From Rhodoferax sp. OV413 (GTDB lineage Bacteria; Pseudomonadota; Gammaproteobacteria; Burkholderiales; Burkholderiaceae_C): DNA of 64,000 nucleotides. The stretch spans positions 13,730 to 77,729 of the forward strand of contig CAMAWD010000007.1 of the NCBI GenBank assembly GCA_945861785.1, written 5' to 3'. The position numbers were made by a program, and so were the translations under genes. The notes under the pieces were generated by a model, which was not told where the DNA came from, searched no databases, and saw only the letters and a program-made list of their open reading frames with translations. Positions 1-64,000 of the stretch are shown here, one piece after another. Within the stretch, counting starts at the first letter, position 1. Each line of letters begins with the position of its first letter.

Positions 1-1160
1 ACCACATCGGCGTAGTGCAGCGAGCCATCGGCAGCCACCACATCGGGCAGCACGCCAAATCCATGCTTCAGATTGTTGGCTGCAATCGCGGCCACACGCA
101 GCTCGCGCCGGCCATCTCCAAGGTCGTGCCCGAGCAGACCATCGAGTACGTCGCCTGCATCACCGGTGATGGCCAGATCCACCGGATAGACCCAGCCGGC
201 GTGACGGGCGTCGACGTCCACGTGGGCGATGCGTTGCCGGTTCGGGTCGATCAGGGACTCGTTGCGAAAACTCAGGTAGTCCGGGCCGAGGCTGGCACCG
301 AGTGCCACCACCACGTCGGCCTGACCCAGCATGCGGTTGGCGCTCTTGCTGCCCCAGGTCCCCAGCATGCCCACGGCCACCGGGCTGGTCTCGTCCACGG
401 CACCCTTGCCGTTGTAGCTGGTAGCCACCGCGATGCCGGCGCGCTGGGCCACCTTGGCGAGAAGCGCACGTGTCGCGTCATTCTGCACACCTTGCCCAAC
501 CACCAGCACCGGGTTCGTCGCCGCTGCAAGCATGGCGGCAAGCTGTGCCACGCCATCGGCGTCCGGGCGTGCCGGAGTGTGGCGCAGGTAACCCTTCGTG
601 CCGTAGAGCTTGACACGCGGGTTGTCGACCATCTCACGCCGGATGATCGGCGTCTTCAGTACCAGGGCGGCGGGGCCCATACGCGGAAGTTGGGCATGCT
701 TGAACGCCAATTGCAGGCCGTATATGGCCTCATGCGGCTCGGTGGCGTAGGCGCAATACTTGGTCATGGTGCCCAGGACCGTGCGTACGTCGGCGGCGCC
801 GTAGTCACCCGTCATGGTCTGGTAGACACCGTACATACCGAATCCGTCGTAACACGAGGTATCGGTCAGCACCACCATCGGCGAGCCCGCAAACTGCGCC
901 TCCAGGATGCCGAACGCTCCGGTGGTACTGGCAAACGGCCCCTGCCCCATGAAGACGCCCGGGCGACCGGTGAGTTTGCCGTAGGTTTGTGCCATCACGG
1001 ATGCAATCTGCTCGCTGCGCGTGAGTACCAGGCGGAACTTGTCCTGCACTTCGTAGAACTCGTCGAGCATCCAGGTGATGCCCAGTCCAGGCAGAGTGAA
1101 AGCCGTATCGGCGCCACATTCCAGCAATGTGCGCACCAGGGCGTTCTTGGTCGTTGGCAA
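1..1160 (-). CDS. Thiamine pyrophosphate-dependent enzyme (acetolactate synthase-like family); 3' end runs off the window
   Basis: Hand translation from TTG at 1160 (AAGGAG RBS upstream): MPTTKNALVRTLLECGADTAFTLPGLGITW...LTRSEQIASVMAQTYGKLTGRPGV..., then a central domain PVLVVGQG...TSYNGKGAVDE...ADVVVALGASL...IAHVDVD. Open to position 1. Absent from the ORF track because it has no stop in the window. Confidence 0.88.
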   Translation of the reverse strand, partial: MPTTKNALVRTLLECGADTAFTLPGLGITWMLDEFYEVQDKFRLVLTRSEQIASVMAQTYGKLTGRPGVFMGQGPFASTTGAFGILEAQFAGSPMVVLTDTSCYDGFGMYGVYQTMTGDYGAADVRTVLGTMTKYCAYATEPHEAIYGLQLAFKHAQLPRMGPAALVLKTPIIRREMVDNPRVKLYGTKGYLRHTPARPDADGVAQLAAMLAAATNPVLVVGQGVQNDATRALLAKVAQRAGIAVATSYNGKGAVDETSPVAVGMLGTWGSKSANRMLGQADVVVALGASLGPDYLSFRNESLIDPNRQRIAHVDVDARHAGWVYPVDLAITGDAGDVLDGLLGHDLGDGRRELRVAAIAANNLKHGFGVLPDVVAADGSLHYADV

Positions 1161-1211
1161 ATTGGCTCTCCTTATCGACTGGCTGGCAGATCGGCGAGAC
1201 ACTCGCATTCA

Positions 1212-1225
1212 TGCAAGCGCTTGCA
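1212..1225. promoter_or_regulatory. LacI-family operator (perfect palindrome TGCAAGCGCTTGCA)
   Basis: 14-bp perfect palindrome with central CG, about 50 bp upstream of the TPP gene; near-identical copy at 1749-1762. Confidence 0.75.
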
Positions 1226-1291
1226 CAGTACTTTATGCGAAGTTCCGGGCAAGGTGAATCAGGGTAAACACCGAGACGGATCGGGCGTGCA

Positions 1292-1693
1292 TCAGTTGGC
1301 GTGGGCCGCGCGACGGACGGAGAAGCTCCCGATCGCACTGGCGACCAGTTTGCCCTCGGCGTCGGTCACGTCGCTTGCGCAGAACAGGATCGAGCGTCCG
1401 TTCTGGCGCACCTTGCCGCGGGCCACCAAGCGCCCGCGAACCGGCGCGCGCAGGAAGTTCGTCGTCAGGCTGACAGTGGCCACTCCCAACGCATCAGGAT
1501 GCAGGCTGCGCCCCGCCGACGACATCGCCACATCGAGCATCGTGGCGATGACGCCGCCATGCACGGTATTGAAATGGTTGGTCAGGTCGTCGCGCAGATC
1601 CAGCCAGAGTTCGCTCTCGCCTTGCACCAGGCGCTCACCATGCACACCCAGGAGTGCGAGGAACGGTACTTCCAGGCCAAAGAACTTTTCCAT
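1292..1693 (-). CDS. PaaI-family hotdog-fold thioesterase
   Basis: N-x-x-x-x-V-HGG-x-x-ATMLD motif (NHFNTVHGGVIATMLD); ATG at 1693 with GGAG upstream; 133 aa. Confidence 0.9.
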   Translation of the reverse strand: MEKFFGLEVPFLALLGVHGERLVQGESELWLDLRDDLTNHFNTVHGGVIATMLDVAMSSAGRSLHPDALGVATVSLTTNFLRAPVRGRLVARGKVRQNGRSILFCASDVTDAEGKLVASAIGSFSVRRAAHAN

Positions 1694-1748
1694 CGGTTGC
1701 TCCTTTGCACAGGCCAGCGTTGCGCCAACCCGATTCACGGTATGATAA

Positions 1749-1762
1749 TGCAAGCGATTGCA
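1749..1762. promoter_or_regulatory. LacI-family operator (TGCAAGCGATTGCA) next to a TATGATAAT -10-like element
   Basis: 13/14 match to the 1212 palindrome, in the divergent paaI/lacI gap. Confidence 0.72.
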
Positions 1763-1778
1763 TGCCGCACCAGACCCC

Positions 1779-2846
1779 ATGACTCGAACGCAACAGGAAC
1801 CCGCCAAGACAGGGAGCACCAGCGCCAAGCCGACGCTGCGCCCCAGTTCGTTGAGCGACGTGGCGATGCTGGCGTGCGTCTCCACCGGCACAGTGTCCAG
1901 GGTACTGTCTCGCCCGGAGATGATCAGCGAAGCGACGCGGACCCGTGTCATGGAGGCGGTGCAGCGCCTTGGCTACGTAACCAATGGCGCGGCGCGGGCA
2001 CTGGTGGCCCGGCGCACGCACACGGTCGGCGCGCTGGTGCCACGTTTTGGCAGTTCTTCATTCCCCACTCTGGTGCAGGCATTGGAGAGCACCTTGGCCG
2101 CGCGGCGCTACACGCTGCTGCTCTCGGCACCCGAACACGCCCGTGCCCAGGATCCGTCGCTCGTGCGCACATTGCTTGAGCGCGGCGTCGACGCCGTGGC
2201 ACTGCTCGGCACAGAGCACCCACCACAGACCTTTGCCATGCTCAAAGCCCACGGAGTGCCCTTCGTGTTGATGTGGGCCACCCAAAGCCAGGATGGCGCA
2301 TGCGTGGGCTTCGATGAACACAGTGCCGCTGAACTGGTGGTGGAGCACCTGGCCGGCCTGGGCCACCGGCAGATTGGATTCATTGGCGGGCGCACGGGCG
2401 ACAACGAGCGCGCTCGGCGCCGCTTGCGTGGATTGCACGAGGCGGTAGCAGGCCGGGGGATGATGCTAGGCACCAACGCCGTCGTCGAGGTCGAGTACGG
2501 TTTTCGGCAAGGTTTCACGGCGATGACCGAGTTGCTGCAGCGCAGGTTGCCGATCACTGCTGTGATCTGTGGCAACGATTACCTCGCGGCCGGCGCATTG
2601 TCGGCGCTGTCACGCGGCGGCATCGATGTGCCAAGGCAGATGTCCGTGGCCAGTTTCAACGACAACGACTTTGCCGAATTCCTGCACCCTCCCTTGACGA
2701 CCGTGCATGTGCCGATTTCCGAGATCGGCGAGCAGGCTGGTCTTTACCTGTTGGCGCGCCTGCATGGCGAAGCGCCGGTACCCATACCTGCCAGCCTGCC
2801 GGTGCATCTGGTCGTTCGCCAGAGTACGGGGCCGGTCGCCGGCTGA
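1779..2846 (+). CDS. LacI-family transcriptional regulator
   Basis: HTH SLSDVAMLACVSTGTVSRVL, hinge NGAARAL, C-terminal PTAVICGND and PPLTTV motifs. Start ATG 1779 chosen over TTG 1758. Confidence 0.95.
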   Translation: MTRTQQEPAKTGSTSAKPTLRPSSLSDVAMLACVSTGTVSRVLSRPEMISEATRTRVMEAVQRLGYVTNGAARALVARRTHTVGALVPRFGSSSFPTLVQALESTLAARRYTLLLSAPEHARAQDPSLVRTLLERGVDAVALLGTEHPPQTFAMLKAHGVPFVLMWATQSQDGACVGFDEHSAAELVVEHLAGLGHRQIGFIGGRTGDNERARRRLRGLHEAVAGRGMMLGTNAVVEVEYGFRQGFTAMTELLQRRLPITAVICGNDYLAAGALSALSRGGIDVPRQMSVASFNDNDFAEFLHPPLTTVHVPISEIGEQAGLYLLARLHGEAPVPIPASLPVHLVVRQSTGPVAG

Positions 2847-2932
2847 GCGGCACGATTGAAGGACAAGATCATGGATTTCGCCTTTCCTGCGGACCAGAAA
2901 GCACTCAGGGACTGATAAAGGAGTAAGGATTC

Positions 2933-3946
2933 ATGCGACAAATTGGCGACCTGCTGATCGGCTGCACCGCCGGTGGTGCGACCCACCAGGACACGAACAT
3001 TCCGGACATCACGACCAAGGTACAGATGGTCAAGGAAGCCGGTGTGTTCGATTACATCGACCGCACGCCGCCGGACGAGGAGTTTTCCGACCTGATGAAG
3101 GCTTCGGAGCGATTCGACCTCCCGGTGCTGGCTGGCGGCTGGTTCTATGCGCTGGGGCGGGACGAAGCCTTGTTTGAGGCGAACATCCACAAGGCGCGAC
3201 TGCTCGGCACCAAGGTGCACAACGTTCAGGTGTTGACGCGTCATGTGGATGGCCACGTGGCGACCAACCAGGAGGTCGCCGACTTCTACCTGCGGGCAAA
3301 TGATTTCGGTTGCCGCAACGGCGTGGTGCCCTGCTTTGAAGTGCACGTGAACATGTGGTCGGAGCATCTCGGCCGGGTAGAACAGGTCGCCGCACTGGTC
3401 ATGCAACGCGGCATACCCTTTTACATGACGCTGGACCACAGCCACGTGATCTTCAAGATTGACAATCCCAAGGAGCAACTGGTCCAGGACATGAAGGCTG
3501 ACATCGATGTCGGCCACCTGATACTGGACCCGTCTGTGCCGGGCAACGTCACGAAGAAGTGGATCGATGCGAACTTCGTGCATCACGCACATGCGCGTTG
3601 CGCCGTGCCGGCGAACCCGGTGAACACCTGGGCCAGGCATCCGGATGGCAGCTTCGGGCGTGGCATTCAGTATCCATTTGTCCGGCCCAGACCCGGTGAA
3701 TATGTGCAAGACGATTGGGACGAGCAGCGGATCGATCCGTGGAAGCGGGTCGTTCGCGATCTGCTGGCCCATCATGCCACGCACGACGAGAGTCCGATCC
3801 GGCAGATTTCCTGCGAGCATATTCCGGCCGTGGACTACGGCGCGGGCCACAAGTACTCGATCTTCGAGCAGAACGTGGCCTGTGCCCAGTGGATCCGCGC
3901 ACAGTGGTGCCAGTCATTTGCGTCAGCGGCAATGCCCCAGCGATGA
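2933..3946 (+). CDS. Xylose-isomerase-like / sugar-phosphate isomerase-epimerase TIM-barrel protein of unknown function
   Basis: Metal-ligand-like motifs FEVH, TLDHSH, HAHAR, SCEH; strong RBS (AAGGAG...AAGGA). Confidence 0.7.
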   Translation: MRQIGDLLIGCTAGGATHQDTNIPDITTKVQMVKEAGVFDYIDRTPPDEEFSDLMKASERFDLPVLAGGWFYALGRDEALFEANIHKARLLGTKVHNVQVLTRHVDGHVATNQEVADFYLRANDFGCRNGVVPCFEVHVNMWSEHLGRVEQVAALVMQRGIPFYMTLDHSHVIFKIDNPKEQLVQDMKADIDVGHLILDPSVPGNVTKKWIDANFVHHAHARCAVPANPVNTWARHPDGSFGRGIQYPFVRPRPGEYVQDDWDEQRIDPWKRVVRDLLAHHATHDESPIRQISCEHIPAVDYGAGHKYSIFEQNVACAQWIRAQWCQSFASAAMPQR

Positions 3947-3974
3947 ACGGATGGAAGCGCGACTACTCCAAAGA

Positions 3975-4008
3975 GTGAGACAACCCGGAACGGATCCGGT
4001 TCGCTCAC
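3975..4008 (+). terminator. Imperfect hairpin after the TIM-barrel gene, possible terminator
   Basis: GTGAG..AACCCGGA / TCCGGTT..CTCAC inverted repeat; no clear U-tract. Confidence 0.3.
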
Positions 4009-4247
4009 ACCGGCGGTAACGATTGTGCGCCTTGTCGTTGTTGACTTGGCAAGTGCGACTGGCACGTCCCAAGCACGCACGGCAAGTGTTTCGTGGTCCA
4101 TGCCGCGTAGCGGGCAAGCAGTTCCGATACCTGTAAACCCGCTTTCAGTCTGACACGGACCTCCCGCGCAATACTTACAAATCTTCTCTTGGCCGACTGC
4201 GGTGGGCTCAACAACAAATGCAGCGAAGCGGCCGTCCTGAGCGGTTC

Positions 4248-5342
4248 TCAGGTTCCCGGTCCGTCCGCGAGTCCAGTGACCCCGGCCAATCCTGGCGATT
4301 GCCCCCCAACCACCCCAAACAAATGGCAAGCCACCACCGCCCCCCGCTGCAACCCTGGCACCCGGCGCGGCACCAGCGAAGGAACGCTTTCCTGGCACCT
4401 TGCCATGGCATTCGGGCAACGCGCCGCAAACGCGCAACCTTTCGGCGGGTTGGCCGGGTCCGGCAGTTCCGAACCCGCTACTTCGTTCTCCGCCGCGATG
4501 TGTGCCGCACCCCCAGTCTTGTTGCGGCTGGGGATCGATGACAACAACAGCCGCGTGTAGGGGTGCACCGGCTGCTCGAAGATGTCGCGCGCCGGCGCCA
4601 GCTCGACGATGCTGCCGAAATACATCACCGCCACGTCGTCGCTGATATGCCGCACCACCGAGAGGTCGTGCGAGATGAAGACCATCGCCATGTTGTGCTG
4701 GCGGCGCAATTGCATCAGCAGGTTCAGGATCTGCGACTGGATCGACACGTCCAGCGCCGACACCGGCTCGTCGGCCACCAGCAGGCGCGGCTCCAGCGCC
4801 AGGGCGCGGGCAATCGCGATGCGCTGGCGCTGCCCGCCCGAAAATTCGTGCGGGTACTTGTCGGCGTCGCTGTCGGTCAGTCCCACGGTTACCAGCAGTT
4901 CATGCACGCGCTGCATGCGTTGCGCGCGGGTCTTGTCGGTCCAGTGAATATCCAGCGGCTCGCGCACGATCTCGCCGATCGTGTGTTTCGGGTCGAGCGA
5001 TGAAAACGGATCCTGGAACACCATCTGCATCCAGCGCCGGTGCGTGCGGCCTGGTTTTGCCGTGGGGGAGATCCAGTCGACACCGGCGAATTCGACCTTG
5101 CCGGCCGTCGCGTCGATCAGGCGCATAAGCGTGCGCGCCAGCGTCGACTTGCCGCATCCCGACTCGCCGACGATGCCCAGCGTGCGGCCATCGTACAGCT
5201 CGAAGCTCACCGCGTTGAGCGCCTTGAACTGCTTGTTGCCGGGCAGCATGAAGTGTTTGCTCAACCCATGTACCCGCAATAGCGACGCCGCTGGGGGCGA
5301 CGCGGGATTGCCGCCGGCCGGGCGGCTTGTGTCAGCGTGCAT
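4248..5342 (-). CDS. Dipeptide/oligopeptide ABC transporter ATP-binding subunit (OppF/DppF-like)
   Basis: Walker [17 protein letters not shown] signature, ADEPVSALD, C-terminal HPYT and Cys motif. Confidence 0.95.
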   Translation of the reverse strand: MHADTSRPAGGNPASPPAASLLRVHGLSKHFMLPGNKQFKALNAVSFELYDGRTLGIVGESGCGKSTLARTLMRLIDATAGKVEFAGVDWISPTAKPGRTHRRWMQMVFQDPFSSLDPKHTIGEIVREPLDIHWTDKTRAQRMQRVHELLVTVGLTDSDADKYPHEFSGGQRQRIAIARALALEPRLLVADEPVSALDVSIQSQILNLLMQLRRQHNMAMVFISHDLSVVRHISDDVAVMYFGSIVELAPARDIFEQPVHPYTRLLLSSIPSRNKTGGAAHIAAENEVAGSELPDPANPPKGCAFAARCPNAMARCQESVPSLVPRRVPGLQRGAVVACHLFGVVGGQSPGLAGVTGLADGPGT

Positions 5343-6318
5343 CGGCGTACCAGCAGGCAGCTTGTTCTTCGGGCTTGCCGCCCAGCACCGTCATCGGGGC
5401 GGCCTTTTCGCAGCGCGCATCAGCCCGGCTGCAACGGGACGCGAAAAGGCAGTTCTCGCCGCGCGCGCCCAGCGGCGGCACCGTGCCCGCAATCGTCGGC
5501 AGCAGTTCGCCCGGTGGGTGCCGCGCAGGAGCTGTCTGCAGCAGGGCACGGGTGTAGGGGTGTGCTGGATGGTCGAACAGCGCGGCCACACTGCGCTTCT
5601 CCGCGATGCGCCCGGCGTACATGACGGCAACCGAATCGCAGTGGTCGGCCACCAGCGCCAGATCGTGGGTGATCCACAACATGGCCATGTTGAATTCCCG
5701 GCGCAGGTCGGCCAGCAGCCGCAGAATCTGCGCCTGCACCGTCACGTCGAGTGCCGTGGTGGGTTCGTCGGCGATCAGCAGCTTGGGCTGGCAAGCCAGC
5801 GCCATCGCGATCATCACGCGCTGGCGCTGCCCGCCGGACAACTCGTGGGCGTAGGCGTGCACCCGTTTGGCCGCGGTGGCGATGCCCACCATGTCGAGCA
5901 GCTTCACTACCTGCGCCGCAGCGGCCTGCGCGTCCATGCCGCGGTGCAGACGCAGGCCCTCTGCCACCTGGTCGCCCACGGTCAGCACCGGGTTCAGGCT
6001 GGTCATCGGCTCCTGGAAGATCATCGCGATCTGGCTGCCACGCAGCTGGCGCATGGCCTTTTCGGGCAGCGCCAGCAGATCCTGGCCCTCGAACAGGATG
6101 CGGCCGCCGGCATAGACCGTCTGCGCGCGGGGCAACAGCCGCATCACCGCCATCGCGGTCACGCTCTTGCCGCAGCCCGACTCACCCACCAGCCCCAGTG
6201 TCTGGCCTGCGTGCAGCTGCAACGAGACATGGTCGAGAACGGTGTGGGTGCCGCGCGCAGTGCGCAGGCGCACGCTCAGGTCCTGGATGTCGAGCAGGGG
6301 AGGCGGCGGGTTGTACAT
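5332..6318 (-). CDS. Dipeptide/oligopeptide ABC transporter ATP-binding subunit (OppD/DppD-like)
   Basis: [41 protein letters not shown]. Confidence 0.95.
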
Positions 6319-6325
6319 TTACGAA

Positions 6326-7375
6326 ATGATGACTCGATCGAGCCGGGAAAGGGACTTGGCGCCGCGCATCGAAGCGGCCATCGCCGATGTTACCCCGGGC
6401 GTGGTGCTGCGCGCCTTCAGCGGCGGTGCGCTGGTGTGCGACCTGCGGGTCGGCGATACCCGGCGCTTTTACGACCTGGCGTCGCTGACCAAGATCGTCT
6501 TCACCCAGCAGGCGCTGGTGCAGGCTTTCGACGCAGGGCTGTGGACACTTGACACGACCGTGGGCGACGTTTTGCCCGACTTCACCCATCCACAGACCCA
6601 TATCACCGAGCTGCTGACGCACACTTCCGGCATCGAGTGGTGGATGCCGTTTTACGAGTCGGTGGACATGGACCTGTCCTGGATGGATCGGCGGCGCTGG
6701 TTGTATGCGCAGTTGCAGGCCGCACCCTGCAACAAGACCGGCCGAGCGGTGTATTCCGATCTCGGATTCATGCTGCTGGGTTTCGTGCTGGAGGCGATGC
6801 ACGGGAAGAACCTGTTGCAAATCTGGCAGAGTCTGAAAGCACACAGCTACGCGGGCAGCAGCCTGGACTTTCACGCCGACAACCTGCCGCTGCACCCGCG
6901 CGACCAGTACGCGGCCACCGAGTTGTGCCCCTGGCGCCGCAAGCGCCTGCAGGGCGAGGTGCACGACGACAACACCTGGTCGTTCGGCGGAGTGTCCACC
7001 CATGCGGGGTTGTTCGGCAGCATCGATGACCTGGCGGCTTATGGCCTGCAGTTGCGCACGCAGTTGCTGGGTTTGCCCGGCGCCGTGGTGCAACACGCCA
7101 CTGCGCTTCAATTTTCCCGGCGCGCCATTCCGGTCGAGGCCGGCGACTGGGCGCTGGGTTTCATGCTGCCCTCGCCGCATGGCGCCAGTTGCGGCCGGTA
7201 CTTTTCGCCACGTTCTGTCGGCCACACCGGTTTCACCGGCACCTCGTTGTGGTTCGACCCCGAGCGCGACCTGCTGGTCACGATCCTTAGCAACCGGGTG
7301 TACGGGGGGCGCGAGAACAAGGCCTTCCTGGCGCTGCGCCCGCAGCTGCACGATTGGGTGGTGGAGTCTTTGTGA
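6326..7375 (+). CDS. Beta-lactamase-family serine hydrolase (AmiE/AmpH/YfeW-like)
   Basis: SxxK (ASLTK), LLTHTSG, YSDLGF and HTGFTG motifs; no signal peptide. Confidence 0.9.
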   Translation: MMTRSSRERDLAPRIEAAIADVTPGVVLRAFSGGALVCDLRVGDTRRFYDLASLTKIVFTQQALVQAFDAGLWTLDTTVGDVLPDFTHPQTHITELLTHTSGIEWWMPFYESVDMDLSWMDRRRWLYAQLQAAPCNKTGRAVYSDLGFMLLGFVLEAMHGKNLLQIWQSLKAHSYAGSSLDFHADNLPLHPRDQYAATELCPWRRKRLQGEVHDDNTWSFGGVSTHAGLFGSIDDLAAYGLQLRTQLLGLPGAVVQHATALQFSRRAIPVEAGDWALGFMLPSPHGASCGRYFSPRSVGHTGFTGTSLWFDPERDLLVTILSNRVYGGRENKAFLALRPQLHDWVVESL

Positions 7376-7866
7376 ACGACCCGCAGCCCACATCCGACTT
7401 GCAGGTCACGCCGCTCGAGGGCGAGGCCCTGGAGCGCGACTGCGCGGCACTGATGGCGGCATCCGACCCGTGGTTGACCCTCGGCTACGGCTTCGACGAT
7501 CTGTTGCGTACAGTGCGCCTGCCGGGTCGCGAGCGGTATGCGGCACATGTCGACGGGGAGTTCGCCGGCTTCCTGCTGCTCAACCTGCACGGCACCTTCG
7601 CCGGTTATATCCAGACCATCGGCCTGGCACCCCAGTTTCGCGGCAGTGGCCATGGCGCGGAGCTGCTGGCGTTTGCGGAGCAGCGGATATTGCGCGAGCA
7701 CCAGAACGTGTTTCTCTGCGTGTCCTCGTTCAACCATGCTGCGCGGCGGTTCTACGAGCGGCTGGGGTACAGCCAGGTTGGCGAACTGGTGGACTTTCTG
7801 GTGCAGGGGCATTCCGAGCTGCTGCTGCGCAAGACCATCGGGCCCTTGCGCCAGCGCAAACCATAG
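7372..7866 (+). CDS. GNAT-family N-acetyltransferase
   Basis: Acetyl-CoA motif FRGSGHG and N-x-x-A-x-x-FYERLGY; GTG start overlaps the hydrolase stop (GTGA). Confidence 0.9.
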   Translation: MNDPQPTSDLQVTPLEGEALERDCAALMAASDPWLTLGYGFDDLLRTVRLPGRERYAAHVDGEFAGFLLLNLHGTFAGYIQTIGLAPQFRGSGHGAELLAFAEQRILREHQNVFLCVSSFNHAARRFYERLGYSQVGELVDFLVQGHSELLLRKTIGPLRQRKP

Positions 7867-7891
7867 GAGTGTGGGCGGCAGGCGTCTGCCA
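7865..7891 (+). repeat. Direct repeat, left copy (AGGAGTGTGGGCGGCAG-gcg-TCTGCCA)
   Basis: 24/27 identical to 17044-17070, first 17 bp identical; contains a GGCAG/CTGCC hairpin; begins at the GNAT stop codon. Confidence 0.85.
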
Positions 7892-8084
7892 CACGGCAGA
7901 CATCCGCACACGCCAGCATACGCGTCACGCAACCATCCTTTGCTCGCGACATCATTGGCCGGGACTGGTTTCGCCGGCCATGCCGCCGAGGGGACACGGG
8001 ATCGCCGTCGCTTGCGATAACCTCGGCCCGGTAGGGCACGCGGGCCCCACGTTCCTACCGGACATACCTACAAGGAGACTTCCT

Positions 8085-9242
8085 ATGCTTTCCCAGATGA
8101 CCTTTCCAATCCTCGCGCTGCCGCAGATGGAATTCGGCGTGGATGTATCGCTGAACCTGGCGGCCCACGTGAAGGCGCTCGGGCGCAGCACGGCACTGAT
8201 CGTCACCGACGCCGGCCTGGTGGCCAGTGGAGCCATTGCCCCGCTGCTGGCCAAACTGCGGGCCGACGGCATCACCGTCGAGGTGTACGACGGGGTCGAG
8301 GCCAACCCGACCGACCTCAACGTGATGGCCGGCGCCGAACGCCTGCGTGCGCTCGACAAGCCCGTGCTGGTCGCCATCGGTGGCGGTTCGGCCATGGACT
8401 GCGGCAAGGCGATCGCGCTGCTGGCGCCCAATGGCGGCACGGTGGCCGAGCTGCAGGCGGCCCCGCCGCGGCACCCCGGCGTGCCCGTGATTGCGGTGCC
8501 CACCACCTCGGGCACCGGCTCAGAGACCAACCATGCCTGCGTGATCACAAACACGACGCTGGGCCGCAAGACCGTGCTGATTGACCTGAGCATCCGGCCC
8601 ATGGTCGCGCTGCTCGATCCCCGTCTGACGCTGGGCCTGCCGAAGTACCCGACCGCGACCTGCGGGTTCGACGTACTCACGCACGCCGTCGAGGCCTTCA
8701 CGTCGGTGCGCTGCACGCCGTACTCGGATGCGCTCGCGCTGGGCGCGATCCGAATCGTGGCGCGCCACCTGCGCGCGGTCGTCGCCGATGGGTCCGACCT
8801 CGAGGCGCGTTCGCAGTTGCTGCTGGCCTCCACCATGGCGGCGGCGGCGTTCCTGGTGTCGGGCCTGGGCAGCACGCACGGCACGGGCCATGCGTTGTCG
8901 GCGCGGCTGAATGCGGCCCATGGCCAGACGCTGGCCACCATGTTGCCGCATGTCATGGACTACAACATGCCAGTGCGCGCGGCCAAGTACGCCGAGGTGG
9001 CGCAGGCGCTGGGCGTGGCCTCGGCCACCGAGAGCGAGCAGCACAATGCGCGGGCGGCGATCCACGAGGTGCTCGCATTGCGCGCCGCCATCGGAATCGA
9101 GCGCTCGATACGGGAGCTCGGCGGCACCGATGCGCTGCTGCCCTTGCTGGTCGCCGATGCCCTGGCGGATCGCGCGAACCTGGCCAATCCGCGTCCACTG
9201 GACGCGGCCGCCTTCGAAGCCCTTTACCGGGCCGCCTGGTAA
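8085..9242 (+). CDS. Iron-containing alcohol dehydrogenase
   Basis: GGGSAMDCGK, PTTSGTGSE, DVLTHAVEA, H-x-x-x-H and HG metal ligands; AAGGAG RBS. Confidence 0.93.
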   Translation: MLSQMTFPILALPQMEFGVDVSLNLAAHVKALGRSTALIVTDAGLVASGAIAPLLAKLRADGITVEVYDGVEANPTDLNVMAGAERLRALDKPVLVAIGGGSAMDCGKAIALLAPNGGTVAELQAAPPRHPGVPVIAVPTTSGTGSETNHACVITNTTLGRKTVLIDLSIRPMVALLDPRLTLGLPKYPTATCGFDVLTHAVEAFTSVRCTPYSDALALGAIRIVARHLRAVVADGSDLEARSQLLLASTMAAAAFLVSGLGSTHGTGHALSARLNAAHGQTLATMLPHVMDYNMPVRAAKYAEVAQALGVASATESEQHNARAAIHEVLALRAAIGIERSIRELGGTDALLPLLVADALADRANLANPRPLDAAAFEALYRAAW

Positions 9243-9441
9243 GACCGCTCGGGCGTGTCAGCGCCCGGCCGAAGGCGGGACAGCTTTTGCTGCCGGGTGC
9301 GATCGTGCGCTTCGACCCGGCCGCCCACCTGCTTCACTGTTGCCGTCGCGGAAGGAACACAGAAGCTGGGGCGCCAGCGCGCCCGGCAGGGTCACCATCT
9401 TCTGCCCGGTGCGCGGGGCGCATGCTGCACGCGTCGAACTG

Positions 9442-10425
9442 TCAGGACTTCAAATCCAGACCCTTGGCGGCCTCAGTCATCCATGCAATTTCTGACATGA
9501 TGAACTGGCGAAAATCATCGGGCGACTTGCTGACAACGGCATTTTGACCGGATGCAACCATCTTCTCCAGCACCGAAGGGTCTAATGCTGCAGCGCTTAC
9601 CTCTCGGTGGAGGTGCTGCACGATCTCGGGCGGGACACCTGCGCGGGCCACGAGGCCACTCCAATAGGTCATGGGCGGTAGATTCACACCCGCCTCGGCA
9701 AAAGTTGGAACGTTCGGCATGTCCTTCCAGCGCACACCATCCATCATCGCAAGGACCTTTACCTTCCCGGAGGGCGCGAATTGCTTGGCGAAGAACCCTG
9801 GGGCCATTAAGAAGCTGACGGTACCGCTCATCAGCGCCTGGACCGCGTCGGGGCCACCGCGGAAAGGCACTGCCAGGCCTTTGAAGCCGGCGATGCGCTC
9901 AAACTGGGTTAGCTTGAGGTGCTCAGCCGTGCCGACGCCGGTGGTTCCGTAGCTGAGCTTGTCGGGGTTGGCGCGTCCGTAAGCGGCCATTTCGCCCAGG
10001 GTCTTGAATGGAGAGTCACCGTTAACAATCAGTGCGATGGGGCTGGTAGATGTCACCGAGATGTGCGCGACTTGCTTTTCCATGTCGAACTGCTTCTGTA
10101 CGGCATGCAACGCCGCGAAAGAGTTGGTGGTATGCATCAGCGTATGCCCGTCTGCTGGCGCCGCCTGCAGTGCTTGCCAGGCGATCATGAAACCGCCTCC
10201 CGTGCGGTTTTCCACGATCACCGTTTGTTTGAGGTTCTTTTCGAGCACTGCGGCCAGCGCCCGCATGCCAACATCGGCGGCGCCACCGGCTGGAACACCG
10301 ACGATGATGCGCAGGGGCCCGCTCGGAAACCCGGACTGCGCACGAAGCGGCAGGGCCAAACTGGCGGCGGCCGCGGCTGCGACCTGAAGGACCCGGCGGC
10401 GGGGATGGTTGGTAGTGTCTGGCAT
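9442..10425 (-). CDS. Bug/TctC-family (tripartite tricarboxylate transporter) periplasmic binding protein
   Basis: Tat-like RRRVL leader, PAGGAAD, VENRTGGG, YGTTGVGT, PNVPT motifs. Confidence 0.92.
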   Translation of the reverse strand: MPDTTNHPRRRVLQVAAAAAASLALPLRAQSGFPSGPLRIIVGVPAGGAADVGMRALAAVLEKNLKQTVIVENRTGGGFMIAWQALQAAPADGHTLMHTTNSFAALHAVQKQFDMEKQVAHISVTSTSPIALIVNGDSPFKTLGEMAAYGRANPDKLSYGTTGVGTAEHLKLTQFERIAGFKGLAVPFRGGPDAVQALMSGTVSFLMAPGFFAKQFAPSGKVKVLAMMDGVRWKDMPNVPTFAEAGVNLPPMTYWSGLVARAGVPPEIVQHLHREVSAAALDPSVLEKMVASGQNAVVSKSPDDFRQFIMSEIAWMTEAAKGLDLKS

Positions 10426-10798
10426 GTCTGTCTCCTGGTCTAGGGTTGGTTCGTCGGGCTGCGGAATCATCATATTCGCAGAACCGGAATACACAATACG
10501 GTCAACTTATCAGCGTGAGCTCTTGGCGACAGTACAGGCTTCCGGGAAGACTCGAGCGCGTCCGTCAACTCCGGCTTGCAGTTGGCTTGCCCGGGGCATT
10601 GCGGCACCAACAAGGGCCGCCATTTGCACCAGCATAAGAGGGGCCACATGCCCGAGCAGATGCCTGGCGGTCCGCGCAATGTCAAGCGAGCGTCGTGAAG
10701 TCGCAGACTCAGTCTTTGGCGGAAATCATGCAAGTTCGGGTTCGTCAATTATGCTTGTCGGGTCAGAACCGAACACAACCCATCCGTGAGCATCCACC

Positions 10799-11851
10799 AT
10801 GCCTGAACACTACCGACTCCTCGGCGGCCCCGGGTCGCCCTATTCACTCAAGCTTCGTGCCATCCTGCGTTATCGGCAACTGCCGCATCGTTGGATCGTT
10901 CCGCGCGGCTATCTCGCCACCGAAGGTGAGCTGGCACGGGCCGGCAAGCAGATCATTCCGGTCCTGCAGTACCCGGATGGCAGCTACTGGGCCGACTCCA
11001 CCCCGCTGGCCTATGCACTGGAGGTACGCCACCCCGGTCAGCGCTCGATCATCCCGGGCGATCCGGGGATGGCTTTCCTCTCCCACCTCATCGAGGACCT
11101 GGCCGACGAGGTGCTGCCGGTGGCCCTATTCGACATGCGCTGGGGCAGCGAGGAAGACCTGACGTTCTGCGCCCGTCGCCAGATCTCAGGCTGGCTCTCA
11201 CCCATGCCTGCCAGCGAGTTCGATCCACTGGTGGCGAAGTTCATCGAACGACAGGTGGCCAATCGGGCCCTCTGGGTCGCAGCCGACAACCACGGCATAT
11301 TGGCCGACTTCTACCTGCGCTTGCTGGCGGCAATGGAACAACTGCCCGAAACATCGTCCTGGTTGTTCGGGTCGCGTCCCTCATTGGGGGATTTCGGACT
11401 GTACGGGCAGCTGAGCCAATGCGCCATCGACCCCACGGCCTCCGGCCTGATGCGCCGGCACGCGCCGCGCGCCTACCAATGGACCCAGACGCTCGATGAT
11501 GCCTGCGGCGTCGACGGCGAGTGGGCGGCCCCCGCGTCGCTGCCGCCGACGGTCGGCCTGCTGCTCGATCTGGTCGGCGAATTCCACTTGCCGCTTCTGC
11601 TGGCGCATTCCCGCGCATGCGCCTCGGGCGACCCCGGTTGGGAAGCGGCCATAACCGGGCGTCGATGGGTTGCGCGAAAGACCGAACCCTACAAGCTCAA
11701 ATGCCTGACGTGGCTGCGCGATGACCTTACGCGCGTGCCCGAGGCTTCGCTCCAATGGCTGCGACCTTTGCTGCAGCAGCATGGCTGCTGGGATGCGCTT
11801 CAGCGCGACGACCTCGACGCGCGCTTTTTCAAGCCGATGGCGCCGGTCTGA
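10799..11851 (+). CDS. Glutathione S-transferase-family protein
   Basis: N-terminal GSPYSLKLRAILRYR, IPVL...DST; C-terminal WLFGSRPSLGDFGLYGQL. Confidence 0.85.
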   Translation: MPEHYRLLGGPGSPYSLKLRAILRYRQLPHRWIVPRGYLATEGELARAGKQIIPVLQYPDGSYWADSTPLAYALEVRHPGQRSIIPGDPGMAFLSHLIEDLADEVLPVALFDMRWGSEEDLTFCARRQISGWLSPMPASEFDPLVAKFIERQVANRALWVAADNHGILADFYLRLLAAMEQLPETSSWLFGSRPSLGDFGLYGQLSQCAIDPTASGLMRRHAPRAYQWTQTLDDACGVDGEWAAPASLPPTVGLLLDLVGEFHLPLLLAHSRACASGDPGWEAAITGRRWVARKTEPYKLKCLTWLRDDLTRVPEASLQWLRPLLQQHGCWDALQRDDLDARFFKPMAPV

Positions 11852-12588
11852 TGGCGTCGGCCGCGCGCGGCGCGCCGGTCGGCACGCCGCTGTTCGCCCG
11901 GCTGCGTGACCGGCTGCGTGCCCACATCGTCAGCGGCGCTCTGGCGGCCGGCAGCAAGCTCCCCTCCGAGGCCCAGCTGGAGGCCGAGTATGGCGTCAGC
12001 CGCATAACGGTGCGCCAGGCGCTGGCCGAACTGCAGGCCGCCGGCCTGATCGAAAAGGTGAATGGCAAGGGCAGCTTCGTCAAAAGGCCGGAGCCACCGC
12101 CGGGACTGAGGCCGCTGACCGGGTTCAACGAGACCATGCGCCAGCGTGGCCACAAGGCCATGGGCACGGTCACGGCACCACGCGCGCTGCAGGCGGACGC
12201 CCGCGTGGCGGCGGCGCTGCGCGTGCCACCGCGGTCGCCCGTGAGCGCCATCACCATCCTGCGGCTGGTGGACGGCGAGGCGTTCGCCAGGCACACCATC
12301 TGGGGCAGGCGCAGCCTGATCGCGCGTCTGGCGGCCGAAGACTTGCAGACCAATGACGTGATCACGATCGCGCAGGATCGGCTCGGCCACCGGCTGGACC
12401 ACAGTGAAATGGAAATCAGCGCACTCAACGCGGGCGCCCAGCTGGCCCGCGCCCTGGGCATCGCCCGGGGCGCCGCCGTGATGTGCCTGGCCATCGTGGG
12501 TTTCGACGCCAATGGCAAGCCGCTGCTGTTCAGCGATTTCCTGGCGCGCGGCGACCGGTTCCGCTATCCGATCACGATGGGGCGCTGA
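11851..12588 (+). CDS. GntR-family regulator, HutC/UTRA subfamily
   Basis: LPSEAQLEAEYGVSRITVRQAL...GKGSFV wHTH plus UTRA-like C-terminus; TGATG coupling to the GST gene. Confidence 0.93.
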   Translation: MASAARGAPVGTPLFARLRDRLRAHIVSGALAAGSKLPSEAQLEAEYGVSRITVRQALAELQAAGLIEKVNGKGSFVKRPEPPPGLRPLTGFNETMRQRGHKAMGTVTAPRALQADARVAAALRVPPRSPVSAITILRLVDGEAFARHTIWGRRSLIARLAAEDLQTNDVITIAQDRLGHRLDHSEMEISALNAGAQLARALGIARGAAVMCLAIVGFDANGKPLLFSDFLARGDRFRYPITMGR

Positions 12589-12712
12589 CCGCGCCCAGGA
12601 CGACCAGCGCCGGCAATTCGGGCTGCGCAGCCGATGCACGCAGCGTGACCGGCCCGAAGTAGCCGCACGCCGGGCTGCGCATGCAATGCCCCGGACCCGG
12701 CCCGCACAGCCC

Positions 12713-13969
12713 TCAGGCTGGGATGCGGACCAGCAGCTGTGTGATGCCGCGTACCAGGCAATGGCGTGTGCGCACCGGTTCACCCACGACTTCGATCGTC
12801 GGGAAACGGCGCAGGATTTCCTCCCAGAGGATGCGCAACTGCAGTTCCGCCAGTCGGTTGCCGACGCAACGGTGAATACCGAACCCGAAGGACAGGTGCT
12901 GCCGCGGACGCGCGCGGTCGACGATGAAACGATCGGCGTTTTCGATCGCGCGCTCGTCCCGGTTGCCCGACAGGTACCACATCACCACCTTGTCGCCCCG
13001 GCGTATCGGTTTGCCGCCGATTTCCGTGTCCATGGTGGCTGTGCGCCGCATATGCGCCAGCGGGGTCTGCCAGCGGATGATCTCGGGCACCAGGCTCTCA
13101 ACCAGCCGCGGGTCGGCGCGCAGCTTGGCGAACTGCTCCGGATTCTGGTGCAACGCCAGCAGGCCGCCCGACATGGAGTTGCGCGTCGTGTCGTTGCCCC
13201 CGACGATGAGCAACGACAGGTTGCCCATCAACTGCTGCGGTGGCATGTTGCGCGTGGCCGGGTTGTGCGCCAGCATGGAGATCAGGTCGGGGCGCGGCGG
13301 CGCATTGACGCGTTCGTTCCACAGCCGGGTGAAGTACTCGACCATCTTCATGACCTCGACGAAACGAGCCTCCTCGGTCGCAAACATCCCATCGACGCCT
13401 GGCACCGCGGTCATCACGTCGGACCACCACGGCAGCAGACGGCGTTCCTCGAGGGGAAAATCGAACAGCGTCGCAAGCATCAGCGTGGTCAGTTCGATCG
13501 AGACCCGGTCCACCCAGTCGAAGGTCTCGTCGCGCGGCAGCCCGTCGAGGACGGTGCAGGTGCGCTGGCGAATCAGCGGCTCGAGATTTGCCAGGTTTCC
13601 CGGCGCGACGATCGGACTGACCGCCTTGCGTTGTTCATCGTGCACCGGTGGATCGGCCGCGATGAACGAGTGGGCGCGGTACTGCACCGGCCGCTCGATG
13701 ATCGATATGCCTCCCAGGTTGATGTCTGACGAAAACGCCGCGTGGTTGGAATCCACGGCCATGATGTCCTGGTAGCGCGTGACCGACCAGAAATCGCCGT
13801 ACAGCGGGCTGTGGCTGCGATGGACCGGGTCTTCGGCACGCAGCCGCTCGAAATAGTGGTGGATGGTGTCGTCCTCGAACAGCGTGGCATCGCTTGGATC
13901 GATCGCGTCGAGCGGCATGCCGCGGATTCTTTCGCGGATTTCATCGGCGGCCTGGCTGGCATCGGACAT
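12713..13969 (-). CDS. Cytochrome P450, CYP153-like (alkane/fatty-acid terminal hydroxylase family)
   Basis: LLIVGGNDTTRNS I-helix, EIIRWQTPLAHMRR, heme motif FGFGIHRCVGNRLAELQLRILWEEIL; these strings match CYP153 as recalled. Confidence 0.9.
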   Translation of the reverse strand: MSDASQAADEIRERIRGMPLDAIDPSDATLFEDDTIHHYFERLRAEDPVHRSHSPLYGDFWSVTRYQDIMAVDSNHAAFSSDINLGGISIIERPVQYRAHSFIAADPPVHDEQRKAVSPIVAPGNLANLEPLIRQRTCTVLDGLPRDETFDWVDRVSIELTTLMLATLFDFPLEERRLLPWWSDVMTAVPGVDGMFATEEARFVEVMKMVEYFTRLWNERVNAPPRPDLISMLAHNPATRNMPPQQLMGNLSLLIVGGNDTTRNSMSGGLLALHQNPEQFAKLRADPRLVESLVPEIIRWQTPLAHMRRTATMDTEIGGKPIRRGDKVVMWYLSGNRDERAIENADRFIVDRARPRQHLSFGFGIHRCVGNRLAELQLRILWEEILRRFPTIEVVGEPVRTRHCLVRGITQLLVRIPA

Positions 13970-13999
13970 ATTGATTCTCCTCTCAAGGGTGTTTGGGGC

Positions 14000-14320
14000 T
14001 CAGTGCTGCCCCATTGGCAGCGCCACGATCAAGCCGTCCAGCGCATCGGTGACGGGAATCTGGCACGACAGGCGCGAGTTCTCCCTGCGCTCCGCCGTGA
14101 AGTTGAGCATCTCTTCCTCGGTCGGCGAGATCGGCGGCAGCTGGGATGCCCAATGCGGATCGACGAATACGTGGCAGGTGGCGCAGGCGCATTGGCCACC
14201 GCAATCGGCGTCGATGCCGGGGACCAGGTTGTTGACGGCGGCGAGCATCAGGGACTCGCCGCTGCTGGCCTGGACTTCGCGGCGCGAGCCGTCGTGGGCG
14301 ACAAAGGTGATCTTGGGCAT
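14000..14320 (-). CDS. [2Fe-2S] ferredoxin, putidaredoxin/adrenodoxin type
   Basis: CGGQCACATCH...SRLSCQ; directly upstream of the P450. Confidence 0.95.
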   Translation of the reverse strand: MPKITFVAHDGSRREVQASSGESLMLAAVNNLVPGIDADCGGQCACATCHVFVDPHWASQLPPISPTEEEMLNFTAERRENSRLSCQIPVTDALDGLIVALPMGQH

Positions 14321-14836
14321 TCTCAGTTTCCTCCGGGTCTCATTGCCAATTCAGCAGGGTCTTCTCCAGCCGCGTCTACCCCGCCGGGCATCGCCGGACG
14401 GTATGAGGCATCCTTGTCGGGAAAGCGGAAGCAGACGGATCCGACCGGACAGCCCGACTTGAGCGCGAACACGCCAGCCCTGCGATGGTGGTGCCCTCAA
14501 ACACGCCACGGTCCGGCAGGCGGCGCCTGACGACCAGCCGGCGGTCGGGCGTCTGGCGGAGAGGACCAGCAGCTTCGTGGCCGGAAAACGCGGATTGGAG
14601 TGCATCACGGGAAGTATGAATATGCGTTCATGTTAGAGAGCAATCCAGTCCCGTGTCAACATGGGGGATTCCCGCATTGCCCCGAGCTTCCCTTTGGAAA
14701 AGTGTTCCTGAGGTGTCATAACAGGTATTGCCAACCGAGTCGAGACGGAGGTATAAAGCAGAACCTGGCTTCGGGTCGAGTGTTGCCCGCGCATCGACGC
14801 CCACAGTCAGATTCCAAACCCGAACCCCCTCACACC

Positions 14837-16936
14837 ATGGCCCACCCGCTCGACAGCCTCTTCAACCCGTCGTCCATCGCAGTGGTCGGCGCCTCCAACT
14901 CGCTGGGAAAGATCGGCGCGGCACCGATGAGCTTCCTGCTGAACTTCGGCTATCAGGGGGAGATCGTCCCGATTCATCCGAGCGACACCGTTGTGCAGGG
15001 GCGGCAGGCCTGGCCCAGCCTGCTTGCCGCGGTGCAAGGCGGTGGCCGGTCGATCGACCTGGCCATCGTAGCCGTACCCGCGGAACGGGTGGCAGAGACG
15101 GTCGCCGATGCAGGCCGCGCCGGTGTGGGCAACCTGGTGATCTTTTCCTCGGGTTTCAGCGAGACCGGCGAGGACGGCGCACGCGCGCAGCGCGAGCTGG
15201 TGGCGCAGGCGGCCCGCCTGGGCATCCGCATGCTCGGCCCGAACTGCCTTGGTTTCATGAACGTGGGGCAGAACATCTATGCAACATTTTCCCCGGTGAT
15301 AAAGACGGGGCGTGCCGTGCGTGGACCGATCGCGCTGGTCAGCCAGAGTGGTGCCTTCGGCGCCTACGCCTATTCGCTCGCGCGCGGGCGCGGCGTCGGC
15401 CTGTCGCACTGGATTACGACCGGAAACGAGGCCGGACTTGGCGTGTCCGACTGCATCGAATGGCTGATTCAGGACGAGCACACACGGGTCATCATGGTTT
15501 ACATCGAAGGCGTGCGTGAGGGTGAGCGCTTCAAGCGGGCGCTGGCCGGGGCGCGTGCCGCTGGAAAGCTGGTGGTAGCGGTCAAGGTCGGGCGCTCCGA
15601 GCTTGGCGCGCAGGCCGCGGCCTCGCACACCGCGTCGCTGGCTGGTGACGACGCCGCGTACGAAGCCCTGTTCCGACAGTATGGCGTGTGGCGCGCGCAT
15701 GGCATCGACGAGTTCTTCCAGGTTGCCCATGCGCTGGTCGTGTCGGGCTCGCCGCGGCGCTCCGGCCTGGGAGTGATGACGGTCTCGGGCGGCGTGGGCG
15801 TTTTGCTGGCCGACGAGGCACAGGCTCGCGGCCTGGCAATGCCGCCGCTACCCGAGGCAGCGCAACAACGCGTCCTGCAATGGGTGCCGTTTGCCGGGCC
15901 GCGCAATCCGGTGGACATCACCGGCATGGCGGCGGCCCAGCCGGAGCTGATCGAGAAGGCCATGCGCCTGATGCTCGACGAAGGCGGCTACGGAACATTG
16001 CTGCTGTTCATTGCTGCCGCAGGCCTGGCCCCGGCAGGCTGGGAGACGCTGCACCAGTTGGCCGTCCACCTGCGCCGCGATTACCCGGACGTCGTGCTGG
16101 CCTACTGCTGCCTGATCACACGGGAGCGGCAGCAGGCGCTGCAGGACATCGGCTGCCTGAGTTACGACGAACCGACCTACGCGGTGCGGACACTGGCGGC
16201 GCTGGAGTACTTCCGCGCGGCCGCTGCGCAACCTGTGCGCACGCTGACCATGCCGGCCGCGGTGGCAAAGCCCGATCTCCCTATGACCGAGGCGCGCGCT
16301 CTGGCCTGGCTGGACGCGCAGGGACTTCCGGCCATGCACCACCAGGTCGCCACCAGTGCCGCGGAGGCGGAGCAAGCCGCACAGGCACTCGGCTTTCCGG
16401 TGGTGCTGAAGGTGTCGTCGCCGGATATTCTGCACAAGAGCGAGCTGGGCGGCGTGGCGCTGGGTCTGTCCGGCGCCGTTGAAGTGCGCCAGGCGTTCGA
16501 CCGCATCATGCAATCCTGCCGCGGCGCAGCGCCGCTCTCCCGCATCGAAGGCGTGCTTGTCGCGCCCATGGTGGGCGGCGGCGTGGAGTGCATCCTGGGC
16601 GTGCGTCACGATCCGGCGCTGGGCGCACTGGTGATGCTGGGCATCGGCGGGGTGGACGTGGAGTTGTTGCGCGACGTCAGCGTGCGCGTGGCCCCGGTGG
16701 ACACGGCCCAGGCGCAGACCATGGTTGACGAGCTGAAACTGGCCCCACTGCTGCGCGGGCATCGGGGCCGGCCGCTGGCTGACGAGGCCGCCCTGGTGGC
16801 AAGCTTGGTGCGGCTGTCCGAACTGGGCGCCGCATGTGACAGTTGGATGGACGCGATCGAGATCAACCCGTTGAAGGTGCTTGCCAAGGGCCAGGGGGTG
16901 GTCGCACTGGACGCGGTGGTGACCGCAAGGAGCTGA
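14837..16936 (+). CDS. Acetate--CoA ligase family (ADP-forming acyl-CoA synthetase, fused alpha/beta)
   Basis: LDSLFNPSSIAVVGAS, GPNCLG, SQSGA, SHT phospho-His motif, C-terminal ATP-grasp (LKVSSPDILHKSE, EINPL). Confidence 0.93.
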   Translation: MAHPLDSLFNPSSIAVVGASNSLGKIGAAPMSFLLNFGYQGEIVPIHPSDTVVQGRQAWPSLLAAVQGGGRSIDLAIVAVPAERVAETVADAGRAGVGNLVIFSSGFSETGEDGARAQRELVAQAARLGIRMLGPNCLGFMNVGQNIYATFSPVIKTGRAVRGPIALVSQSGAFGAYAYSLARGRGVGLSHWITTGNEAGLGVSDCIEWLIQDEHTRVIMVYIEGVREGERFKRALAGARAAGKLVVAVKVGRSELGAQAAASHTASLAGDDAAYEALFRQYGVWRAHGIDEFFQVAHALVVSGSPRRSGLGVMTVSGGVGVLLADEAQARGLAMPPLPEAAQQRVLQWVPFAGPRNPVDITGMAAAQPELIEKAMRLMLDEGGYGTLLLFIAAAGLAPAGWETLHQLAVHLRRDYPDVVLAYCCLITRERQQALQDIGCLSYDEPTYAVRTLAALEYFRAAAAQPVRTLTMPAAVAKPDLPMTEARALAWLDAQGLPAMHHQVATSAAEAEQAAQALGFPVVLKVSSPDILHKSELGGVALGLSGAVEVRQAFDRIMQSCRGAAPLSRIEGVLVAPMVGGGVECILGVRHDPALGALVMLGIGGVDVELLRDVSVRVAPVDTAQAQTMVDELKLAPLLRGHRGRPLADEAALVASLVRLSELGAACDSWMDAIEINPLKVLAKGQGVVALDAVVTARS

Positions 16937-16961
16937 AACTTTCGACCGGCCACGGGTAGAT

Positions 16962-17043
16962 ATGACCATGCAACACAAAATCAACCAGCGCCAGTTTGGC
17001 GTCGCGCCCGCGGCGGCGGGGATGACGCCTTCCGCCATCGACG
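16962..17043 (+). pseudogene. Possible 5' remnant of a secreted (Bug-like) protein truncated at the cassette boundary
   Basis: MTMQHKINQRQFGVAPAAAG resembles a degenerate twin-Arg signal; the frame then runs into the direct repeat and loses recognisable character. Confidence 0.3.
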
Positions 17044-17070
17044 AGGAGTGTGGGCGGCAGAGATCTGCCA
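17044..17070 (+). repeat. Direct repeat, right copy (AGGAGTGTGGGCGGCAG-aga-TCTGCCA)
   Basis: 24/27 identical to 7865-7891; the copies are 9179 bp apart. Confidence 0.85.
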
Positions 17071-17229
17071 AACCCTGCACAACGCGCATAGAACGCCCTG
17101 AGGTCCAGGGCATCCACCGTGTCGCCAATGAAGTCCGCCAAGTGTCCCTTGGGCAGCCTGTCACGGATGCTAAGATGATTTTTTGACTGCGGGAAGCCGT
17201 TCCGCACCGCCACAACAAGGAGATTGCCC

Positions 17230-18753
17230 ATGACCACCCCCATTGCCACCGCCACCCGTCGCCCGCTGACCCTGCGCCTGGCCGCGCTTGCTGCTGGCCT
17301 CGCATTTGCCGGAATCGCCAGCGCCCAGGTGCTGGAGATCGCCGCCGACGGTTCGCCGGCCGGGCTCGACCCGCATGTGGTGCCAGCCTTCAACACGGTG
17401 CTGATCAACAAGAACATTTATGAAGGGCTGACCGCGATCGACAAGGACCTCAAGATCGTGCCCTCGCTGGCCACCTCCTGGACCATCTCCAAGGACGGCC
17501 TGAGTTACCGCTTCAAGCTCAAGCCCGGCGTCAAGTTCCACAACGGCAAACCGATGGGCGCCGCCGACGTGGTGGCCTCGCTGTCGCGTGTACGCGACAC
17601 CAAGACCGGCTCTCCCTATGCCGCACGGCTGTCGATGGTCAAGGAGATCGTGGCCGACAAGGGTGACGTGGTCATCAACCTGAACACCGCCTCGCTGCCG
17701 CTGGTGGGCCAGCTCGAAGCCGTCGCCATCGTGCCGGCCGAGTCCCTGGCCAACCCGGCCGACCTGCAGAAGGTGCCGGTTGGCACCGGGCCGTTCAAGT
17801 TTGACAAGTGGGTGACCGATGCCCACGTCAGCCTGGTCAAGAACCCCAGCTACCACGTGGCCGGGCTGCCCAAGCTCTCCGGCCTCAAGTTCAACATCGT
17901 GCCCGAGGCCAGCACGCGCCAGGCCGGCATGGCCAGTGGCGCCTACCAGTTCTTTCCGTCGGTCGATGCAGTCACCATCAACGCGCTGGCGCGTATTCCC
18001 GGCGTGGTCACCACCAAGGTGCCAGACCTCGGTTACAGCCTGGTCGGCATGAACGTGAGCAAGCCGCCGTTCGACAACCCCAAGGTGCGCGAGGCCCTGA
18101 ACTACGCCCTGAACCGCCATGAAATCGTGCGTGGCGTGTACCTGGGTCGCGCCTCGATCGCCGCCCCGTTGCCAGCGGTGCTGACCGAGTGGGCGGTTCC
18201 GTACACCGATTTCCCGTGTTACCAGTCCAACCCCGAGAAGGCGAAGGCCCTGCTGAAGGAAGCCGGCGTGGCGATGCCACTGGCCATCACGCTCAATGTG
18301 CTGCCCAACCCGGTGGCCAAGGACACGGCCGAGATCGTGCAGGCGCAGCTGGACAAGGGTGGCTTCAAGGTCACCTTGCTGGCCCAGGAGATCGGTAAAT
18401 TCGTCGCCGACTGGCGCGCGTCGAACTTCACCGCCTTCGTGTCGCTCAACGGCGGCGGTGTGGACCCGGACGACTACTTCTACCGCACCTTCTACACCGG
18501 TTCGTCGACCAACGTCTTCAAGTACTCGAACACCGCGCTCGACAAGCAGCTCGACGCCGGCCGCGCCGCCACCAACAAGGTCGAGCGCAAGAAAATTTAC
18601 GACGATGTGCAGAAGACACTCGCCTGCCAGGGCCCGATCGCCTTCCTGGCCAACGGCGACCTGTTCACCGCCATGCGCGCCAACGTGAAGGACTTCGCCC
18701 CGATCAGCACCCGCTCGCTGGTGTACCTGCGCCAGGCGACCCTCGAGAAATAG
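17230..18753 (+). CDS. ABC transporter substrate-binding protein, family 5 (peptide/oligosaccharide)
   Basis: Signal peptide; LDP...IYEGL, PSLATSW, GVKFHNG, VGTGPFKF, PFDNPKVREAL; AAGGAG RBS. Confidence 0.95.
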   Translation: MTTPIATATRRPLTLRLAALAAGLAFAGIASAQVLEIAADGSPAGLDPHVVPAFNTVLINKNIYEGLTAIDKDLKIVPSLATSWTISKDGLSYRFKLKPGVKFHNGKPMGAADVVASLSRVRDTKTGSPYAARLSMVKEIVADKGDVVINLNTASLPLVGQLEAVAIVPAESLANPADLQKVPVGTGPFKFDKWVTDAHVSLVKNPSYHVAGLPKLSGLKFNIVPEASTRQAGMASGAYQFFPSVDAVTINALARIPGVVTTKVPDLGYSLVGMNVSKPPFDNPKVREALNYALNRHEIVRGVYLGRASIAAPLPAVLTEWAVPYTDFPCYQSNPEKAKALLKEAGVAMPLAITLNVLPNPVAKDTAEIVQAQLDKGGFKVTLLAQEIGKFVADWRASNFTAFVSLNGGGVDPDDYFYRTFYTGSSTNVFKYSNTALDKQLDAGRAATNKVERKKIYDDVQKTLACQGPIAFLANGDLFTAMRANVKDFAPISTRSLVYLRQATLEK

Positions 18754-18794
18754 GGCGTGATGGGGGAAAGGGTGGCGTTGGCCATGCAGGGCCC

Positions 18795-19751
18795 ATGCGC
18801 GGCCTGATCTTCAAGCGCCTGCTCGACCTGGCCGGCGTGTTGCTGGGCGTGTCGATCCTGGTGTTCCTGATGATCCGGCTGATCCCTGGCGATGCCGCGC
18901 AGGTGATGCTCGGCGCCAGCGGCGACGCCAGCGAAGAGCAGGTGCAGCAGCTGCGCCTGAAGCTGGGCCTGAACGACCCGGTGCCGGTGCAGTACCTGCG
19001 CTGGATCGGCAACATGGCGCAAGGCGATTTCGGCGTCAGCATCTGGACCGGCAAACCGGTGATGGACGACATCGCACAACGCATCGGTGTCACGGCCGAA
19101 CTTACCTTCCTCTCCCTGCTGCTGGCGGTGGTCTTCTCGATCCCGGCGGGGGCCCTGATGGCGTATTTCCGGGGCAGCGTGTCGGACGTGCTGATGCGCA
19201 TCATCACCATCACCGGCGTGACCATGCCGGCCTTCTGGCTCGGTGCGCTGTTGATCTTCGGCTGGGCGATCTGGTTTCCCAACTGGCAGACCCTGGGCTC
19301 GATTCCGCCTTTTTCCGAAGACCCCTGGTCGCACCTGCAGCGCATGTTCCTGCCCACGCTGACCTGCGCCCTGCCGGTGATCGCCTCGCTGGCGCGCATC
19401 ATGCGGTCGGCCATGATCGATGCGCTGGGGCAGGACTACATCCGCACGGCGCGCTCCAAGGGCCTGGACGAGTGGACGGTCACCTTCAAACACGCGCTGC
19501 GCAACTCGCTGATCCCGTTTGTCACTGCGCTGGGCATCATGGCGGGGTACCTTTTCAGCGGTGCGATCGTGGTCGAACAGGTGTATGCCATACCAGGTCT
19601 GGGGCGCCTGATGCTCGGCGCCATCGCAGACCGCAATTACCCGCTGATCCAGACTTCGATCCTGGTGGTGACCTGCGCCTTCGTGGTCATCAATGCCGTG
19701 ATCGACCTGTTGTACCGGGTGATCGACAAACGCGCGGGGGCTGCGTCATGA
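18795..19751 (+). CDS. ABC permease (OppB/DppB-like)
   Basis: IPGDAA, GDFGVSI, EAA-loop DYIRTARSKGL, IPGLGRL. Confidence 0.95.
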   Translation: MRGLIFKRLLDLAGVLLGVSILVFLMIRLIPGDAAQVMLGASGDASEEQVQQLRLKLGLNDPVPVQYLRWIGNMAQGDFGVSIWTGKPVMDDIAQRIGVTAELTFLSLLLAVVFSIPAGALMAYFRGSVSDVLMRIITITGVTMPAFWLGALLIFGWAIWFPNWQTLGSIPPFSEDPWSHLQRMFLPTLTCALPVIASLARIMRSAMIDALGQDYIRTARSKGLDEWTVTFKHALRNSLIPFVTALGIMAGYLFSGAIVVEQVYAIPGLGRLMLGAIADRNYPLIQTSILVVTCAFVVINAVIDLLYRVIDKRAGAAS

Positions 19752-20599
19752 TCAGCCGCTGGTTCAACCACGTGGGGCGCGACTTCGTGCGCAACCCGAT
19801 CCTGATGCTGGCGCTGACCCTGGTGCTGCTGCAGGTGCTGATTTCAGTGTTTGCCAGCCTGATCGCGCCCTACGACCCGGTGGCGCAGGCGGTGGAGGCG
19901 CGCATGGCGCCGCCGAGTGGCGAGTTCCTGCTGGGCACCGACAAGCTCGGGCGCGACGTGTTGTCGCGCATCATCCACGGCTACCGGTCCTCGCTGGGCA
20001 TTGCGTTCTCGGCGGTGTTCGTGGCGCTGCTCTTGGGCGGCAGCCTGGGCATCTGGGCCGGCTACAAGGGCGGCTGGATCGACCGCGTGGTGATGCGCCT
20101 GGCCGACGTGTTGTTCGCCTTCCCGATCATCCTGCTGGCCATCGGCGTGATCGCCATCCTGGGCACCAACACCGCCTCCACCGTGGTCGCGATCGCGGTC
20201 GTGTATTCGCCCATCTTCGCGCGGCTGATGCGTGCACCCACGCTGGTGCTGCGCAGTGCAGACTACGTACACGCGGCCCGCAGTTTCGGCGCCGGCGACC
20301 TGCGCATCGTCGTGCAGCACATCATGCCCAACCTGATGAGTGTGATCCTGGTGCAGGCCAGCCTCTCGTTGTCCACGGCCATCCTGCTGGAGGCCAGCCT
20401 GTCGTTCCTGGGCATTGGCGCACAACCGCCGGCGCCGTCGCTGGGGCGCATGTTGTCGGAAGGGCGCGACTACATGTTCATGGCACCCTGGGCGAGTTTA
20501 TTTTCCGGTCTGGCTATCCTCCTGGCGTCGCTGGGTTTCAACCTGCTGGGCGATGGCCTGCGCGACCGGCTGGATCCGCGCCTGCGCGGGATCGACTGA
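19748..20599 (+). CDS. ABC permease (OppC/DppC-like)
   Basis: LGTDKLGRDVLSRII, DYVHAARSFGA, HIMPN, NLLGDGLRDRLDP; ATGA overlap. Confidence 0.95.
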   Translation: MISRWFNHVGRDFVRNPILMLALTLVLLQVLISVFASLIAPYDPVAQAVEARMAPPSGEFLLGTDKLGRDVLSRIIHGYRSSLGIAFSAVFVALLLGGSLGIWAGYKGGWIDRVVMRLADVLFAFPIILLAIGVIAILGTNTASTVVAIAVVYSPIFARLMRAPTLVLRSADYVHAARSFGAGDLRIVVQHIMPNLMSVILVQASLSLSTAILLEASLSFLGIGAQPPAPSLGRMLSEGRDYMFMAPWASLFSGLAILLASLGFNLLGDGLRDRLDPRLRGID

Positions 20600-20633
20600 A
20601 GTAATTCACGCGTCCGTCGCGGGAAAGGTGGGC

Positions 20634-21767
20634 ATGGCGGTAGAGATTTATGGCGGTGCAATGTCAGGCACCAGCCTCGATGGCGTGGATGTGGTGCTGG
20701 CTGGTTTCGAAGGCGCGGACGGCGGCCTGTCGGATGCCAACGTCAAGGTGCTGGCGCATGTCTACACGCCGTACCCGGTGGCTTTGCGCGAAGAGATCCT
20801 GGGCATATGCCATGGCCAGCCGTTGACGCTGCCGCACTTGGGTGTGGTCGACCTGGCCATTGCCCGCAAATATGTCGAGGCGATCCGTGCGGCATTGTCC
20901 GCAGCCGGCCTGACCCCGTCGGAGGTGAAGGCAGTCGGTGTGCATGGCCAGACGGTCTACCACCAGCCGCTGGGCCCCGACCGTTTCACGATGCAGATCG
21001 GCGACCCGAACACCATCGCCGTGGGCACCGGCGTGCCGGTGGTGGCCGATTTCCGCCGGCGCGACATGGCACTGGGCGGGCAGGGCGCGCCACTCGCCCC
21101 GGCTTTCCACGACCATTGGTTCCGCCACGCCAGCCGCACGCGCGTGGTGCTCAATGGCGGGGGCATCGCCAACATCACGGCCCTGCGGCCTGGTCAGGAC
21201 ACCTATGGTTTCGATACCGGCCCGGCGAATGTGCTGATGGACGGCTGGTGCACTGCAAAGACCGGCCGGCCGTACGACGACAAGGGGCAGTGGGCGCGCA
21301 GCGGCAAGGTGCTCGACCGCTTGCTCGCCACGATGCTGCAGGAGCCCTATCTGAAGTTGCCCCATCCAAAGAGCACCGGGCGCGAGCTTTTCCACATGCA
21401 GTGGTTGCAGGCGTGTACCACCGGCAGTGCTTGTCAGCACGCGGCGGATGCCGACGTGATGCGCACACTGCTGGAGTTCACCGTGCGCACGGTGTCCGAC
21501 GCCGTGGCGCCGGTGGACGCGACCGGCGGCGAGTTGTTTGTCTGCGGTGGCGCCGCGATGAACGACTTTTTCATGCAGTGCCTGGCCGATGCCCTGCCGC
21601 AGTGGGCCGTGCAGAGCACCGCGGCGCGCGGCATTGCCCCCGACCAGGTAGAGGCGATCGCCTTTGCGAGTTTTGCGCGCCGCACCGTGCTGGGCCTGCC
21701 GGGCAACCTGCCGTCGGTCACCGGCGCCAGCCGCCCATGTGTTCTGGGGGCTCTGTATGCCGTCTGA
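20634..21767 (+). CDS. anmK: Anhydro-N-acetylmuramic acid kinase
   Basis: MSGTSLDGVD, HGQT, DFRRRDMALGGQGAPL, GGIANIT, FDTGPAN, KSTGRELF, EAIAFA. Confidence 0.93.
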   Translation: MAVEIYGGAMSGTSLDGVDVVLAGFEGADGGLSDANVKVLAHVYTPYPVALREEILGICHGQPLTLPHLGVVDLAIARKYVEAIRAALSAAGLTPSEVKAVGVHGQTVYHQPLGPDRFTMQIGDPNTIAVGTGVPVVADFRRRDMALGGQGAPLAPAFHDHWFRHASRTRVVLNGGGIANITALRPGQDTYGFDTGPANVLMDGWCTAKTGRPYDDKGQWARSGKVLDRLLATMLQEPYLKLPHPKSTGRELFHMQWLQACTTGSACQHAADADVMRTLLEFTVRTVSDAVAPVDATGGELFVCGGAAMNDFFMQCLADALPQWAVQSTAARGIAPDQVEAIAFASFARRTVLGLPGNLPSVTGASRPCVLGALYAV

Positions 21768-22449
21768 CACCGCCACCGAGGCCCATGAGCAGCAGATCCT
21801 CGACTGCTGGCACCAGAACGCCGACCCCTGGGTCGATGCCATCCGCAATCAGGAGATCGCCAGCCGTGTGCTGGCGACCAACCAGGCGATAGAAAATGCG
21901 ATTCTCGCGACCCAGCCTTCCAGCGTGATCGATGCGGGCTGTGGCGAAGGCTGGCTGGTGCGCCGGCTCGTCGCCTGCGGCATCGCGGCGCGCGGGCTGG
22001 ACGTTGTGCCCGCGCTGATCGGGTCGGCGAAGCGCCAGGGGGGCGAGTTTGCCGTGGCCAGCTACGACGACATCGCGCGTGGCGCCGTCGCATGGCGCGC
22101 CGACACGGTCAGTTGCAACTTTGCCCTGATCGGCAAGGAGTCGACCGAACAACTGCTGCGCGGTGTGGCCACCTTGCTGAACCCCGGCGGGCACTTCATC
22201 GTGCAGACACTGCACCCGGTGGAGGCCTGCGGCACCCAGCCCTGTGAGGACGGCTGGCGCCAGGGAACGTGGGACGGTTTCAACCAGCGTTTCGTGAATG
22301 CCGCACCCTGGTATTTCCGCACGCTGGAGAGCTGGCGCGCATTGTTCGTGACCTGCGGCCTGCGGCTGGTGAGCGAGCACTGGCCGGTCCATCCGCGCAC
22401 GGGGCGGCCGGCGTCGGTGGTGTTTGTGGCGGTGGTGGCTGCGGTTTAG
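21757..22449 (+). CDS. Class I SAM-dependent methyltransferase
   Basis: VIDAGCGEGW motif I; overlaps the anmK stop. Confidence 0.88.
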   Translation: MPSDTATEAHEQQILDCWHQNADPWVDAIRNQEIASRVLATNQAIENAILATQPSSVIDAGCGEGWLVRRLVACGIAARGLDVVPALIGSAKRQGGEFAVASYDDIARGAVAWRADTVSCNFALIGKESTEQLLRGVATLLNPGGHFIVQTLHPVEACGTQPCEDGWRQGTWDGFNQRFVNAAPWYFRTLESWRALFVTCGLRLVSEHWPVHPRTGRPASVVFVAVVAAV

Positions 22450-22533
22450 CGGCAGCCAGGATGGCGACTCGTCACTGGATCACCTCGTTGGCCAGCAGCA
22501 GCGACAGCGGAGACTCAGGCCCCAGGGCCTGGT

Positions 22534-23427
22534 TCAATCCACCGGCGGGAAGTTGACCCTCTCGTCGCGCAGCCGGAACTGCCATGCCAGGTGAAGTACC
22601 AGCGCCAGGATCACCACGCCGCCGCCGACCAGCGTGCGATTGCCCGGCACTTCGCCGTGCACCAGCCAGACCCAGACCGGCCCCAGCACGGGTTCGACAG
22701 TGCCGATCAGCGCGGCGAGCGCGGCGGGCAGCAGGCGCACCCCGGTCACGAACAGCGCCATGCCCAGGCCGAGGTTGAGTGCGCCGAAGACGAACAGCAG
22801 CGCGGCATCCGCCGGGCTGACCTGCAACTGCCCGGCCATCGTCCCGCCTACCGTCGCCGCGATGACCGTGCCAAGAAAGACGGCCGGCATCATGCCCACC
22901 TGCGCATGGCGGCGTGTGAGCACCGTGGCCCCAGCCACCGCCACCGACATCAGCAGCGCCAGGCCGTCGCCGACGGGCGAGACGCGCCCGGCCACCGAAT
23001 TCGACACCATGATGCCCACGCCGGCAATCACGGCCGCGATGGCCAACCAGGTGGCCAATCCGATGCGTTCGCGAAAAAGCACTGCGCCAGCCAGCGCGGC
23101 AAACAGCGGCGCCCCCGCCTGCATGAGCAGGATATTGGCGACCGTGGTGTAACCCAGCGCCACCACGAAGCAGGTCGATGCAGTTGCAAAACACACGCCG
23201 ACCGCGACCCCGGCCCAGCCCATCGAGCGGAACAGCTGCAGCGTGCCGGCACGGCCTTCACGCCACAGCATGAAACCCAGCAGGAACAGCGCCGCACACA
23301 CCGAGCGCCAGAAAATGGCCGTCCAGCTGTCGGTGACGCTCAGGTAGCGTGCAATGGCGCCGCCAAAACTCCAGACTGCCGCCGACCCGAAAACCAGCAG
23401 CGCCCCGCGCCGCTCGATGCCGACCAT
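22534..23427 (-). CDS. DMT/EamA-family transporter
   Basis: About 10 hydrophobic segments, LFRERI and EPVLG repeats. Confidence 0.9.
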   Translation of the reverse strand: MVGIERRGALLVFGSAAVWSFGGAIARYLSVTDSWTAIFWRSVCAALFLLGFMLWREGRAGTLQLFRSMGWAGVAVGVCFATASTCFVVALGYTTVANILLMQAGAPLFAALAGAVLFRERIGLATWLAIAAVIAGVGIMVSNSVAGRVSPVGDGLALLMSVAVAGATVLTRRHAQVGMMPAVFLGTVIAATVGGTMAGQLQVSPADAALLFVFGALNLGLGMALFVTGVRLLPAALAALIGTVEPVLGPVWVWLVHGEVPGNRTLVGGGVVILALVLHLAWQFRLRDERVNFPPVD

Positions 23428-23432
23428 CGCGC

Positions 23433-23813
23433 TCAGCGTTGGATCAGTTCGATCTTGTAGCCGTCCGGGTCGGTCACGAAAGCAATCACGGTGCTGCCGC
23501 CCTTGACCGGACCGGGCTCACGCGTGATGTTCCCGCCCGCCGCACGGATTTTCTCGCAGGCGGCATAGGCGTCGGGGACACCCAGCGCCACATGGCCGAA
23601 TGCGGTGCCCATGTCGTAGCTGTCGGTGCCCCAGTTGTAGGTGAGTTCCAGTTCGGCGTGGTCCGGGTTGGATCCGTAACCGACAAAGGCCAGGGTGTAT
23701 TTGTACTGCGGGTTCTCGGACTTGCGCAGCAACTGCATGCCCAGCACCTTGGTGTAGAAATCGATCGAGCGCTGCAGGTCGCCGACGCGCAGCATGGTGT
23801 GGAGAATTCGCAT
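23433..23813 (-). CDS. gloA: Lactoylglutathione lyase (glyoxalase I)
   Basis: [20 protein letters not shown]...ELTYNWG...[10 protein letters not shown]. Confidence 0.97.
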
Positions 23814-23891
23814 GGGCAATGGGTTTCAGTGGGGAGGTGGTGTGGATTCTCCCACGGGCCCGGCGCGCTCCACGCGCTGGTCATGGCCGCG

Positions 23892-24326
23892 CTATATGGA
23901 TTGACCGCTGTCGGCCACCAGCACGCAACCTGCGATGCGCCAGGACTTGTCCTTTTGCTGTTGCACCCGGTACACCGCGAGCCAGGAACCGCCCTGGTCG
24001 TCGGTCATGTGCACGGGTTGGACGATGGTTTTCCCGTCGGCCTTGGGCGCCAGAAAACGAACCGAAGCCGGGCGGTAGACAACCGGGTAACTGGAGCGCA
24101 CCATCTGCATGAACTGGTCCGGGTTGCCGAACATCTGCTGGATGCTGGCTGCCGCATAAGAGAAGGCGCGCGGAGCGTCGTCGCCCGCGAACGCGGCAAG
24201 TTGGGCCCGGACCACAAGCTGCACCTGTTTTGTCTGGGAGGGGCCGACAGCCGCAGCTGCTGCCGGCACAAGACCCAGGCCCCATAAACCGAGCCACAGT
24301 ACCAGCACACGAACGAGTTTTTGCAT
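23892..24326 (-). CDS. Secreted protein, DUF4864-like
   Basis: Signal peptide, then VVRAQLAAFAGDDAPRAFSYA...FMQMVRSSYP. Confidence 0.75.
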   Translation of the reverse strand: MQKLVRVLVLWLGLWGLGLVPAAAAAVGPSQTKQVQLVVRAQLAAFAGDDAPRAFSYAAASIQQMFGNPDQFMQMVRSSYPVVYRPASVRFLAPKADGKTIVQPVHMTDDQGGSWLAVYRVQQQKDKSWRIAGCVLVADSGQSI

Positions 24327-24601
24327 CACGACACCCCGCTTGGCCAAGACGATACCCGGATGATGCCTGAAAAGTCAGCTCAGCGTGGCCAATATCAGCC
24401 TGGCGCTCGCGTTTGGACAGTTGTGGTGGGGCCTGACTCAGCCGTTTTCCGGTGCGATGGCCGATCGGGTCGGTGCCGCGCTGGTTCATTTGCCGATCCG
24501 TGAGGCGCACTTGACGCCACGCAGCGCCTGACGGTAATTGCCCCCTGATAATCGGCGGGCCGGCGCGCTTGCCGGTGCCATGCACCTTGAAGGAGAGCCG
24601 C

Positions 24602-25291
24602 ATGATCAAGGCCGGGATCGATCAGGATGCCCTCATCACGCTTTTTTCACAGGCCGGCGCGCGCCAGGGCGAAGTGGTTCGCAAGGCCGTATTCGAGGCT
24701 ACGCTGAAGGCCTTGCAAGGGCGTGAACTGACCCTCGAGAACATCCGCCGGGTGCTCAAGTCGGCGACCCTGGCCAGCTCCATGGGGGCGGCCAGCAACC
24801 AAGGCTCCCAGGAGGAAGTCGAGGCCCTGCTGGCCAAGGCCATCGCGGGCATGGACGCAGCCCTGCTCAAGGCGGTGCAGGCCAACCGTACCGCGTTGCA
24901 GCAGTTCATGGATCTTGGTGTCGGCCTGCAGGACGAGCACATGAAGACCGCTCTGGCCAACCTGGCCCGGCTGGAGGAGGTGTTCATCGCCGCAGTTGGC
25001 AAAGTGGCCGAGGTGGCTGCGGCGCCGCTGCAGGCGCCTTGGCACCATGTGATAGACCACATGAAGGACCATGGCACGTCGAGCGGCCTGCAGGCCACCC
25101 AGGTGGTCGCGCAATTGATGGAGCAGTCGCACATTGCCTTGCGCAGTGGCCGTGCCGCCAGTGTTCGCGCGGCGCAGTCGATGATGGAGAGTTATGCCTC
25201 GCTGGTCAGCGGGGTGTTGCTGGGAATGTCCGAGGGCATGGGCAAGGCGGCGTCCGGGGGCCACACGGAAAAACGTGCCGCGCGCAAGTAG
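24602..25291 (+). CDS. Helical hypothetical protein (DUF6781-like)
   Basis: Ala/Leu-rich amphipathic sequence, GGAG RBS; family name from recall only. Confidence 0.6.
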   Translation: MIKAGIDQDALITLFSQAGARQGEVVRKAVFEATLKALQGRELTLENIRRVLKSATLASSMGAASNQGSQEEVEALLAKAIAGMDAALLKAVQANRTALQQFMDLGVGLQDEHMKTALANLARLEEVFIAAVGKVAEVAAAPLQAPWHHVIDHMKDHGTSSGLQATQVVAQLMEQSHIALRSGRAASVRAAQSMMESYASLVSGVLLGMSEGMGKAASGGHTEKRAARK

Positions 25292-26024
25292 GACCTGGCC
25301 TGGCCGGGGGCAGTTGGCCGCGGTGCTGTGCTGGGCTGCGTTGGCGCTGTCCGCCCGTGCCGGCGCGCGGTTCGAGGATTCAATCGCCCAGCGCACCTTG
25401 CCGTGTGCCACCTGCCACGGCAAGCAGGGGCGGGCGGCGCCCGACGGCTACTACCCGCGCATCGCCGGCAAACCGGCCGGTTACCTGCTCAACCAGTTGC
25501 GCAACTTCCGTGATGGCCGGCGTCACTACGGTCTGATGGCCGCCATGGTCGATCCACTTTCCGACGCCTATCTGCAGGAGATCGCCAACCACTTCGCAGC
25601 GCTGGAATTGCCCTACCCGGCACCGCAGCCACCACAGGTTTCCGGCGCCGACCTGGTGCGCGGCGAGGCACTGGTGCGCCGGGGTGACACCGCGCGGCAA
25701 CTGCCCGCCTGCGTGTCCTGCCACGGCGACCGGTTGACCGGTGTGTTGCCCCATGTCCCCGGTTTGCTCGGTTTGCCGCGTGATTACCTCAACAGCCAGC
25801 TTGGCGCCTGGAAAACCGGCCAGCGCCGCGCCCATGCGCCGGACTGCATGGCCCAGCTTGTGCGTCGCCTGAGTGATGGCGACATTTCCGCCATCACAGG
25901 CTGGCTGGCCGCGCAACCTGTACCCACAGATGCGCGCCCTTCGGCCAAGCTGCCGTTGCGCCAGGCCGGCCCGGGAGCCATGTCCTGCGGGAGCGCGCCG
26001 GAACTGGGGGGTGGCCCGCCATGA
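25275..26024 (+). CDS. Di-heme cytochrome c4-like protein
   Basis: Two CxxCH motifs (CATCH, CVSCH) and YPRIAG; start uncertain (GTG 25275 or TTG 25314). Confidence 0.85.
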   Translation: MPRASRTWPGRGQLAAVLCWAALALSARAGARFEDSIAQRTLPCATCHGKQGRAAPDGYYPRIAGKPAGYLLNQLRNFRDGRRHYGLMAAMVDPLSDAYLQEIANHFAALELPYPAPQPPQVSGADLVRGEALVRRGDTARQLPACVSCHGDRLTGVLPHVPGLLGLPRDYLNSQLGAWKTGQRRAHAPDCMAQLVRRLSDGDISAITGWLAAQPVPTDARPSAKLPLRQAGPGAMSCGSAPELGGGPP

Positions 26025-27301
26025 GGCGATGGGCGTGGCCGTTTGCCACCGCCGTTGTCGTGGTGTGTGGCGCTGCGCTGCTGGTGTGGCAACTGGGCAT
26101 GCGCGTACCGCCCGTCGCCGACACGCTTCCAGAGGTCGCGGCGGCTGGCACACACCAGATCGCCCGGGGCGCCTACCTGGCCCGCGCCGGCAACTGCATG
26201 GCTTGCCATACCCGCCGTGGCGGGGCACCCTATGCCGGCGGGCGCCAGATCGAGACGCCATTTGGTGCGGTGTTCACCAGCAATCTCACACCCGACCCGC
26301 AGACCGGCCTGGGTGCGTGGTCGGCCGCGGACTTCTGGCGTGCAATGCACCACGGCCGCGCGCGCGACGGTGGTTTGTTGCTGCCTGTCTTCCCGTACAC
26401 CAACTACACGCAGGTCACGCGGGAAGACGCGGATGCGCTGTTCGCCTACCTGAAGAGCTTGCCTGCGGTCACGCAAGCCAACCCGCGGCACGACCTGCGC
26501 TGGCCTTACAACAGCCAGTGGGCGCTCGCGGTCTGGCGTGCGCTCTATTTTCGGCCTGGCAGTTTGGAGGTGCAGCCGGCGCAGAGTGCCGCATGGAACC
26601 GCGGTGCCTATCTGGTGCGCGGGTTGGGCCACTGCAACGCCTGCCACGCCGCGCGCAACATACTGGGTGCCAGCGGCGATGCGCTGAATCTGGAGGGCGG
26701 GCAGATGCCCATGCAAGGCTGGTATGCGCCGTCCCTGCTGCGGGCGGACGAAGCCGCAGTGGCAGACTGGGACATCGCCGATGTGGTTCAGCTGCTCCAG
26801 ACCGGTGTGTCTGCGCGAGGTTCGGCCCTGGGCCCCATGGCCGAAGTGGTGCTGCACAGCACCCAGTACCTGACTGGCGAGGACCTTCAGGCGATGGCGG
26901 TTTACCTGCGGGCCTTGCCGGGTGCCACAGCCGGCGTGGCCGAGCCACGTCCGGGACCGGATCGAAGCCCTGAAGCGGGTGCCAGGTTGTACGGCCGGCA
27001 CTGCGCGGACTGCCACGGCGACAAGGGCGAGGGTTTCGGCACGGCCTACCCGGCATTGGCCGGCAACCGCGCGGTGCGGATGGCCCATGTGGCCAATCTG
27101 GTTCAGGTGGTGCTGCGCGGCGGGTTCGCGCCGTCGACGGCTGGCAACCCACGGCCGTTTGGCATGCCACCGTTCCAGATGGTGTTGGGTGACAAGGAAG
27201 TAGCGGCTGTCATCACCCACATCCGCAGTGCCTGGGGCAACCAGGCCGGGGAAGTCACGGAGCTCGACGTCGCACGCCTGCGCGGCGGCGCGCAACGCTG
27301 A
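26021..27301 (+). CDS. Membrane-anchored tri-heme cytochrome c (dehydrogenase cytochrome-subunit-like)
   Basis: Three CxxCH motifs (CMACH, CNACH, CADCH), NLTPDPQTGLG, N-terminal TM; ATGA overlap. Confidence 0.92.
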   Translation: MRRWAWPFATAVVVVCGAALLVWQLGMRVPPVADTLPEVAAAGTHQIARGAYLARAGNCMACHTRRGGAPYAGGRQIETPFGAVFTSNLTPDPQTGLGAWSAADFWRAMHHGRARDGGLLLPVFPYTNYTQVTREDADALFAYLKSLPAVTQANPRHDLRWPYNSQWALAVWRALYFRPGSLEVQPAQSAAWNRGAYLVRGLGHCNACHAARNILGASGDALNLEGGQMPMQGWYAPSLLRADEAAVADWDIADVVQLLQTGVSARGSALGPMAEVVLHSTQYLTGEDLQAMAVYLRALPGATAGVAEPRPGPDRSPEAGARLYGRHCADCHGDKGEGFGTAYPALAGNRAVRMAHVANLVQVVLRGGFAPSTAGNPRPFGMPPFQMVLGDKEVAAVITHIRSAWGNQAGEVTELDVARLRGGAQR

Positions 27302-27320
27302 GCAGCAAAATACGCCGCGC

Positions 27321-27653
27321 TCAGCGTGGCTGCCCGCGCAACAGGTCGGCCACAAAGGCGGGAACAAGCCCGCGCAGGCTGCGCCAGGTGCGCCAAGCCA
27401 GCAGGCCGCGCAGCGTCCAGCGCCACACGAAACGCGGCTTGAACACAAGGACGGCAGCCACCGCGGTGCCAACAAGGTAAGGGTGTTCGCGGACAAAGGC
27501 CCGTGTTTCGTCGAGCAGGGCAGCCAGCCTGGCCGGCATCGCCAGAGGGGCAATCAGTGGTTCGATCTCGCGTGCCAGCGCCTGGCGCTGGTGCGTTATG
27601 CGTTCCAGCAGCCGACCGCGCTGCGTGTGGAGTTTAATCAGGCGTGCCTGCAT
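27321..27653 (-). CDS. yqjK: YqjK-like protein
   Basis: Third gene of an elaB/yqjE/yqjK-type triad; basic N-terminus, hydrophobic segment, WR-rich end. Confidence 0.7.
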   Translation of the reverse strand: MQARLIKLHTQRGRLLERITHQRQALAREIEPLIAPLAMPARLAALLDETRAFVREHPYLVGTAVAAVLVFKPRFVWRWTLRGLLAWRTWRSLRGLVPAFVADLLRGQPR

Positions 27654-28038
27654 GGCCACTGGCCGCCTTCAGGTTGCGGATGTCTTCACGGAGCTCGGCC
27701 AGCGTGGCCGAAAAAGCCGGTTCCGGTGTGTTGATGGCGCGCATCAGTGCACGGTAGAACAGGCCTGCGGCACCGACGAAAACCGCCGCCAGCGCCCCCA
27801 CGACAAGCAGGCGTTGCTCCCAGGCCAGCATGGCCAGCAGCAGGGCCAGCAGCAACACGCCGACCCCGGCGCAGAACATCAGGGCCAGCCCCAGCAGCAG
27901 CATGCGCAAGGCATGGAGCTTCTGGGCTTCGATTTCGTTGCCGAGCAATTCCAGCCGCGTCTGGCCCATCGCCAGCAGGCTGGCGGCAACGGCTTTGATC
28001 GACGCGAAGAGACCTTCGGGCGGCCGTGCGGCGCTCAT
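27634..28038 (-). CDS. yqjE: YqjE / phage-holin-family membrane protein
   Basis: QTRLELLGNE, two TM segments, FSATLAELRED. Confidence 0.8.
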   Translation of the reverse strand: MSAARPPEGLFASIKAVAASLLAMGQTRLELLGNEIEAQKLHALRMLLLGLALMFCAGVGVLLLALLLAMLAWEQRLLVVGALAAVFVGAAGLFYRALMRAINTPEPAFSATLAELREDIRNLKAASGHAGTPD

Positions 28039-28080
28039 TCTATTCGCCGCACCCACCGGCCGGCGGGTGCCGGTTGGCGA

Positions 28081-28401
28081 TCAGCGACGGCCAAGAATCA
28101 GCCCGAGCAGCAGACCGACGCCGGCCGCGATGCCAACGGCGGCCCAGGGAGACTCGTGCACGTAGGCGTCGGTGGCGCGGGCTGCGGCCCGGGACTTGGT
28201 GACCAATGCGGCCTCGGCGTCGAGCAGGCGAACACGGGCACCCTTGAGGCGCTCCTGGATGCGAGCGCGCATGCCTGCCACCTTTTCGCCGGCCTGGTCG
28301 GCGGTTGCGTGCAGCATGTCTTCGGCGTCGGCGATGGCCGACTTCATGTCGCTGACGAGTTGTTGCTGGTTGCTGATGTTGGATGCAAGTGTTTCAGACA
28401 T
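28081..28401 (-). CDS. yqjD: ElaB/YqjD/DUF883 tail-anchored protein
   Basis: C-terminal YVHESPWAAVGIAAGVGLLLGLILGRR. Confidence 0.9.
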   Translation of the reverse strand: MSETLASNISNQQQLVSDMKSAIADAEDMLHATADQAGEKVAGMRARIQERLKGARVRLLDAEAALVTKSRAAARATDAYVHESPWAAVGIAAGVGLLLGLILGRR

Positions 28402-28516
28402 GGAAAGTCCCTTCTGGATGGTTGATGCCGGCGTCGGGAGGTTATCAGATTGGACGTCAGGGAACCGAGGCCAAGCCCCCAACAATTGATCAGCATCACA
28501 GAAGCTCGCCAGCGCG

Positions 28517-29644
28517 TCAAATTCTGGCCCGCAACAGGCTGAGGCCTCCCAGAAACGCGAACCCTGCGCCTGCCCATGCCAGCGTCGCGAAACCGAATGC
28601 GGAGCTCGAAACACCCCCCAATGCCGCACCCAGGGCGGTGGCGACATACATCATCGACGCATTCAGGCTGAAAAGGATGGGCGCCTGCCGGGGCGCCGCT
28701 GTGGCCAGGCGCGCCTGCGTGGGAGACATCATGCCAAAACCCGCGATGCCCCAGACAAAGAAGACCGCGACCATCGGCAGGTAGTGGCCCTGCGTCAGGG
28801 GGACAAGCAGCATCATGGTCGCAAGCATTGCCAGTTGCATGCGCAAGGTGAGGATGGGGCCGAAGCGGTCACTCGCCCAGCCGCCGGTGAGAGTGCCTGT
28901 CGCCCCCGCCAAGCCGAACACCATCAGTGTCAGAGAAAGGGTTTCTGCTGACATGGGGTTGAGCGCCTGCAGCACCGGCCCGATGTAAGAAAAAACCGTG
29001 AAGATCGCGCAAAAATAGGCCAATGTCAGGGCCAGTGTGCGGAACACATCGCCTTGCCGAAGCAGCGCCCCCAGTCCGCGAAAGCTCGCCACCTGCGTCC
29101 GGATGTTCGCCGGGACCCAGGCGCCGACCAGCGCGATCATCAGCGTACAGATTGCGGCCAGACCGAGCACCGGAACCCGCCAGCCAAAACGCAGGCCGAG
29201 CCAAGCCCCAAGTGGCAGGCCCACGACGTAACTCAAACTCATGCCCAGAAAGTTCAGGGACAAGGCCTTGCCCTGGCGCTCCGGCGCGACCATGGCCACC
29301 GCAAGGCTGGCCGAGATCGGCGTGAACACAGCGCCAGCCCCCATCAGCACCCGGCCCGCCAACAGCGACGTCAGATTCCCGGAGAGTCCGCAGACCAACA
29401 TGCCACCGGCAAACAGCAACAGCGCGGCCTGCAGCGCCCTCTTGCGGGACCACCTGGCCGTGGCCACCAAAAGCATGGGTGCCAGCACGGCCGCGGCGAT
29501 GGCATAAACAGTCATGGTCTGCCCCACGGCAGCGACGCTGGTGCCCAGCGAAGTGGCGACCGGCTGCAGCACGCCGGTCAGCAGGAACGCGCTGGTGCCG
29601 ATGACCAGGTTGCAGGCCGCCAGAAGGTACAGCAGTGCAGGCAC
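28517..29644 (-). CDS. MFS transporter (DHA1/PbuE-NepI-like)
   Basis: About 12 TM segments; GRVLMG, GLPLGAWLG..FGWR and GGWASDRFG motifs. Confidence 0.9.
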   Translation of the reverse strand: MPALLYLLAACNLVIGTSAFLLTGVLQPVATSLGTSVAAVGQTMTVYAIAAAVLAPMLLVATARWSRKRALQAALLLFAGGMLVCGLSGNLTSLLAGRVLMGAGAVFTPISASLAVAMVAPERQGKALSLNFLGMSLSYVVGLPLGAWLGLRFGWRVPVLGLAAICTLMIALVGAWVPANIRTQVASFRGLGALLRQGDVFRTLALTLAYFCAIFTVFSYIGPVLQALNPMSAETLSLTLMVFGLAGATGTLTGGWASDRFGPILTLRMQLAMLATMMLLVPLTQGHYLPMVAVFFVWGIAGFGMMSPTQARLATAAPRQAPILFSLNASMMYVATALGAALGGVSSSAFGFATLAWAGAGFAFLGGLSLLRARI

Positions 29645-29648
29645 CGGC

Positions 29649-30392
29649 TCAATGGCCGAGGATCTTCGACAGGAAGTCCTTGCTGCGTTCGTTCTGCGGG
29701 TTGCTGAAAAAGTCGTGCGGGTTGTTCTGCTCGACGATCTGCCCCTGGTCCATGAAGATCACGCGGTCGGCCACGGCCTTGGCAAAACCCATTTCGTGGG
29801 TGACGCACAACATGGTGATGCCCTGGCTGGCCATTTCGACCATCACGTCGAGAACCTCCTTGATCATCTCCGGGTCGAGGGCCGAGGTGGGCTCGTCGAA
29901 CAGCATGATCTTGGGCGTGAGGCACAAGGCGCGCGCAATCGCCACGCGTTGCTGCTGCCCGCCGGAGAGTTGCAGCGGGTACTTGCCGGCCTGCTCGGCG
30001 ATACGCACGCGCTTGAGCTGGGCCATGGCCTTTTCTTCGGCCTCTTTCTTGGGCATCTTGCCGACCCACATCGGCGACAGCGTCAGGTTTTCCAGCACGG
30101 TCAGGTGCGGGAAGAGATTGAACTGCTGGAACACCATGCCGACCTTCTTGCGCGTCTCGTCGATGGCCTTGACGTCGTCGGTGAGTTCGATGCCGTCCAC
30201 ATACAGATGGCCCTGCTGGTGCTCTTCGAGCCGGTTGATGCAGCGGATCAGTGTCGACTTGCCGGAGCCCGAGGGGCCGCAGATGACGATGCGTTCACCG
30301 GGTGCGACGTTCAGGTCGATATCGCGCAGCACGTGGAAGTTGTTGCCATACCACTTGTTGAGCTTGTCGAATTTGATGATGGGTTCAGCCAT
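29649..30392 (-). CDS. aapP: General L-amino acid ABC ATP-binding protein
   Basis: [28 protein letters not shown]. Confidence 0.93.
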
Positions 30393-30445
30393 GGTGGGTC
30401 GGTTGGAAAGTGTATTCGGTGAGAAACCTGCGAAGACGTTGCCGT

Positions 30446-31549
30446 TCAGCGGGCTTTGCCCTTGTTGACCTGTTTTTCAACCCAGATGCTGTAGCGCGAC
30501 ATGGAAAAACAGAATGCGAAATAGATCATGGTGATGAACAGGTACCCCTCGATCTTGAAGGGCCGCCAGTTGGCGTCGGAGTTCAGCGCCAGCGACAACG
30601 CGCCGGTGAGTTCGTACAGGCTGACAATGGTGACGAGCGATGTGTCCTTGAACAACCCGATGAAGTTGTTCATGATGCTGGGAACCACCATCGCCAGCGC
30701 CTGCGGCAGGACGATCTTGCGCTGCGTCTGCCAGTACGACAGGCCCAGCGTGGCGGCGGCTTCGAGTTGCCCCTTCGGTATGGCCTGCAGGCCGCCACGG
30801 ATCACCTCGGCCATGTAGGCTGCCGCAAACAGGGTGATGCCGACCAGCACGCGGATCAGCACGTCGATGGAGAAACCCTGCGGCATGAACAGTGGGAACA
30901 TGAACGACGCCATGAACAGCACCGACACCAGCGGCACGCCGCGGATCAGCTCTACATAGATGGTGCAGACCGTGCGGATTGCCGGCAGGTCGGAGCGACG
31001 CCCGAGCGCCACCACCATGGCGATCGGGAAAGCCAGCGTCAGGGACAACGATGCCAGCAGAATGGTCAACGGCAACCCGCCCCAGCGATCGGTCTCGACC
31101 TTGGACAGGCCCATCACGTTGCCATACATCAACATGAAGAACGCGCTCAGGATCACGGCCCAGACCAGCACCAGCCAGGAGCGCCAGAAGGCACGGGTGC
31201 AGCTGGCCACCAGCAGGCCCAGCATCAGGGCGGTGGCGATAAACGGGCGCCATTGCTCTTCGTACGGATAGCGGCCGAACAGGATGAAGCGGTACTTCTC
31301 CGCCACCACGCCCCAGCATGCCCCGACACCTTCGACCCGGCAGGCTTCGAAGTTGGGTCGCCAGGATGCACGGAACACCGCCCAGTCCAGAAGCTGCGGA
31401 AGGAAGTAGATCAGCGCACCTCCCACCACGACCGTCATTAGGCCGGTGATCCAGTCGCTGAAAAGGTTGGTGCGAATCCAGGCGACCGGGCCTTCGGTCT
31501 TGACTGGGGCCGGTCGCGCATCGATCGGTTGAAAGGTATATGCAGTCAT
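30446..31549 (-). CDS. aapM: General L-amino acid ABC permease
   Basis: [29 protein letters not shown]. Confidence 0.92.
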
Positions 31550-31565
31550 GGTGGCGGCCGTTGTT

Positions 31566-32741
31566 TCAGCGCTCCTTGATCGCCGATCGGGCGTTGTACC
31601 AGTTCATCAGCAGCGATGTCGTCAGCGATGTCGTCAGGTAGACCAGCATGACGATTGCGATACATTCCACCGCGCGCCCGGTCTGGTTGAGTGCGGTGTT
31701 GGCTATCGACACCACGTCCGGGTAACCGATGGCCACCGCCAGTGAGGAGTTCTTGGTCAGGTTCAGGAACTGGTTGGTCATCGGCGGGATGATCACGCGC
31801 AGCGCCTGCGGCAGCTCCACCAACTGCATCGACTGTCCCTGGTTCAGGCCCAGCGCCGCGGCGGCTTCACCCTGCCCGCGCGCCACCGACTGGATGCCCG
31901 AGCGCACCACCTCGGCCACGAACGCCGCCGTGTAGATGGTCAGCCCGAGCAGCAAGGACAGAAACTCCGGCGTCAGTGAACCGCCGTTTTCGATCGCGAA
32001 CTCGCCCTTGATCGGGGAATTGAATTCCCCTGGCGCACCGCCGGCCGCCCAACCGAGCACTCCCGTCACCAGGAACAGCGCCAGCGGCACCCAGAACATG
32101 CTGCGCAGCTCTCCGGTCGCCTCGAACTTCCGGAACGCCCAGCTGCGGTAGACGAAGGCGAGGGCGACACCGGCCAGCAGGCCGATCGTCCCCCACAGAT
32201 GGCCGCTCTCCCAGACCGGGATCGGAAAACTCAGGCCGCCCTTGCTCAGGAACATCGGGCCCAGTGTCCAGGCTTCCGACGTGGCCGGCAATACCTCGGT
32301 AAAAAACAGGTACCACATCAGCAACTGCAGCAGCACCGGCACATTGCGAAAGAGCTCGACGTAGGCGTAACACAGGCCGCGTACCAGCGCATTGCGCGAA
32401 AACCGGCCCACACCGAGCAGCGTGCCCAGCATGGTGGTCAGGATGATGCCGATGACTGCCACCCGCAGCGTGTTGGTCAGGCCGATCAGGAACGCCTGCC
32501 AATATGGGTGGCTGGAGTCGAACGTGTACAGGCTCTCACCGATGTCGAAGCCGGATGGACTGGTCAGGAAGTCGAAGCCGCTCTGGATACCACGCACTTT
32601 CATGTTCAGCATGGTGTTGCTGGCCAACCACCAGACGGCCAGCGCCACCGCCGCAATCGCGATGATCTGGTAGATGAGTCCTCGGAAGGCCTGACTGCGC
32701 CAGGACCAGTTCTTCTTCTTGGGCGGGGATTGCTGGTTCAT
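31566..32741 (-). CDS. aapQ: General L-amino acid ABC permease
   Basis: GFDIGES, GLTNTLRV, FRNVPVLLQL, NLTKNSSLA. Confidence 0.92.
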   Translation of the reverse strand: MNQQSPPKKKNWSWRSQAFRGLIYQIIAIAAVALAVWWLASNTMLNMKVRGIQSGFDFLTSPSGFDIGESLYTFDSSHPYWQAFLIGLTNTLRVAVIGIILTTMLGTLLGVGRFSRNALVRGLCYAYVELFRNVPVLLQLLMWYLFFTEVLPATSEAWTLGPMFLSKGGLSFPIPVWESGHLWGTIGLLAGVALAFVYRSWAFRKFEATGELRSMFWVPLALFLVTGVLGWAAGGAPGEFNSPIKGEFAIENGGSLTPEFLSLLLGLTIYTAAFVAEVVRSGIQSVARGQGEAAAALGLNQGQSMQLVELPQALRVIIPPMTNQFLNLTKNSSLAVAIGYPDVVSIANTALNQTGRAVECIAIVMLVYLTTSLTTSLLMNWYNARSAIKER

Positions 32742-32780
32742 GGAGCGTAGTCGCGATGGTGGCCGGCTACGACCTGGGCG

Positions 32781-32826
32781 AAAAGAAAAGCCGCTGCCGG
32801 CGCACGCGAGGTGTTCCGGCAACCGC
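32781..32826 (-). terminator. Rho-independent terminator-like hairpin between aapJ and aapQ
   Basis: Minus strand: GCGGTTGCCGG...CCGGCAGCGGC followed by TTTTCTTTT. Confidence 0.7.
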
Positions 32827-32847
32827 TCATTTCACTGTCGCTCGCGC

Positions 32848-33885
32848 CTAGCGAATTGGATAGGCGTACATCAGGCCGCCCTTGTTCCACAGGTTATTGA
32901 CACCACGTGGCAGGTTGACCGGCGACTTGGATCCGACATTTCGCTCGAAGCTTTCGCCGTAGTTGCCAACCGCCTTGACGGCGCGCCCCAGCCAGTCCTT
33001 GTCCAGGCCCAGCAACTTGCCGGTGTCTTCGTTGCCGCCACCGAGCATGCGCTGCACCACCGGGTCGGTGCTAGTGGCCTTCATCTGGTCGACGTTGGCC
33101 TGCGTGACACCGTATTCCTCGGCCTCCAGCATGCCATACATCACCCATTTGACCATCGCGTACCACTCGTCGTCGCCGCGACGCACCATCGGGCCCAGTG
33201 GTTCCTTGGAGATCAGGTCTGGCAGGATCACGTGTTCATTGGGCTTGGGCGCCTCCTTGGACCGGATCGACGCCAGGCCCGATGCGTCCGTGGTGTAGGC
33301 GATGCAACGTCCGGAGAAGTAGGCGGCGTTGGTGGCCTCGAGCTTTTCGAACACCACCGGCTTGATGTTCAGGTTGTTGGCCTTGGAGAAGTCCGCGAGA
33401 TTCTTCTCGGTGGTGGTGCCGGACTGCACACACACGGTCTGCCCCTTGAGTTGCTTGGCGCTCTTGATCTTGCTCTTGACCGTCACCATGAAGCCCTGGC
33501 CGTCGTAGTAGTTGACCACGGTGGCGCTCAGGCCCAGGGAGGCGTCGCGCGTCAGCGTGAAGGTGGTATTGCGCGGCAACACATCGACTTCACCCGACTG
33601 CAGTGCCGTGAAGCGCTGCGGCGCCGACAGGGGAACGTATTTCACCTTTTCCGGGTCGCTCAGGAGAGTCGCGGCAAGCGCGCGGCAGACATCGACGTCC
33701 AGGCCGGACCACTTGCCGCTCGAGTCGGCCTGGGAAAAACCGGCCAGACCGGTGCTGACACCGCAAACGATCGAGCCACGGGCCTTGATGGCGTCCACCG
33801 TTTTGCCCGCATGGGCCGGGGCTGCGAGTAGTGCACTGGCGGTGGCGACGGCCGCAGCCGCAAGTTGTACTTTGGAAAATTTCAC
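32848..33885 (-). CDS. aapJ: General L-amino acid ABC substrate-binding protein
   Basis: GLDVDVCRA, RFTALQSGEVD, ISKEPLGP, GNYGESFERN, GGLMYAYPIR. GTG 33885 (GGAG 7 nt upstream) preferred over ATG 33897. Confidence 0.93.
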   Translation of the reverse strand: MKFSKVQLAAAAVATASALLAAPAHAGKTVDAIKARGSIVCGVSTGLAGFSQADSSGKWSGLDVDVCRALAATLLSDPEKVKYVPLSAPQRFTALQSGEVDVLPRNTTFTLTRDASLGLSATVVNYYDGQGFMVTVKSKIKSAKQLKGQTVCVQSGTTTEKNLADFSKANNLNIKPVVFEKLEATNAAYFSGRCIAYTTDASGLASIRSKEAPKPNEHVILPDLISKEPLGPMVRRGDDEWYAMVKWVMYGMLEAEEYGVTQANVDQMKATSTDPVVQRMLGGGNEDTGKLLGLDKDWLGRAVKAVGNYGESFERNVGSKSPVNLPRGVNNLWNKGGLMYAYPIR

Positions 33886-34111
33886 TGAGAGCTCCATTTG
33901 AAAAAAAAAACAAGAACCCAAAAAACCGGATGCAACGAAATGTTTCAACGTTTCTTCACATTTTGTTTGAGTTTGTCCATTGGGAACTGTAGCGACTTCG
34001 TCTGCGGACGGCATCGGGGTTTACTCGGACACGATATGCGAAATTTGCATGAGTTAATCTGGCCCATGACGGTGCGAGTTCGAACCATCGATGCATGCTT
34101 CATGCCAAACC

Positions 34112-34150
34112 CCCGCCTTGGTTTGACGGCACATTTCCGTCAAGGGCGGG
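34112..34150. promoter_or_regulatory. Long inverted repeat in the aapJ / acyl-CoA ligase divergent region
   Basis: TTGACGG-N7-CCGTCAA (34123-34143) with outer CCCGCC / GGCGGG arms. Confidence 0.5.
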
Positions 34151-34295
34151 ACAGTTTTGGCCGGCCGGGGCGCAAGGAAGCCCGAAACCGACTCGTCCCG
34201 CACGTGACAAGCCGCACCGTTGTGGTGCAGCAGCGCCCCGTATGCTGGCGCTGCAAAATACGCAACGGACGCAATCCGTTCATGGAGACAACCCG

Positions 34296-36026
34296 ATGGA
34301 CCCCTTGGTTTCCCCTTCCGCAGCCCCCGCTTCGGCGACACCACGGCACTACAAGTTCTGGCCCAAACGGGCACCACGCAGCATCACGCCGCCGGCCACC
34401 TCGCTGTGGCACAACCTGGCCATCAGCGCCTTGCGTTATCCCGACAAGGTGGCCACGGTTTTTTTTGGTTCCACCATCACCTATGCGCAGTTGATGCAGC
34501 AGGCAGAGAGGCTGGCGGCGTGCCTGCACGGGTTGGGTGTGCGCGCCGGTGACAGGGTGGTACTGAGCATGCAGAATTGCCCGCAACTCGTGGTGGCGCA
34601 CTGGGCCATCCTGCGCGCCAACGCGGTGGTGGTTCCAGTGAACCCGATGAACCGCGCCGAGGAACTCAAGCACTACATCACCGACCCGGATGCCTGCGTC
34701 GCCATCACCACGGCCGACCTCGCCGGCGAGATGGCACAGGCCAGCAATGCGCTGGAGGCCAAAGACCGCCTGGCGCACCTGGTCGTGACGCATTTTACCG
34801 ATGCGTTTGATCCGGCGGTATCTGCGCCCAATGCCCCGCCGGCAGCATGGATGCCGTGGCTGACCACACCGCATGATCTTCCGGAACTGCTGGGCGGGCA
34901 GGTGTTGCGCTGGACGGACGCGTTGGCGAATACCGGCGCTGCACCGGTGCACACAGCCAACCCGGACGACCTTGCCGTGTTGCCGTACACGAGCGGAACC
35001 ACCGGGCTGCCCAAGGGTTGCATGCACCCGCATGCGACCCTCATGCACCAGGTGGTGGCTGCCGGCATTCTCGGTGGCGGTTCGGCCGAGACGGTGGCAC
35101 TGGCGGTGGTGCCGATGTTCCACGCCACCGGCATGATCAGCGTGATGCACAGCTGCGTCTACCAGGGCGCGACGATGGTCATGATGCCGCGCTGGGACCG
35201 CGACCTCGCAGGCAGGCTGATCTCCACCTGGCGTGTCACCCACTGGGCCAACATCCCCACGATGGTGATCGACCTGCTGGCCAGCCCCAATTTCGCCCAG
35301 TACGACCTGTCCTCGCTGGTGTCCATTGGCGGCGGCGGTGCGGCCATGCCGCAGGCGGTGGCGCAGCGCTTGTTCGAGCACTACGGGTTGCGTTACGCCG
35401 AGGGTTACGGACTGACCGAAACCGCCGCGCCTTCGCATTTCAACCCGTCCGACGCGACCAAGCAGCAGTGCCTGGGCATCCCCTTCATGGGCACAGAAGC
35501 CCGGGTGGTCGACCCGGACACGCTGCAGGAGATGGCGCAGGGTGAGCAGGGCGAGATTATCATGTGCGGCCCACAGAATTTCCGCGGCTACTGGAAACGG
35601 CCGGACGCGACCGAGGCGGCCTTTGTCGTGCTGGATGGCAAACGCTTCTTCCGCTCCGGTGACCTGGGCCGGGTGGACGAGGACGGTTACTACTTTCTCA
35701 CCGACCGCCTCAAGCGCATGATCAATGCGTCCGGATTCAAGGTCTGGCCGGCCGAGGTGGAGGCGCTGATGTACCGCCACCCGGCGATCCAGGAGGCCTG
35801 CATCATCTCGGCACGCGACGCCTACCGCGGCGAGACCGTCAAGGCGGTGGTGGTGTTGCGTCCGGGCCATCGCGGGCAGGTCAGTGAACAGGACATCGTC
35901 GCCTGGTGCCACGAGCACATGGCCGTCTACAAGGCCCCGCGCATTGTGGAGTTTGTGGACGCCCTGCCCAAGAGCGGCAGCGGCAAGGTGATGTGGCGCT
36001 TGCTGCAGGAGGCGCAATCGACCTGA
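34296..36026 (+). CDS. Long-chain fatty-acid--CoA ligase (ANL/AMP-binding)
   Basis: YTSGTTGLPKG, EGYGLTET, RSGDLG, KSGSGKV. Confidence 0.95.
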   Translation: MDPLVSPSAAPASATPRHYKFWPKRAPRSITPPATSLWHNLAISALRYPDKVATVFFGSTITYAQLMQQAERLAACLHGLGVRAGDRVVLSMQNCPQLVVAHWAILRANAVVVPVNPMNRAEELKHYITDPDACVAITTADLAGEMAQASNALEAKDRLAHLVVTHFTDAFDPAVSAPNAPPAAWMPWLTTPHDLPELLGGQVLRWTDALANTGAAPVHTANPDDLAVLPYTSGTTGLPKGCMHPHATLMHQVVAAGILGGGSAETVALAVVPMFHATGMISVMHSCVYQGATMVMMPRWDRDLAGRLISTWRVTHWANIPTMVIDLLASPNFAQYDLSSLVSIGGGGAAMPQAVAQRLFEHYGLRYAEGYGLTETAAPSHFNPSDATKQQCLGIPFMGTEARVVDPDTLQEMAQGEQGEIIMCGPQNFRGYWKRPDATEAAFVVLDGKRFFRSGDLGRVDEDGYYFLTDRLKRMINASGFKVWPAEVEALMYRHPAIQEACIISARDAYRGETVKAVVVLRPGHRGQVSEQDIVAWCHEHMAVYKAPRIVEFVDALPKSGSGKVMWRLLQEAQST

Positions 36027-36044
36027 TGCGCGGTTGCGTTGCGC

Positions 36045-36593
36045 TCAGACGTATCCGACCACCGGCCGCCGGTGGCGCATGTGCAGGGACATGCCCAAGG
36101 CCGCCATGTGGTTGGAGTTGCGCCCCAGGATGTGTTGTGCCAGGGGCAGGAACTCAGCCTCTTCGAAGGCGGCATGGGCCCGGTATTCGCCAACGAGCTG
36201 CTGCAGGGCGACCAGGTCCAGCGGCGTTTCATGCCCTTTTGCAATCTGTTTGAGTTGCGGCTTGATGCGTGCCCACCAGGCCTCGATCTGTCGGTGCTCG
36301 GTGGTCAGCCGTTCGGCCATGATGGTCACCCGCGTGTGCTCTTCGCCGTGGGTCGCGCTCGCCAGCACCGCAGGAAACAGCTCCTGCTCCTCCTGTGCAT
36401 GGTGCTCGGCGATCACCGCATCGAAAAAGGCGAGGGTGTCGGCGGCGATCGTGCGTGCGCGTTTTGCCGGCTCCAGCAGTGCGGGCAGCTCACCCAGCCG
36501 GTCGAGGTGCGCCACGATGCCCACATGGCAATCCGAGAAGTTGGCAATCGGCGCATCCGGGTCGGGTGCCGGAGTCGGGTTGGGAGTGTTCAT
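36045..36593 (-). CDS. Hemerythrin (HHE) domain protein
   Basis: CH..., HHAQEE.ELFP, EHRQIE, HAAFEE.EFLP ligand pattern. Confidence 0.88.
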   Translation of the reverse strand: MNTPNPTPAPDPDAPIANFSDCHVGIVAHLDRLGELPALLEPAKRARTIAADTLAFFDAVIAEHHAQEEQELFPAVLASATHGEEHTRVTIMAERLTTEHRQIEAWWARIKPQLKQIAKGHETPLDLVALQQLVGEYRAHAAFEEAEFLPLAQHILGRNSNHMAALGMSLHMRHRRPVVGYV

Positions 36594-36661
36594 GGGGGAT
36601 TCCTGTTGCGGGTACGAGGTCGATCACCGGAGCATTCTGGGCGGCACCCTGCGGAGGCAGT

Positions 36662-36675
36662 TTGATACCGGTCAA
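36662..36675 (-). promoter_or_regulatory. FNR/DNR box upstream of the hemerythrin gene
   Basis: TTGAT-ACCG-GTCAA (9/10 to TTGAT-N4-ATCAA); CAGAAT -10-like hexamer at 36639-36634, consistent with class II spacing. Confidence 0.75.
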
Positions 36676-37442
36676 TTGCGCTCCAGATCTGGTGTGGGTG
36701 CCGGCACGGTCGTTCCCGCCGGATCGGGGGCGCGTCGGGCAAGCTGCTGCCCGTAACTCGCGTCGATCTCGTTGAACAACGGGTCATCGATGTCGCCATG
36801 AACCGGGTGGTAGGGCCCGGTGCCGCTGTGCGTGGCGTCCGACGCTGGCACGAAAGCGCCGCTCTGCACATCGAACACATGCACCTCGCCGTCCTCGATC
36901 ACGTAGTGCCAGCCGTGCAGCGCAAGTTGGCCGGCTTCAACCTGCTGTCGCACCATGGGGTATTCCATCAGGCGCTCCAGTTGCAGCACCACGGCGCGTT
37001 GTTCGGTGCGGCGCAGCGCTTCTGGCGAGACTTGTACCGGCAGCACAGCCTCGCGCCCCAGTTCCAGCCAAGCGGCCAGGTTTCTGGCCAGGGGATGTAT
37101 TTCCTCGTACAAGGCGCGGATGCCTCCGCAATGGCTGTGGCCGCAGACCACGATGCGCGAAACCTTCAGGCTGAGCACCGCGAATTCGATCGCCGCCGAT
37201 GTGCCGTGGTACCCGGCCGAACCATCGTAGGGCGGCACGAACGCGCCCACGTTGCGCACCAGGAACAAGTCGCCAGGGCCGGTGCCGGTCAGCAGGTAAG
37301 GGACCAGGCGCGAGTCCGAACAGCCGATGAACAGGATCGTCGGGTGCTGCCCGTCGCGCACCAGATTCTGGAACTGCTCTTGCACTCCGGGGAAGGTGTG
37401 GCTGTGAAAGCGGCGCAGGCGTTGCAGCAGTTCATCGGGCAC
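36672..37442 (-). CDS. Beta-class carbonic anhydrase
   Basis: CSDSR and HSHCGG zinc motifs, RNVGAFVPPY, HGWHY. Confidence 0.93.
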   Translation of the reverse strand: MPDELLQRLRRFHSHTFPGVQEQFQNLVRDGQHPTILFIGCSDSRLVPYLLTGTGPGDLFLVRNVGAFVPPYDGSAGYHGTSAAIEFAVLSLKVSRIVVCGHSHCGGIRALYEEIHPLARNLAAWLELGREAVLPVQVSPEALRRTEQRAVVLQLERLMEYPMVRQQVEAGQLALHGWHYVIEDGEVHVFDVQSGAFVPASDATHSGTGPYHPVHGDIDDPLFNEIDASYGQQLARRAPDPAGTTVPAPTPDLERN

Positions 37443-37471
37443 GGTGGGCGTCCAGTGCGGCCGGCACAGGC

Positions 37472-38287
37472 CTATTGAACCAGCGGCGTGTCTGCGGCTT
37501 CGAGGTCCACGCCTTCGACCAGCGCTGAGCCGGCCAGGATCCGCAGGTATTGCTGCAGCGCGCTGACAAAGGCCTTTTGTTGCAGCGACATGGTCACCGC
37601 GCCGCGCACCGCCTCGAACGCCTGCTGAATGCCGGGTTCGCGCGCCAGTACTTCCACCACGTGCAGGCCGAAGCGGCTGTGCACCAGGCGCGGCAACACG
37701 CCCACTTCGGCCTGGCCGAAAAGCGCGCGGGCGAACTCGGGCGCGCAGTCGCCGGGCACCAGCCAGCCGAGTTCGCCATCTTGCTCGGCACTCGGGCAGT
37801 TGGACAACTCGCGGGCGGCGCGGGCAAAGTTGTCTGCGCCGTTACCGTCATGGCAGCGTACGTCGAGCAGGCAGGTCTCGGCACGGTTGCGCAGGGCAAC
37901 CACGTCCGTGCCGGGGGTCACGGCAAACAGGATGTGCCGCGCATGGACCCGTTCGCCTGTCTGGTACTGGACCAGGTGGGCTTGGTAGTGGCGCCGGCAG
38001 GCATCGGTGGACGGCTCGGGCATGCTGAGTTGGCGCTCCAGCAAGGCGTCGATCGCCGCGCTGGCGGCTTCGCTGACGATGCCGTCGGCACTGGTGGAAT
38101 CGTTGGCATCCAGCAGCCCGGCGGCCTGCGCGGCCTGGCGCAGCAGCTCGGTGCAGGCGCGCTGGCGCAGGGCCTGGGTGGCGATGGTTTCCGCGGGCCC
38201 ATGCAGTGGCACCCGGTTGATGCGGGCGACCGGTGGTGCGGTCGGGGCGGCCGTGCCGGCGGCGGCAAAGATGTCGTGAACTTGCAT
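37472..38287 (-). CDS. PpiC/parvulin-type peptidyl-prolyl isomerase (nar-associated)
   Basis: ARHILF, FARAARELSNCPS..GELG, SRFGLHVV; GGAGG RBS. Confidence 0.9.
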   Translation of the reverse strand: MQVHDIFAAAGTAAPTAPPVARINRVPLHGPAETIATQALRQRACTELLRQAAQAAGLLDANDSTSADGIVSEAASAAIDALLERQLSMPEPSTDACRRHYQAHLVQYQTGERVHARHILFAVTPGTDVVALRNRAETCLLDVRCHDGNGADNFARAARELSNCPSAEQDGELGWLVPGDCAPEFARALFGQAEVGVLPRLVHSRFGLHVVEVLAREPGIQQAFEAVRGAVTMSLQQKAFVSALQQYLRILAGSALVEGVDLEAADTPLVQ

Positions 38288-38306
38288 GGGTGTGCCTCCG
38301 TGGTGG

Positions 38307-39050
38307 TCAGACGCCTGCGCCGGGCTGGCGCGGCTGGTTGTGGCCGGCCGGTACGTTGAGCCGGCGACTGCGCACCACCTGGTGCGGGCGGAACAGGAAG
38401 GCAACCGTGGCGAACCCGCTCCATACATGCACCAGACGGCTGAACGGGAACAGCAGGAAGATCGTCATGCCCAGCACCAGGTGCAGTTTGTAGGGCCAGT
38501 CCAGGCCCACGATTCCGTCCGCACTGGGCCGAAGAGTGACGATGCGTTGTGCCCAGTCACCCAGCGCCATCATCACTCCGCCGTCCGAATGGCCGAGCGA
38601 AAACGGCAATGTGACCAGACCAATCACCAATTGCACCCACAGGATCAGCAGGATGGCGATGTCGGTGCGGTGGCTGGTGAGCCGGATGCGCGGGTCGACC
38701 AGGCGCCGGTGCAGCAGCAGGCTCAGCCCGATGAAACAGATGAACCCGGCGGTGCCGCCGGAGACCACGGCGAACAGTTGCTTTTGGGGCGCGGTGATGA
38801 AGTGCTCGTACAGCCAGTGCGGGGTGAGCAGGCCGACGAAGTGGCCGAAGAAGAGGAACAGGATGCCGATGTGGAACAGGTTGCTGCCCCATCGCAGGCT
38901 GCCGGTGCGCAGCATCTGCGACGAGTCGCTCTTCCACGTGTACTGGTCGCGGTCGAAACGCACCAGGCTGCCCATCAGGAATACCGTCAGGCAGATGTAG
39001 GGGTAGACCGTGAACAAGAAATTGTGGACGGACGCTTGGACGCTGTTCAT
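38307..39050 (-). CDS. narI: Respiratory nitrate reductase gamma subunit (cytochrome b)
   Basis: YTWKSDSSQ, FHIGIL..GH, HLVLG..FPFSRLVH. Confidence 0.97.
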   Translation of the reverse strand: MNSVQASVHNFLFTVYPYICLTVFLMGSLVRFDRDQYTWKSDSSQMLRTGSLRWGSNLFHIGILFLFFGHFVGLLTPHWLYEHFITAPQKQLFAVVSGGTAGFICFIGLSLLLHRRLVDPRIRLTSHRTDIAILLILWVQLVIGLVTLPFSLGHSDGGVMMALGDWAQRIVTLRPSADGIVGLDWPYKLHLVLGMTIFLLFPFSRLVHVWSGFATVAFLFRPHQVVRSRRLNVPAGHNQPRQPGAGV

Positions 39051-39757
39051 GCTGATGCTCCTGAACCGGCTTGCGGGGTTGTGGCGCGGGCCCGCCGCAC
39101 CAGGTGAATGGGTTGGGGCGTTCCGGGCTTGGCCTGGCCTTGTGTGGAGCAACCGTCGAACACGACCGGCTCGGCCCAGGCCTCGTCCAATGGGGCTTCC
39201 TTGACCGGCGGGGTGGCCTGGGCCTTTTCACCGGCCAGTTCCAGCATTGCGGCCAGGATGGCGACGTACGGTGTGCCGCGCCGTTGCAGGGCGCCAAAGA
39301 TGGCGTTGAAGATGTGCGCCATTTCCGCCAGGAAGGCCCGGGCCTCGGCCGGTGGTTGCGTGGAGACGAACTCCAGCACCACGGGCAGGTAGTCGGGCAA
39401 CTGGCCTTCGCCGAGGTACAGGCCGGCCTTTTCGTAAGTTTGTGCCAGGTCGATCATGGCCGGGCCGCGCTCGCGAGAGTCACCATGCACATGTTCGAAC
39501 AGGTGCAGCGAGGTGGCGCGGCCGCAGTCGAACAGGTCGACGTAGGCGGCTTCGATGGCCAGGCCATCACCCAGTGTCAGGTGTGTGATCAGGGCGTCGA
39601 TCTCGGCGAGTCGCCCGGCACCCAGCGCGTGTTCGTCCGCCAGGACCGCGCCGATCTGGGGCAGAAAAACACGCATGCCGGCGTCGGGGTAGGCGAGCAG
39701 CGCAGCCAGGGCGCGCAGGGTGCCGGAGGCGCTGGCGGGTTTCGCTTGTTTGAACAT
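39047..39757 (-). CDS. narJ: Nitrate reductase molybdenum cofactor assembly chaperone
   Basis: YVDLFD..RATSLHLFEHVHGDSRERG, LPDYLP. Confidence 0.96.
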   Translation of the reverse strand: MFKQAKPASASGTLRALAALLAYPDAGMRVFLPQIGAVLADEHALGAGRLAEIDALITHLTLGDGLAIEAAYVDLFDCGRATSLHLFEHVHGDSRERGPAMIDLAQTYEKAGLYLGEGQLPDYLPVVLEFVSTQPPAEARAFLAEMAHIFNAIFGALQRRGTPYVAILAAMLELAGEKAQATPPVKEAPLDEAWAEPVVFDGCSTQGQAKPGTPQPIHLVRRARATTPQAGSGASA

Positions 39758-39759
39758 GT

Positions 39760-41292
39760 TCAGACCTCCGCCCGGATCGGGATGGTGCGTTTCTTCTCAC
39801 TGCCAAACAGGCTGGTTTCCGACGTGCCCTCGGAGCAGCCATTGCCGAAGCTGAAGCCGCAGCCGCCACGCACGTTGAAGGTGTTCTCGGCGTATTCACG
39901 GTGCGTGCTGGGGATCACAAAGCGGTCCTCGTAGTTGGCGATGGCCATGACGTGGTACATCTCCTCGACCACTTCCTGGCTGATGCCCACCTGGTCGAGC
40001 ACGGCCTTGTTGATGCGCTGGTCGACATGTTTCTCGCGCTGGTAGGCGCGCATGGCCAGCATGCGTTCCAGGGCGCGGACCACGGGTGCGGTGTCGCCAG
40101 CCGTCAGCAGGTTGGCCAGGTACTTGACCGGTATGCGCAGCTGGTTCACATCCGGGATCTGGCCGTTGCTGCCGACGTGGCCGGCGTTGGCGGCAGCCGA
40201 GATCGGCGACAGCGGCGGCACATACCAGACCATCGGCAGGGTGCGGTATTCCGGGTGCAGCGGCAGGGCCACTTTCCACTCCACGGCCATCTTGTAGACC
40301 GGGCTGTTGCGCGCGGCCTCCATCCACTTGTCGGGGATGCCGTCAACACCTGCCTGCGCGATCACCGCCGGGTCGTTCGGGTCCAGGAAGATGTCGAGCT
40401 GTGCCTGGTACAGGTCGCGGTCGTGTTCGACGCTGGCGGCCTGCTGGATGCGGTCTGCGTCATACAGCAACACACCGAGGTAACGGATGCGCCCGACGCA
40501 GGTCTCGGAGCACACGGTGGGCTGGCCGGCCTCGATGCGCGGGTAGCAGAAGATGCACTTCTCGGCCTTGCCGCTCTTCCAGTTGTAGTAGATCTTCTTG
40601 TAGGGGCAACCGCTCACGCACATGCGCCAGCCGCGGCACTTGTCCTGGTCGATCAGCACGATGCCGTCTTCCTCGCGCTTGTAGATCGAGCCCGACGGGC
40701 AACTCGCCACGCAGGCCGGGTTCAGGCAGTGCTCGCACAACCGGGGCAGGTACATCATGAAGGTGTTCTCGAACTGGCCGAGCATCTCCTTTTGCATCTG
40801 CTCGAAGCCGTCGAGGTTCTTGTCCTTGCTGCGCTTGGAGAACTCGCCGCCCAGAATTTCCTCCCAGTTCGGGCCCCAGACGATCTTGTCCATCTGTTTG
40901 CCGGTGATCAGGCTGCGTGGGCGCGCTGTGGGCGTGGCCTTCATCTCGGGCGCCGACTGCAGGTGTGCGTAGTCGAAGGTGAAGGGCTCGTAGTAGTCGT
41001 CGATCTCGGGCAGGTTGGGGTTGGCGAAGATGCGCATCAGGAGTTTCCACTTGGCGCCCTGGCGCGGCTCGATCGCGCCGCTGGCCAGGCGTTGCCACCC
41101 GCCGTTCCATTTGTCCTGGTTCTCCCACTCCTTGGGGTAACCGATGCCGGGTTTGGTCTCGACGTTGTTGAACCATGCGTATTCCATGCCGGGGCGGCTG
41201 GTCCAGACGTTCTTGCAGGTCACGCTGCAGGTGTGGCAGCCGATGCATTTGTCCAGGTTCAGAACCATGCCGATCTGTGCGCGGACTTTCAT
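39760..41292 (-). CDS. narH: Respiratory nitrate reductase beta subunit
   Basis: MKVRAQIGMVLNLDKCIGCHTCSVTCK plus three further Fe-S motifs. Confidence 0.98.
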   Translation of the reverse strand: MKVRAQIGMVLNLDKCIGCHTCSVTCKNVWTSRPGMEYAWFNNVETKPGIGYPKEWENQDKWNGGWQRLASGAIEPRQGAKWKLLMRIFANPNLPEIDDYYEPFTFDYAHLQSAPEMKATPTARPRSLITGKQMDKIVWGPNWEEILGGEFSKRSKDKNLDGFEQMQKEMLGQFENTFMMYLPRLCEHCLNPACVASCPSGSIYKREEDGIVLIDQDKCRGWRMCVSGCPYKKIYYNWKSGKAEKCIFCYPRIEAGQPTVCSETCVGRIRYLGVLLYDADRIQQAASVEHDRDLYQAQLDIFLDPNDPAVIAQAGVDGIPDKWMEAARNSPVYKMAVEWKVALPLHPEYRTLPMVWYVPPLSPISAAANAGHVGSNGQIPDVNQLRIPVKYLANLLTAGDTAPVVRALERMLAMRAYQREKHVDQRINKAVLDQVGISQEVVEEMYHVMAIANYEDRFVIPSTHREYAENTFNVRGGCGFSFGNGCSEGTSETSLFGSEKKRTIPIRAEV

Positions 41293-44200
41293 GCGTTTTC
41301 TCCTTGCGCCTGGGTGGGCCGGACCAGTTCTTCACCCACTGGTGTGTCGAGCCAGTCGATCTTGACCATCTTGCGCACCACCACGAACTCGTCGCGGTTG
41401 GTGCCAATGGTCCCGTAGTAGTTGAAGCCGTAACTGAACTGCGCGTAACCGCCGATCATGTGTGTGGGCTTGAGCACGATGCGCGTCACCGAGTTGTGGA
41501 TGCCGCCGCGCGCACCGGTGATCTCCGAGCCCGGGGTGTTGACGATCTTTTCCTGGGCGTGGTACATCATGACCATGCCGGGGTTGACGCGCTGGCTCAC
41601 CACCGCCCGTGCCGCGATGGCACCGTTGATGTTGAACAGTTCGACCCAGTCGTTGTCCTCGATGCCGGCGATCTTGGCGTCGTCCTCGCTGAGCCACACG
41701 CAGGGCCCGCCGCGGCTCAGCGTGAGCATCAGCAGGTTGTCGGTGTAGGTCGAGTGGATGCCCCACTTCTGGTGCGGTGTGATGAAGTTGAGCAATATCT
41801 CCTTGTTGCCGTTGGAGCGGATGCCATGGATGCCGGCGGTGGTCTTGAGGTCCACCGGCGGGCGGTAGCTGCTGAAACCTTCGCCGAAGGCGATCATCCA
41901 GGGGTGGTCCATGTAGAACTGCTGGCGCCCGGTCAGCGTGCGCCAGGGGATCATCTCGTGCACATTGGTGTAGCCGGCGTTGTACGACACCGTCTCACTC
42001 TCGATGCCGCTCCAGGTGGGTGAGCTGATGATCTTGCGCGGCTGCGCCTGGATGTCGCGAAAGCGGATTTTCTCGTCCTCGCGGTGGATTGCCAGGTGCC
42101 TGTGGTCACGCCCGGTGATCTTGCCCAACGCCTCCCAGGCCTTCACCGCCACATGGCCGTTGGTCTCTGGCGCCAGCATCAGCACCACCTCGGCGGCGTC
42201 GATGTCGGTCTCGATCTTCGGCATGCCCCGGGTTACACCCTCGGCGGTGACCACGCCGCTGAGTTCGGCCAGTTGCCTGACTTCGGTCTGGGTGTTCCAG
42301 GCAATGCCCTTGCCGCCGTTGCCTGCCTTGTTCATCAGCGGACCCAGGGCCGTGAAGCGCTTGAACACGTTGGGGTAGTCGCGCTCCACCACCGCCATCT
42401 GCGGCGCGGTCTTGCCGGGGATCAGTTCGCACTCGCCGCGTTTCCAGTCCTTGACCTCGAACGGCTGCGCCAGTTCACCCGGGGTGTCGTGCATCAGCGG
42501 CGTGAGAACGAGTTCCTTCTCCATACCCAGATGGCCGACGCAGACTTCGCTGAACTTTTTTGCGAACCCCTTGTAGATGTCCCAGTCGCTGCGTGACTGC
42601 CAGGCCGGGTCGACCGCGGTGGAGAGCGGGTGGATGAAGGGGTGCATGTCGCTGGTGTTGAGGTCGTTCTTCTCGTACCAGGTGGCGGTGGGCAACACGA
42701 TGTCGCTGTACAGGCAGGTGGTGCTCATGCGGAAGTCGAGCGTGACCAGCAGGTCGAGCTTGCCTTCAGGGGCTTTGTCATGCCAGACCACCTCGGTCGG
42801 TTTGGCCTCCTGGCTGGCGCCGGGCCGCCCCAAGCCGGCCGCCCCCTGGGGGGAGGCGCGCAGCGCTTCGGGGGGAAATTGTTCTCCCAGGTCCTTGCCT
42901 TGCACGCCATTGCTGGTGCCCAGCAGGTGCTTGAGGAAATACTCGTGGCCCTTGCCGGACGAACCCAGCAGGTTGGAGCGCCACACGAACATGTTGCGCG
43001 GCCAGTTGGCGGGGTGGTCGGGGTCGGTGCAGCTCATCGTGAGCGAACCGTCCTTGAGCGACTTCACCGCGTAGTCCTTCGGGTCCACGCCCGCCTTGAT
43101 CGCGTCCTTGACCACCTGCAGCGGGTTGGTCTGCAGCTGCGGTGCCGACGGCAGCCAGCCCATGCGTTCGGCGCGCACGTTGTAGTCGATCATGCTGCCG
43201 GCATACATTTTTTTGTCGGCCAGTGGCGAAATGACTTCCTCCATGCCTAGCTTTTCGTAGCGCCACTGGTCGGTGTGCGCATAGAAGAAGCTGGTGCTGT
43301 TCATCTGCCGCGGCGGGCGGATCCAGTCGAGCGCAAAGGCGAGTGCAGTCCAGCCAGTCTGCGGGCGGAGTTTTTCCTGGCCGACGTAGTGCGCCCAGCC
43401 GCCGCCGCTCTTGCCGATGCAGCCGCACATCATCAGCATGTTGATGATGCCGCGGTAGTTCATGTCGCTGTGGTACCAGTGGTTCATCGCCGCGCCGATG
43501 ATGACCATCGAGCGCCCCTGGGTCTTGTCGGCGTTCTCGGCGAACTGACGCGCCACCGTGATCAGCTGCGCGCGTGGCGTACCGGTGATGCTCTCCTGCC
43601 AGGCCGGTGTGTAGGGGGTGTCGTCGTCGAAACTTTTTGCCGCCATTTCTCCCGGCAGACCGCGGGCGATGCCGTAGTTGGCCACCTGCAGGTCGAATAC
43701 GGTGGCCACCAGGGCTTCGCGCTGGTCGCCCTCCTTGCCCAGGCTGATGCGCTGTACGGGGACAGTGCGGACCAACACGTCATTGGCACTGTCGCCGTTG
43801 GTGTTGTGCTTGAAGTTCGGGGTGGCGATACCGCCGAAGTAGGGGAAACCGACTTTCGCGGTTTCCGGGTTCGGTGTTTCAGCCTCGAGCACCGACAGGC
43901 GCAGCTTGACCTCGTTGCCGTGGCGCGCTTCCTTGGCCTCCAGGTTCCACTGGCCCTGGTCGGCGCGGCCGTCCGGGCCCCAGCGGAAGCCGATGGCGCC
44001 ATTCGGCAGCACGACCTTGCCCGCGCTGTCGAACGCGACGGTCTTCCACTCCGGGTTGTTGGCCTGTCCGAGCTTGCCGTTGAAGTCGGACGCACGCACA
44101 TAGCGGTCCGGCACCATGATTTTCTCGCCGCCGGGCAGCTCGTGCTCCTTGAGCATCACCAGCATCGGCATGTCGGTGTAGCGGCGCACGTAGTCGTCGA

Positions 44201-45263
44201 AGTAGGCGCTGCGCGTGGTGCGGGCCCCCACGCCGCCTGCTGGCGGCTGCCCCCCGAGGGGGCTGGAAGAACTTGGGGCGGCCCGGCGTTCTTCCCCACC
44301 ATCAGGGAAGTAGAACTCCTTGAGGATCACATGGCCCATGGCCATGGCCACGGCGGCATCGGTGCCCTGCTTGGGGTGCATCCAGATGTCGGACAGTTTG
44401 GCCACCTCCGAGTAGTCGGGCGTGACCGCCACCGTCTTGGTGCCCTTGTAGCGCACCTCGGTGAAGAAGTGCGCGTCGGGCGTACGCGTCTGCGGCACGT
44501 TCGAACCCCAGGCGATGATGAAGCTGGAGTTGTACCAGTCGGCCGACTCCGGCACGTCGGTCTGTTCGCCCCAGACCTGCGGGCTGCTCGGTGGCAGGTC
44601 GCAGTACCAGTCGTAGAAGCTCATGCACACGCCGCCGATCAGGCTCAGGTAACGGCTGCCGGCGGCATAACTGACCATCGACATGGCCGGGATCGGCGAG
44701 AAGCCGATCACGCGGTCGGGACCGTATTTCTTGATCGTGTACACATTTGCCGCGGCGATGATCTCGTTGACTTCGTCCCAGCTCGAACGCACCATTCCGC
44801 CCAGTCCGCGGATCTTTTGGTAGTTGCGCCGCGTGGCCTCGTTCTCGACGATCGAGGCCCAGGCGTCGACCGGGTCGTGCGCCAAACGGGCTTCGCGCCA
44901 GCTCTTGAGCAGGCGACCGCGCACCATCGGGTACTTGACGCGGTTGGCGCTGTACAGGTACCAGCTGTAGCTGGCGCCGCGGGCGCAGCCGCGCGGCTCG
45001 TGGTTGGGCATGTCCCAGCGCGTGCGCGGGTAGTCGGTCTGCTGGGTTTCCCAGGTGACGATGCCGCCCTTGACGTAGATCTTCCAGGAGCAGGAGCCGG
45101 TGCAGTTCACACCGTGGGTGGAGCGCACGATTTTGTCGTGCGCCCAGCGGTTGCGGTAGGCGTCCTCCCAGGTGCGGTCTTCGCCGGTGGTGACGCCGTG
45201 GTCACCTGCGAAGCTTTCGCGGGGGGCAGAGAAGTAGTTCAGTCGATCAAGAAAGTGGCTCAT
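41289..45263 (-). CDS. narG: Respiratory nitrate reductase alpha subunit (1324 aa, with two repeat-derived in-frame insertions)
   Basis: HGVNCTGSC, PRGCARG, SFYDWYCDLPP, GGGWAHYVGQEK, TPHQKWGIHS. Confidence 0.98.
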   Translation of the reverse strand: MSHFLDRLNYFSAPRESFAGDHGVTTGEDRTWEDAYRNRWAHDKIVRSTHGVNCTGSCSWKIYVKGGIVTWETQQTDYPRTRWDMPNHEPRGCARGASYSWYLYSANRVKYPMVRGRLLKSWREARLAHDPVDAWASIVENEATRRNYQKIRGLGGMVRSSWDEVNEIIAAANVYTIKKYGPDRVIGFSPIPAMSMVSYAAGSRYLSLIGGVCMSFYDWYCDLPPSSPQVWGEQTDVPESADWYNSSFIIAWGSNVPQTRTPDAHFFTEVRYKGTKTVAVTPDYSEVAKLSDIWMHPKQGTDAAVAMAMGHVILKEFYFPDGGEERRAAPSSSSPLGGQPPAGGVGARTTRSAYFDDYVRRYTDMPMLVMLKEHELPGGEKIMVPDRYVRASDFNGKLGQANNPEWKTVAFDSAGKVVLPNGAIGFRWGPDGRADQGQWNLEAKEARHGNEVKLRLSVLEAETPNPETAKVGFPYFGGIATPNFKHNTNGDSANDVLVRTVPVQRISLGKEGDQREALVATVFDLQVANYGIARGLPGEMAAKSFDDDTPYTPAWQESITGTPRAQLITVARQFAENADKTQGRSMVIIGAAMNHWYHSDMNYRGIINMLMMCGCIGKSGGGWAHYVGQEKLRPQTGWTALAFALDWIRPPRQMNSTSFFYAHTDQWRYEKLGMEEVISPLADKKMYAGSMIDYNVRAERMGWLPSAPQLQTNPLQVVKDAIKAGVDPKDYAVKSLKDGSLTMSCTDPDHPANWPRNMFVWRSNLLGSSGKGHEYFLKHLLGTSNGVQGKDLGEQFPPEALRASPQGAAGLGRPGASQEAKPTEVVWHDKAPEGKLDLLVTLDFRMSTTCLYSDIVLPTATWYEKNDLNTSDMHPFIHPLSTAVDPAWQSRSDWDIYKGFAKKFSEVCVGHLGMEKELVLTPLMHDTPGELAQPFEVKDWKRGECELIPGKTAPQMAVVERDYPNVFKRFTALGPLMNKAGNGGKGIAWNTQTEVRQLAELSGVVTAEGVTRGMPKIETDIDAAEVVLMLAPETNGHVAVKAWEALGKITGRDHRHLAIHREDEKIRFRDIQAQPRKIISSPTWSGIESETVSYNAGYTNVHEMIPWRTLTGRQQFYMDHPWMIAFGEGFSSYRPPVDLKTTAGIHGIRSNGNKEILLNFITPHQKWGIHSTYTDNLLMLTLSRGGPCVWLSEDDAKIAGIEDNDWVELFNINGAIAARAVVSQRVNPGMVMMYHAQEKIVNTPGSEITGARGGIHNSVTRIVLKPTHMIGGYAQFSYGFNYYGTIGTNRDEFVVVRKMVKIDWLDTPVGEELVRPTQAQGENA
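42818..42876 (+). repeat. GC-rich palindromic element, copy A, antisense and in frame within narG
   Basis: CGCCGGGCCGCCCCAAG-CCGGCC-GCCCCCTGGGGGGA...TTCGGGGGG; encodes FPPEALRASPQGAAGLGRPG in NarG. Confidence 0.8.
44222..44288 (-). repeat. GC-rich palindromic element, copy B, sense and in frame within narG
   Basis: CGCCGGGCCGCCCCAAG-TTCTTCCA-GCCCCCTCGGGGGGC-A-GCCGCCAGCAGGCGGC-GTGGGGGCCC; the 63-bp core 44222-44284 equals 21 codons. Confidence 0.82.
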
Positions 45264-45296
45264 GGGTGTCCTCGTTGAAACTGTTTGATTCGGGTG

Positions 45297-46952
45297 TCAG
45301 GGGTTCTTGATTTCCGAGCCGGCGCGCAGGTAGAACCACCAGTTGAGAATCAGGCACAACGCATAGAACGCAGCGAAGCCGTACATCGACAACTGCGGGG
45401 TTCCGGCCTTGATCTGCGCACCGATGACCACCGGGGCGATGAAGGCACCATAAGCGGCCACCGCCGATGTCCAGCCCAGCACCGGGCCGGCCTGCTGGCG
45501 GTCGAATATCACGCCGATGGTGCGGAAGGTGGAGCCGTTGCCGATACCGCTGGCAGCGAACAGCAGCACGAACAACCACATGAAGGTCGAGAAGTACTGT
45601 TCCGGGGTGGCCGAGCCATAAGCCAGCATCATCATGTAGCCGACAGCGGCGGAGGCCACCACCATCACGGCCGAGATCACCTGGGTCACGATGGAGCCGC
45701 CGACCTTGTCGGAGATCCAGCCGCCGACAGGCCGGATCAACGCTCCCACGAATGGGCCGATCCATGCGTATGTCAACGCGGACGGCGCATTCGGGTTTTT
45801 CAGCGTGTGCTGCATCACGCCCGCCGCGTCGGGCAGATGGCTGATGCCGAAGATCACCGTGATCGACAACGGCAGGGCCATCGAGAACCCGATGAAGGAG
45901 CCGAAGGTCACGATGTACAGCAAGGTCAGCGACCAGGTGTGCTTGTTGCGAAAGATCTCGAACTGCTTGGCGATGTTGCCCTTCATCTCACCAAAGGCCG
46001 CCAGCTTCATGACTGCCAGGGTGGCGACGATGGTCAGGGGCAGCGCCACCCACATGTTGAGCAGGCCGAGGCCGGTGGGAGCGGGCAGGTACAGGTACAG
46101 GCCCAGCCCGCCAATCGCACACGTGATCACCCACAGATAGATGATCTTGGCGAAGGCGGCCAAGGTGCCGCCGTAGTTGGGCGACAGGGGCAGCAGGTTG
46201 TTCATGCCGAACCAGGCGGCGACCACCAGTGGCAGCAGGATGGCGGCCCATATGAAGCCCGCGTTCTGGATGAAGGTGGGTGTACCGGCCACGATCTTTC
46301 CCATGATCCAGCCGCTGTCCTTGATCAGCACCATCGATCCGCCGCCGGCCGCGCCGAACAGGCCGACCGTCATCACCAGCGGAATCAGCACCTGCATGGT
46401 GGTCACGCCGAAGTTGCCCAGGCCGGCGTTCAGCCCCAGCCCCGTACCCTGCAGCCGTTTCGGGAAGAAGCCGGTGATGTTGGACATGGAGCACGCGAAG
46501 TTGCCGCCACCAATGCCAGACAGGAAGGCGCAGGCCTGGAACACCCACAGCGGGGTGGACTTGTCCTGCAGCGCGATGCCGGTCCAGATGGCCGGAACCA
46601 TGAGCAGGGCCGAGGTCAGGAAGATGGTGTTGCGTCCGCCCGCCAGGCGGATGAAGAACGAGGCCGGGATGCGCATCGTGGCACCCATCAGACCGGCGAT
46701 GGCGGTCAGCGTGAACATGTCCGCCGGTTTGAACGGAAAGCCCAGGTTGAGCATCTGCACGGTGATGATGCCCCACATCGCCCATACGGCAAACCCGCAC
46801 AGCAGGTTGGGGATCGATATCCAGAGGTTGCGGTACGCGATGCCGCTGCCGCCTGTGTTCCAGAACGTGTTGTCTTCGGGGCGCCAGTCGGCGATGTCGG
46901 CACCGCTGTAGGTGCGGGGCGCATTGGTGCCAAGTGAAGCGGAGGTGCTCAT
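45297..46952 (-). CDS. narK: Nitrate/nitrite transporter (NarK2-like antiporter, long form)
   Basis: GGGNFACSMSNI, GLGNFG, GIGNGSTF. Confidence 0.93.
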   Translation of the reverse strand: MSTSASLGTNAPRTYSGADIADWRPEDNTFWNTGGSGIAYRNLWISIPNLLCGFAVWAMWGIITVQMLNLGFPFKPADMFTLTAIAGLMGATMRIPASFFIRLAGGRNTIFLTSALLMVPAIWTGIALQDKSTPLWVFQACAFLSGIGGGNFACSMSNITGFFPKRLQGTGLGLNAGLGNFGVTTMQVLIPLVMTVGLFGAAGGGSMVLIKDSGWIMGKIVAGTPTFIQNAGFIWAAILLPLVVAAWFGMNNLLPLSPNYGGTLAAFAKIIYLWVITCAIGGLGLYLYLPAPTGLGLLNMWVALPLTIVATLAVMKLAAFGEMKGNIAKQFEIFRNKHTWSLTLLYIVTFGSFIGFSMALPLSITVIFGISHLPDAAGVMQHTLKNPNAPSALTYAWIGPFVGALIRPVGGWISDKVGGSIVTQVISAVMVVASAAVGYMMMLAYGSATPEQYFSTFMWLFVLLFAASGIGNGSTFRTIGVIFDRQQAGPVLGWTSAVAAYGAFIAPVVIGAQIKAGTPQLSMYGFAAFYALCLILNWWFYLRAGSEIKNP

Positions 46953-46964
46953 GGTGTTTCCTGG

Positions 46965-48221
46965 TTAGCCATGGAGGGCGAATTTCTTGGCATGCGGGCC
47001 CATCAGTTCGGTGCCGCGGACTTCGGTCCAGTACATCCAGATCAGCGACACCCAGACCACGCCGTACATCAGCATGAAGGCGCTGGACCGGATGCCCGTG
47101 AGGTCCATCAGCGCGCCGAACATGATGGGAAGGACGAAACCGCCCAGTCCGCCGGCCAGGCCGACGATGCCGCTGACCGTGCCGATGTTGGTGGGGTAGT
47201 CGTCGCTGATGTACTTGAAGACACTCGCCTTGCCGAAGGCCCAGGCGATGCCGAGCAGGAACATCAGTGCGGTGAAAAGGTACACATTCAGGCCGATGTG
47301 GAAGGTCTTTGGGCCATTGATGGTGGTGATGGTGAAATCGGTTTGTGGGTAGCTCAGCAGGAACAGGCAGATCCAGCTCACCCACAACACCCACCACGTC
47401 ACGCTGTGCGCGCCGTATTTGTCGGAGAACCAGCCGCCGACCGCACGCAGCACCCCCCCAGGCAGCGAGAAGCAGGCGGCCAGCAACGCGGCGGCACGGA
47501 TGTCCAGCCCGAACTCGCCCACGTAGTACTGCACCATCCACAAGGACATCGCCACGTAGCCGCCGAACACGATCGAGTAGTACTGGCAGTACTTCAGGAC
47601 TTTGGGCTCGCGCAGCATCTTGAGCTGGTCGCTGAACCTGGTATTGGAGGGCGCCAGGTGGGCCGGGTTGCTGTAACTGAACATCCAGAACAGCACCACC
47701 GTGCCCAGCATGATCGCCGCGTAGATCTGCGGCACCATGGTCCAGCCGAACGCCACCAGCAAGGCGGGTGCGACGAACTTGTTGACTGCCGCGCCGGAGT
47801 TGCCAGCGCCGTACACCCCCATCGCGAAACCCTGGTTGTCCTTGGGGAACCAGCGCGCCACATAAGGCGTGCCGACCGAGAAGGAGCCCCCCGCGAGCCC
47901 CACAAACAGGCCGATCACCAGGAAGTGCCAGTAGGCGGTTGCGTAACCCATCATCCAGATCGCGGGCACGGTGATCGCCATCAGGATCGTCATCACGATG
48001 CGGCCGCCGTACTTGTCGGTCCAGATGCCGAGCGGAACCCGGATCAACGATCCGGTAAGCACCGGGGTCGCGGTCAGCAGGCCGAATTCGGTCGAGTTGA
48101 GGTTCAGTGCCTTCTTGATCGGGATGCCGATCACACCGAACATCATCCACACCATGAAGCAGACGGTGAATGCCAGCGTGCTGACGATCAGCACCGACAG
48201 CGCTTGTCCTTTTCGGGTCAT
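46965..48221 (-). CDS. narK: Nitrate/nitrite transporter (NarK1-like)
   Basis: GLAGGSFSVG, GVYGAGNSG, GLAGGLGGF. Confidence 0.93.
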   Translation of the reverse strand: MTRKGQALSVLIVSTLAFTVCFMVWMMFGVIGIPIKKALNLNSTEFGLLTATPVLTGSLIRVPLGIWTDKYGGRIVMTILMAITVPAIWMMGYATAYWHFLVIGLFVGLAGGSFSVGTPYVARWFPKDNQGFAMGVYGAGNSGAAVNKFVAPALLVAFGWTMVPQIYAAIMLGTVVLFWMFSYSNPAHLAPSNTRFSDQLKMLREPKVLKYCQYYSIVFGGYVAMSLWMVQYYVGEFGLDIRAAALLAACFSLPGGVLRAVGGWFSDKYGAHSVTWWVLWVSWICLFLLSYPQTDFTITTINGPKTFHIGLNVYLFTALMFLLGIAWAFGKASVFKYISDDYPTNIGTVSGIVGLAGGLGGFVLPIMFGALMDLTGIRSSAFMLMYGVVWVSLIWMYWTEVRGTELMGPHAKKFALHG

Positions 48222-48332
48222 GTCAAAGCTCCTTTTTGCATGACACGACTCTAGGTTTGCCGGCCGTTGCGCGCCATCCGCCAGTGGAGCTGGCGTGGGG
48301 ATGCAGAGGAACTACACCGCGCCGGTGGCGCG

Positions 48333-48348
48333 TAGTTCTGTGGAACTA
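48333..48348. promoter_or_regulatory. Candidate NarL 7-2-7 palindrome
   Basis: TAGTTCT-GT-GGAACTA, plus a half-site AGGAACTA at 48308-48315, upstream of narK. Confidence 0.5.
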
Positions 48349-48372
48349 GCGGTCGGCCTGGTTGGCGATTTG

Positions 48373-48386
48373 TTGCGCCAGGTCAA
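48373..48386 (-). promoter_or_regulatory. FNR-like box upstream of the narK-narG operon
   Basis: TTGAC-CTGG-CGCAA on the minus strand (partial match to consensus). Confidence 0.5.
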
Positions 48387-48458
48387 ATCGGTACAGCGTG
48401 CCAAAGGGGCCAATCGGTCTCCGGCCGCCGAACGCGTCGTCGGGTGGCCACAGGCAAC

Positions 48459-49148
48459 TCAGGCCAGCCCGTTTTCAGTGGCCATCACGGCCGCATGCAC
48501 GCGTGAACTCACGTCGAGTTTGCGCAAGATGTGCTGTACGTGGATCTTGACCGTGGTCTCGGCGATCAGCAGCTTGCGCGCGATTTCCTTGTTGCTGTCG
48601 CCCGCGGCGATGCCGCGCAGGATTTCCAGCTCGCGTGGAGACAGACTGGCCAAAGGTGATGCCGCCAAAGCCGGACCGGGCGCCATGGTCGGGGGCACGA
48701 GACCCGCGGCATTGCGGTAGGCGGTCACCAGTTTGCCGGTCATCTCCGGGGCAAGCACATGTTCGCCCCGCATCGCCCGGCGGATGGCCTGCGACAAAGC
48801 GTCACCTTCCATCGTTTTGAGCAGGTAACCACTGGCGCCGTTGCGCAGTGCAGTGGCCAGGTCGTCGGCATCTTCGCTCACAGTGAGCATCAGGATGCAC
48901 GCTCGCGGAGCTGCCTGGCGCAGGGCGGGCAGGGCGTCCACCCCTTTTACCCCCGGAAGGTGGTTGTCGAGCAGGATCACGTCGGGTTGCCATTCGAGGG
49001 CGCGGCGTTGCGCTTCGCCAGCGTCGGCGGCATCACCCACCACCACGAACTGCGGGTCACGCGCCAGCAGGGCCGTCAGGCCGCGCCGGAACAGGGTGTG
49101 GTCGTCGACGACAAGGATGCGGGTGACGGAAGGGGTGCTGTCAGGCAT
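48459..49148 (-). CDS. narL: Nitrate/nitrite response regulator (LuxR-type HTH)
   Basis: VVDDHTLFRRG receiver domain; LSPRELEIL...SNKEIARKL...TVKIHV. Confidence 0.93.
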   Translation of the reverse strand: MPDSTPSVTRILVVDDHTLFRRGLTALLARDPQFVVVGDAADAGEAQRRALEWQPDVILLDNHLPGVKGVDALPALRQAAPRACILMLTVSEDADDLATALRNGASGYLLKTMEGDALSQAIRRAMRGEHVLAPEMTGKLVTAYRNAAGLVPPTMAPGPALAASPLASLSPRELEILRGIAAGDSNKEIARKLLIAETTVKIHVQHILRKLDVSSRVHAAVMATENGLA

Positions 49149-51084
49149 GGGTCGGTTCGGCTCTCAGGGCGGTGGAGGCCTCGGCCGCCCGGTCGACCGG
49201 CATGGAGCCGCTTGCACCTGAGACGGTTTGCGACAGGGTCAGGATGACTGAGGTGCCGTGCCCCGGGCGTGCCAGCACCTCCAGCGCCGCGCCAACGCGT
49301 TGTGCGCGCTCGGCCATGATGCGCAGGCCGACATGGGTTTCGTCCTGGCCGTGTTGCATGTCGAAACCAGTGCCGTTGTCACGCACTTCGAAGCGCCACC
49401 GGGGCTGCTGCCGCACCTCGAGCCAGACTTGCGTTGCGCCGGCATGTTTGCGCACGTTGGACAGCGCCTCCTGCAGGATGTGCAGCACCTGGATCTGCAG
49501 GTCGGGCGCAAGGGGCAGGGCATTGCCCTGCATGTGGAGCGCGGCGGGAATGCCGGTCTGCTGTTCGAACTTGCGCAAGGTCGTTTGCAGGGCGGGCTCG
49601 ATGTCCTCGGCGCTGGTGCGGGTGCGGAAGTGGACCAGCAGTTCGCGCACGTCGGCATAACTCTCGCGCACACCGGCATCGATCTCCTGCAGCACGCTCT
49701 GGGCCTGTTGCGGATTGTGCTGGTCGAGCGCGTCCTGCATCAGCTGCACCTGGATCTTGAGGAAGGCCAGCGACTGTGCGATCGAATCGTGCAGTTCACG
49801 CGCAATGAAGCTGCGCTCCTGGGACACTGCCGCTTCCTTCTCCAGCGACAGCAGGCGGATGTTTTCCATGGCGGCTGCCAGGTGGGCGGTGAGTGCCTCC
49901 AGCAGGGAGCGCTCCGAAGCGGTGACATCGCACTGGGCATGGAAGAACAGGTCGACTTCGCCCATCAGCCGCTCGTGCAGCCGGATCGGGACCGAGACGA
50001 TCGTCTCGAAACCCGCGCGCCTGCAGTGTGGCAAGCGGGCCGGGTTGGCCTCGCGGATCGGTATGACGCGCACTGCGGTGCTGGTCCCGGATGTGCCGCA
50101 ATGGCAGTCGCCGGCGCGCACGCAATGTTCGGCTTCCAGCATGGACTGGGGCAGGCCCTCCGACGCCAGCATCAGGTAGCGTTCGTTGGTTTCGTCGGAC
50201 CATCGCAGTGCCGCCGCATCGGCTTTGGCGACCTCGCGCACCCGTTGCACGAACCCCTGCGTGAGGCCTTGCAAGGTCGTGGCGCTGCCCACCAGCGAGG
50301 TCACGCTGTACAGGGCCTCGAGGCGTTCGCGTTTTTCCTGGAGCTCGGAGGTCTTCTCGGCCACCCGGGCCTCCAGGTGCCGGTACATGGACTGCACGTG
50401 CCCGGCCATGCCGTTGAACCCTTCCGCCAGCATGCCGAATTCATCGGTGCTCACACGCTCGACGCGCGCCGAAAAGTCGCCGTCCTGCATGCGGCGGATG
50501 GCTTGTTTCAGCACACCGACCGGCTCCAGCACGAACAGGTAACCGGTGTAGACCAGCACCGAGGCACCGATCACGGCCAGCGCCATCGTGGCCAACTGCG
50601 CCAGGTGCAACAAGGCGGTCCAGCGCGACATGTGGGTTTCGATGGCCTGAACCAGCGCATCGATATGGGTGACGAACCCGGCCGTATCCTGGTTGAGCGA
50701 TGTGGTGTCAGGCGGATTCGCGCTTGTCCAGCGCTGCTGGAAGCCGCGCCAGTCGCTTTCCACCGAACCAAAGCGGGTGCGCACCGTGTCGTCCCAGGGC
50801 ACGAACAGCGGGCGATCCGGGTTGCCGTTGCGCAGTTGCTCCAGCGCGCCATTGAACTCTTCGACTTGCCGGGGCAGCCGATCGCGGCTGTCGGTGCCCA
50901 CCGAGAGCGCCATGCGGTAGGCCTGCATGCGCATGCGGCCGGCTTCGTTCACTGCTGCCGCGCCGCCCTCCAGCTGCCAGGACACCCACAATGTCATGGC
51001 GATGGAAAACAAGGCCAGCAACAGGAAAGGCGTAGCCACCAGCGCCAGCTTGGCGCCCAGACTCCAGTGTTTGCGCGGTGTCAT
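49141..51084 (-). CDS. narX: Nitrate/nitrite sensor histidine kinase
   Basis: P-box AVNEAGRMRMQAYR, HAMP, GAF-like region, ERSFIARELHDSIAQ. Confidence 0.95.
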   Translation of the reverse strand: MTPRKHWSLGAKLALVATPFLLLALFSIAMTLWVSWQLEGGAAAVNEAGRMRMQAYRMALSVGTDSRDRLPRQVEEFNGALEQLRNGNPDRPLFVPWDDTVRTRFGSVESDWRGFQQRWTSANPPDTTSLNQDTAGFVTHIDALVQAIETHMSRWTALLHLAQLATMALAVIGASVLVYTGYLFVLEPVGVLKQAIRRMQDGDFSARVERVSTDEFGMLAEGFNGMAGHVQSMYRHLEARVAEKTSELQEKRERLEALYSVTSLVGSATTLQGLTQGFVQRVREVAKADAAALRWSDETNERYLMLASEGLPQSMLEAEHCVRAGDCHCGTSGTSTAVRVIPIREANPARLPHCRRAGFETIVSVPIRLHERLMGEVDLFFHAQCDVTASERSLLEALTAHLAAAMENIRLLSLEKEAAVSQERSFIARELHDSIAQSLAFLKIQVQLMQDALDQHNPQQAQSVLQEIDAGVRESYADVRELLVHFRTRTSAEDIEPALQTTLRKFEQQTGIPAALHMQGNALPLAPDLQIQVLHILQEALSNVRKHAGATQVWLEVRQQPRWRFEVRDNGTGFDMQHGQDETHVGLRIMAERAQRVGAALEVLARPGHGTSVILTLSQTVSGASGSMPVDRAAEASTALRAEPTHA

Positions 51085-51109
51085 CGCCCCATTATGGAGC
51101 GCGCAAGAC

Positions 51110-52297
51110 TCAGGCCGTGCGCTCGAAGATGGCGGCGATGCCCTGGCCGCCGCCGATACACATCGTGACGAGGGCGTACCTGCCCTGGATACGCTGCAAC
51201 TCGTACAGCGCCTTGACGGTGATCAATGCGCCAGTGGCGCCGATCGGGTGACCAAGTGATATGCCGGATCCGTTGGGGTTGACCTTGGCCGGGTCGAGCC
51301 CGAGGTCCCGGGTGACGGCGCAGGCCTGGGCCGCAAAGGCTTCGTTGGCTTCGATGACGTCGAGGTCGTTGACGCTGAGCCCGAGCTTTTTCAGCAACTT
51401 CTGCGAGGCCGGCACCGGGCCGATGCCCATGTATTTGGGATCGACACCGGCGTGTGCGTAACCGACCAGGCGCGCCAGCGGCTGCAGGCCGCGTGCCTTG
51501 GCGGTGTCACTGTCCATCAGCACCACCGCAGCGGCGGCGTCGTTGATGCCGGATGCGTTGCCGGCAGTCACAGTGCCATTTTCCTTGAGGAAGGCCGGTT
51601 TGAGCTTGGCCATGTCCTCGAGCGAGCAGTTGGCGCGGAAATGCTCGTCGGTGTCAAACGCGATGTCGCCCTTGCGGCTCTTGAGAACGACCGGGACGAT
51701 CTGGCTTTTGAAGTAACCCGCCTTGATGGCGCGTTCCGCGCGGTTGTGGCTTTGCAGTGCCAACTGGTCCTGGTCGGCGCGGGTGATGCCCCACTTGGCG
51801 GCGATGTTTTCGGCCGTGATACCCATGTGGATGGTGTGGAACGGATCGTGCAGCGCGCCCATCATCATGTCGATCATCTTGGTGTCGCCCATGCGCGAGC
51901 CCCAGCGGCTGCTGAGGCTGGCGTACGGCGCGCGGCTCATGTTCTCGGCGCCGCCACCGATGGCGATGTCGCAATCACCCAGCGCGATCGATTGGGCCGC
52001 CGACACAATGGCCTGCAGGCCGGAGCCGCACAGGCGGTTGACGTTGAAGGCCGGTGTGCCCTCGCCACAGCCGCCGTTGATGGCCGCCACGCGTGACAGG
52101 TACATGTCTTTCGGTTCTGTGTTCACGACGTGGCCGAACACCACATGGCCGACGTCTTCACCGGCCACGCCTGCACGTTGCAGTGACTCACGCACCACCT
52201 GCGCACCGAGTTCGGTGGGCGGAACGTCCTTGAGGGCGCCTCCAAAGGTGCCGATGGCGGTACGGACGGCACTGACGACTACGATTTCACGGCGCAT
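51110..52297 (-). CDS. bktB: Beta-ketothiolase
   Basis: NRLCGSG, NEAFA, GHPIGATG, CIGGGQG; EPKDMYLSRVAA typical of BktB. Confidence 0.92.
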   Translation of the reverse strand: MRREIVVVSAVRTAIGTFGGALKDVPPTELGAQVVRESLQRAGVAGEDVGHVVFGHVVNTEPKDMYLSRVAAINGGCGEGTPAFNVNRLCGSGLQAIVSAAQSIALGDCDIAIGGGAENMSRAPYASLSSRWGSRMGDTKMIDMMMGALHDPFHTIHMGITAENIAAKWGITRADQDQLALQSHNRAERAIKAGYFKSQIVPVVLKSRKGDIAFDTDEHFRANCSLEDMAKLKPAFLKENGTVTAGNASGINDAAAAVVLMDSDTAKARGLQPLARLVGYAHAGVDPKYMGIGPVPASQKLLKKLGLSVNDLDVIEANEAFAAQACAVTRDLGLDPAKVNPNGSGISLGHPIGATGALITVKALYELQRIQGRYALVTMCIGGGQGIAAIFERTA

Positions 52298-52390
52298 GGG
52301 TTTTCCTTGGTGTTGCAGGGGGATGGGTGTCAAGTCTGACGCAAGTGCATCCATTTTACGGAGTGCCAGCCGGGCGTGGAACCGCTGCCA

Positions 52391-52415
52391 GGGAACATCG
52401 AAACAAACCGAAACA
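52391..52415 (+). promoter_or_regulatory. OmpR-family tandem direct-repeat site
   Basis: GAAAC-N5-GAAAC (52400-52414) plus degenerate GGAAC upstream, ahead of a cpxP-like gene. Confidence 0.5.
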
Positions 52416-52497
52416 CGCCGATACCGCGTTGAAAGCACCTGGCGGCCGGCCCACGGCACGATGGAGTCCTGTTCAACCACTTTTGAAAGTACCCACC

Positions 52498-52968
52498 ATG
52501 AAACTCTGGATCAAACGCTCCCTGATCGGCCTGTTCGGGGCCACCCTCGTTCTGGGCGGTCTGACTGCCTGCGGCCACCGCCACAGCGGTCATGGCATGG
52601 CCATCAGCGAGGAGGACTCAGCCAAATTCAAGGCCCGCATGGTCGAACGTGTGGGCAAGGAACTCGAACTCAACGAACCGCAGAAGCAACGCCTGGCCAT
52701 ATTGGGTGAGCGCCTGCGCGACCAGCGCCTGGCGCTGGTCGGCAAGACGACCGACCCGCGCGCCGAGGTGCAGGCACTGGTCGCCGGGCCGCAATTCGAC
52801 CGTGCCCGCGCTCAGGCTGTCATAGAGGAAAAGACCGCTGCGCTGCGCGGCAAGAGCCCGGAGGTGATCGCGGCCGCCGGTGACTTCTTTGACAGCCTGA
52901 CCCCGGTGCAGCAGCAAAAGGTGCGCGACTTCATGCAACGCCGGCATGGCTGGTTCAGCCGCAGCTGA
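52498..52968 (+). CDS. Spy/CpxP-family periplasmic lipoprotein
   Basis: LTAC lipobox, His-rich linker, two LTxxQ-like motifs (LNEPQ, LTPVQ). Confidence 0.85.
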   Translation: MKLWIKRSLIGLFGATLVLGGLTACGHRHSGHGMAISEEDSAKFKARMVERVGKELELNEPQKQRLAILGERLRDQRLALVGKTTDPRAEVQALVAGPQFDRARAQAVIEEKTAALRGKSPEVIAAAGDFFDSLTPVQQQKVRDFMQRRHGWFSRS

Positions 52969-52994
52969 GCGCAGGCGCGGTGGGACAATCGGCC

Positions 52995-53666
52995 ATGGTC
53001 AGGATTTTGTTGATCGATGACGACGCGCAATTGGGCCCACCGCTGGCTGTGTACTTCCAGCGTTTCGAGATGGTGCTGGAGTGCGCGACCCGCCCCAGCG
53101 AAGGGCTGGCCAGGTTGCGTGGCGGCAATTTCGACGCCGCGATCCTGGACGTGATGCTGCCCGAGATGGACGGTTTTGCCCTGTGCCGTGCAATTCGCCG
53201 CGACAGCGACATCCCGATCATCATGCTGACCGCCCGCGGAGAAGTGACCGACCGCGTGGTCGGGCTGGAACTCGGGGCTGACGACTACCTGCCCAAACCA
53301 TTCGAGCCACGCGAACTCGTCGCGCGCCTTCAGACGGTGCTGCGCCGCCGCCGCGCCAGTGGCACCGGGCAGCGCCTGGTATTCGAGGGGCTGGAACTGG
53401 ACCTCGACAAACGTACGGTGCACCGGCACGGGCTGGCCGTCGAGCTGACCGGCACGGAATTCGACCTGCTTGCCATGCTGGCGCGTGATCCGGGTCGGGT
53501 GTTCACACGGGACGACATCCTGAACCACCTGCGCGGACACGAGGCCGAGCTCTACACCCGCGCCGTGGACATCGTGGTGAGCCGCCTGCGCAAGAAGCTC
53601 GAGCCGCTGGACTGCATCAAGACACTGCGCAATGCCGGTTACGCACTGGCGGTCGGCCGTGCCTGA
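52995..53666 (+). CDS. OmpR-family response regulator (CpxR-like)
   Basis: LLIDDD, LDVMLP, LELGADDYLPKPF, wHTH ..TLRNAGY. Confidence 0.95.
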   Translation: MVRILLIDDDAQLGPPLAVYFQRFEMVLECATRPSEGLARLRGGNFDAAILDVMLPEMDGFALCRAIRRDSDIPIIMLTARGEVTDRVVGLELGADDYLPKPFEPRELVARLQTVLRRRRASGTGQRLVFEGLELDLDKRTVHRHGLAVELTGTEFDLLAMLARDPGRVFTRDDILNHLRGHEAELYTRAVDIVVSRLRKKLEPLDCIKTLRNAGYALAVGRA

Positions 53667-54987
53667 CGGCCTCCGCCAGCGCTGGCACCGGCGCGCGCGT
53701 TATGCGCTCAAGCGCTCGCTGCGGCTCAAGTTGTTGCTGGTGTTCCTCTTGCTGGCCATGGGTATGGCGCTCATCTTTCTGGTCGGGTCGCAGCGCGCAC
53801 TCGGCAGCGGCTGGCGCCAGGCGGTCGCGCCTTTGCTCGCCGACTACGTGGACCGGCTCGCCTCCGACATCGGGTCGCCGCCCAGCGTCGATCGGGCGCA
53901 GGCGCTGGCGCAACGGCTGCCGATCAAGATCCGGATCGAAGGGCCGGTGGTGCGCTGGCATTCGGCGGGAGCACCCGATGGTGTTGCGGAACCAGGTTAT
54001 GGGCAGCACTGGCGCGATGAAGACCGCCCGCGCCTGCTGGAGCGCACCACGCCGGATGGCCACCGCATCGTCTTCGGATTGGCCGATCTGCCCTGGAAAA
54101 ACCAGCCCAGGACGATCGGCTGGGCGACACTGGGCCTGTTGCTGCTGATCACCGGCTTGGCTTATGGCTACCTGAGCCGTCTGCTGCGCCCCCTGGATGA
54201 CATTCGTGCTGGCGCGCAGCGATTCGGTCGCGGCGAATTCGACCAGCCAATCAAGGTGCGCCGGCGCGATGAACTCGGTGATCTGGCCGGGCAGGTCAAT
54301 ACGATGGCGCGCGACATCCACAAGATGCTCGATGGACAAAGGGCCTTGTTGCTGGCCATCAGCCATGAACTTCGGTCGCCACTGACAAGGGCGCGGCTGA
54401 ATGCCGAGTTGTTGCCGGAAGGCCCCGCAACGGACGTGGCCCGCAGTGCGTTGCTGCGTGACCTTGCCGAGATGCGCGATCTGATCGCCGACCTGCTCGA
54501 GGGCGAACGCCTCTCGGGCGGCAAGGCCGCCATGCAGCTCGAGTCGACCGATCTCGCGGGGCTTCTCGCGGAGGTGGTCCAGGCGCGTGCCGACGCTGCC
54601 GCAGTGCGCCTTCAGCTTGCTGGCGTGTTGCCCCAAGTGGCAGTCGATCGTGTGCGTCTGCGCCTGGCGGTTCGCAACCTTTTGGACAACGCGGTGCGCC
54701 ATGGCGGCGCACAAGCCCCTGCGCCGGAATTGACGCTGAATGTTGTGGGCGGGCGGGTGCGTATCGTGGTGCGCGATTTCGGCCCCGGCGTGCAGGAGGC
54801 GCAGCTGGCGCACCTGGGCGAACCTTTCTACCGCACCGATGAGGCACGCCTGCGCAGCACGGGTGGTGTCGGCCTGGGCTTGTACCTGGCGCGGCTCGTG
54901 GCACAGGCGCACGGAGGCGAGTTGGCATTTCGCAATGCACATCCGGGCCTGGAGGCGACGCTGTCGCTGCCGGCGCGCAGTGGCTGA
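53659..54987 (+). CDS. HAMP sensor histidine kinase (CpxA-like)
   Basis: Two TM segments, HAMP, ISHELRSPL, NLLDNAVRH, GGVGLGL; start approximate. Confidence 0.93.
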   Translation: MPDGLRQRWHRRARYALKRSLRLKLLLVFLLLAMGMALIFLVGSQRALGSGWRQAVAPLLADYVDRLASDIGSPPSVDRAQALAQRLPIKIRIEGPVVRWHSAGAPDGVAEPGYGQHWRDEDRPRLLERTTPDGHRIVFGLADLPWKNQPRTIGWATLGLLLLITGLAYGYLSRLLRPLDDIRAGAQRFGRGEFDQPIKVRRRDELGDLAGQVNTMARDIHKMLDGQRALLLAISHELRSPLTRARLNAELLPEGPATDVARSALLRDLAEMRDLIADLLEGERLSGGKAAMQLESTDLAGLLAEVVQARADAAAVRLQLAGVLPQVAVDRVRLRLAVRNLLDNAVRHGGAQAPAPELTLNVVGGRVRIVVRDFGPGVQEAQLAHLGEPFYRTDEARLRSTGGVGLGLYLARLVAQAHGGELAFRNAHPGLEATLSLPARSG

Positions 54988-54997
54988 GGCCACTGCC

Positions 54998-55642
54998 TCA
55001 AAATGGCGGCGGACTGTTGAAATGCATTGTCTTGCCGGTCGCCGGGTGCGCGACGGAAAGCTGGCAGGCGTGCAGCAACAGGCGCGGTGCTGCGCTGGCG
55101 GAGTCGCCCAGGAAGTACAGCGCATCGCCCAGGATCGGGTGTCCGATGGCCAGCATGTGCACGCGCAGCTGGTGTGACCGGCCGGTTACCGGTTCAAGCT
55201 CTACCCGGGCGCGGGCAGGCTCGTCGTGTGCCAGCACCCGCCAGCGGGTCGTGCTGGGTTTTCCGGCTTCGGGAGAGACGACGCGCCGCGGCCGTTGTGG
55301 CCAGTCCAGCAGGATGGGTAATTCGATGACGCCCCAGCCTTGCGGCGGCGCGGCCAGGCGGCCCTGTACGACTGCCTGGTAGCTCTTGTGAACCTCTCTT
55401 TGCGCGAATGCGCGGCTGAGCGCCTGTTGTGCCGCCTTGCCACGCGCCATCAGCATCAGGCCGGAGGTGGCCATGTCCAGCCGGTGTACCACCAGCGCAT
55501 CCGCGTACAGTCGCTGGACCCGCGCGCTCAGGCAGTCCTGTTTGTCCGGTCCCCGTCCAGGTACCGCGAGCAGGCCAGCGGGTTTGTCGACAACCAGCAG
55601 GGCAGCGTCTGCATACAGGATGTCGGGCTCAGTGAAAGGCAC
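54998..55642 (-). CDS. RluA-family pseudouridine synthase
   Basis: DKPAGLL, VHRLDMATSG, TGRSHQLRVH. Confidence 0.93.
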   Translation of the reverse strand: MPFTEPDILYADAALLVVDKPAGLLAVPGRGPDKQDCLSARVQRLYADALVVHRLDMATSGLMLMARGKAAQQALSRAFAQREVHKSYQAVVQGRLAAPPQGWGVIELPILLDWPQRPRRVVSPEAGKPSTTRWRVLAHDEPARARVELEPVTGRSHQLRVHMLAIGHPILGDALYFLGDSASAAPRLLLHACQLSVAHPATGKTMHFNSPPPF

Positions 55643-57782
55643 TCTTGCCGCCGCGCACCAACTGCTGCACGATCTCGCAGAATTCCTCGACATCATTGGG
55701 CTTGTGGATCAACGCGCCGACGCCTTCTTCGAGGGCACGTTGCTCGATGTCCGCCGTGATATATCCCGATGCCAGTGCGACCGGCAAGTCGGGGCGCACG
55801 GCGCGCGCTTCCCGCAGCAGGTCGACGCCGCAAAATCCTGGCATGTTGTAGTCGGTGACCAGCAAATCGAAGTCCTGGGGGCGCGCACGAAGTGCTTCCG
55901 AGGCCAGACGCGGGTCGGTGAAGGAACTGACCCTGAAGCCTTTTCGGGTGAGCACGCGTTCGACCAGGAACACCAGGGCCTCATCGTCGTCGACGTACAT
56001 CACATGTTTGCCCATGCCGTGTACGTTGCTTGGGAAGGCAATCTCCATCTGGGCTGTCACCGCGGCTGCTTCGGCCGGCGGGAAATACAAAGTGAAGATA
56101 CTGCCCTTGCCTGGCGTACTCTTGACGCCCACCGAGCCTTGGTGGGTGCGCATGATCCCGTGCACGACCGCCAGCCCCAGACCGGTTCCATGGCCCACCG
56201 GCTTGGTGGTGAAAAACGGCTCGAAGATGCGCTCCATGGTGTCCGGCGTTATGCCTGTGCCGGTGTCGCGCACCGACAGAGTCACGTGGTGCCCGCGCGA
56301 CATCCCGCGGCGTTCTTCCTTGAGCGACTGCGAATAGGTGCTGCCCAGCCTGACTGTGATAACACCTCTTTCGGTGCCGATGGCGTGCATCGAGTTGGTG
56401 CACAAGTTCAGCAGCGCTTGCTCTACCTGGGTGGCATCGGCCATCACCGCAGGCACATGGGCGTCTATGCGCAACTGCAATTCGACCGAGGGTGGCAACG
56501 TGACCTTGAGCAGGCGGGCGGTTTCCTGCACCACTTCGCCCAGATGGATGGGACTGCGCTGGGGAGTCTCATTGCGGCTGAAGGTCAGGATCTGGCGCAC
56601 CAGGTCACGCGCACGCCGACCGGCCTTCTCAATTTCGAGCAGGCTGGTGAACGCGGGCGATTGCTCGCCGGCGTCTTGCTTGGCCAACTCGACGTTGCCC
56701 AGGATCGCACCCAGGATGTTGTTGAAGTCGTGGGCGATGCCACCGGCCATGGTGCCAACAGCCTGCATCTTCTGGGACTCGCGAAGCTGCGACTCCAGCA
56801 CGTTGCGTTGGGTCTCGATCTTCTTGCGCGCCGTCAGGTCGCGTGCGAACACGGTGATGATGTCTCCGTCGAGCCGGTGCTCGAAAGACACGCTGACCTC
56901 AACCGCCAGCGCCTTGCCCCCACTGGTGCGGCCCTCCATCTCACCGAGCTGGGCGTGGGTGGACAGCTGGTTGTAGGTCAGTGTCTCGACGGCGTCGGGC
57001 AGAAAGCGCTCAAGCCGGCTGCCAAGGGCCTGTGCTGATGGACACTGGAACAGCGCCGCTGCCGCGGGATTGAAGATCGTGATGTTGCGGCCAGCGTCGA
57101 CGCATATGATGGCGTCGAGCGAAGAGTTGATGATTGCAGCCAGGCGGTTTTCGCTCAGATGCAGCTCTTCGTTGCGCCGCAGCAGTGCAGTGGCACTCTC
57201 CTGCAGGGCACGCCGTTCGGCCAGCAACGGCCCCTGGTCGATGATGGCGCAGATGAAGTTCGCCAACTCATCCTGGGGGTTGTCGATGCGCGCAATGTGA
57301 AGGTCGCCCGCGAAGGTGTCGGCCGAGCCGACCAGGAATATCACCTCGCTCGATTCGCTGGTGCCATGGACCTTGGCGGTGGCGAATGCCTGCGTTACAT
57401 GGTCCGAATGGGTGGGGCTCACCAGCGGCAGCAGGAAGTTGAGCGGGGGGTCGGTTTCATGGGGGCGGAACAGCCGCAGCGCCATCGCGTTGCTCTCCAG
57501 CACCATGCAATGTTCGTCGACCACCATCAGCGCCAGTGGAACACTGGAAAACAGGGTCAGGAACCGCTCCGAGGCGCCTTCGGCAGCGCGCTGGCTGAAC
57601 CGCAGGGCCTTGTTCTGGATTTCGAGTTCGGCCTGGTACTTGCGCAGGTCTTCGATCATCTGGGGCAACGCGTAGCCCTGCTCGATCACGGAGGGCAATG
57701 AACTTTCGCCCTCGACCAGCGCAGAGACGTTGCGGAATATCTGGCCCGGCTTGCGGCGGTGCGGTGTTTTGCCCGTCGCCAT
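55629..57782 (-). CDS. Hybrid PAS-PAS-HisKA-HATPase-REC sensor kinase
   Basis: ELEIQN coiled coil, two PAS domains, GIAHDFNN, NLCTNS, GTGLGL, receiver VTDYNMP. Confidence 0.93.
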   Translation of the reverse strand: MATGKTPHRRKPGQIFRNVSALVEGESSLPSVIEQGYALPQMIEDLRKYQAELEIQNKALRFSQRAAEGASERFLTLFSSVPLALMVVDEHCMVLESNAMALRLFRPHETDPPLNFLLPLVSPTHSDHVTQAFATAKVHGTSESSEVIFLVGSADTFAGDLHIARIDNPQDELANFICAIIDQGPLLAERRALQESATALLRRNEELHLSENRLAAIINSSLDAIICVDAGRNITIFNPAAAALFQCPSAQALGSRLERFLPDAVETLTYNQLSTHAQLGEMEGRTSGGKALAVEVSVSFEHRLDGDIITVFARDLTARKKIETQRNVLESQLRESQKMQAVGTMAGGIAHDFNNILGAILGNVELAKQDAGEQSPAFTSLLEIEKAGRRARDLVRQILTFSRNETPQRSPIHLGEVVQETARLLKVTLPPSVELQLRIDAHVPAVMADATQVEQALLNLCTNSMHAIGTERGVITVRLGSTYSQSLKEERRGMSRGHHVTLSVRDTGTGITPDTMERIFEPFFTTKPVGHGTGLGLAVVHGIMRTHQGSVGVKSTPGKGSIFTLYFPPAEAAAVTAQMEIAFPSNVHGMGKHVMYVDDDEALVFLVERVLTRKGFRVSSFTDPRLASEALRARPQDFDLLVTDYNMPGFCGVDLLREARAVRPDLPVALASGYITADIEQRALEEGVGALIHKPNDVEEFCEIVQQLVRGGKSAFH

Positions 57783-57854
57783 GCTACCCCAAGCCTTCCC
57801 TGTGTGTTCGGGCCGATGCCCCGACCACCCTGTGCCACGCAGACATGCGGTCGA

Positions 57855-57995
57855 CTACTTCTTGAGCTTTCCGCGGACTGGCACGACCGTCGTGATGGTG
57901 GGGCGCACTGCGTCTGGCGATACCGGCTTCGGGGGCGAGGAGTCCTTCTTGGGTTTCTTGGATTCCTTGCTGCTCTTTTGTTGACCTTTGGCCAT
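57855..57995 (-). CDS. Small basic protein, 46 aa (MAKGQQKSSKESKKPKKDSSPPKPVSPDAVRPTITTVVPVRGKLKK)
   Basis: Hand-translated; AGGAG RBS 7 nt upstream, TAG stop; below the ORF-track length cutoff. Confidence 0.75.
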   Translation of the reverse strand: MAKGQQKSSKESKKPKKDSSPPKPVSPDAVRPTITTVVPVRGKLKK

Positions 57996-58031
57996 CGTAT
58001 GCTCCTGATTAAATGGGTAAACGGGGGTGGA

Positions 58032-59669
58032 TCACTTGCGCACTACCGCGTCGCCTGGCTGGTAGTCGGCGGCTTTCAGTGGGCTCTTGGCGGTAATGTA
58101 GGCACGCAACAGGTCGGCGTCCACAAAACCGGTGTCGACAAAACTCTTGTGCCCGGTCAGCCTGGGATAACCATCGCCACCGGCCGCAACAAAATTGTTG
58201 ATCACCATGCGGTAGGTTTTTGCCGGATCGACTGGCGCCCCCTTGATTTTGGCGCTGGTAACCGTGCCGCTGGTGATGACCAGATCGATACCCGCGAATT
58301 GGGCAAAGGCCCCAGAACCCACGCTCATTTTTGCGGCAGCGGTCAGGTAGGCCATGACTTCGGCGCCCGTCAGGTCCACCGTGACGGTGGTGTTGCCGAA
58401 GGGCTGCACCTTGAGCACATCCTTGTAGGTGAGTTTGCCCGCGGCAAAAGAGTCACGAACACCACCTGCGTTGACCACGGCAAAGTCAGCCTTTGTCTTG
58501 TCGATCAGCGCGCGGCCGATCAGCACACCCATCGATGCCGGCTTGGCGCGCACCACGGCGCGGTCACCTTCCAGGCGGCCGTCGGTTGCACCAATCTCGA
58601 TGTTCAGCTTTTGCTGGCCGAACTCCTGGAACGGCTTGAGGAGATCGAGCATTTCCTTGTTTTCGGCGATTTCTCCGGTGTACGTGACCATGGTCGTCTT
58701 GCCATCGGCGCCCTTGACGGGCTTTTTCAGGTTGACCGGAATCAGCGCATATTTGACCAGCTTGAATTCACCGTTTCGGTATTCGAAATCTGCCCGGCCG
58801 ACGTATTTGCCCCACTCATGCGCCTGCACGATCCAGGTGCCGTTCTGGCGCTCAGGGCGGCATTCCGTTCCAGGGACATATTCGCGGTCGAGGACGTTCT
58901 CGGCCTTCATGCAGACCGGGTTCTGGGAGTGGCCGCCCACCACCATGTCAATCCCCTTGACCGCGCGGGCCATTTCCACGTCGCCTGCGGACTGCGTCCC
59001 GCTGTTGCCGTTTTCGTAGTGCCCCATGTGGGTGGCCGCGATGACGATGTCGGCCTTGGCGCGCAACTCGGGAACGACCTTGGCCGCCTCCGCGATGACG
59101 CTGCGGAACTCGATGTTCTTGATGTTGTCCGGGCTCACCATCTTGAAGGTGTCTTCGGTGGTCAATCCCATCACGCCAACCCGCAGGCCGCCCAGGTTGA
59201 ACACCTTGTAGGGCTCGAACATCCGCTTGCCGCTGTCGTAGATGTTTGCCGACAACATGGGGAAGCGCGCCAGATCGCGTTGCATGCGCAGGATATTCAG
59301 GGGCTTGTCGAACTCATGGTTGCCAACTGCCATGGCGTCGTAACCGAGCAGGTTCATGCCGCGGAAATCCGGGACTGCATCCTGCAGGTCGGACTCCGGA
59401 ACACCGGTGTTGACGTCGCCGCCGTCGAGCAGCAGGCTTTGGCCGCCGGCCTGGCCCACTTCTGCCCGGATCTGGTCGATCAGCGTCTTGCGTGCAGCCA
59501 TGCCGTATTCGCCATCGCCGTTCTTCCAGAATCGGCCATGGTGGTCATTCGTGTGCAGGATGGTAAGGCGGTAGGTCTTGTCCTTGTCCGGGCCACCTGT
59601 AGGCATGCCCGAGCAGCCGAGCAAAAGCACAGCGGCCAGGACGGTGAGCAGAGGTTTGGTTGGATTCAT
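58032..59669 (-). CDS. ushA: Bifunctional UDP-sugar hydrolase / 5'-nucleotidase
   Basis: LLGC lipobox, LHTNDHHG, DGGDVNTG, GNHEFD, GGHSQ, NAGGVR, PFGN. Confidence 0.95.
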   Translation of the reverse strand: MNPTKPLLTVLAAVLLLGCSGMPTGGPDKDKTYRLTILHTNDHHGRFWKNGDGEYGMAARKTLIDQIRAEVGQAGGQSLLLDGGDVNTGVPESDLQDAVPDFRGMNLLGYDAMAVGNHEFDKPLNILRMQRDLARFPMLSANIYDSGKRMFEPYKVFNLGGLRVGVMGLTTEDTFKMVSPDNIKNIEFRSVIAEAAKVVPELRAKADIVIAATHMGHYENGNSGTQSAGDVEMARAVKGIDMVVGGHSQNPVCMKAENVLDREYVPGTECRPERQNGTWIVQAHEWGKYVGRADFEYRNGEFKLVKYALIPVNLKKPVKGADGKTTMVTYTGEIAENKEMLDLLKPFQEFGQQKLNIEIGATDGRLEGDRAVVRAKPASMGVLIGRALIDKTKADFAVVNAGGVRDSFAAGKLTYKDVLKVQPFGNTTVTVDLTGAEVMAYLTAAAKMSVGSGAFAQFAGIDLVITSGTVTSAKIKGAPVDPAKTYRMVINNFVAAGGDGYPRLTGHKSFVDTGFVDADLLRAYITAKSPLKAADYQPGDAVVRK

Positions 59670-59810
59670 GGTCAGTGGTTTCGGATCGGGTTCGAACGGG
59701 AGATGTCGCATTATGTCCGCAGCACGCACTGGACTCAACAGGCGGCGGCCGATCGGTTCCCGAGGCGACAATGGCAGCCGTTTTCGATCTTCATCCACAG
59801 GCACAGGCCC

Positions 59811-60326
59811 ATGACAAGTTTCACAGTTCGACCCGCATCACCCAAGGACGTCGCTGCGATCTCAGCGATCCACGCCAGCGCCAGTCGCGCTGCAGGTCTG
59901 CTGGCCCCACCCGGCGCGATGGCAGGCGTCAAGCGCCTGGACCAGCAGGATGCATATTGGCACGATGCCATCGACTATGCCGAGCCGCAATTGCTCGTCG
60001 CCTGTGACGTCGACACTGTGGTTGGCGTGGTGGGGTTCGACCGGTGCCGCGACCCGGGAACAGCGCCGACCGTAGGTGAACTATGGACCCTGCAGGTCGC
60101 GCCTGCCCACTGGGGCATGGGTGTCGGCCTGGCACTGTGGGACGCCGCCCGCGAAGGGCTTGCCGACGAGGGTTGCACCGAAGTGTCGGCGTGGGCAGAA
60201 CTGTCTGGCACCCGCGCGCTGCGGTTTCTCGAATTGGCCGGGTTCAAGCGGGTCATGTCGAGCGCGCAAACCGCGACGGTACTTGGCGTGCGGGTGGAGC
60301 AGGTCCGGCTCAAACGCAAGCTCTAG
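59811..60326 (+). CDS. GNAT-family acetyltransferase
   Basis: ELWTLQVAPAHWGMGVG..ALRFLELAGF. Confidence 0.85.
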   Translation: MTSFTVRPASPKDVAAISAIHASASRAAGLLAPPGAMAGVKRLDQQDAYWHDAIDYAEPQLLVACDVDTVVGVVGFDRCRDPGTAPTVGELWTLQVAPAHWGMGVGLALWDAAREGLADEGCTEVSAWAELSGTRALRFLELAGFKRVMSSAQTATVLGVRVEQVRLKRKL

Positions 60327-60341
60327 GAGCCGGCCGACCGG

Positions 60342-60812
60342 TCAGACCTCGCCGCCGAAGTGCTTGGTCAGGTTGTCGATGTATTTTTCGACCATCTTCT
60401 CGAACTCGGACTCCACCACCGGCGCCACGACCATTTTCATCAGGCCGGGCAACGGGACGGCCAGATCTCCCTGGATCGAGAGCACCAGATGGGTTGACTT
60501 CTTCTTGTCCGTGATCTTCCAGCTGCCCGACACCAGCGCGTTGCCTTCGCCTTTGACGGGCGTCCACACAACGGTGCCTTTCGCCTTGTTCGATACATAT
60601 TTGCTGGCGTAGATGGTCTGGAGATTGATCTGGGCGATGCCGATTTTTTGCATCTCCCAGCGGTAGGTGTTGCCGCCGAGATCGACCAGTTTGTCCACTT
60701 TGGGGAAGTGGCTGGCGGATGCCGGCACATCGGACAGGACTGCAAATACTTCGCTGGCCGGCGACTTGACTTCAAATTCGTAGCCGAGGTCGATCGAGAC
60801 GTTGATGGTCAT
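60342..60812 (-). CDS. SRPBCC/CoxG-family protein
   Basis: VFAVLSDV...FPKVDKL helix-grip pattern. Confidence 0.8.
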   Translation of the reverse strand: MTINVSIDLGYEFEVKSPASEVFAVLSDVPASASHFPKVDKLVDLGGNTYRWEMQKIGIAQINLQTIYASKYVSNKAKGTVVWTPVKGEGNALVSGSWKITDKKKSTHLVLSIQGDLAVPLPGLMKMVVAPVVESEFEKMVEKYIDNLTKHFGGEV

Positions 60813-60838
60813 GCGGGTGTTCCTGGGATTCTGGCGGG

Positions 60839-61594
60839 TCAGTGCTGGCTGCTGAAAGCGACTGCCAGAAGGGCCTGCTGCCGTTGCCGGGTGCGCGTCT
60901 GGATGCGGCGCAGCAGGCCACGGCCGTCGACCGCGTCGATGCCATTTTCCTTGGCGAACTGGAGCGCCTCGGGGGTGTAGGTCGACGTGGTTGTGTAGGT
61001 GCCATGCACCGATTTGAAGTTGGCCATCAGGCCCATGAACTCCTTCATTTCCTGCAAACCCACCGGTGTGTTCATCCAGTGCCTGCAGCGAACGATCGCC
61101 ACCGGGCCTGGCATTTTGGCGGCGTGCAGCCAGATGTCCACGCCTTCATTCGTCCGGTGGGCTTCAGACCGGGTTTCGAAGCCAGCCCAGGCAAACCAGG
61201 TTTCGCAAACTGCGGCGAAGCGCTGCGCGTCGATGGCCTGGAACACATCCAGCGTCCAGCGCCGACCGTTGAGTTGCGCCGAAAATTGTGGTATCTCCAG
61301 CGCGCCGTCAAGGCGGCGGGCATCCGGACGGCTGCCGCTGTTTCGGCTGCCCGGGGCTGGGTGCTTCTGCTCTTGCTGGCGCGCGGTCAAGGCGCTGGCA
61401 ATTCCATGTGCCATCAGGCCCACCACCAGTGTGACGAGGGACACTGCCAGGGCGACAGTGTGGTTGATATCGAACCACCAAGTGCACAACCAGGTAACAC
61501 CGAGCACTGCCGCTGTGATTGGCAGCGCCGTCTTGGACCGGCTACCCGACGCAGGGCCTGGGTCTGCCGGGAGTTTGGTGTCGGGCTGGTTCAT
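60839..61594 (-). CDS. Membrane-anchored Mrr-like (type IV restriction endonuclease fold) protein with degenerate catalytic motif
   Basis: Two N-terminal TM segments; EGVDI...IVRCRHW..PVG..EMKEFMG..G.YTTTSTYT..A..FAKENGI..VDG pattern of the Mrr catalytic domain. Confidence 0.75.
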   Translation of the reverse strand: MNQPDTKLPADPGPASGSRSKTALPITAAVLGVTWLCTWWFDINHTVALAVSLVTLVVGLMAHGIASALTARQQEQKHPAPGSRNSGSRPDARRLDGALEIPQFSAQLNGRRWTLDVFQAIDAQRFAAVCETWFAWAGFETRSEAHRTNEGVDIWLHAAKMPGPVAIVRCRHWMNTPVGLQEMKEFMGLMANFKSVHGTYTTTSTYTPEALQFAKENGIDAVDGRGLLRRIQTRTRQRQQALLAVAFSSQH

Positions 61595-61772
61595 GGTGAG
61601 GATTCCAGGTTCGATAGAGGGTGTTTCGTTCATTGACGGTGGCCAAAGTTTAGGTAGCCCATATGACAAACCCAAGGCATTTTTCCCGCTTTTTCGGCCA
61701 AATGCAGTTGGCCTCTGTCGAATGATTGCGGCAACGCATAATTGGTCCACCTGCACTTTCGAATCGGAACCC

Positions 61773-62681
61773 ATGGACGCTCCTTTGAACTTTTCCGATG
61801 GTGTCGGCTTCGTGCGCGGCGAATATGTGCCTATCGCCGATGCCGCCATCCCCATGACCGATTGGGGTTTCCTGCGGTCTGACGCCACCTACGATGTCGT
61901 CACGGTCTGGGACGGCGCCTTTTTCCGGCTCGAAGCCCACCTCGACCGTTTTGTGCGCAGTTGCGCGCGGTGGCGGCTCGACCCGCACCTCGACCGCGGA
62001 CAGATCACCGAGATCCTCTCACGTTGTGTGCGCCTCAGCGGACTGCGTTCTTCCTACGTCGAAATGATCTGCACGCGTGGCAAGCCGCCCTGGGGCTCAC
62101 GGGATCCGCGCCTGGCGGTCAACCAGTTCTACGCCTTCGCGGTGCCATTCATCTGGCTGGCGAACGCCGAACAACGCGAGAACGGATTGCATGTCATGGT
62201 GAGCGATGTGCAGCGCATACCCCCGAGTTCGGTTGATCCGAGTGCCAAGAACTACCACTGGAACGATTTGACGATGGGGCTTCTCGGGGCGCTGGATGCG
62301 GGCGCCGACAGTGTCCTGCTGGTGGATGGCGTGGGCAACGTCGTGGAAGGCCCTGGGTTCAACGTGTTTTGCGTGATTGACGGCGCGGTCGTCACGCCTG
62401 CCGAGGGCATGCTGGAGGGCGTCTCGCGCCGGACCGTGATCGAGATGGCGGGGTCGCTGGGGCTCCCGGTTCAGGTGCGGGCTTTGCCTGCGCATCAGCT
62501 GCGCTGCGCACACGAGGTGTTCTTGTCGACATCCGGGGGTGGGGTGCTCCCAGTGACCAAGGTTGACCAAAGCGTCATCGGGAACGGACGCCCCGGGCCG
62601 GTGACACAGTTGCTGGTGCAGACGTATTGGGCGTGGCACACCGACCCGGCTTACAGCCAGCCGATCGACTATTGCGCTTGA
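61773..62681 (+). CDS. PLP fold-type IV aminotransferase, (R)-amine-transaminase-like
   Basis: DWGFLRSDATYDV, HLDRF, YVEMICTRG, catalytic Lys in AKNYHWNDL, EGPGFN, EGVSRRT. Confidence 0.9.
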   Translation: MDAPLNFSDGVGFVRGEYVPIADAAIPMTDWGFLRSDATYDVVTVWDGAFFRLEAHLDRFVRSCARWRLDPHLDRGQITEILSRCVRLSGLRSSYVEMICTRGKPPWGSRDPRLAVNQFYAFAVPFIWLANAEQRENGLHVMVSDVQRIPPSSVDPSAKNYHWNDLTMGLLGALDAGADSVLLVDGVGNVVEGPGFNVFCVIDGAVVTPAEGMLEGVSRRTVIEMAGSLGLPVQVRALPAHQLRCAHEVFLSTSGGGVLPVTKVDQSVIGNGRPGPVTQLLVQTYWAWHTDPAYSQPIDYCA

Positions 62682-62734
62682 AGCGCCCAGTGGGCAGCCG
62701 CGTCGCTGCTGGCCCTTGCGCACCGCTGGGCGCC

Positions 62735-63637
62735 TCAGTCCTCCTCGAAAAAGCCGGGTGCGCGGTCAAACAGCGATTCGAAGCCCCTGGCCGGTTCAAA
62801 GCGTTTGTTGCGGTAGGTCAGGCGGGTCGGGCCCGGGAAGACACGCCCGGGCACCGGATGCCGTTCGTCCCCCGGGTAACAGACCACCCGCAGGCCCTCA
62901 TGCTGGAATGGCTCTGGCGCAATCACCGGGGGGCTCGTCAGGCGCGCCGTTCGCAGCACCTGTTCGACGTTTCGAAAATGTGAAAGGTAAGCCAGGCTCA
63001 TGATCTGTGGCGGTGCCATTTCGATGCTGCCGCTCCAGTAGCGCGCCAATGCGGCACGCGGTGTGAGCCAGGTGCTGTCCGTGGCTTCGTGGTTGTCGTG
63101 TGCGGCCACCTGGTGCAGTGGAACAGCCGCCACGAAGAACCGCGTATCAAATCTCTTGTTGCTCACCGTCGGCACCTTGGGCGTGATCCAGCGCGACCAC
63201 GGAACCACGCTCGCTGTGTCCATGCGCAGTGCCAGTTCGGCCAGCATCTCGTCGAAGGCCATGCCCTCGCGCAGGAGCGCACCGGCGCGTGTGACGGTCG
63301 CCGGGGTTGCGCCCTGTACAAACAGGATGCCTGACTCCTCGAAGGCCTCACGGATCGCCGCCACATAAAGACTTGCGGCGGTGACCGCGTCCAGCTCCGG
63401 CTCAGCGAGTTTGCCGTGCAGTTCGTCGGGATCGCGGTCCAGGTGTTGTCGCATGTCGGGTTCGGCGTCGCGCGGGTCCACCTTGCCACCGGGGAATACG
63501 TAGGCGCCGCCCATCACATCGGACAGCCCATGGCGTTTCAGCAAAAAAACTTCGACGCCTTCGGCGGTGTCGCGCAGCATGACCACGGTGGCGGCGGCGC
63601 GCGGCGGTGTGGTGACGGTTTCAGCGTTCAATTCCAT
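62735..63637 (-). CDS. NUDIX hydrolase (NUDT19-like)
   Basis: YVFPGGKVD, AAIREAFEESG, WITP..RFDTRFF. Confidence 0.88.
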   Translation of the reverse strand: MELNAETVTTPPRAAATVVMLRDTAEGVEVFLLKRHGLSDVMGGAYVFPGGKVDPRDAEPDMRQHLDRDPDELHGKLAEPELDAVTAASLYVAAIREAFEESGILFVQGATPATVTRAGALLREGMAFDEMLAELALRMDTASVVPWSRWITPKVPTVSNKRFDTRFFVAAVPLHQVAAHDNHEATDSTWLTPRAALARYWSGSIEMAPPQIMSLAYLSHFRNVEQVLRTARLTSPPVIAPEPFQHEGLRVVCYPGDERHPVPGRVFPGPTRLTYRNKRFEPARGFESLFDRAPGFFEED

Positions 63638-63815
63638 TGCGGTGCTTTCGAGCGAAATTTGCCGAACCATTTTGGACCGGTGTTGTCGCAGAGGCTACCA
63701 GAGCGCGGGAAGCACCCGGTTCGCCAATGGGACATTGCTGCAGCGTACCCGTCGCGTTTTGGTGCATCGGGTTGGAAGTCCGGGCCCGCAAAGGCCCGCG
63801 ACCTATAATCGCGCT

Positions 63816-63992
63816 TTGGCACACCGGGTGGGCATGTCGCCCCCGGTACCACGCAAGACACAGCTGTGCTTGCGTTGAGCGGCTTTGTCGCTGGTCTCCC
63901 GTGGAATTGCTGGATTTTCCAGTTCCCGCAGACTGGCGTGGCGTTCTGGCCGCAGCTCCCCTGAACAACGCAATCCCACTGGAGAAACGGCC
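63816..63992 (+). ncRNA. Candidate structured 5' leader (cis-regulatory RNA) of the gene starting at 63993
   Basis: TATAAT at 63804-63809, then several stems (63824-63846, 63852-63874, and 63890-63937 enclosing 63903-63926), GGAG RBS at 63981. Confidence 0.4.
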
Positions 63993-64000
63993 ATGGCCAA
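63993..64000 (+). CDS. Start of an unidentified CDS (MA[K/N]...) cut by the window edge
   Basis: GGAGAAACGGCC-ATG; only 8 nt visible. Confidence 0.5.

Follow-up and report, generated by a model that had tools for sequence, protein, structure and literature searches.

A split Rhodoferax locus that probably salvages anhydro-N-acetylmuramic acid fragments by ABC import, with a cytoplasmic serine amidase in the place of AmpD

The locus described here is best read, with reasonable though not high confidence, as an ABC-fed salvage unit for fragments containing 1,6-anhydro-N-acetylmuramic acid (anhMurNAc), in which a cytoplasmic serine amidase stands in for AmpD. That is, a hydrolase resembling penicillin-binding proteins (PBPs) probably does AmpD's job in an AmpD-less bacterium. 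It lies in a window of 64,000 nt (the whole stretch of DNA that was analysed) from Rhodoferax sp. OV413, in two halves that derive from one ancestral nine-gene unit: dppF and dppD, divergent from the genes of the putative serine amidase and a GNAT acetyltransferase, followed by a promoter and the genes of a solute-binding protein (SBP), permeases B and C, AnmK and a methyltransferase. A 9.18-kb catabolic cassette split this unit by entering downstream of the GNAT stop codon and upstream of the presumed transporter promoter.

Results

Organization of the locus

Gene identities were assigned with Pfam and NCBIfam profiles, with start codons refined afterwards, and all genes named in the earlier note were recovered at their positions. 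Two ATPase genes are on the minus strand. The first gene of this pair is DppD/OppD-like (5332..6318; 328 aa; PF00005 and PF08352; OppD-like NCBIfam matches), the other is DppF/OppF-like (4248..5342; 364 aa; the same two domains, ABC_tran and oligo_HPY; top NCBIfam match a dipeptide ABC ATP-binding subfamily). Both are divergent from the gene of a serine hydrolase with a beta-lactamase fold of the YfeW/PBP4B type (6326..7375; 349 aa; PF00144, 119.5 bits), the starts being only about 7 bp apart (6318 versus 6326). The TGA stop codon of the hydrolase gene is overlapped by the GTG start codon of the GNAT gene (GTGA), a configuration of translational coupling (7372..7866; 164 aa; PF00583). About 9.3 kb, with genes unrelated to salvage, separates this half from the other, which encodes a family-5 SBP with a signal peptide (SBP_bac_5; 17230..18753; 507 aa; PF00496, 287.7 bits), a DppB/NikB/GsiC-like permease (18795..19751; PF00528 and PF19300, and NCBIfam), a DppC/GsiD-like permease (19748..20599; PF00528 and PF12911), the start of which forms an ATGA overlap with the preceding permease gene, and the anhydro-N-acetylmuramic acid kinase AnmK (20634..21767; PF03702, 454.9 bits; NF007139, 453.9 bits versus a cut-off of 367). 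The hydrolase, GNAT and anmK genes had been described as lying on one strand; this is the plus strand, which also carries the SBP and permease genes.

The two halves form one unit in related genomes

The earlier note had suggested that the two ATPases and the ATPase-less SBP-permease set complement each other. The proximity of the halves is weak evidence by itself because the genome contains about 35 Opp/Dpp-type sets, at least seven SBP-permease sets without ATPases and three orphan ATPase pairs. The relatives support the suggestion. Thirteen Rhodoferax-like relatives, with SBP identities of 86–95%, have a single block in which the halves are directly adjacent: the minus-strand F and D genes, then, divergently, those of the hydrolase, GNAT, SBP, permease B and permease C (with AnmK and the methyltransferase), while one more relative has the same genes in a rearranged order. 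The orphan ATPases thus belong with the ATPase-less SBP and permeases, and the two halves are one locus. Hydrolase, GNAT and transporter occur together in all 14 Rhodoferax-like loci, the GNAT gene always adjoins the locus in the relatives, and a DppF-like ATPase gene adjoins the SBP-permease genes in loci L001–L016, L013, L022 and L038.

The inserted cassette (9.18 kb) is edged by a 30-bp direct repeat, of which the genome has just two copies when up to 4 mismatches are allowed. The left copy (7865..7894) begins within the GNAT stop codon, and the right copy (17044..17073) matches it at 26 of 30 bases. The cargo (7867..17160) yields Pfam matches to Fe-ADH, TctC, GST, GntR/UTRA, P450, 2Fe-2S ferredoxin and an ADP-forming acyl-CoA synthetase, and it is missing from the GNAT-SBP spacer, about 100–250 bp long, of all 13 colinear relatives. 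Downstream of the right copy, 54 nt upstream of the SBP start, lies an extended −10-like box, TGCTAAGAT (17168..17176, plus strand), which occurs only once in the window and is kept in relatives; the motif (T/C)GCTAAGAT is retained in L001, L004, L005, L011 and L014, the spacers of which have otherwise diverged. This box is likely to be the transporter operon's own promoter, spared by the insertion, and the cassette probably inactivated neither half.

The transporter is linked to AnmK

The nearest PDB relatives of the SBP are the DppA, HbpA, GsiB and AgaA group. Where DppA anchors the N-terminus of its peptide through an Asp (D408, mature numbering), the SBP has Gly, as do all its AnmK-linked relatives; the Arg355 loop is also shorter. 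Homologous SBP-B-C sets (SBP identity 52–74%) adjoin an AnmK gene scoring above the NCBIfam cut-off in L013, L017 and L038, and the actinobacterial L039, with an SBP just 33% identical, has the order SBP-B-C-MurQ-AnmK-D-F-NagA. The view that the locus handles peptidoglycan fragments is supported by these AnmK neighbours, which transporters of this type have among Beta- and Alphaproteobacteria alike, and by the company of MurQ, AnmK and NagA in L039. The SBP is a candidate binder of anhMurNAc-containing fragments, as suggested by its gene context and the two binding-site differences.

AnmK itself gave a single tblastn match in the 7.1-Mb genome; a second anmK, which the earlier note had considered, was not found there, and the copy in the locus is the only one. 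It is divergent, with about 45% identity to the AnmK that is canonical in related Burkholderiales genera, and in most locus-bearing genomes the locus type has displaced the canonical one. The nearest AnmK homologues outside the clade (52–58% identity) show no linkage to an ABC transporter.

The hydrolase and the GNAT

The hydrolase lacks a signal peptide and has the motifs S-L-T-K, Y-S-D and H-T-G. Its identity to E. coli YfeW is 28%, and the two have in common the motifs D-x-A-S-x-T-K (SLTK), YSD, GxVHD, HAGLF and GHTGxTGT. PBP4B/YfeW is its only significant NCBIfam match, yet it represents a separate subfamily because its score is far below the equivalog cut-off (86.5 versus 385 bits). The AlphaFold model has a pLDDT of 94.2, and all PDB relatives are at most 21% identical.

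The GNAT shows weak similarity to RimI and N-alpha-acetyltransferases. Homologues with 57–60% identity are encoded in peptidoglycan-catabolic islands, once directly 3' of a BLA-NamZ fusion and otherwise beside Amidase_2, NlpC/P60, MR_MLE epimerase and DAP decarboxylase genes. The GNAT, for which the earlier note offered no more than a possible re-N-acetylation of deacetylated sugars, is a real part of such systems.

AmpD is absent or nearly absent where the hydrolase is present

AmpD is the cytoplasmic 1,6-anhydro-MurNAc-L-alanine amidase, a zinc amidase of the Amidase_2 family (PF01510). The genome has no Amidase_2 gene, while AmpG (528 bits), NagZ, MurQ, LdcA and Mpl are all encoded. An AmpG-independent route, as envisaged earlier, is not supported: ampG is present in the genome, 15 of the 16 genomes in the genus with the locus encode it, and the missing canonical gene is ampD.

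Among genomes of the genus, a set that takes in one closed 6.8-Mb chromosome, 16 have the hydrolase without AmpD, 18 have AmpD without the hydrolase, none has both and three have neither (Fisher's exact test, 9e-8); this exclusion is largely a clade split, amounting to about 1–3 evolutionary events, not 34 independent observations, because the AmpD-bearing genomes form one clade in an rpoB tree (97% support; weak backbone). Elsewhere in the order, 23 of 24 genera encode AmpD. The only distant genome with a hydrolase homologue in an ABC-AnmK locus, that of a member of the Rhodospirillales (G062), lacks Amidase_2, although this is a single metagenome-assembled genome, the completeness of which is not established; all five distant genomes with hydrolase-less ABC-AnmK loci encode Amidase_2. 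Bdellovibrionia present a third case: of 101 genomes, 93 have the hydrolase family and 12 have Amidase_2, every match to the latter being weak. Nine hydrolase-bearing genomes have such weak matches, and the two strongest are in genomes without the hydrolase. The gene order ldcA-hydrolase-mpl was found in 18 of 18 Bdellovibrionia genomes checked, the ligase being narrowly assigned to Mpl from one sequence scored against NCBIfam (393.1 bits versus a cut-off of 388.7; MurC model, 325.4 versus 335.1). AnmK is present in just 38 of these 101 genomes. The hydrolase there tracks peptide salvage, and a carboxypeptidase role would fit this too.

The YfeW/PBP4B type, the phyletic exclusion of AmpD and the ldcA-hydrolase-mpl order in Bdellovibrionia together indicate that the hydrolase is probably a MurNAc-L-Ala-type amidase, and to this extent the serine amidase acting on muropeptides that had been proposed earlier is supported.

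Discussion

Proposed pathway and alternatives

We propose that the SBP, the two permeases and the two divergent ATPases, which conserved synteny identifies as partners, would work as one Opp/Dpp-type importer. Its ligand would be a 1,6-anhydro-MurNAc fragment, most likely anhMurNAc-peptides, which may also carry GlcNAc, because of the AnmK linkage (in proteobacteria and, by analogy, in the actinobacterial operon) and the loss of the Asp that binds the peptide N-terminus. This ABC route would run beside the retained AmpG. In the cytoplasm, the hydrolase would cut the anhMurNAc-L-Ala amide bond and so take AmpD's place, as suggested by the exclusion in three lineages and by the ldcA-hydrolase-mpl order. 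By family assignment, AnmK would convert the freed anhMurNAc to MurNAc-6-phosphate for MurQ, encoded elsewhere, and the freed peptide would pass to LdcA and Mpl, also encoded elsewhere in the genome. More speculatively, the coupled GNAT could act on the amidase product, either by N-alpha-acetylation of the freed L-Ala N-terminus or by re-N-acetylation of a de-acetylated sugar.

Alternatively, the importer might carry only the sugar part (anhMurNAc or GlcNAc-anhMurNAc) to AnmK and MurQ, with the hydrolase and GNAT separately processing anhMurNAc-peptides delivered by AmpG, so that adjacency would reflect a shared pathway and not one substrate stream. This fits the cores of L013, L038, L020 and L039, which consist of ABC and AnmK genes without hydrolase or GNAT (in L039 with no additions but two sugar enzymes, MurQ and NagA), the apparently separate promoters of hydrolase-GNAT and transporter, and the presence of the Bdellovibrionia hydrolase without this transporter. 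However, in the DppA/GsiB group family-5 binding proteins have mostly peptide-like ligands, and the invariable company of hydrolase, GNAT and transporter in the Rhodoferax-like loci also speaks against it, which makes it a doubtful reading, if one to be taken seriously. We regard it as unlikely that the hydrolase is instead a cytoplasmic DD-/LD-type peptidase that trims stem peptides ahead of LdcA and Mpl, the loss of AmpD being covered by another amidase or by periplasmic amidases. Its fold, that of PBPs and DD-peptidases, and its R61-like H-T-G motif would suit such an enzyme, and E. coli YfeW, a DD-carboxypeptidase according to reference 19 of PMC5061867, is reported to have weak activity of this kind and not to be an amidase. 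The ldcA-hydrolase-mpl order equally fits peptide trimming, and the hydrolase is far commoner than AnmK in Bdellovibrionia. But the strict exclusion of AmpD in three lineages would be left unexplained, genomes retaining AmpG, NagZ, AnmK and MurQ would offer AnmK no source of free anhMurNAc, and a cytoplasmic DD-carboxypeptidase would endanger UDP-MurNAc-pentapeptide.

Very improbable, in our judgement, is an ordinary uptake locus for peptides, opines or D-amino-acid peptides, with an Opp-type importer, a D-aminopeptidase-like hydrolase, a detoxifying GNAT and anmK as an accidental neighbour. The genome does have about 35 such transporters, the nearest solved binding proteins take dipeptides, glutathione or opines, and GNATs often detoxify products of peptide uptake. 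Yet Beta- and Alphaproteobacteria link AnmK to homologous transporters, and in an actinobacterium it accompanies a distant SBP_5 transporter, with MurQ and NagA also encoded there; moreover, the AnmK concerned is the genome's sole copy, sets of peptidoglycan genes elsewhere contain the hydrolase or the GNAT, and the SBP is without the Asp for a peptide N-terminus.

Comparison with known systems

The preferred reading, salvage of anhMurNAc fragments with a serine amidase in the place of AmpD, assigns the hydrolase the reaction of AmpD and the same place in the pathway, with the peptide going to LdcA and Mpl and anhMurNAc to AnmK. In fold and chemistry the two are unrelated, AmpD being a zinc amidase and the hydrolase of the locus a serine enzyme of the PBP/beta-lactamase fold, and across genomes each excludes the other. 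E. coli MppA binds free murein tripeptide and borrows the Opp permease (OppBCDF). It resembles the proposed importer in combining a family-5 binding protein and Opp-type permeases and ATPases with a ligand derived from peptidoglycan (in our locus, a proposed one); in contrast, the system in the window comes with permeases and ATPases of its own, and its SBP is devoid of DppA's Asp for a free N-terminus. AmiE (YbbE) of B. subtilis has a beta-lactamase fold. It is a proven MurNAc-L-Ala amidase encoded in the operon murQ-murR-murP-amiE-nagZ-namZ, and E. coli YfeW/PBP4B is encoded in murQ-murP-yfeW (PMC5061867; PMC8054146). Both genes belong to operons for MurNAc recycling, and in sequence the hydrolase of the locus was compared with YfeW, whose motif set it shares; however, AmiE and YfeW are exported, AmiE acting extracellularly on MurNAc-peptides, whereas our hydrolase lacks a signal peptide. 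YejBEF-YepA is the muropeptide ABC importer of Agrobacterium tumefaciens (Gilmore and Cava, 2022; PMC9790009), and YepA was reported only in Alphaproteobacteria, mostly without AmpG (PMC9790009). This system, dedicated to anhydromuropeptide recycling, is likewise proteobacterial, belongs to the Opp superfamily of ABC importers and has a family-5 binding protein. In contrast, the permeases and SBP in the window match Dpp/Gsi/Nik-type models (the YejB model gives 110 bits versus a cut-off of 445), and the locus retains AmpG, links the transporter to anmK and goes without AmpD.

A class I SAM-dependent methyltransferase gene (21757..22449, plus strand; 230 aa; Methyltransf_23/25/11), absent from the earlier description, lies within the same range and overlaps the anmK stop codon by 11 nt. 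It is the final gene of the locus in L002, L005, L006, L009, L011 and L014, and its product matches an uncharacterised methyltransferase, PDB 3e8s (E = 5e-49).

Gene content and organization of the locus

The gene map of the window, based on six-frame ORFs, Pfam and NCBIfam searches, GC3 values and inspection of start codons, showed that the gene inventory in the earlier note was correct. Two genes on the reverse strand, encoding a DppF-like (F; 4248–5342) and a DppD-like ATPase (D; 5332–6318), are followed on the forward strand by the gene of a 349-aa serine hydrolase of the PF00144 family (BLA; 6326–7375) and a GNAT gene (7372–7866). The second part of the locus, entirely on the forward strand, consists of the genes for a family-5 binding protein with a signal peptide (SBP; 17230–18753), permeases B (18795–19751) and C (19748–20599), AnmK (20634–21767) and a SAM methyltransferase (21757–22449); an EamA gene (22534–23427) follows on the reverse strand. 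The map adds two features to the inventory: the ATPases are encoded on the opposite strand, divergently from BLA, and the methyltransferase, translationally coupled to AnmK, ends the operon. The divergent start codons of D and BLA are about 7 bp apart (6318–6326), a distance that is equally tight in relatives, so that each promoter must sit within the coding sequence of the other gene.

An insertion splits a unit that is contiguous in relatives

Relatives were collected by a scan with the binding protein, keeping one genome per species, and all window proteins were searched with tblastn against the returned loci. The comparison identifies the organism as a Rhodoferax-like bacterium of the Comamonadaceae. 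In 13 relatives (L001, L002, L004, L005, L008–L012, L014–L016 and L021), with binding proteins 86–95% identical to that of the window, the genes are contiguous in the order F(−)-D(−)-BLA-GNAT-SBP-B-C-AnmK-(methyltransferase). In one further relative, L006, BLA has moved to the far side of the ATPase pair. The 9.3-kb middle segment was found in none of the 13 contiguous relatives and not in L006, and the spacer between GNAT and SBP in relatives measures about 100–250 bp. The extra DNA in the window is flanked by a 30-bp direct repeat (7865–7894 and 17044–17073) that includes an inner hairpin and whose two copies agree at 26 of 30 positions; no further copies with up to four mismatches were found in the genome. 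At 54 nt upstream of the SBP start lies a TGCTAAGAT box similar to an extended −10 element; it is kept in the otherwise diverged spacers of the relatives and is intact to the right of the insert. This conservation suggests that the transporter–AnmK operon probably kept its own promoter after the insertion. The genes past the F ATPase and past the methyltransferase show no conservation among relatives, and thus the nine genes act as a discrete unit. The locus is real and coherent, and its split is due to a recent insertion that is probably harmless.

The inserted cassette encodes an Fe-ADH (~8100–9242, +), a TctC protein (9442–10494, −), a GST (10799–11851, +), a GntR/HutC-type regulator with a UTRA domain (~11890–12588, +), a P450 (12713–13969, −), a 2Fe-2S ferredoxin (14000–14320, −) and, at its right end directly upstream of the SBP gene, an ADP-forming acyl-CoA synthetase (~14840–16936, +). 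The family of the regulator includes the amino-sugar regulators NagR and DasR; this member probably governs the P450 and ADH genes of the cassette itself. A 38%-identical acyl-CoA synthetase directly follows the BLA homologue in a Rhodospirillales locus (L017:522–2590), and its presence near the locus in both cases may be a coincidence. A third, more diverged copy of the repeat, AGGAGTCTGGGCGGCACCAATCTGCCAAAC, with six mismatches, lies on another contig of the genome (C61:15884) and could serve as a further target for, or mark the end of, an insertion of this kind.

The importer and its link to AnmK

With a family-5 binding protein, two BPD_transp_1 permeases and two oligo_HPY ATPases, all adjacent in relatives, the locus encodes an importer of the Opp/Dpp type (PepT). 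The genome holds about 35 systems of this type, at least seven SBP–permease sets that lack ATPases, and three orphan ATPase pairs. Therefore, proximity alone is a weak argument for pairing the ATPases with the permeases, and synteny in relatives was used instead. The D–F pair is arranged head-to-head with the SBP–permease genes in all Rhodoferax-like loci and also in the distant loci L013 (Burkholderiaceae), L022 (Methylobacterium) and L038 (an alphaproteobacterium). This conserved adjacency settles the question of whether the orphan ATPases complement the ATPase-less SBP and permeases, as had been proposed from the window alone. Elsewhere in the genome, at least seven other SBP_5–permease–permease sets without adjacent ATPases are located on contigs C13, C19, C23, C3, C43, C48 and C59, and the two other orphan D–F pairs on C1 and C3, so that ATPase sharing or split Opp-type systems seem to be common in this genome.

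Muropeptide import by an ABC transporter is already known for YejBEF-YepA. The importer described here does not belong to this family: scores were 110 bits with the YejB model (cut-off 445) and 96 bits with the YejE-type model (cut-off 439), and there are two separate ATPases, whereas YejBEF has the fused ATPase YejF. The nearest solved relatives of the binding protein are DppA, HbpA, GsiB and AgaA; PDB sequence searches with the GNAT, the methyltransferase and the binding protein yielded no specific function. When the binding protein is aligned with E. coli DppA, the position of D408 of the mature protein, the Asp that anchors the alpha-ammonium group of the peptide in the DppA structures, is occupied by Gly in the window SBP and in 13 of 13 AnmK-linked relatives examined. 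In addition, the loop bearing Arg355 is five residues shorter. Judged from the alignment, these differences would fit an N-blocked or non-peptide ligand.

The kinase is a clear AnmK (PF03702, 454.9 bits; NF007139, 453.9 bits, cut-off 367) and, as the check for a second anmK suggested in the earlier note revealed, the sole one in the 7.1-Mb genome. The AnmK proteins of 60 relatives fall into two types, the locus type (71–91% identical to that of the window) and the usual Burkholderiales type (about 44–48%). Most locus-bearing genomes have the locus type only; G024 has both, and G004 (locus L002) has lost the locus AnmK and kept the usual type. Homologous SBP-B-C sets (SBP 52–74% identical) adjoin genes above the AnmK equivalog cut-offs in L013, L017 and L038, so that the co-occurrence of the transporter with AnmK extends to more distant genomes. 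An actinobacterial operon (L039:9962–18504) has the order SBP-B-C-MurQ-AnmK-D-F-NagA, with MurQ, AnmK and NagA above the NCBIfam cut-offs, and looks like a complete anhMurNAc route from import to GlcN-6-P. Its SBP is only 33% identical to that of the window, little more than the 23–30% of the paralogues in the genome analyzed here, and the operon may be a case of convergence and not a member of the same transporter family. We rejected ABC linkage as a trait of the AnmK subclade of the locus, because three checked homologues with 52–58% identity lack an ABC transporter and stand alone or beside NagA and NagK.

The Burkholderiaceae variant L013 lacks the hydrolase and GNAT, and AmpD is present. 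Its ATPase genes are followed by the gene of an FAD-linked oxidase of the GlcD/D-lactate dehydrogenase type (L013:6138–7652); D-lactate is a by-product of MurQ. A methyltransferase downstream of the permeases in the alphaproteobacterial locus L020 is not a specific homologue, as only the SAM motif matches (E = 0.004).

AmpG is retained and AmpD is missing

The usual scheme of peptidoglycan recycling is modelled on E. coli and comprises AmpG, NagZ, AmpD, LdcA, Mpl, AnmK and MurQ. To our knowledge, AmpD, which is also central to AmpC induction, is treated as the sole cytoplasmic amidase in this scheme. AmpG is present in the genome analyzed here (TIGR00901, 528 bits, cut-off 350) and in 15 of the 16 locus-bearing genomes of the genus. 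The AmpG-independent route postulated in the earlier note is thus not supported, and replacement of AmpG by the locus was rejected. Searches with E. coli K-12 proteins also revealed NagZ, MurQ, Mpl and LdcA (split across contig ends), but no AmpD, and Amidase_2 (PF01510), the AmpD family, is absent from the whole genome. Hence, among the genes that had been singled out for checking, ampG, nagZ and murQ are in place and ampD is not. AmpG independence is thus not the distinguishing trait of these genomes; the absence of AmpD is.

BLA is related to YfeW

BLA belongs to the PF00144 superfamily (119.5 bits), with the motifs SxxK, Y-x-(N/D) and (K/H)-(T/S)-G; in a set of 34 homologues, S53-L-T-K56, Y143-S-D145 and H300-T-G302 do not vary. 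No signal peptide and no PF01510 match were found in BLA, and the proposed relation to AmpD is one of functional replacement, not of family membership. The only significant NCBIfam match is PBP4B/YfeW (NF002968), with 86.5 bits at a cut-off of 385. BLA is thus not an orthologue of E. coli YfeW, with which it shares 28% identity over 328 residues (BLASTP), and the YfeW equivalog is an exported protein, whereas BLA lacks a signal peptide. Nevertheless, when BLA was aligned with YfeW, one BLA-NamZ fusion, the homologue from Rhodospirillales and two from Bdellovibrionia, the following signature was invariant (D-x-A-S-x-T-K, Y-S-D, G-x-V-H-D, H-A-G-L-F and G-H-T-G-x-T-G-T).

The AlphaFold model of BLA is confident (pLDDT 94.2), and Foldseek matched it to family VIII esterases, the R61 DD-peptidase and class C enzymes with TM values of about 0.7 at no more than 21% identity. 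This generic fold does not separate amidase from peptidase. A cytoplasmic DD-carboxypeptidase would endanger UDP-MurNAc-pentapeptide, which would argue for BLA as an anhMurNAc-specific amidase. A MurNAc amidase, AmiE (YbbE of B. subtilis), is already known and presumably belongs to the same beta-lactamase-fold group as BLA and YfeW. AmiE, encoded in murQ-murR-murP-amiE-nagZ-namZ, is a proven exo-MurNAc-L-Ala amidase, and YfeW is the product of the third gene of murQ-murP-yfeW (PMC5061867, PMC8054146). By its YfeW-type motifs and the homologous BLA domain fused to NamZ, BLA would resemble an amidase of the AmiE type.

Distribution of BLA and AmpD

Across 37 genomes of the genus, many of the compared assemblies being metagenome-derived, BLA and AmpD never occurred together: 16 genomes have BLA only, 18 have AmpD only, and three have neither (Fisher's exact test, kinship ignored, 9e-8). 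With genomes at least 90% complete, the counts for both, BLA only, AmpD only and neither were 0, 9, 8 and 2 (7e-4). Among the BLA-bearing genomes is a closed chromosome of 6.8 Mb (G011, OZ257131.1). Outside the genus, AmpD was found in 23 of 24 other genera of the order, and BLA in none. A maximum-likelihood tree of rpoB groups the genomes with AmpD in a single clade (97% support), albeit on a weak backbone. The genus therefore counts as about one to three evolutionary events, and a reading of the 16-to-18 exclusion as many independent events was rejected, since it is essentially one clade split. The independent events behind the exclusion are few. Two assemblies may be mixed: G006 contains two different rpoB copies and G035 two rpoB pieces that differ in identity (96.6% and 94.5%), a possible cause of the odd placement of G035.

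Independent lineages were then sought among distant ABC–AnmK genomes and in the Bdellovibrionia. Among eight ABC–AnmK genomes, the only distant one with a BLA homologue at the locus is G062 (Rhodospirillales; 31% identity, same motifs), and no Amidase_2 was found in it; Amidase_2 is present in five of five such genomes whose loci lack BLA. The closest relatives of BLA outside the clade, with 55–59% identity over the full length, are from Bdellovibrionia, predatory bacteria that live on the cell wall of their prey. BLA is single-copy in 93 of 101 Bdellovibrionia genomes (at least 85% complete). Amidase_2 was detected in 12 of the 101, with weak scores of 27–87 bits, and the two highest-scoring hits come from genomes without BLA, of which there are eight (Fisher 0.006, strong hits). 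In 18 of 18 Bdellovibrionia genomes examined, spanning 37–100% identity, the BLA gene lies between ldcA and a gene for a Mur-type ligase. The one ligase scored (L085) narrowly exceeded the cut-off of the Mpl model (393.1 versus 388.7 bits) and stayed below that of MurC (325.4 versus 335.1). It is LdcA and Mpl that process the stem peptide after its release, directly downstream of the AmpD step. Literature searches returned no description of an ldcA-X-mpl arrangement or of a serine replacement for AmpD.

A candidate AmpD replacement in a possibly transferable unit

Most likely, the unit imports anhMurNAc-containing fragments in parallel with AmpG, and it would probably provide these genomes with a cytoplasmic amidase and an AnmK, both of which they lack elsewhere. 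In its most general form, our proposal is that the cytoplasmic YfeW/PBP4B-type hydrolase subfamily is a general replacement of AmpD, that is, an anhMurNAc-L-Ala amidase, in bacteria lacking Amidase_2 (nearly all Bdellovibrionia, with ldcA-X-mpl, the Rhodoferax-like clade of Comamonadaceae and some Alphaproteobacteria), and that it came to the Rhodoferax clade in a transferable unit. This unit would bring along an AnmK of its own, an ABC importer dedicated to anhMurNAc fragments and a conserved GNAT, which would catalyse an undescribed step of recycling. We give this proposal, all parts taken together, slightly less than an even chance. A PBP-fold serine enzyme may perform the AmpD step in whole lineages, including the predatory Bdellovibrionia. 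If so, pathway reconstructions in which a missing AmpD counts as missing recycling would be in error, the recycling pathway would include a cytoplasmic and possibly beta-lactam-sensitive enzyme, and a clear function in cell physiology would emerge for the family of Bacillus AmiE and E. coli YfeW. The locus would also represent a second, independent family of anhMurNAc-tied ABC importers besides YejBEF-YepA, and it points to a conserved GNAT that may mark an undescribed reaction on cell-wall fragments.

The GNAT

The acetyltransferase belongs to Acetyltransf_1 (PF00583, 56.3 bits) and is not a RimI (TIGR01575, 38.8 bits, cut-off 86.4); its best matches are weak and comprise RimI and eukaryotic N-alpha-acetyltransferases. 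Homologues outside the clade (57–62% identity) were found in peptidoglycan-catabolic islands in four of the five contexts examined, together with Amidase_2, DAP decarboxylase, Peptidase_M15, NlpC/P60 and an MR_MLE epimerase. The host of one of these islands is distant, its LeuRS being only 50% identical to that of the genome analyzed here. One homologue directly follows a 782-aa fusion of a BLA domain, which has the same motif set, with NamZ, an exo-N-acetylmuramidase. Together with the islands, this arrangement indicates that BLA followed by GNAT is a recurrent module in the processing of cell-wall fragments. As a speculation, the substrate of the GNAT could be the L-Ala amine exposed by the amidase or a de-acetylated amino sugar.

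The YfeW-type fusion and the 58%-identical GNAT downstream of it are located at L161:5663–8537, in a distant high-GC lineage; related contexts are L159, L162 and L163. With Amidase_2, DAP decarboxylase, Peptidase_M15, Beta-lactamase2, NlpC/P60, an MR_MLE epimerase and Peptidase_C26 around the fusion, this type of island looks like a complete island for the catabolism of peptidoglycan fragments.

Follow-up and report, generated by a model that had tools for sequence, protein, structure and literature searches.

How did a 9.2-kb block of unrelated genes come to lie in a transporter locus for cell-wall recycling, bracketed by a short repeat? The window, i.e. the whole stretch of 64,000 nucleotides analysed here, contains on the left of this block two native ABC ATPase genes of the Dpp/Opp D and F type (4248-5249 and 5332-6318, minus strand; Pfam ABC_tran and oligo_HPY), which are syntenic in nine congeners and divergent from a hydrolase-GNAT pair. 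The pair consists of a native serine hydrolase gene of the beta-lactamase/PBP4B-like family (6356-7375, plus strand; PF00144, E 2e-34, with a weak NCBIfam PBP4B match), syntenic in relatives, and a native, intact GNAT acetyltransferase gene (7372-7866, plus strand; PF00583), the C-terminus of whose product is as long as in relatives. On the right follows a native operon (17230-21767, plus strand) with genes for a family-5 SBP (17230-18753; SBP_bac_5), two permeases (18795-19751 and 19748-20599; BPD_transp_1) and the anhydro-MurNAc kinase AnmK (20634-21767; Pfam AnmK). The gene calls for the ABC ATPases and for SBP, permeases and anmK were made on a near-identical contig. In all nine same-genus genomes that have an SBP orthologue, hydrolase, GNAT and SBP genes are adjacent, the GNAT-SBP spacer measures 107-230 bp and contains neither the cassette nor the repeat, and no intermediate state was found among these nine. 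The relatives carry the empty site of the unit and, on this comparison of gene order, the segment is a lineage-specific insertion between the GNAT and SBP genes, as the original prediction had proposed.

The repeat was also described correctly by that prediction. The motif AGGAGTGTGGGCGGCAG-N3-TCTGCCA is found at 7865 and 17044, 9179 bp apart and on one strand, the left copy (7865-7891) reading AGGAGTGTGGGCGGCAGGCGTCTGCCA and the right copy (17044-17070) AGGAGTGTGGGCGGCAGAGATCTGCCA. They are identical at 24 of 27 bases, with all three differences inside the loop of a GGCAG-N4-CTGCC hairpin present in each copy, and the left copy begins in the GNAT stop codon, whose TAG is composed of a native TA and the first G of the repeated element. 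At up to three mismatches, the 27-mer has two matches in the window versus 0.00 expected (100 shuffles), and throughout the 7.13-Mb assembly both the 27-mer and its 17-nt core are confined to these two sites. A third, diverged copy, GGAGTCTGGGCGGCACCAATCTGCC, lies on contig C61 of the same genome. With a total of three copies in 7.13 Mb, two of them exact, the repeat is neither abundant nor dispersed in the manner of REP/BIME elements.

Comparison with other genomes identifies the 27-bp repeat as the terminal inverted repeat, of the right-end type (IRR), of an insertion sequence of the IS1182 family, here named ISx. Complete copies of ISx, 1558 bp long and encoding a DDE transposase of 441 aa, are found in L031, L032 and L035. 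Their terminal repeats of 16-19 bp have a 16-nt core, GGAGTGTGGGCGGCAG, that is inverted at both ends and that occurs without a mismatch in both window copies. On NCBIfam NF033551 (IS1182-family transposase; cut-off 270) the ORF at L031:597-1922 reaches 401 bits, and the protein matches Pfam DUF772, DDE_Tnp_1 and DDE_Tnp_1_6. Furthermore, GGAGTGTGGGCGGCAGNNNNCTGCC is present in five other Burkholderiales genomes, each time with an unrelated flank that ends in CTA on one side and conserved IS interior on the other. Intact copies from other Burkholderiales are flanked by CTA...TAG and have the hairpin, which is specific to the right end of ISx, at the position matching that in the window copies. 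The 24/27 direct repeat thus represents two ISx right ends in the same orientation, and its hairpin is a conserved feature of that end. The flanks of every ISx copy seen are CTA/TAG, suggesting that the target of the element is CTAG or TA rather than a hairpin. Relatives and relics of ISx are also present in the genus and elsewhere in this genome (C68, C24 and C61), while the assembly, a draft of 202 contigs in which IS copies may have been collapsed, contains no complete ISx, only relics (C7, C68, C24 and C61).

The left copy (7865-7891, plus strand) is a solo IRR with the same 16-nt core as in L031, L032 and L035, the hairpin of this end and the flank ...ATA|GGAGTG. The IS end proper starts at 7866, with its outer face towards GNAT and its inner face towards the cassette, and sits at the TA within the stop codon of GNAT, where the outer junction CCATA|GGAGTG is a canonical TA flank. 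It is followed by a unique leader of 193 bp, here called X (7892-8084, plus strand), which extends to the alcohol dehydrogenase (ADH) gene and carries an AAGGAGA ribosome-binding site. Leader X has no homology to ISx (Smith-Waterman score 14, shuffle mean 14.2), no significant match to the IS relic on the right and no homologue that we could find elsewhere in the genome. Since the left IS is represented by 27-30 nt only and the next 193 bp are devoid of IS homology, a full second IS at this position is an assumption.

On the right, the IS end cuts a second Bug/TctC gene after codon 27, leaving a 5' stump (TctC', 16962-17044, plus strand) that encodes a TAT-type signal peptide, MTMQHKINQRQFGVAPAAAGMTPSAID. 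The stump was recognised by alignment with the closest congener, G004, which has the TctC gene uninterrupted, and in duplicate, after an acyl-CoA synthetase orthologue (G004:C76); the 86% nucleotide identity to this region stops at window positions 17040-17046. The right repeat copy belongs to the IRR of a second ISx copy (17044-17076, plus strand; IS end from 17045), of which about 32 nt are kept, including ...TCTGCCAAACCC, shared with the copy on C61. Its outer flank reads CGA|GGAGTG in the window; two other assemblies of the species have the canonical GACTA|GGAGTG at TctC', and the window differs from them here by a T-to-G SNP.

The original prediction saw no transposase and set the right border of the insertion at 17070, and both statements have to be corrected. 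Directly to the right of the repeat copy lies a relic of the ISx transposase gene (17074-17162, minus strand), 30 codons long (codons 22-51), with 85% nucleotide identity to positions 127-215 of the IS in L031 (Smith-Waterman score 63; shuffles 13.1 +/- 1.2) and 68% amino acid identity to residues 18-55 of the L031 transposase (E 1.5e-9). It also has a tblastn match to an annotated IS1182-family transposase. The relic is joined to the IRR through an internal deletion of about 1.3 kb and has lost its 5' part (codons 1-21) together with the left end (IRL); no inverted copy of the IS end was found near 17162-17400 or elsewhere in the genome. The inserted DNA thus ends at about 17162, with the IS relic running some 90 bp past 17070, and the first native sequence beyond it is TGCTAAGAT (17168-17176, plus strand), an extended -10-like motif that all nine congeners share ahead of their SBP gene and that is putatively part of the native SBP promoter. 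The native spacer from the GNAT stop codon to this promoter is absent here, but the right junction is a deletion and not an IS end. The cargo is flanked by two IS right ends, only the right one of which has kept transposase sequence.

Pfam assignments confirm that seven genes are enclosed. The first encodes an iron-containing alcohol dehydrogenase of 385 aa (8085-9242, plus strand; PF00465 and PF25137), whose nearest homologues (87-89% amino acid identity) lie in unrelated contexts, with homology confined to the ORF and its ribosome-binding site. It is followed by genes for a periplasmic solute receptor of the Bug/TctC family (9442-10425, minus strand; PF03401, E 7e-52), a GST-like protein of 350 aa (10799-11851, plus strand; GST_N_2, GST_N_3 and GST_C_2) and a GntR/HutC-type regulator with a UTRA domain (11851-12588, plus strand; PF00392 and PF07702, with NCBIfam matches to HutC/PhnF-like models below the curated cut-offs). 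A ferredoxin-P450 operon (12713-14320, minus strand) encodes a 2Fe-2S ferredoxin (14000-14320; PF00111) and a cytochrome P450 (12713-13969; PF00067) with at most 76% identity to relatives outside the species, and contains no reductase gene. The last gene encodes an ADP-forming acyl-CoA synthetase (ACS) of 699 aa (14837-16936, plus strand; CoA_binding, Succ_CoA_lig and ATP-grasp_5) and alone among the cargo genes has a match of orthologue grade in the closest congener (86% nucleotide identity, G004:C76). An origin can be traced for the ACS-TctC' part only, and the cargo was not found as a conserved unit in other genomes. The contrast in k-mer usage that might have been looked for between inside and outside is not seen: the tetranucleotide distance of the cassette equals the median of random 9.2-kb chunks of the genome. 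Judging from the domains, the cargo looks like a small module for the uptake, hydroxylation, oxidation and CoA-activation of a carboxylate.

Our preferred reading, with a probability of roughly 0.7, is that ISx mobilised a transposon whose fossil now spans 7866 to about 17162; it was either a composite with two IS copies or a TnSha1-like single IS with an extra end. Most likely, an IS1182-family IS that has since decayed carried the 9.2-kb catabolic block into the transporter locus. The sequences show that an ISx copy entered a Bug/TctC gene at its 5' end, using a CTA|G site, and that this gene lay downstream of one for an acyl-CoA synthetase. Upstream of the alcohol dehydrogenase gene there would have been a further ISx right end of like orientation, either as part of a second full IS, giving a composite of directly oriented copies, or by itself, comparable to the extra end in TnSha1 of IS1272. 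As the clean junctions suggest, the transposase would have paired this distal right end with the IRL of the proximal IS and inserted the unit [IRR]-ADH-TctC-GST-GntR-P450-Fdx-ACS-TctC'-[IRR-tnp-IRL] at the TA in the stop codon of GNAT, so that it came to separate GNAT from the SBP promoter. In the present state, the right copy has lost about 1.3 kb between the IRR and codon 51 as well as codons 1-21 and the IRL, and the left copy is reduced to an end of 27-30 nt. The cassette is immobile, because the transposase is destroyed, the far end is lost and the assembly holds no intact ISx. No second insertion site or intact copy of the transposon was found in the sets genome_contigs, metagenome_contigs and plasmids.

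In classical composite transposons with directly oriented IS copies around the cargo, subsequent loss of the IS fixes the cargo in place, as in the ISApl1-mcr-1 transposon Tn6330. The cassette resembles them in being bracketed by two same-orientation ends of one IS and in the later loss of IS sequence, but here the right end alone keeps transposase sequence and the left one is a solo end. The right outer end is deleted, and with the outer IRL and any target duplication gone, the inverted outer ends that define a composite transposon, and a target duplication around the whole unit, can no longer be demonstrated.

IS1272, a member of the IS1182 family in staphylococci, forms TnSha1, in which one IS and an alternative IR in direct orientation surround a captured chromosomal fabI gene, and also forms TnSha2 (PMC4923244; PMC5678879). 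TnSha1 likewise has a single IS1182-family IS beside a captured chromosomal metabolic gene and an extra terminal repeat beyond the cargo, directly oriented to the proximal IS end, so that a direct IR repeat brackets the cargo; its IS is inserted just downstream of the captured gene, and such insertions are typically immediately downstream of genes (PMC4923244; PMC5678879). Its architecture, IRL'-fabI-IRL-IS1272 (PMC4923244), is matched here by IRR (7866)-cargo-IRR (17045)-tnp relic. In contrast to the (C)TA flanks seen here, however, TnSha1 generates no duplication and removes part of a hairpin at its target (PMC4923244; PMC5678879). It also carries one gene as opposed to 9.2 kb with seven genes, and its extra end is a 69%-identical look-alike, whereas the one described here has the perfect 16-nt IS core and the right-end hairpin and is a real IS end. 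The host in our case is a betaproteobacterium, and the IS is decayed, its mobility being inferred.

It seems unlikely that the cassette arrived by integration at IS ends or through IS homology and not by transposition as a whole unit. This would require an ISx already present between GNAT and SBP and a circular or linear cassette-TctC'|IRR DNA that recombined with it within the right end of about 30 bp, either through RecA or in a conservative reaction of the transposase, of the kind known from IS26 translocatable units, with direct IRR copies around the cargo as the outcome. The topology fits, the left copy retaining the chromosomal left flank and the right copy the IS interior; both ends are kept to almost equal length, and the ISx relics elsewhere in the genome indicate that several copies were once present. 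However, the donor would need to have an IRR whose inner side had been fused to the ADH leader beforehand, which is the very structure in need of explanation. The shared identity, 17 and 7 nt with a central 3-nt mismatch block, is marginal for homologous recombination, and ordinary transposition explains the left junction on TA equally well. We count against this route, too, that we know of no conservative targeted reaction in the IS1182 family. IS26 pseudo-compound transposons and translocatable units resemble the cassette in having direct IS repeats around cargo, and they can be inserted next to a pre-existing copy, but IS26 is a member of the IS6 family and not of IS1182.

There is still less reason to favour coincidence, i.e. 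that the cassette entered the GNAT-SBP spacer in some other way, for example by homologous replacement from a cassette-bearing relative, and that ISx ends landed later, in unrelated insertions, at or near its borders. The host-like composition of the cargo and the same-genus orthologue of its ACS part make transfer within the genus by recombination plausible. Yet IS sequences lie exactly at both junctions of native and foreign DNA, and the nine congeners offer no intermediate state. Moreover, the right end abuts TctC', i.e. cargo and not native DNA, which argues that cargo and IS were linked before arrival.

Scarcely credible, finally, is the proposal in the original prediction that an integrase or another enzyme, supplied in trans, recombines the 27-mer as a hairpin site of att-like or REP-like kind: hairpin-bearing direct repeats do surround a gene block that encodes no recombinase, but the 27-mer sequence forms both inverted termini of a 1558-bp DDE-transposase element in other genomes, a transposase relic adjoins the right copy, the outer junctions have TA flanks, three copies only exist in 7.1 Mb, and the two copies differ centrally, just where att sites need identical cores. 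No tyrosine or serine recombinase gene is present in or beside the island, the seven cargo ORFs and the flanking genes having other Pfam assignments. Integrase-borne islands with att repeats are similar in that direct repeats bound an inserted block absent from relatives; here, however, there is no integrase, the repeat is an IS terminus and the insertion lies at the TA of a stop codon, not in a tRNA or other att site.

The fossil transposon would most likely be an ordinary example, well preserved, of how an insertion sequence captures genes, and an element of a known kind. The two right ends are truncated at points no more than about 6 nt apart (27-30 nt on the left, about 32 nt on the right), which independent decay would not predict and which may point to another process. 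Very improbably, the hairpin of the ISx right end is itself a recombination substrate, such that segments between directly oriented right ends are excised and re-integrated as circles beside another end. If true, this would explain why both copies have kept almost exactly the hairpin-bearing 30 or so nucleotides, and it would amount to an IS26-like translocatable-unit reaction in a family in which none is known.

In nine congeners, GNAT lies directly next to SBP. In the window, two Dpp/Opp-type ABC ATPase genes (minus strand) and a beta-lactamase-family serine hydrolase gene followed by a GNAT gene (both plus strand) lie to the left of the seven-gene catabolic cassette, and the genes for a family-5 SBP, two permeases and AnmK lie to its right. 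Searching the SBP protein against 40 related genomes and fetching up to 20 kb around each orthologue, we found orthologues in nine congeneric genomes (87-95% identity), all with the order hydrolase-GNAT-SBP and with 107-230 bp between GNAT and the SBP start. None of the nine carries cassette genes at the GNAT-SBP site, and the repeat is absent from all nine loci, even allowing three mismatches in its core. Thus, the 9.2-kb block is a lineage-specific insertion, and the original prediction was right in inferring one. All five same-species assemblies (metagenomes or MAGs; 99.5-99.99% nucleotide identity) have the cassette at this site, and it is fixed in the population that they represent. In one congener (L015, G005:C191, 14673-18310) the order is hydrolase, ATPase, ATPase, GNAT, SBP, the position of the hydrolase beyond the two ATPase genes being a local rearrangement of an otherwise conserved locus.

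Although the congener spacers vary, TGCTAAGAT lies some 60-100 bp ahead of the SBP start in all nine; it is found at 17168-17176 in the window, is usually preceded by GG, is conserved upstream of SBP in all ten genomes and probably serves as an extended -10 promoter element. In the window, the relic of an insertion sequence (IS) now occupies the -35 region before SBP.

The repeat copies bounding the block, at 7865-7891 (AGGAGTGTGGGCGGCAGGCGTCTGCCA) and 17044-17070 (AGGAGTGTGGGCGGCAGAGATCTGCCA), lie on the same strand with a spacing of 9179 bp and match at 24 of 27 bases, in agreement with the positions and spacing originally predicted. All three mismatches fall in the loop of the GGCAG-N4-CTGCC hairpin, which had also been recognised correctly. 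Within the window there were two matches at up to three mismatches (0.00 expected from 100 shuffles), and neither the 27-mer nor its 17-nt core was found outside these two sites in the 202 contigs of the 7.13-Mb draft assembly; a relaxed scan added one further, diverged copy, on contig C61. Given so few copies in the genome and none expected from shuffles, the repeat is neither a chance match nor the abundant, dispersed REP-like repeat that had been considered.

Its identity emerged from a scan of one genome per prokaryote species, in which GGAGTGTGGGCGGCAGNNNNCTGCC had five matches, all in Burkholderiales MAGs. In each case one side is unrelated DNA ending in CTA, and the other is conserved and runs into the 3' end of a transposase gene. 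Three of the five are complete 1558-bp elements, here called ISx, which begin with GGAGTGTGGGCGGCAG(A/T)A, preceded by CTA, and end with CTGCCGCCCACACTCC, followed by TAG. The 441-aa ORF of ISx scores 401 bits on the IS1182-family transposase model (NCBIfam NF033551; cut-off 270) and also matches Pfam DUF772 and DDE domains. The right terminal inverted repeat (IRR) carries the hairpin with a variable loop, whereas the left one (IRL) goes on as GGCAGAAGGGAAGTCCC instead. The two copies in the window belong to the right-end type, and each runs from outside to inside in the left-to-right direction. The ‘27-bp direct repeat’ is therefore two right termini of ISx in the same orientation. No inverted partner end was found within five mismatches near either border, nor elsewhere in the genome. 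Several genomes of the genus carry other ISx relatives, most of them degraded. Three further relics lie in the window's own genome: C68:33946-34110 is an N-terminal fragment containing a stop codon, C24:74465-74641 a C-terminal fragment, and C61:15885-~16000 a CTA-flanked right end that includes some of the 3' untranslated region; the draft assembly contains no intact copy.

At the left border, the IS end begins at 7866, directly after the TA of the GNAT stop codon, so that its first G completes the GNAT TAG and GNAT keeps a normal length. IS-like sequence is limited here to 27-30 nt. The following 193 bp up to the ADH ribosome-binding site bear no resemblance to ISx, to the right relic or to the rest of the genome: local alignments of 7892-8084 to three intact ISx copies and the right relic scored at shuffle level, and blastn and tblastx against the genome and the ACS-TctC contig of the closest congener (G004:C76) found nothing. 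In the same congener (L011, G004:C68, ~1650) a perfect 10-bp palindrome, GCGCTAGCGC, is centred on the GNAT stop codon and includes CTAG, the flank motif of ISx.

The right border retains more of the element. The IS end starting at 17045 spans about 32 nt, with the ...TCTGCCAAACCC also seen in the C61 copy, and is fused directly to a relic at 17074-17162, whose minus strand corresponds to ISx positions 127-215, i.e. transposase codons 22-51, at 85% identity (Smith-Waterman score 63, against 13.1 +/- 1.2 for shuffles). Its peptide matches an annotated IS1182-family transposase in PLSDB and is 68% identical (E 1.5e-9) to residues 18-55 of the transposase of an intact ISx copy in another Burkholderiales genome (L031). 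A transposase remnant thus lies directly right of the right copy, where the original prediction had seen none. A Pfam scan of the 73-aa relic peptide gave no match; the relic stops short of the DUF772 domain (residues 57-124 of the intact transposase). Since homology to the gene ends at ...ARCAG, the 27-mer is an IS terminus fused by internal deletion, and reading the minus strand of the repeat as N-terminal transposase codons (‘GFGRSLPPTLL’) was ruled out by comparison with the intact transposase. Measured against complete elements, the right ISx copy has had some 1.3 kb of its interior deleted and has also lost codons 1-21 and the left end. At most six bases separate the relic from the native TGCTAAGAT.

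Immediately before the right IS end, 16962-17044 encodes MTMQHKINQRQFGVAPAAAGMTPSAID, the signal peptide of a second Bug/TctC protein, of which a 27-codon stump (TctC') remains. In G004, an orthologue of the cassette's acyl-CoA synthetase gene (86% nucleotide identity) is followed by the same TctC gene, intact and duplicated, and homology with the window ends at 17040-17046, so the IS end cut the TctC gene at the former locus of the cargo. The cargo and the IS were already linked before reaching the GNAT-SBP site. Downstream of the synthetase orthologue, G004 has two TctC genes in tandem (L030, G004:C76, 1875-4204), and a ~230-bp copy of the synthetase 3' end and spacer, 82% identical to window 16822-17046, precedes the second; this is a tandem duplication within the locus. 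The right junction reads CGA/GGAGTG in the window versus the canonical CTA/GGAGTG in two other same-species assemblies: position 17043 is G in the window and one other assembly and T in these two, and it is the sole difference in 11.4 kb between the window and one of these two (L037). The T version closes the TctC' stump with TAG, and the G version leaves a 75-codon ORF that continues through the IS end and the relic.

The cargo comprises genes for an Fe-alcohol dehydrogenase (ADH; 8085-9242, plus), a Bug/TctC receptor (9442-10425, minus), a GST-like protein (10799-11851, plus), a GntR/UTRA regulator (11851-12588, plus), a cytochrome P450 (12713-13969, minus), a 2Fe-2S ferredoxin (14000-14320, minus) and an ADP-forming acyl-CoA synthetase (ACS; 14837-16936, plus), with coordinates supported by gene calls on a near-identical contig. 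A 746-codon open frame (7002-9242, plus) starts inside the hydrolase gene and spans GNAT, the repeat and ADH; of this frame, just the final 385 codons correspond to a gene (ADH), the rest being a high-GC artefact that can mislead ORF lists. The domain content suggests uptake of some acid by the Bug receptor, hydroxylation by P450 and ferredoxin, oxidation by the Fe-ADH and CoA activation by the synthetase, under the predicted control of the GntR regulator; the block contains no reductase for the P450/ferredoxin pair.

By composition, the cassette gives no foreign signal: its tetranucleotide distance (0.125, against 0.142 +/- 0.050 for random 9.2-kb genome chunks) is at the median and its GC3 is similar to that of the flanks, so the inside-versus-outside k-mer comparison originally suggested does not distinguish it from the host genome. 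Within the genus, only ACS-TctC' has an orthologue-grade match. Identical P450 proteins occur in the same species only, in the same arrangement (99.5-99.99% nucleotide identity), and relatives outside it reach at most 76% identity, often beside a TctC gene and not in this cluster, those at ~75% being in unrelated contexts. For ADH, the similarity of the nearest relatives (87-89% amino acid identity) is confined to the ORF and ribosome-binding site and their surroundings differ, and those at 79-88% are likewise in unrelated contexts. Two exact-junction scans of metagenome contigs found no donor or other insertion site, plasmids yielded single-gene fragments at ~78% identity only, and no second site or intact copy of the whole unit was found in the genome, metagenome and plasmid collections. 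These scattered partial relatives make the block look like a mosaic put together within related Burkholderiales rather than a widespread unit. In the window's own genome, paralogous TctC and P450 genes adjoin (C55:20492-22818), each with ~76% nucleotide identity to its cassette counterpart, and P450-TctC adjacency recurs in two other organisms.

The simplest history, to which we give a probability of roughly 0.7, is transposition of an IS-bounded unit into the GNAT stop codon followed by decay. A unit of the form IRR-cargo-TctC'-(IRR-transposase-IRL) would have transposed into the TA of the stop codon, acting through the distal IRR and the IRL of the proximal IS, which would then have decayed after arrival. 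The distal end could be what is left of a second full IS, which would make the unit a composite transposon with IS copies in direct orientation, or it could have been solo. The junction of the left copy with native DNA is a clean IS-end/TA; on the right the IS end abuts cargo DNA, and the border between native and foreign DNA there falls within the IS relic. The insertion, the nature of the repeat, the transposase relic, the truncated TctC gene and the TA flanks are established; the lost left end, the character of the distal end and transposition itself are inferred. Recombination at a pre-existing ISx end, either RecA-dependent or by an IS26-like conservative reaction, would account for this topology and for two ends retained at similar length, but we consider it unlikely: the donor must already have had the structure that needs explaining, and the IS26-like reaction has no known precedent in the IS1182 family. 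A coincidence of unrelated events is more doubtful still, because each border carries IS sequence and the right-hand IS end abuts the cargo. That the repeat is an att or REP-like site served in trans, as originally proposed, is scarcely credible, since elsewhere it forms the inverted termini of a DDE transposon, and we reassign the arrangement to insertion-sequence capture at ISx termini.

Transposition of an IS-bounded unit is a known kind of insertion-sequence capture and requires no new mechanism. IS1182-family elements are little studied and, to our knowledge, the main documented examples of cargo capture in the family are those of IS1272/TnSha1 in staphylococci. The cassette with its ISx ends is a tidy fossil and a useful annotation, in which an operon-like peptidoglycan-recycling transport locus (ATPases, hydrolase-GNAT-SBP-permeases-AnmK) is split by an unrelated catabolic block and the mobilising agent has left behind just 27 bp at the left border and ~120 bp at the right. 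On a practical matter, before a new att site is proposed for short direct repeats that bear hairpins and surround an island without a visible recombinase, the repeats should be compared with IS termini. In TnSha1, one IS1272 is accompanied by an alternative inverted repeat upstream of a captured chromosomal fabI, and TnSha2 generally has an IS1272 copy on each side (PMC4923244); for IS1272 itself, duplications of the terminal sequence are described, as are insertions just past the 3' ends of genes (PMC5678879). TnSha1, whose IS is of the same family as ISx, documents the solo-end layout, and a 9-kb catabolic cargo in Burkholderiales with an ‘extra end in direct orientation’ extends the TnSha1 pattern to another phylum and to catabolic genes.

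Follow-up and report, generated by a model that had tools for sequence, protein, structure and literature searches.

The respiratory nitrate reductase of Rhodoferax sp. OV413 raises the question of how one and the same 17-nucleotide word came to lie twice, on opposite strands, in a single enzyme gene. The gene is narG, which encodes the alpha subunit (1324 aa; 41289-45263, reverse strand; from the ORF list and translation) in the 64,000-nucleotide stretch of DNA analysed here (the window). Its 1324-codon ORF matches E. coli NarG (PDB 1Q16; E = 0) over the entire NarG length apart from two inserts, is 85-95% identical to congeners and to three of the four homologues aligned from other families (68% to the fourth), and is unbroken through both insert sites, with a strong coding signal by a self-trained codon log-odds score. 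Each insert, a GC-rich block of 72-76 nt read in frame, contains the exact 17-mer CGCCGGGCCGCCCCAAG, whose occurrences in the window both fall within narG (42818-42834 on the forward strand and 44272-44288 on the reverse strand); shuffles of the window contain a mean of 0.09 matches. As the first-pass annotation of this DNA had observed, the two are read in different frames, as GLGRPGA in copy A, which is antisense to narG, and as RRAAPS in copy B, which is sense.

Copy A is a 72-nucleotide unit (42810-42881, forward strand) that adds approximately 22-24 residues (FPPEALRASPQGAAGLGRPGASQ). The invariant 17-mer forms the loop of its first hairpin (42818-42834) between the arms GGCTGG (42812-42817) and CCGGCC (42835-42840), the pairing of which includes one G-T pair. 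Direct reading of the sequence places the distal parts at 42841-42875, namely GCCCCC-T-GGGGGG (42841-42853), a GCGC-GCA-GCGC hairpin (42856-42866) and a terminal G-run (42870-42875). Copy B (44223-44297, reverse strand) is a net insertion of 75 nucleotides encoding 25 extra residues (ERRAAPSSSSPLGGQPPAGGVGART). Its invariant loop (44272-44288) is enclosed by GGAAGAA (44289-44295) and TTCTTCC (44265-44271) and is followed over 44223-44263 by hairpin 2 (GCCCCC-TCG-GGGGGC, 44249-44263), hairpin 3 (GCCGCC-AGCA-GGCGGC, 44232-44247) and the terminal GTGGGGGCC (44223-44231); the predicted fold has three hairpins, at -45 kcal/mol. Both copies represent the long form of the element and, at 72 and about 75 nucleotides, exceed the unit of about 60 bp first proposed. 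The exact identity shown between them is the 17-mer, with additional short matches beyond it, and the downstream order is the same in both: complementary short arm, GCCCCCT(C)GGGGGG, second small hairpin and G-run. Stop codons are absent from all six frames of both copies, as had been claimed for the two strands, but this state is close to what a G+C content of about 72% alone yields (66 of the 78 frames among 13 copies are stop-free, and the estimate from composition is about 0.65 per frame).

The 25-aa block of copy B is missing from the narG of all 13 relatives and occurs in this genome alone. The 22-aa block of copy A is missing from 12 of the 13; the same position is filled in G005, an independent assembly, with about four substitutions. 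One more intragenic site, in topB, a topoisomerase III-like gene, contains the element in two genomes (G000 and G427); the site is empty in at least 18 congeners. Because congeners have empty sites, the narG blocks are, as judged by sequence comparison, independent insertions of one repeated nucleic-acid element and not a protein duplication, as had been proposed from the two copies. Going by the genome sequences of close relatives, presence and absence of copies shows the family to have been recently active in the genus. By alignment, both inserts appear to occupy gaps or variable-length loops of homologues and of E. coli NarG. NarG is colinear in 13 of 13 relatives, and the suggestion that the inverted pair seeds recombination within the gene is not supported. 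The topB alleles of G000 and G427 differ by one substitution per arm and both retain a helix of 6-7 bp; the helix registers differ, and a simple compensatory pair was rejected for that reason and not counted as clean covariation.

No target-site duplication was found at either narG site or in topB, where 5-10% divergence blurs the boundaries and 1-3 nucleotides could be hidden. Terminal inverted repeats are likewise lacking, the unit ends being a stem-1 arm and GGGGGCC. A derivation of the stem-1 arms from the target was rejected, the arms being absent from the empty sites of all three loci. The parent IS of a classical bacterial MITE can be recognised from terminal inverted repeats and target-site duplications. 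The element resembles such MITEs (Correia/NEMIS, ERIC, RUP, BOX) in being small, non-autonomous, dispersed, sometimes intragenic and sometimes a source of expression signals, but differs in having neither hallmark at the three intragenic sites, and the MITE-like nature considered at first is not upheld.

The repeat belongs to a family already described in 2011, the Beta-proteobacterial repeat element (BRE; Hot et al., BMC Genomics 12:207; PMC3110155). The finding is a new instance of a catalogued family, and the 2011 paper had already noted intragenic copies. According to that paper, BRE units measure ~75-91 bp, with shorter partial forms and tandem arrays, are mostly intergenic with some copies wholly within coding sequences, occur in Polaromonas, Rhodoferax, Acidovorax, Delftia, Azoarcus and Bordetella, and are transcribed in Bordetella as small RNAs (BprJ1 and BprJ2 in B. 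pertussis); function and mobility were left open there. Length, raised G+C, shorter forms, tandem arrays, restriction to betaproteobacteria and a mostly intergenic location were each tested here and found, and the order of parts is also shared (stem, GGGCCGCCC(C)AAG loop, stem, GCCCCCTYGGGGGGCAGC, small hairpin, GCGTGGGGGC). The Bordetella elements differ by a few bases in the loop (GCCGCGGGCCGCCCAAG) and have a uniformly T/A-rich stem, whereas stems in this genome vary by copy. An HMM built only from the seven Bordetella BREs of supplementary List S1 was searched against the whole genome; long copies made up 11 of its best 12 matches, the first eight included, with best E-values of 2.8e-5, 9.7e-4, 1.2e-3 and 4.7e-3. 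narG copy B ranked tenth (E = 1.6), and its BRE membership rests on the family chain and architecture. In an in-genome type-B HMM for long copies (cut-off E <= 1e-3) copy B scored E = 6.5e-8; copy A is too diverged for this model at that cut-off and is tied to the family only by its exact 17-mer and architecture. Rfam, a route first proposed for finding a prior description, gave no match over the narG copies at E <= 10 and none at E <= 1 for seven exact-17-mer loci from other genera, most of them with canonical long units; a literature search with element sequence strings and peptide strings also returned no match.

The family has about 87 members in this 7.1-Mb genome, comprising 74 short copies (60-66 nt) and 13 long copies (68-82 nt), with 27 exact 17-mers. 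Short copies number 17-124 per genome in 25 of 25 genomes of the genus, and the narG pair is thus far from alone, as the first-pass annotation had expected. Sampling of the order covered 401 genomes and 168 genera, and the 17-mer is present in 44 and 28 of these, respectively, with a maximum of 131 per genome (0 matches for the reversed pattern used as a control), and all named matches belong to Burkholderiales in the broad sense, Rhodocyclaceae and Thiobacillus included. Tandem arrays have periods of 60-123 nt; two-unit examples occur on contigs C8, C21, C28, C43, C53 and C177, and arrays in other genomes contain 3-5 units. Identical stems recur at unlinked loci, which shows dispersal of whole units, stems included; the units lie in either orientation and multiply locally as tandem arrays. 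Intragenic copies are a minority (4 of about 87): four of the 13 long copies lie in frame within genes, read in differing frames, and their hosts are NarG (twice), a second molybdopterin oxidoreductase and a topoisomerase III-like protein, in keeping with the proposal that the element adds peptide loops to enzymes.

The element is shown to be a non-coding, structured unit of four parts, in the order hairpin 1, GCCCCC/GGGGGC hairpin, small hairpin 3 of variable sequence and terminal G-run. Apart from the Bordetella forms, the loop of hairpin 1 is identical in every aligned copy, both in this genome and in other genera and families. Its stem is diverse (52 distinct arms among 69 copies), and the median helix is 6 bp with the own partner versus 3 bp with swapped partners. 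In the short form, a GCA-loop hairpin that is the counterpart of hairpin 3 retains pairing despite two-sided changes in 9-13 of 44 copies; the GCGC-GCA-GCGC hairpin of copy A belongs to this covarying NNNC-GCA-GNNN type. The paired changes alter the encoded peptide, and a Pfam search of the encoded peptides gave no match. The peptide covaries with the hairpin and therefore was rejected as a protein motif. Invariance of a loop across families is unusual for selfish repeats, and a host function would also fit.

The short form sits at start codons and brings its own ribosome-binding site and ATG. Of 51 short units, 46 have a Shine-Dalgarno-like motif ahead of the 3' start codon; 19 of the 51 are in-frame fusions, and the other 32 are mini-ORFs that end in an ATGA or TGATG overlap. 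In this form only, BRE recalls the MIRUs (Supply et al. 1997, as summarised in PMC3184786), which that summary describes as G+C-rich units of 40-100 bp, often tandem, with internal inverted repeats, located between operon genes and containing a small ORF whose start and stop overlap the flanking genes. The intercistronic mini-ORF overlap was found here as well and constitutes a functional likeness, not membership: MIRUs are actinobacterial, are taken to be unrelated in sequence and are reported to be flanked at filled sites by tetranucleotide direct repeats, whereas the repeat bracketing the BRE short form is ATGAGC(AC), ATGAGC being the start region. Relative to the main text of Hot et al. 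(2011), new here are this MIRU-like start-codon form with its own ribosome-binding site and ATG; the three-hairpin anatomy, with covarying stems that differ between copies yet remain paired around the 17-nt loop; the empty sites; and the lack, at three intragenic sites, of target-site duplications and terminal inverted repeats, together with the absence of any association with Y1/RAYT, reverse transcriptase or IS110 transposase genes.

These observations are best explained, with a probability of about 0.8, by separate insertions of long-form BRE into NarG loops, by spread of BRE as non-autonomous DNA served in trans, and by a short derivative that occupies start codons. Two separate long-form units would have entered two NarG loops that were already length-variable among homologues. 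In a gene of essential length only insertions that keep the frame and contain no stop would survive, and each narG copy would thus be translated as a Gly/Pro/Ala-rich loop of 22-25 residues. BRE would spread as non-autonomous DNA by means of a trans-supplied factor that recognises the single-stranded loop of hairpin 1 and that, judged by gene presence, would not be a Y1/RAYT transposase, a reverse transcriptase or an IS110 transposase; integration within genes would leave no target duplication. The genus-level short derivative would take start codons, supplying a Shine-Dalgarno sequence and an ATG, and the gene downstream would either be extended in frame or be translationally coupled to a 20-codon mini-ORF.

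Spread with no enzyme at all, by microhomology-mediated template switching or by recombination of arrays with gene starts, plus slippage, with stems kept paired through quasi-palindrome correction and not selection, is unlikely, although several observations fit it. Tandem arrays are common, none of three tested enzyme families tracks copy number, and the one short-form site for which an empty allele exists has an 8-nt repeat, ATGAGCAC, on both sides of its 60-nt insert, the native gene there already beginning ATGAGT-ACC. However, the narG and topB intragenic sites have no such microhomology, identical dispersed units at unlinked loci require a transfer step, and a purely mutational process leaves the invariant loop unexplained.

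A reading of BRE chiefly as a functional RNA or cis-regulatory module under host selection, with the narG copies as by-products, is rather improbable. Such a module would be an sRNA, stabilise mRNA or serve as a translation-initiation cassette to which a conserved factor binds. The long copies are oriented without bias (codon log-odds strand calls place 7 in sense and 6 in antisense), copy number among congeners spans 0 to 131, and the genes that follow short copies are functionally unrelated (for example, paaB, an enoyl-CoA hydratase and a transporter, as judged from N-termini). No trans RNA complementary to the 17-nt loop was found elsewhere in the genome, where complementarity amounts to chance 12-mers in coding DNA. 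Such selection would nevertheless account for a loop that is invariant in aligned copies from many genera and several families of the order, for the co-orientation of all 74 of 74 short copies with the following gene and the frequency of their Shine-Dalgarno-like motif (46/51), and for the transcription of Bordetella BRE as BprJ1 and BprJ2. An RNA-level role of BRE is possible because the Bordetella unit is transcribed as small RNAs (PMC3110155).

Movement of a REP/REPIN-type element by a RAYT (Y1 HUH transposase) is very doubtful. BRE does resemble REP/REPIN-RAYT systems and BIMEs as a high-copy, GC-rich hairpin repeat, long-lived in lineages and free of target-site duplications, and this genome encodes two Y1_Tnp proteins. 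Neither of their genes is flanked by the element, however, and BRE load does not depend on whether Y1_Tnp is present: two BRE-rich genomes, G288 with 58 copies and the complete G058 with 38, gave no Y1_Tnp match, and four BRE-free congeners have one each. BRE conserves its loop and not its stem, which varies by copy, whereas REP stems are uniform within a genome, and no aligned copy has a GTAG or CGTC head or forms a REPIN doublet; the RAYT connection initially suspected is not supported. Across 19-22 genomes of known BRE load, a small panel with some members 90-92% complete, none of Y1_Tnp/RAYT, RVT_1 and IS110 transposases tracks BRE copy number, and no mobilising enzyme was found among these three families. 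Finally, a draft-assembly artefact or a protein-level expansion of low-complexity loops is scarcely credible: the assembly is a 202-contig draft with 4.55% contamination and the peptides are Gly/Pro/Ala-rich, but copy A recurs with its substitutions in the independent assembly G005, the ORF is intact with coding signal across both sites, and the nucleotide unit itself recurs between genes, on the opposite strand and in other frames.

Insertion of long-form BRE into NarG loops finds a behavioural parallel in the Rickettsia palindromic elements, small palindromic repeats inserted in frame in unrelated, often essential genes, where they add peptide at tolerated sites. As compared by published descriptions alone (PMC10969869), those elements are unrelated in sequence, ~100-150 bp long, AT-rich and alphaproteobacterial; only the in-frame insertion behaviour is common to both, and intragenic copies of BRE are the minority here. 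It is suggested, tentatively, that BRE is spread or used by an undiscovered factor for which the 17-nt loop of hairpin 1, as single-stranded DNA or RNA, would be the recognition signal, that the system would be unlike RAYT/REP, IS-derived MITEs and retroelements, and that in this genus it may also have given rise to a portable start-codon cassette (Shine-Dalgarno sequence, ATG and 20-codon leader) before dozens of genes.

For annotators and structural biologists working on Burkholderiales, BRE-derived loops of 22-28 residues are to be expected in enzymes, as are 20-residue N-terminal extensions or mini-ORFs at many gene starts. Presence or absence of BRE units among close relatives makes them usable as markers. 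The anatomy of the element, in which stems are free to vary within the bounds of pairing around a 17-nt loop conserved across families, offers a concrete starting point in the search for whatever partner mobilises or uses BRE.

The genomic window holds exactly two exact matches to the 17-mer CGCCGGGCCGCCCCAAG, at 42818-42834 (+ strand) and 44272-44288 (- strand), where dinucleotide-preserving shuffles of the window give 0.09 matches on average. A single ORF of 1324 codons on the - strand (41289-45263) encloses both and encodes NarG, matching E. coli NarG (PDB 1Q16; E = 0) along its full length save two segments that the E. coli protein lacks. Each 17-mer is flanked on either side by mutually complementary arms (GGAAGAA/TTCTTCC for the sense copy, GGCTGG/CCGGCC for the antisense copy), forming hairpin 1; 3' of this hairpin, both copies continue with GCCCCCT(C)GGGGGG, followed by another small hairpin and a G-run. 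The 17-mer is translated as RRAAPS in the sense copy and as GLGRPGA in the antisense copy. Positions, strands and frames agree with the first-pass annotation, which had recognized the same element twice in one gene, on opposite strands and in different frames; its size of ~60 bp was an underestimate, the units measuring 72 nt (copy A, 42810-42881, + strand) and about 75 nt (copy B, 44223-44297, - strand).

The narG element belongs to the Beta-proteobacterial repeat element (BRE), a family on record since 2011. According to a review (PMC3184786), copies of a 'Betaproteobacterial repeat element (BRE)' are inserted within about nine protein genes; the source description (Hot et al. 2011, PMC3110155) reports a unit of about 90 bp (75-91 bp in full-length copies, 40-60 bp in partial ones), a G+C content of 69% and tandem arrays of variable number. 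The hosts named there are Bordetella, Polaromonas sp. JS666 (29 copies), Rhodoferax, Acidovorax, Delftia, Verminephrobacter and Azoarcus; in B. pertussis BRE overlaps the small RNAs BprJ1 and BprJ2, and its function and mobility were left open. The supplementary BRE sequences of that paper have their parts in the same order as the long form of the element in G000, the genome holding the window (for example, TTTTTTTTTGGCCGCGGGCCGCCCAAGGCAAAAAAGCCCCCTCGGGGGGCAGCAAGCCCGCACAGCGGGCGCAGCGTGGGGGTC). An HMM built from seven Bordetella units only and searched against G000 returned long copies as 11 of the top 12 matches, the first eight included, with best E-values of 2.8e-5, 9.7e-4, 1.2e-3 and 4.7e-3; narG copy B ranked tenth. 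Thus, the repeat family of the first-pass annotation is BRE, and the claim of novelty falls. Rfam, suggested there as a place to look for prior description, contains no family matching the element, and literature searches with its sequence strings found nothing; the description was reached through the review instead, and in the library searched no later work on BRE than Hot et al. 2011 was found. The 'Bor' repeats of Bordetella (PMC1590033) may correspond to hairpin 1 alone.

Filled and empty sites were compared in an alignment of the window's NarG with 13 homologues (nine congeneric, the remaining four from different families in the order). The 25-residue block at the insertion place of copy B (site B) is missing in all 13, and the 22-residue block at that of copy A (site A) is present in one of the 13, at the identical position, in genome G005, whose copy differs from copy A by about four nucleotide substitutions and no indels. 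The site A block is missing in the two homologues closest to the window's (95% and 94% identity). In DNA alignments the net gain of filled over empty sites is 75 and 66 nt. Both sites, near residues 321-324 and 747-751 of E. coli NarG, are positions where loop length already varies among NarG homologues, and no target-site duplication is visible at a junction divergence of 5-10%, 1-3 nt being below resolution. A third intragenic site, in a topoisomerase III-like gene, is filled in G000 and G427, with the empty state in 18 or more congeners; its filled and empty alleles differ by a clean 84-nt gain that includes both stem arms, with no duplication. The two filled copies differ by one substitution per arm of stem 1, and each allele keeps a 6-7 bp helix, in different registers. 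The two narG copies are confirmed, and their first-pass reading as independent insertions is right.

The family extends far beyond the two copies first noticed. In G000 (7.1 Mb, 202 contigs, 63.6% G+C) the 17-mer has 27 exact copies, or 37 when at most one mismatch is allowed, and iterated nhmmer searches collected 74 copies of a short form (type A, 60-66 nt) and 12 of a long form (type B, 68-82 nt), the latter rising to 13 with the more diverged narG copy A. Flanks were classified by codon log-odds, with the long ORFs of G000 itself as the training set. Short copies with a callable flank are all co-oriented with neighbouring genes, except for one 3' flank on the opposite strand, and are placed at gene starts or gene junctions. 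Long copies are sense in seven cases and antisense in six. In-frame positions inside genes account for 4/13 long copies; no short copy with a callable flank is internal to a gene. Besides the two in narG, the intragenic copies are one in a molybdopterin oxidoreductase, in the linker between its two domains, and one in the topoisomerase III-like protein, which has a SWIB tail; both are antisense, and they lie at C176:5689-5763 and C4:10682-10759. Molybdopterin enzymes host three of the four. All three antisense intragenic copies share one reading frame (…LPPEG…LGRPG…), an agreement that chance may explain (about 1 in 9). Two of four falling in one 4-kb gene is unlikely (about 0.004 by rough estimate); the double insertion may reflect the tolerance of NarG loops or local hopping.

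Among 69 copies of hairpin 1 (27 from G000 and 42 from other genera), the arms vary between copies, with 52 distinct 5' arms, yet pair mutually around the invariant 17-nt loop: the median length of the helix beside the loop is 6 bp for true partners and 3 bp for swapped ones. An inner GGG/CCC stem can form inside the loop. Unlinked loci carry whole units whose stems are identical; thus, the stems are part of the copied unit. Copies from about 40 other taxa have the full long-form scheme in common: arm, 17-mer, arm, GCCCCC-TYG-GGGGGC, variable hairpin, (T)GGGGGC. The third hairpin varies in sequence with pairing kept (CAGCTCGG/CCGAGCTG, GGGCGAG/CTCGCCC, GGCTGGGC/GCCCAGCC), and narG copy B folds into precisely these three hairpins at -45 kcal/mol. 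In the second hairpin of the short form, NNNC-GCA-GNNN, two-sided changes maintain pairing in 9-13 of 44 copies (GTGC/GCAC, GCCC/GGGC, ATGC/GCAT, GCTC/GAGC). Such changes alter the encoded peptide (RSAQHEG, RSPQGEG, RNAQHGG), so the constraint is at the nucleic-acid level and not on a protein motif.

About 74 short units (60-66 nt) are located exactly at gene starts and bring their own SD-like motif and ATG (for example, G000 C22:52987-53050, C8:37373-37496 and C53:21904-22028), so that the gene either gains 20 N-terminal residues in frame or follows a mini-ORF with a stop that overlaps the gene start. Start codons could be identified at both ends of 51 short units, all outside narG: 19 are fused in frame, the spacing between the two starts being 60, 63 or 66 nt, and read, for example, MSPPGRPKGEYRSAQHEGLPVS and then the gene; 32 are mini-ORFs of about 20 codons with the stop overlapping the next start as ATGA or TGATG. 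An SD-like motif lies 5-15 nt upstream of the 3' start in 46/51. The same kind of overlap joins narG to the next ORF on its strand (39760-41292; 510 aa, presumably narH), as ATGA at 41289-41292. At the sole short-form site with an empty allele in a relative, the native gene begins ATGAGT-ACC, and the filled allele has a 60-nt insert between direct repeats ATGAGCAC. Placement at starts could result from targeting of ATGAGC or from survival only of insertions that restore a start. The behaviour is that described for the MIRUs of mycobacteria (PMC3184786). Directly upstream of the short copy at paaB, the native ribosome-binding region (C22, about 53051-53075; …CGCAGCACGAAGGAGGCGGCATGAGC) closely resembles the short-form 3' end (…GCGCAGCACGAAGGT…); this region may be the remnant of a decayed unit upstream, or it may hint at a gene-start origin for the 3' end of the unit. 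Gene callers probably pick inconsistent starts for genes behind short units.

A covariance model finds 17 to at least 124 short copies per genome in 25/25 genomes of the genus; 16 genomes sampled outside the family, in the rest of the order, have no match. The exact 17-mer occurs in 44/401 genomes and 28/168 genera of the order, reaching 131 copies in a genome and frequently arrayed in tandem at periods of 60-123 nt; a control search with the reversed pattern gave no match. Within one other genus the count spans 0 to 131. Named hosts include Hydrogenophaga, Polaromonas, Rhodoferax, Variovorax, Acidovorax, Xenophilus, Ramlibacter, Roseateles, Ideonella, Aquincola, Methylibium, Achromobacter, Pigmentiphaga, Castellaniella, Burkholderia, Zoogloea, Sulfurisoma and Thiobacillus. 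A unit is present in only seven plasmid records, most of them megaplasmids, and is annotated in none.

BRE would spread as a non-autonomous DNA unit with the help of a trans-acting factor that reads the 17-nt loop, and slippage or unequal exchange would then multiply it locally. No RNA complementary to the loop was found elsewhere in G000. Enzyme-free spread by template switching is a possible alternative. The MITE-like nature suggested in the first pass is unsupported: BRE has no terminal inverted repeats, and no target duplication was seen at three intragenic sites. Nor is the suggested REP/RAYT likeness supported, and RAYT/Y1_Tnp does not hold up as the mobiliser: neither of the two Y1_Tnp genes of G000 is flanked by BRE. 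In a panel of 22 genomes whose BRE load is known, Y1_Tnp presence is uncoupled from that load: two BRE-rich genomes (one with 58 copies, the other a complete genome with 38) lack Y1_Tnp, and four BRE-free congeners have it. Nor does the presence of reverse transcriptase or of IS110 transposase follow BRE copy number. Directly downstream of a RAYT-like Y1_Tnp ORF on contig C92 of G000 (3064-3381) lies a run of ~17-nt units (TGACCCCAGGCTGTTTG and variants), and a longer motif, CGCGGCAATGTCGCAATACAAGACCTGACCCC, is duplicated at the same place; these repeats look like a separate family tied to the RAYT-like gene and unrelated to BRE. If a trans-acting factor does help BRE to spread, what is of moderate interest for the family is this partner, which would move BRE and hold its 17-nt loop constant over so many lineages.
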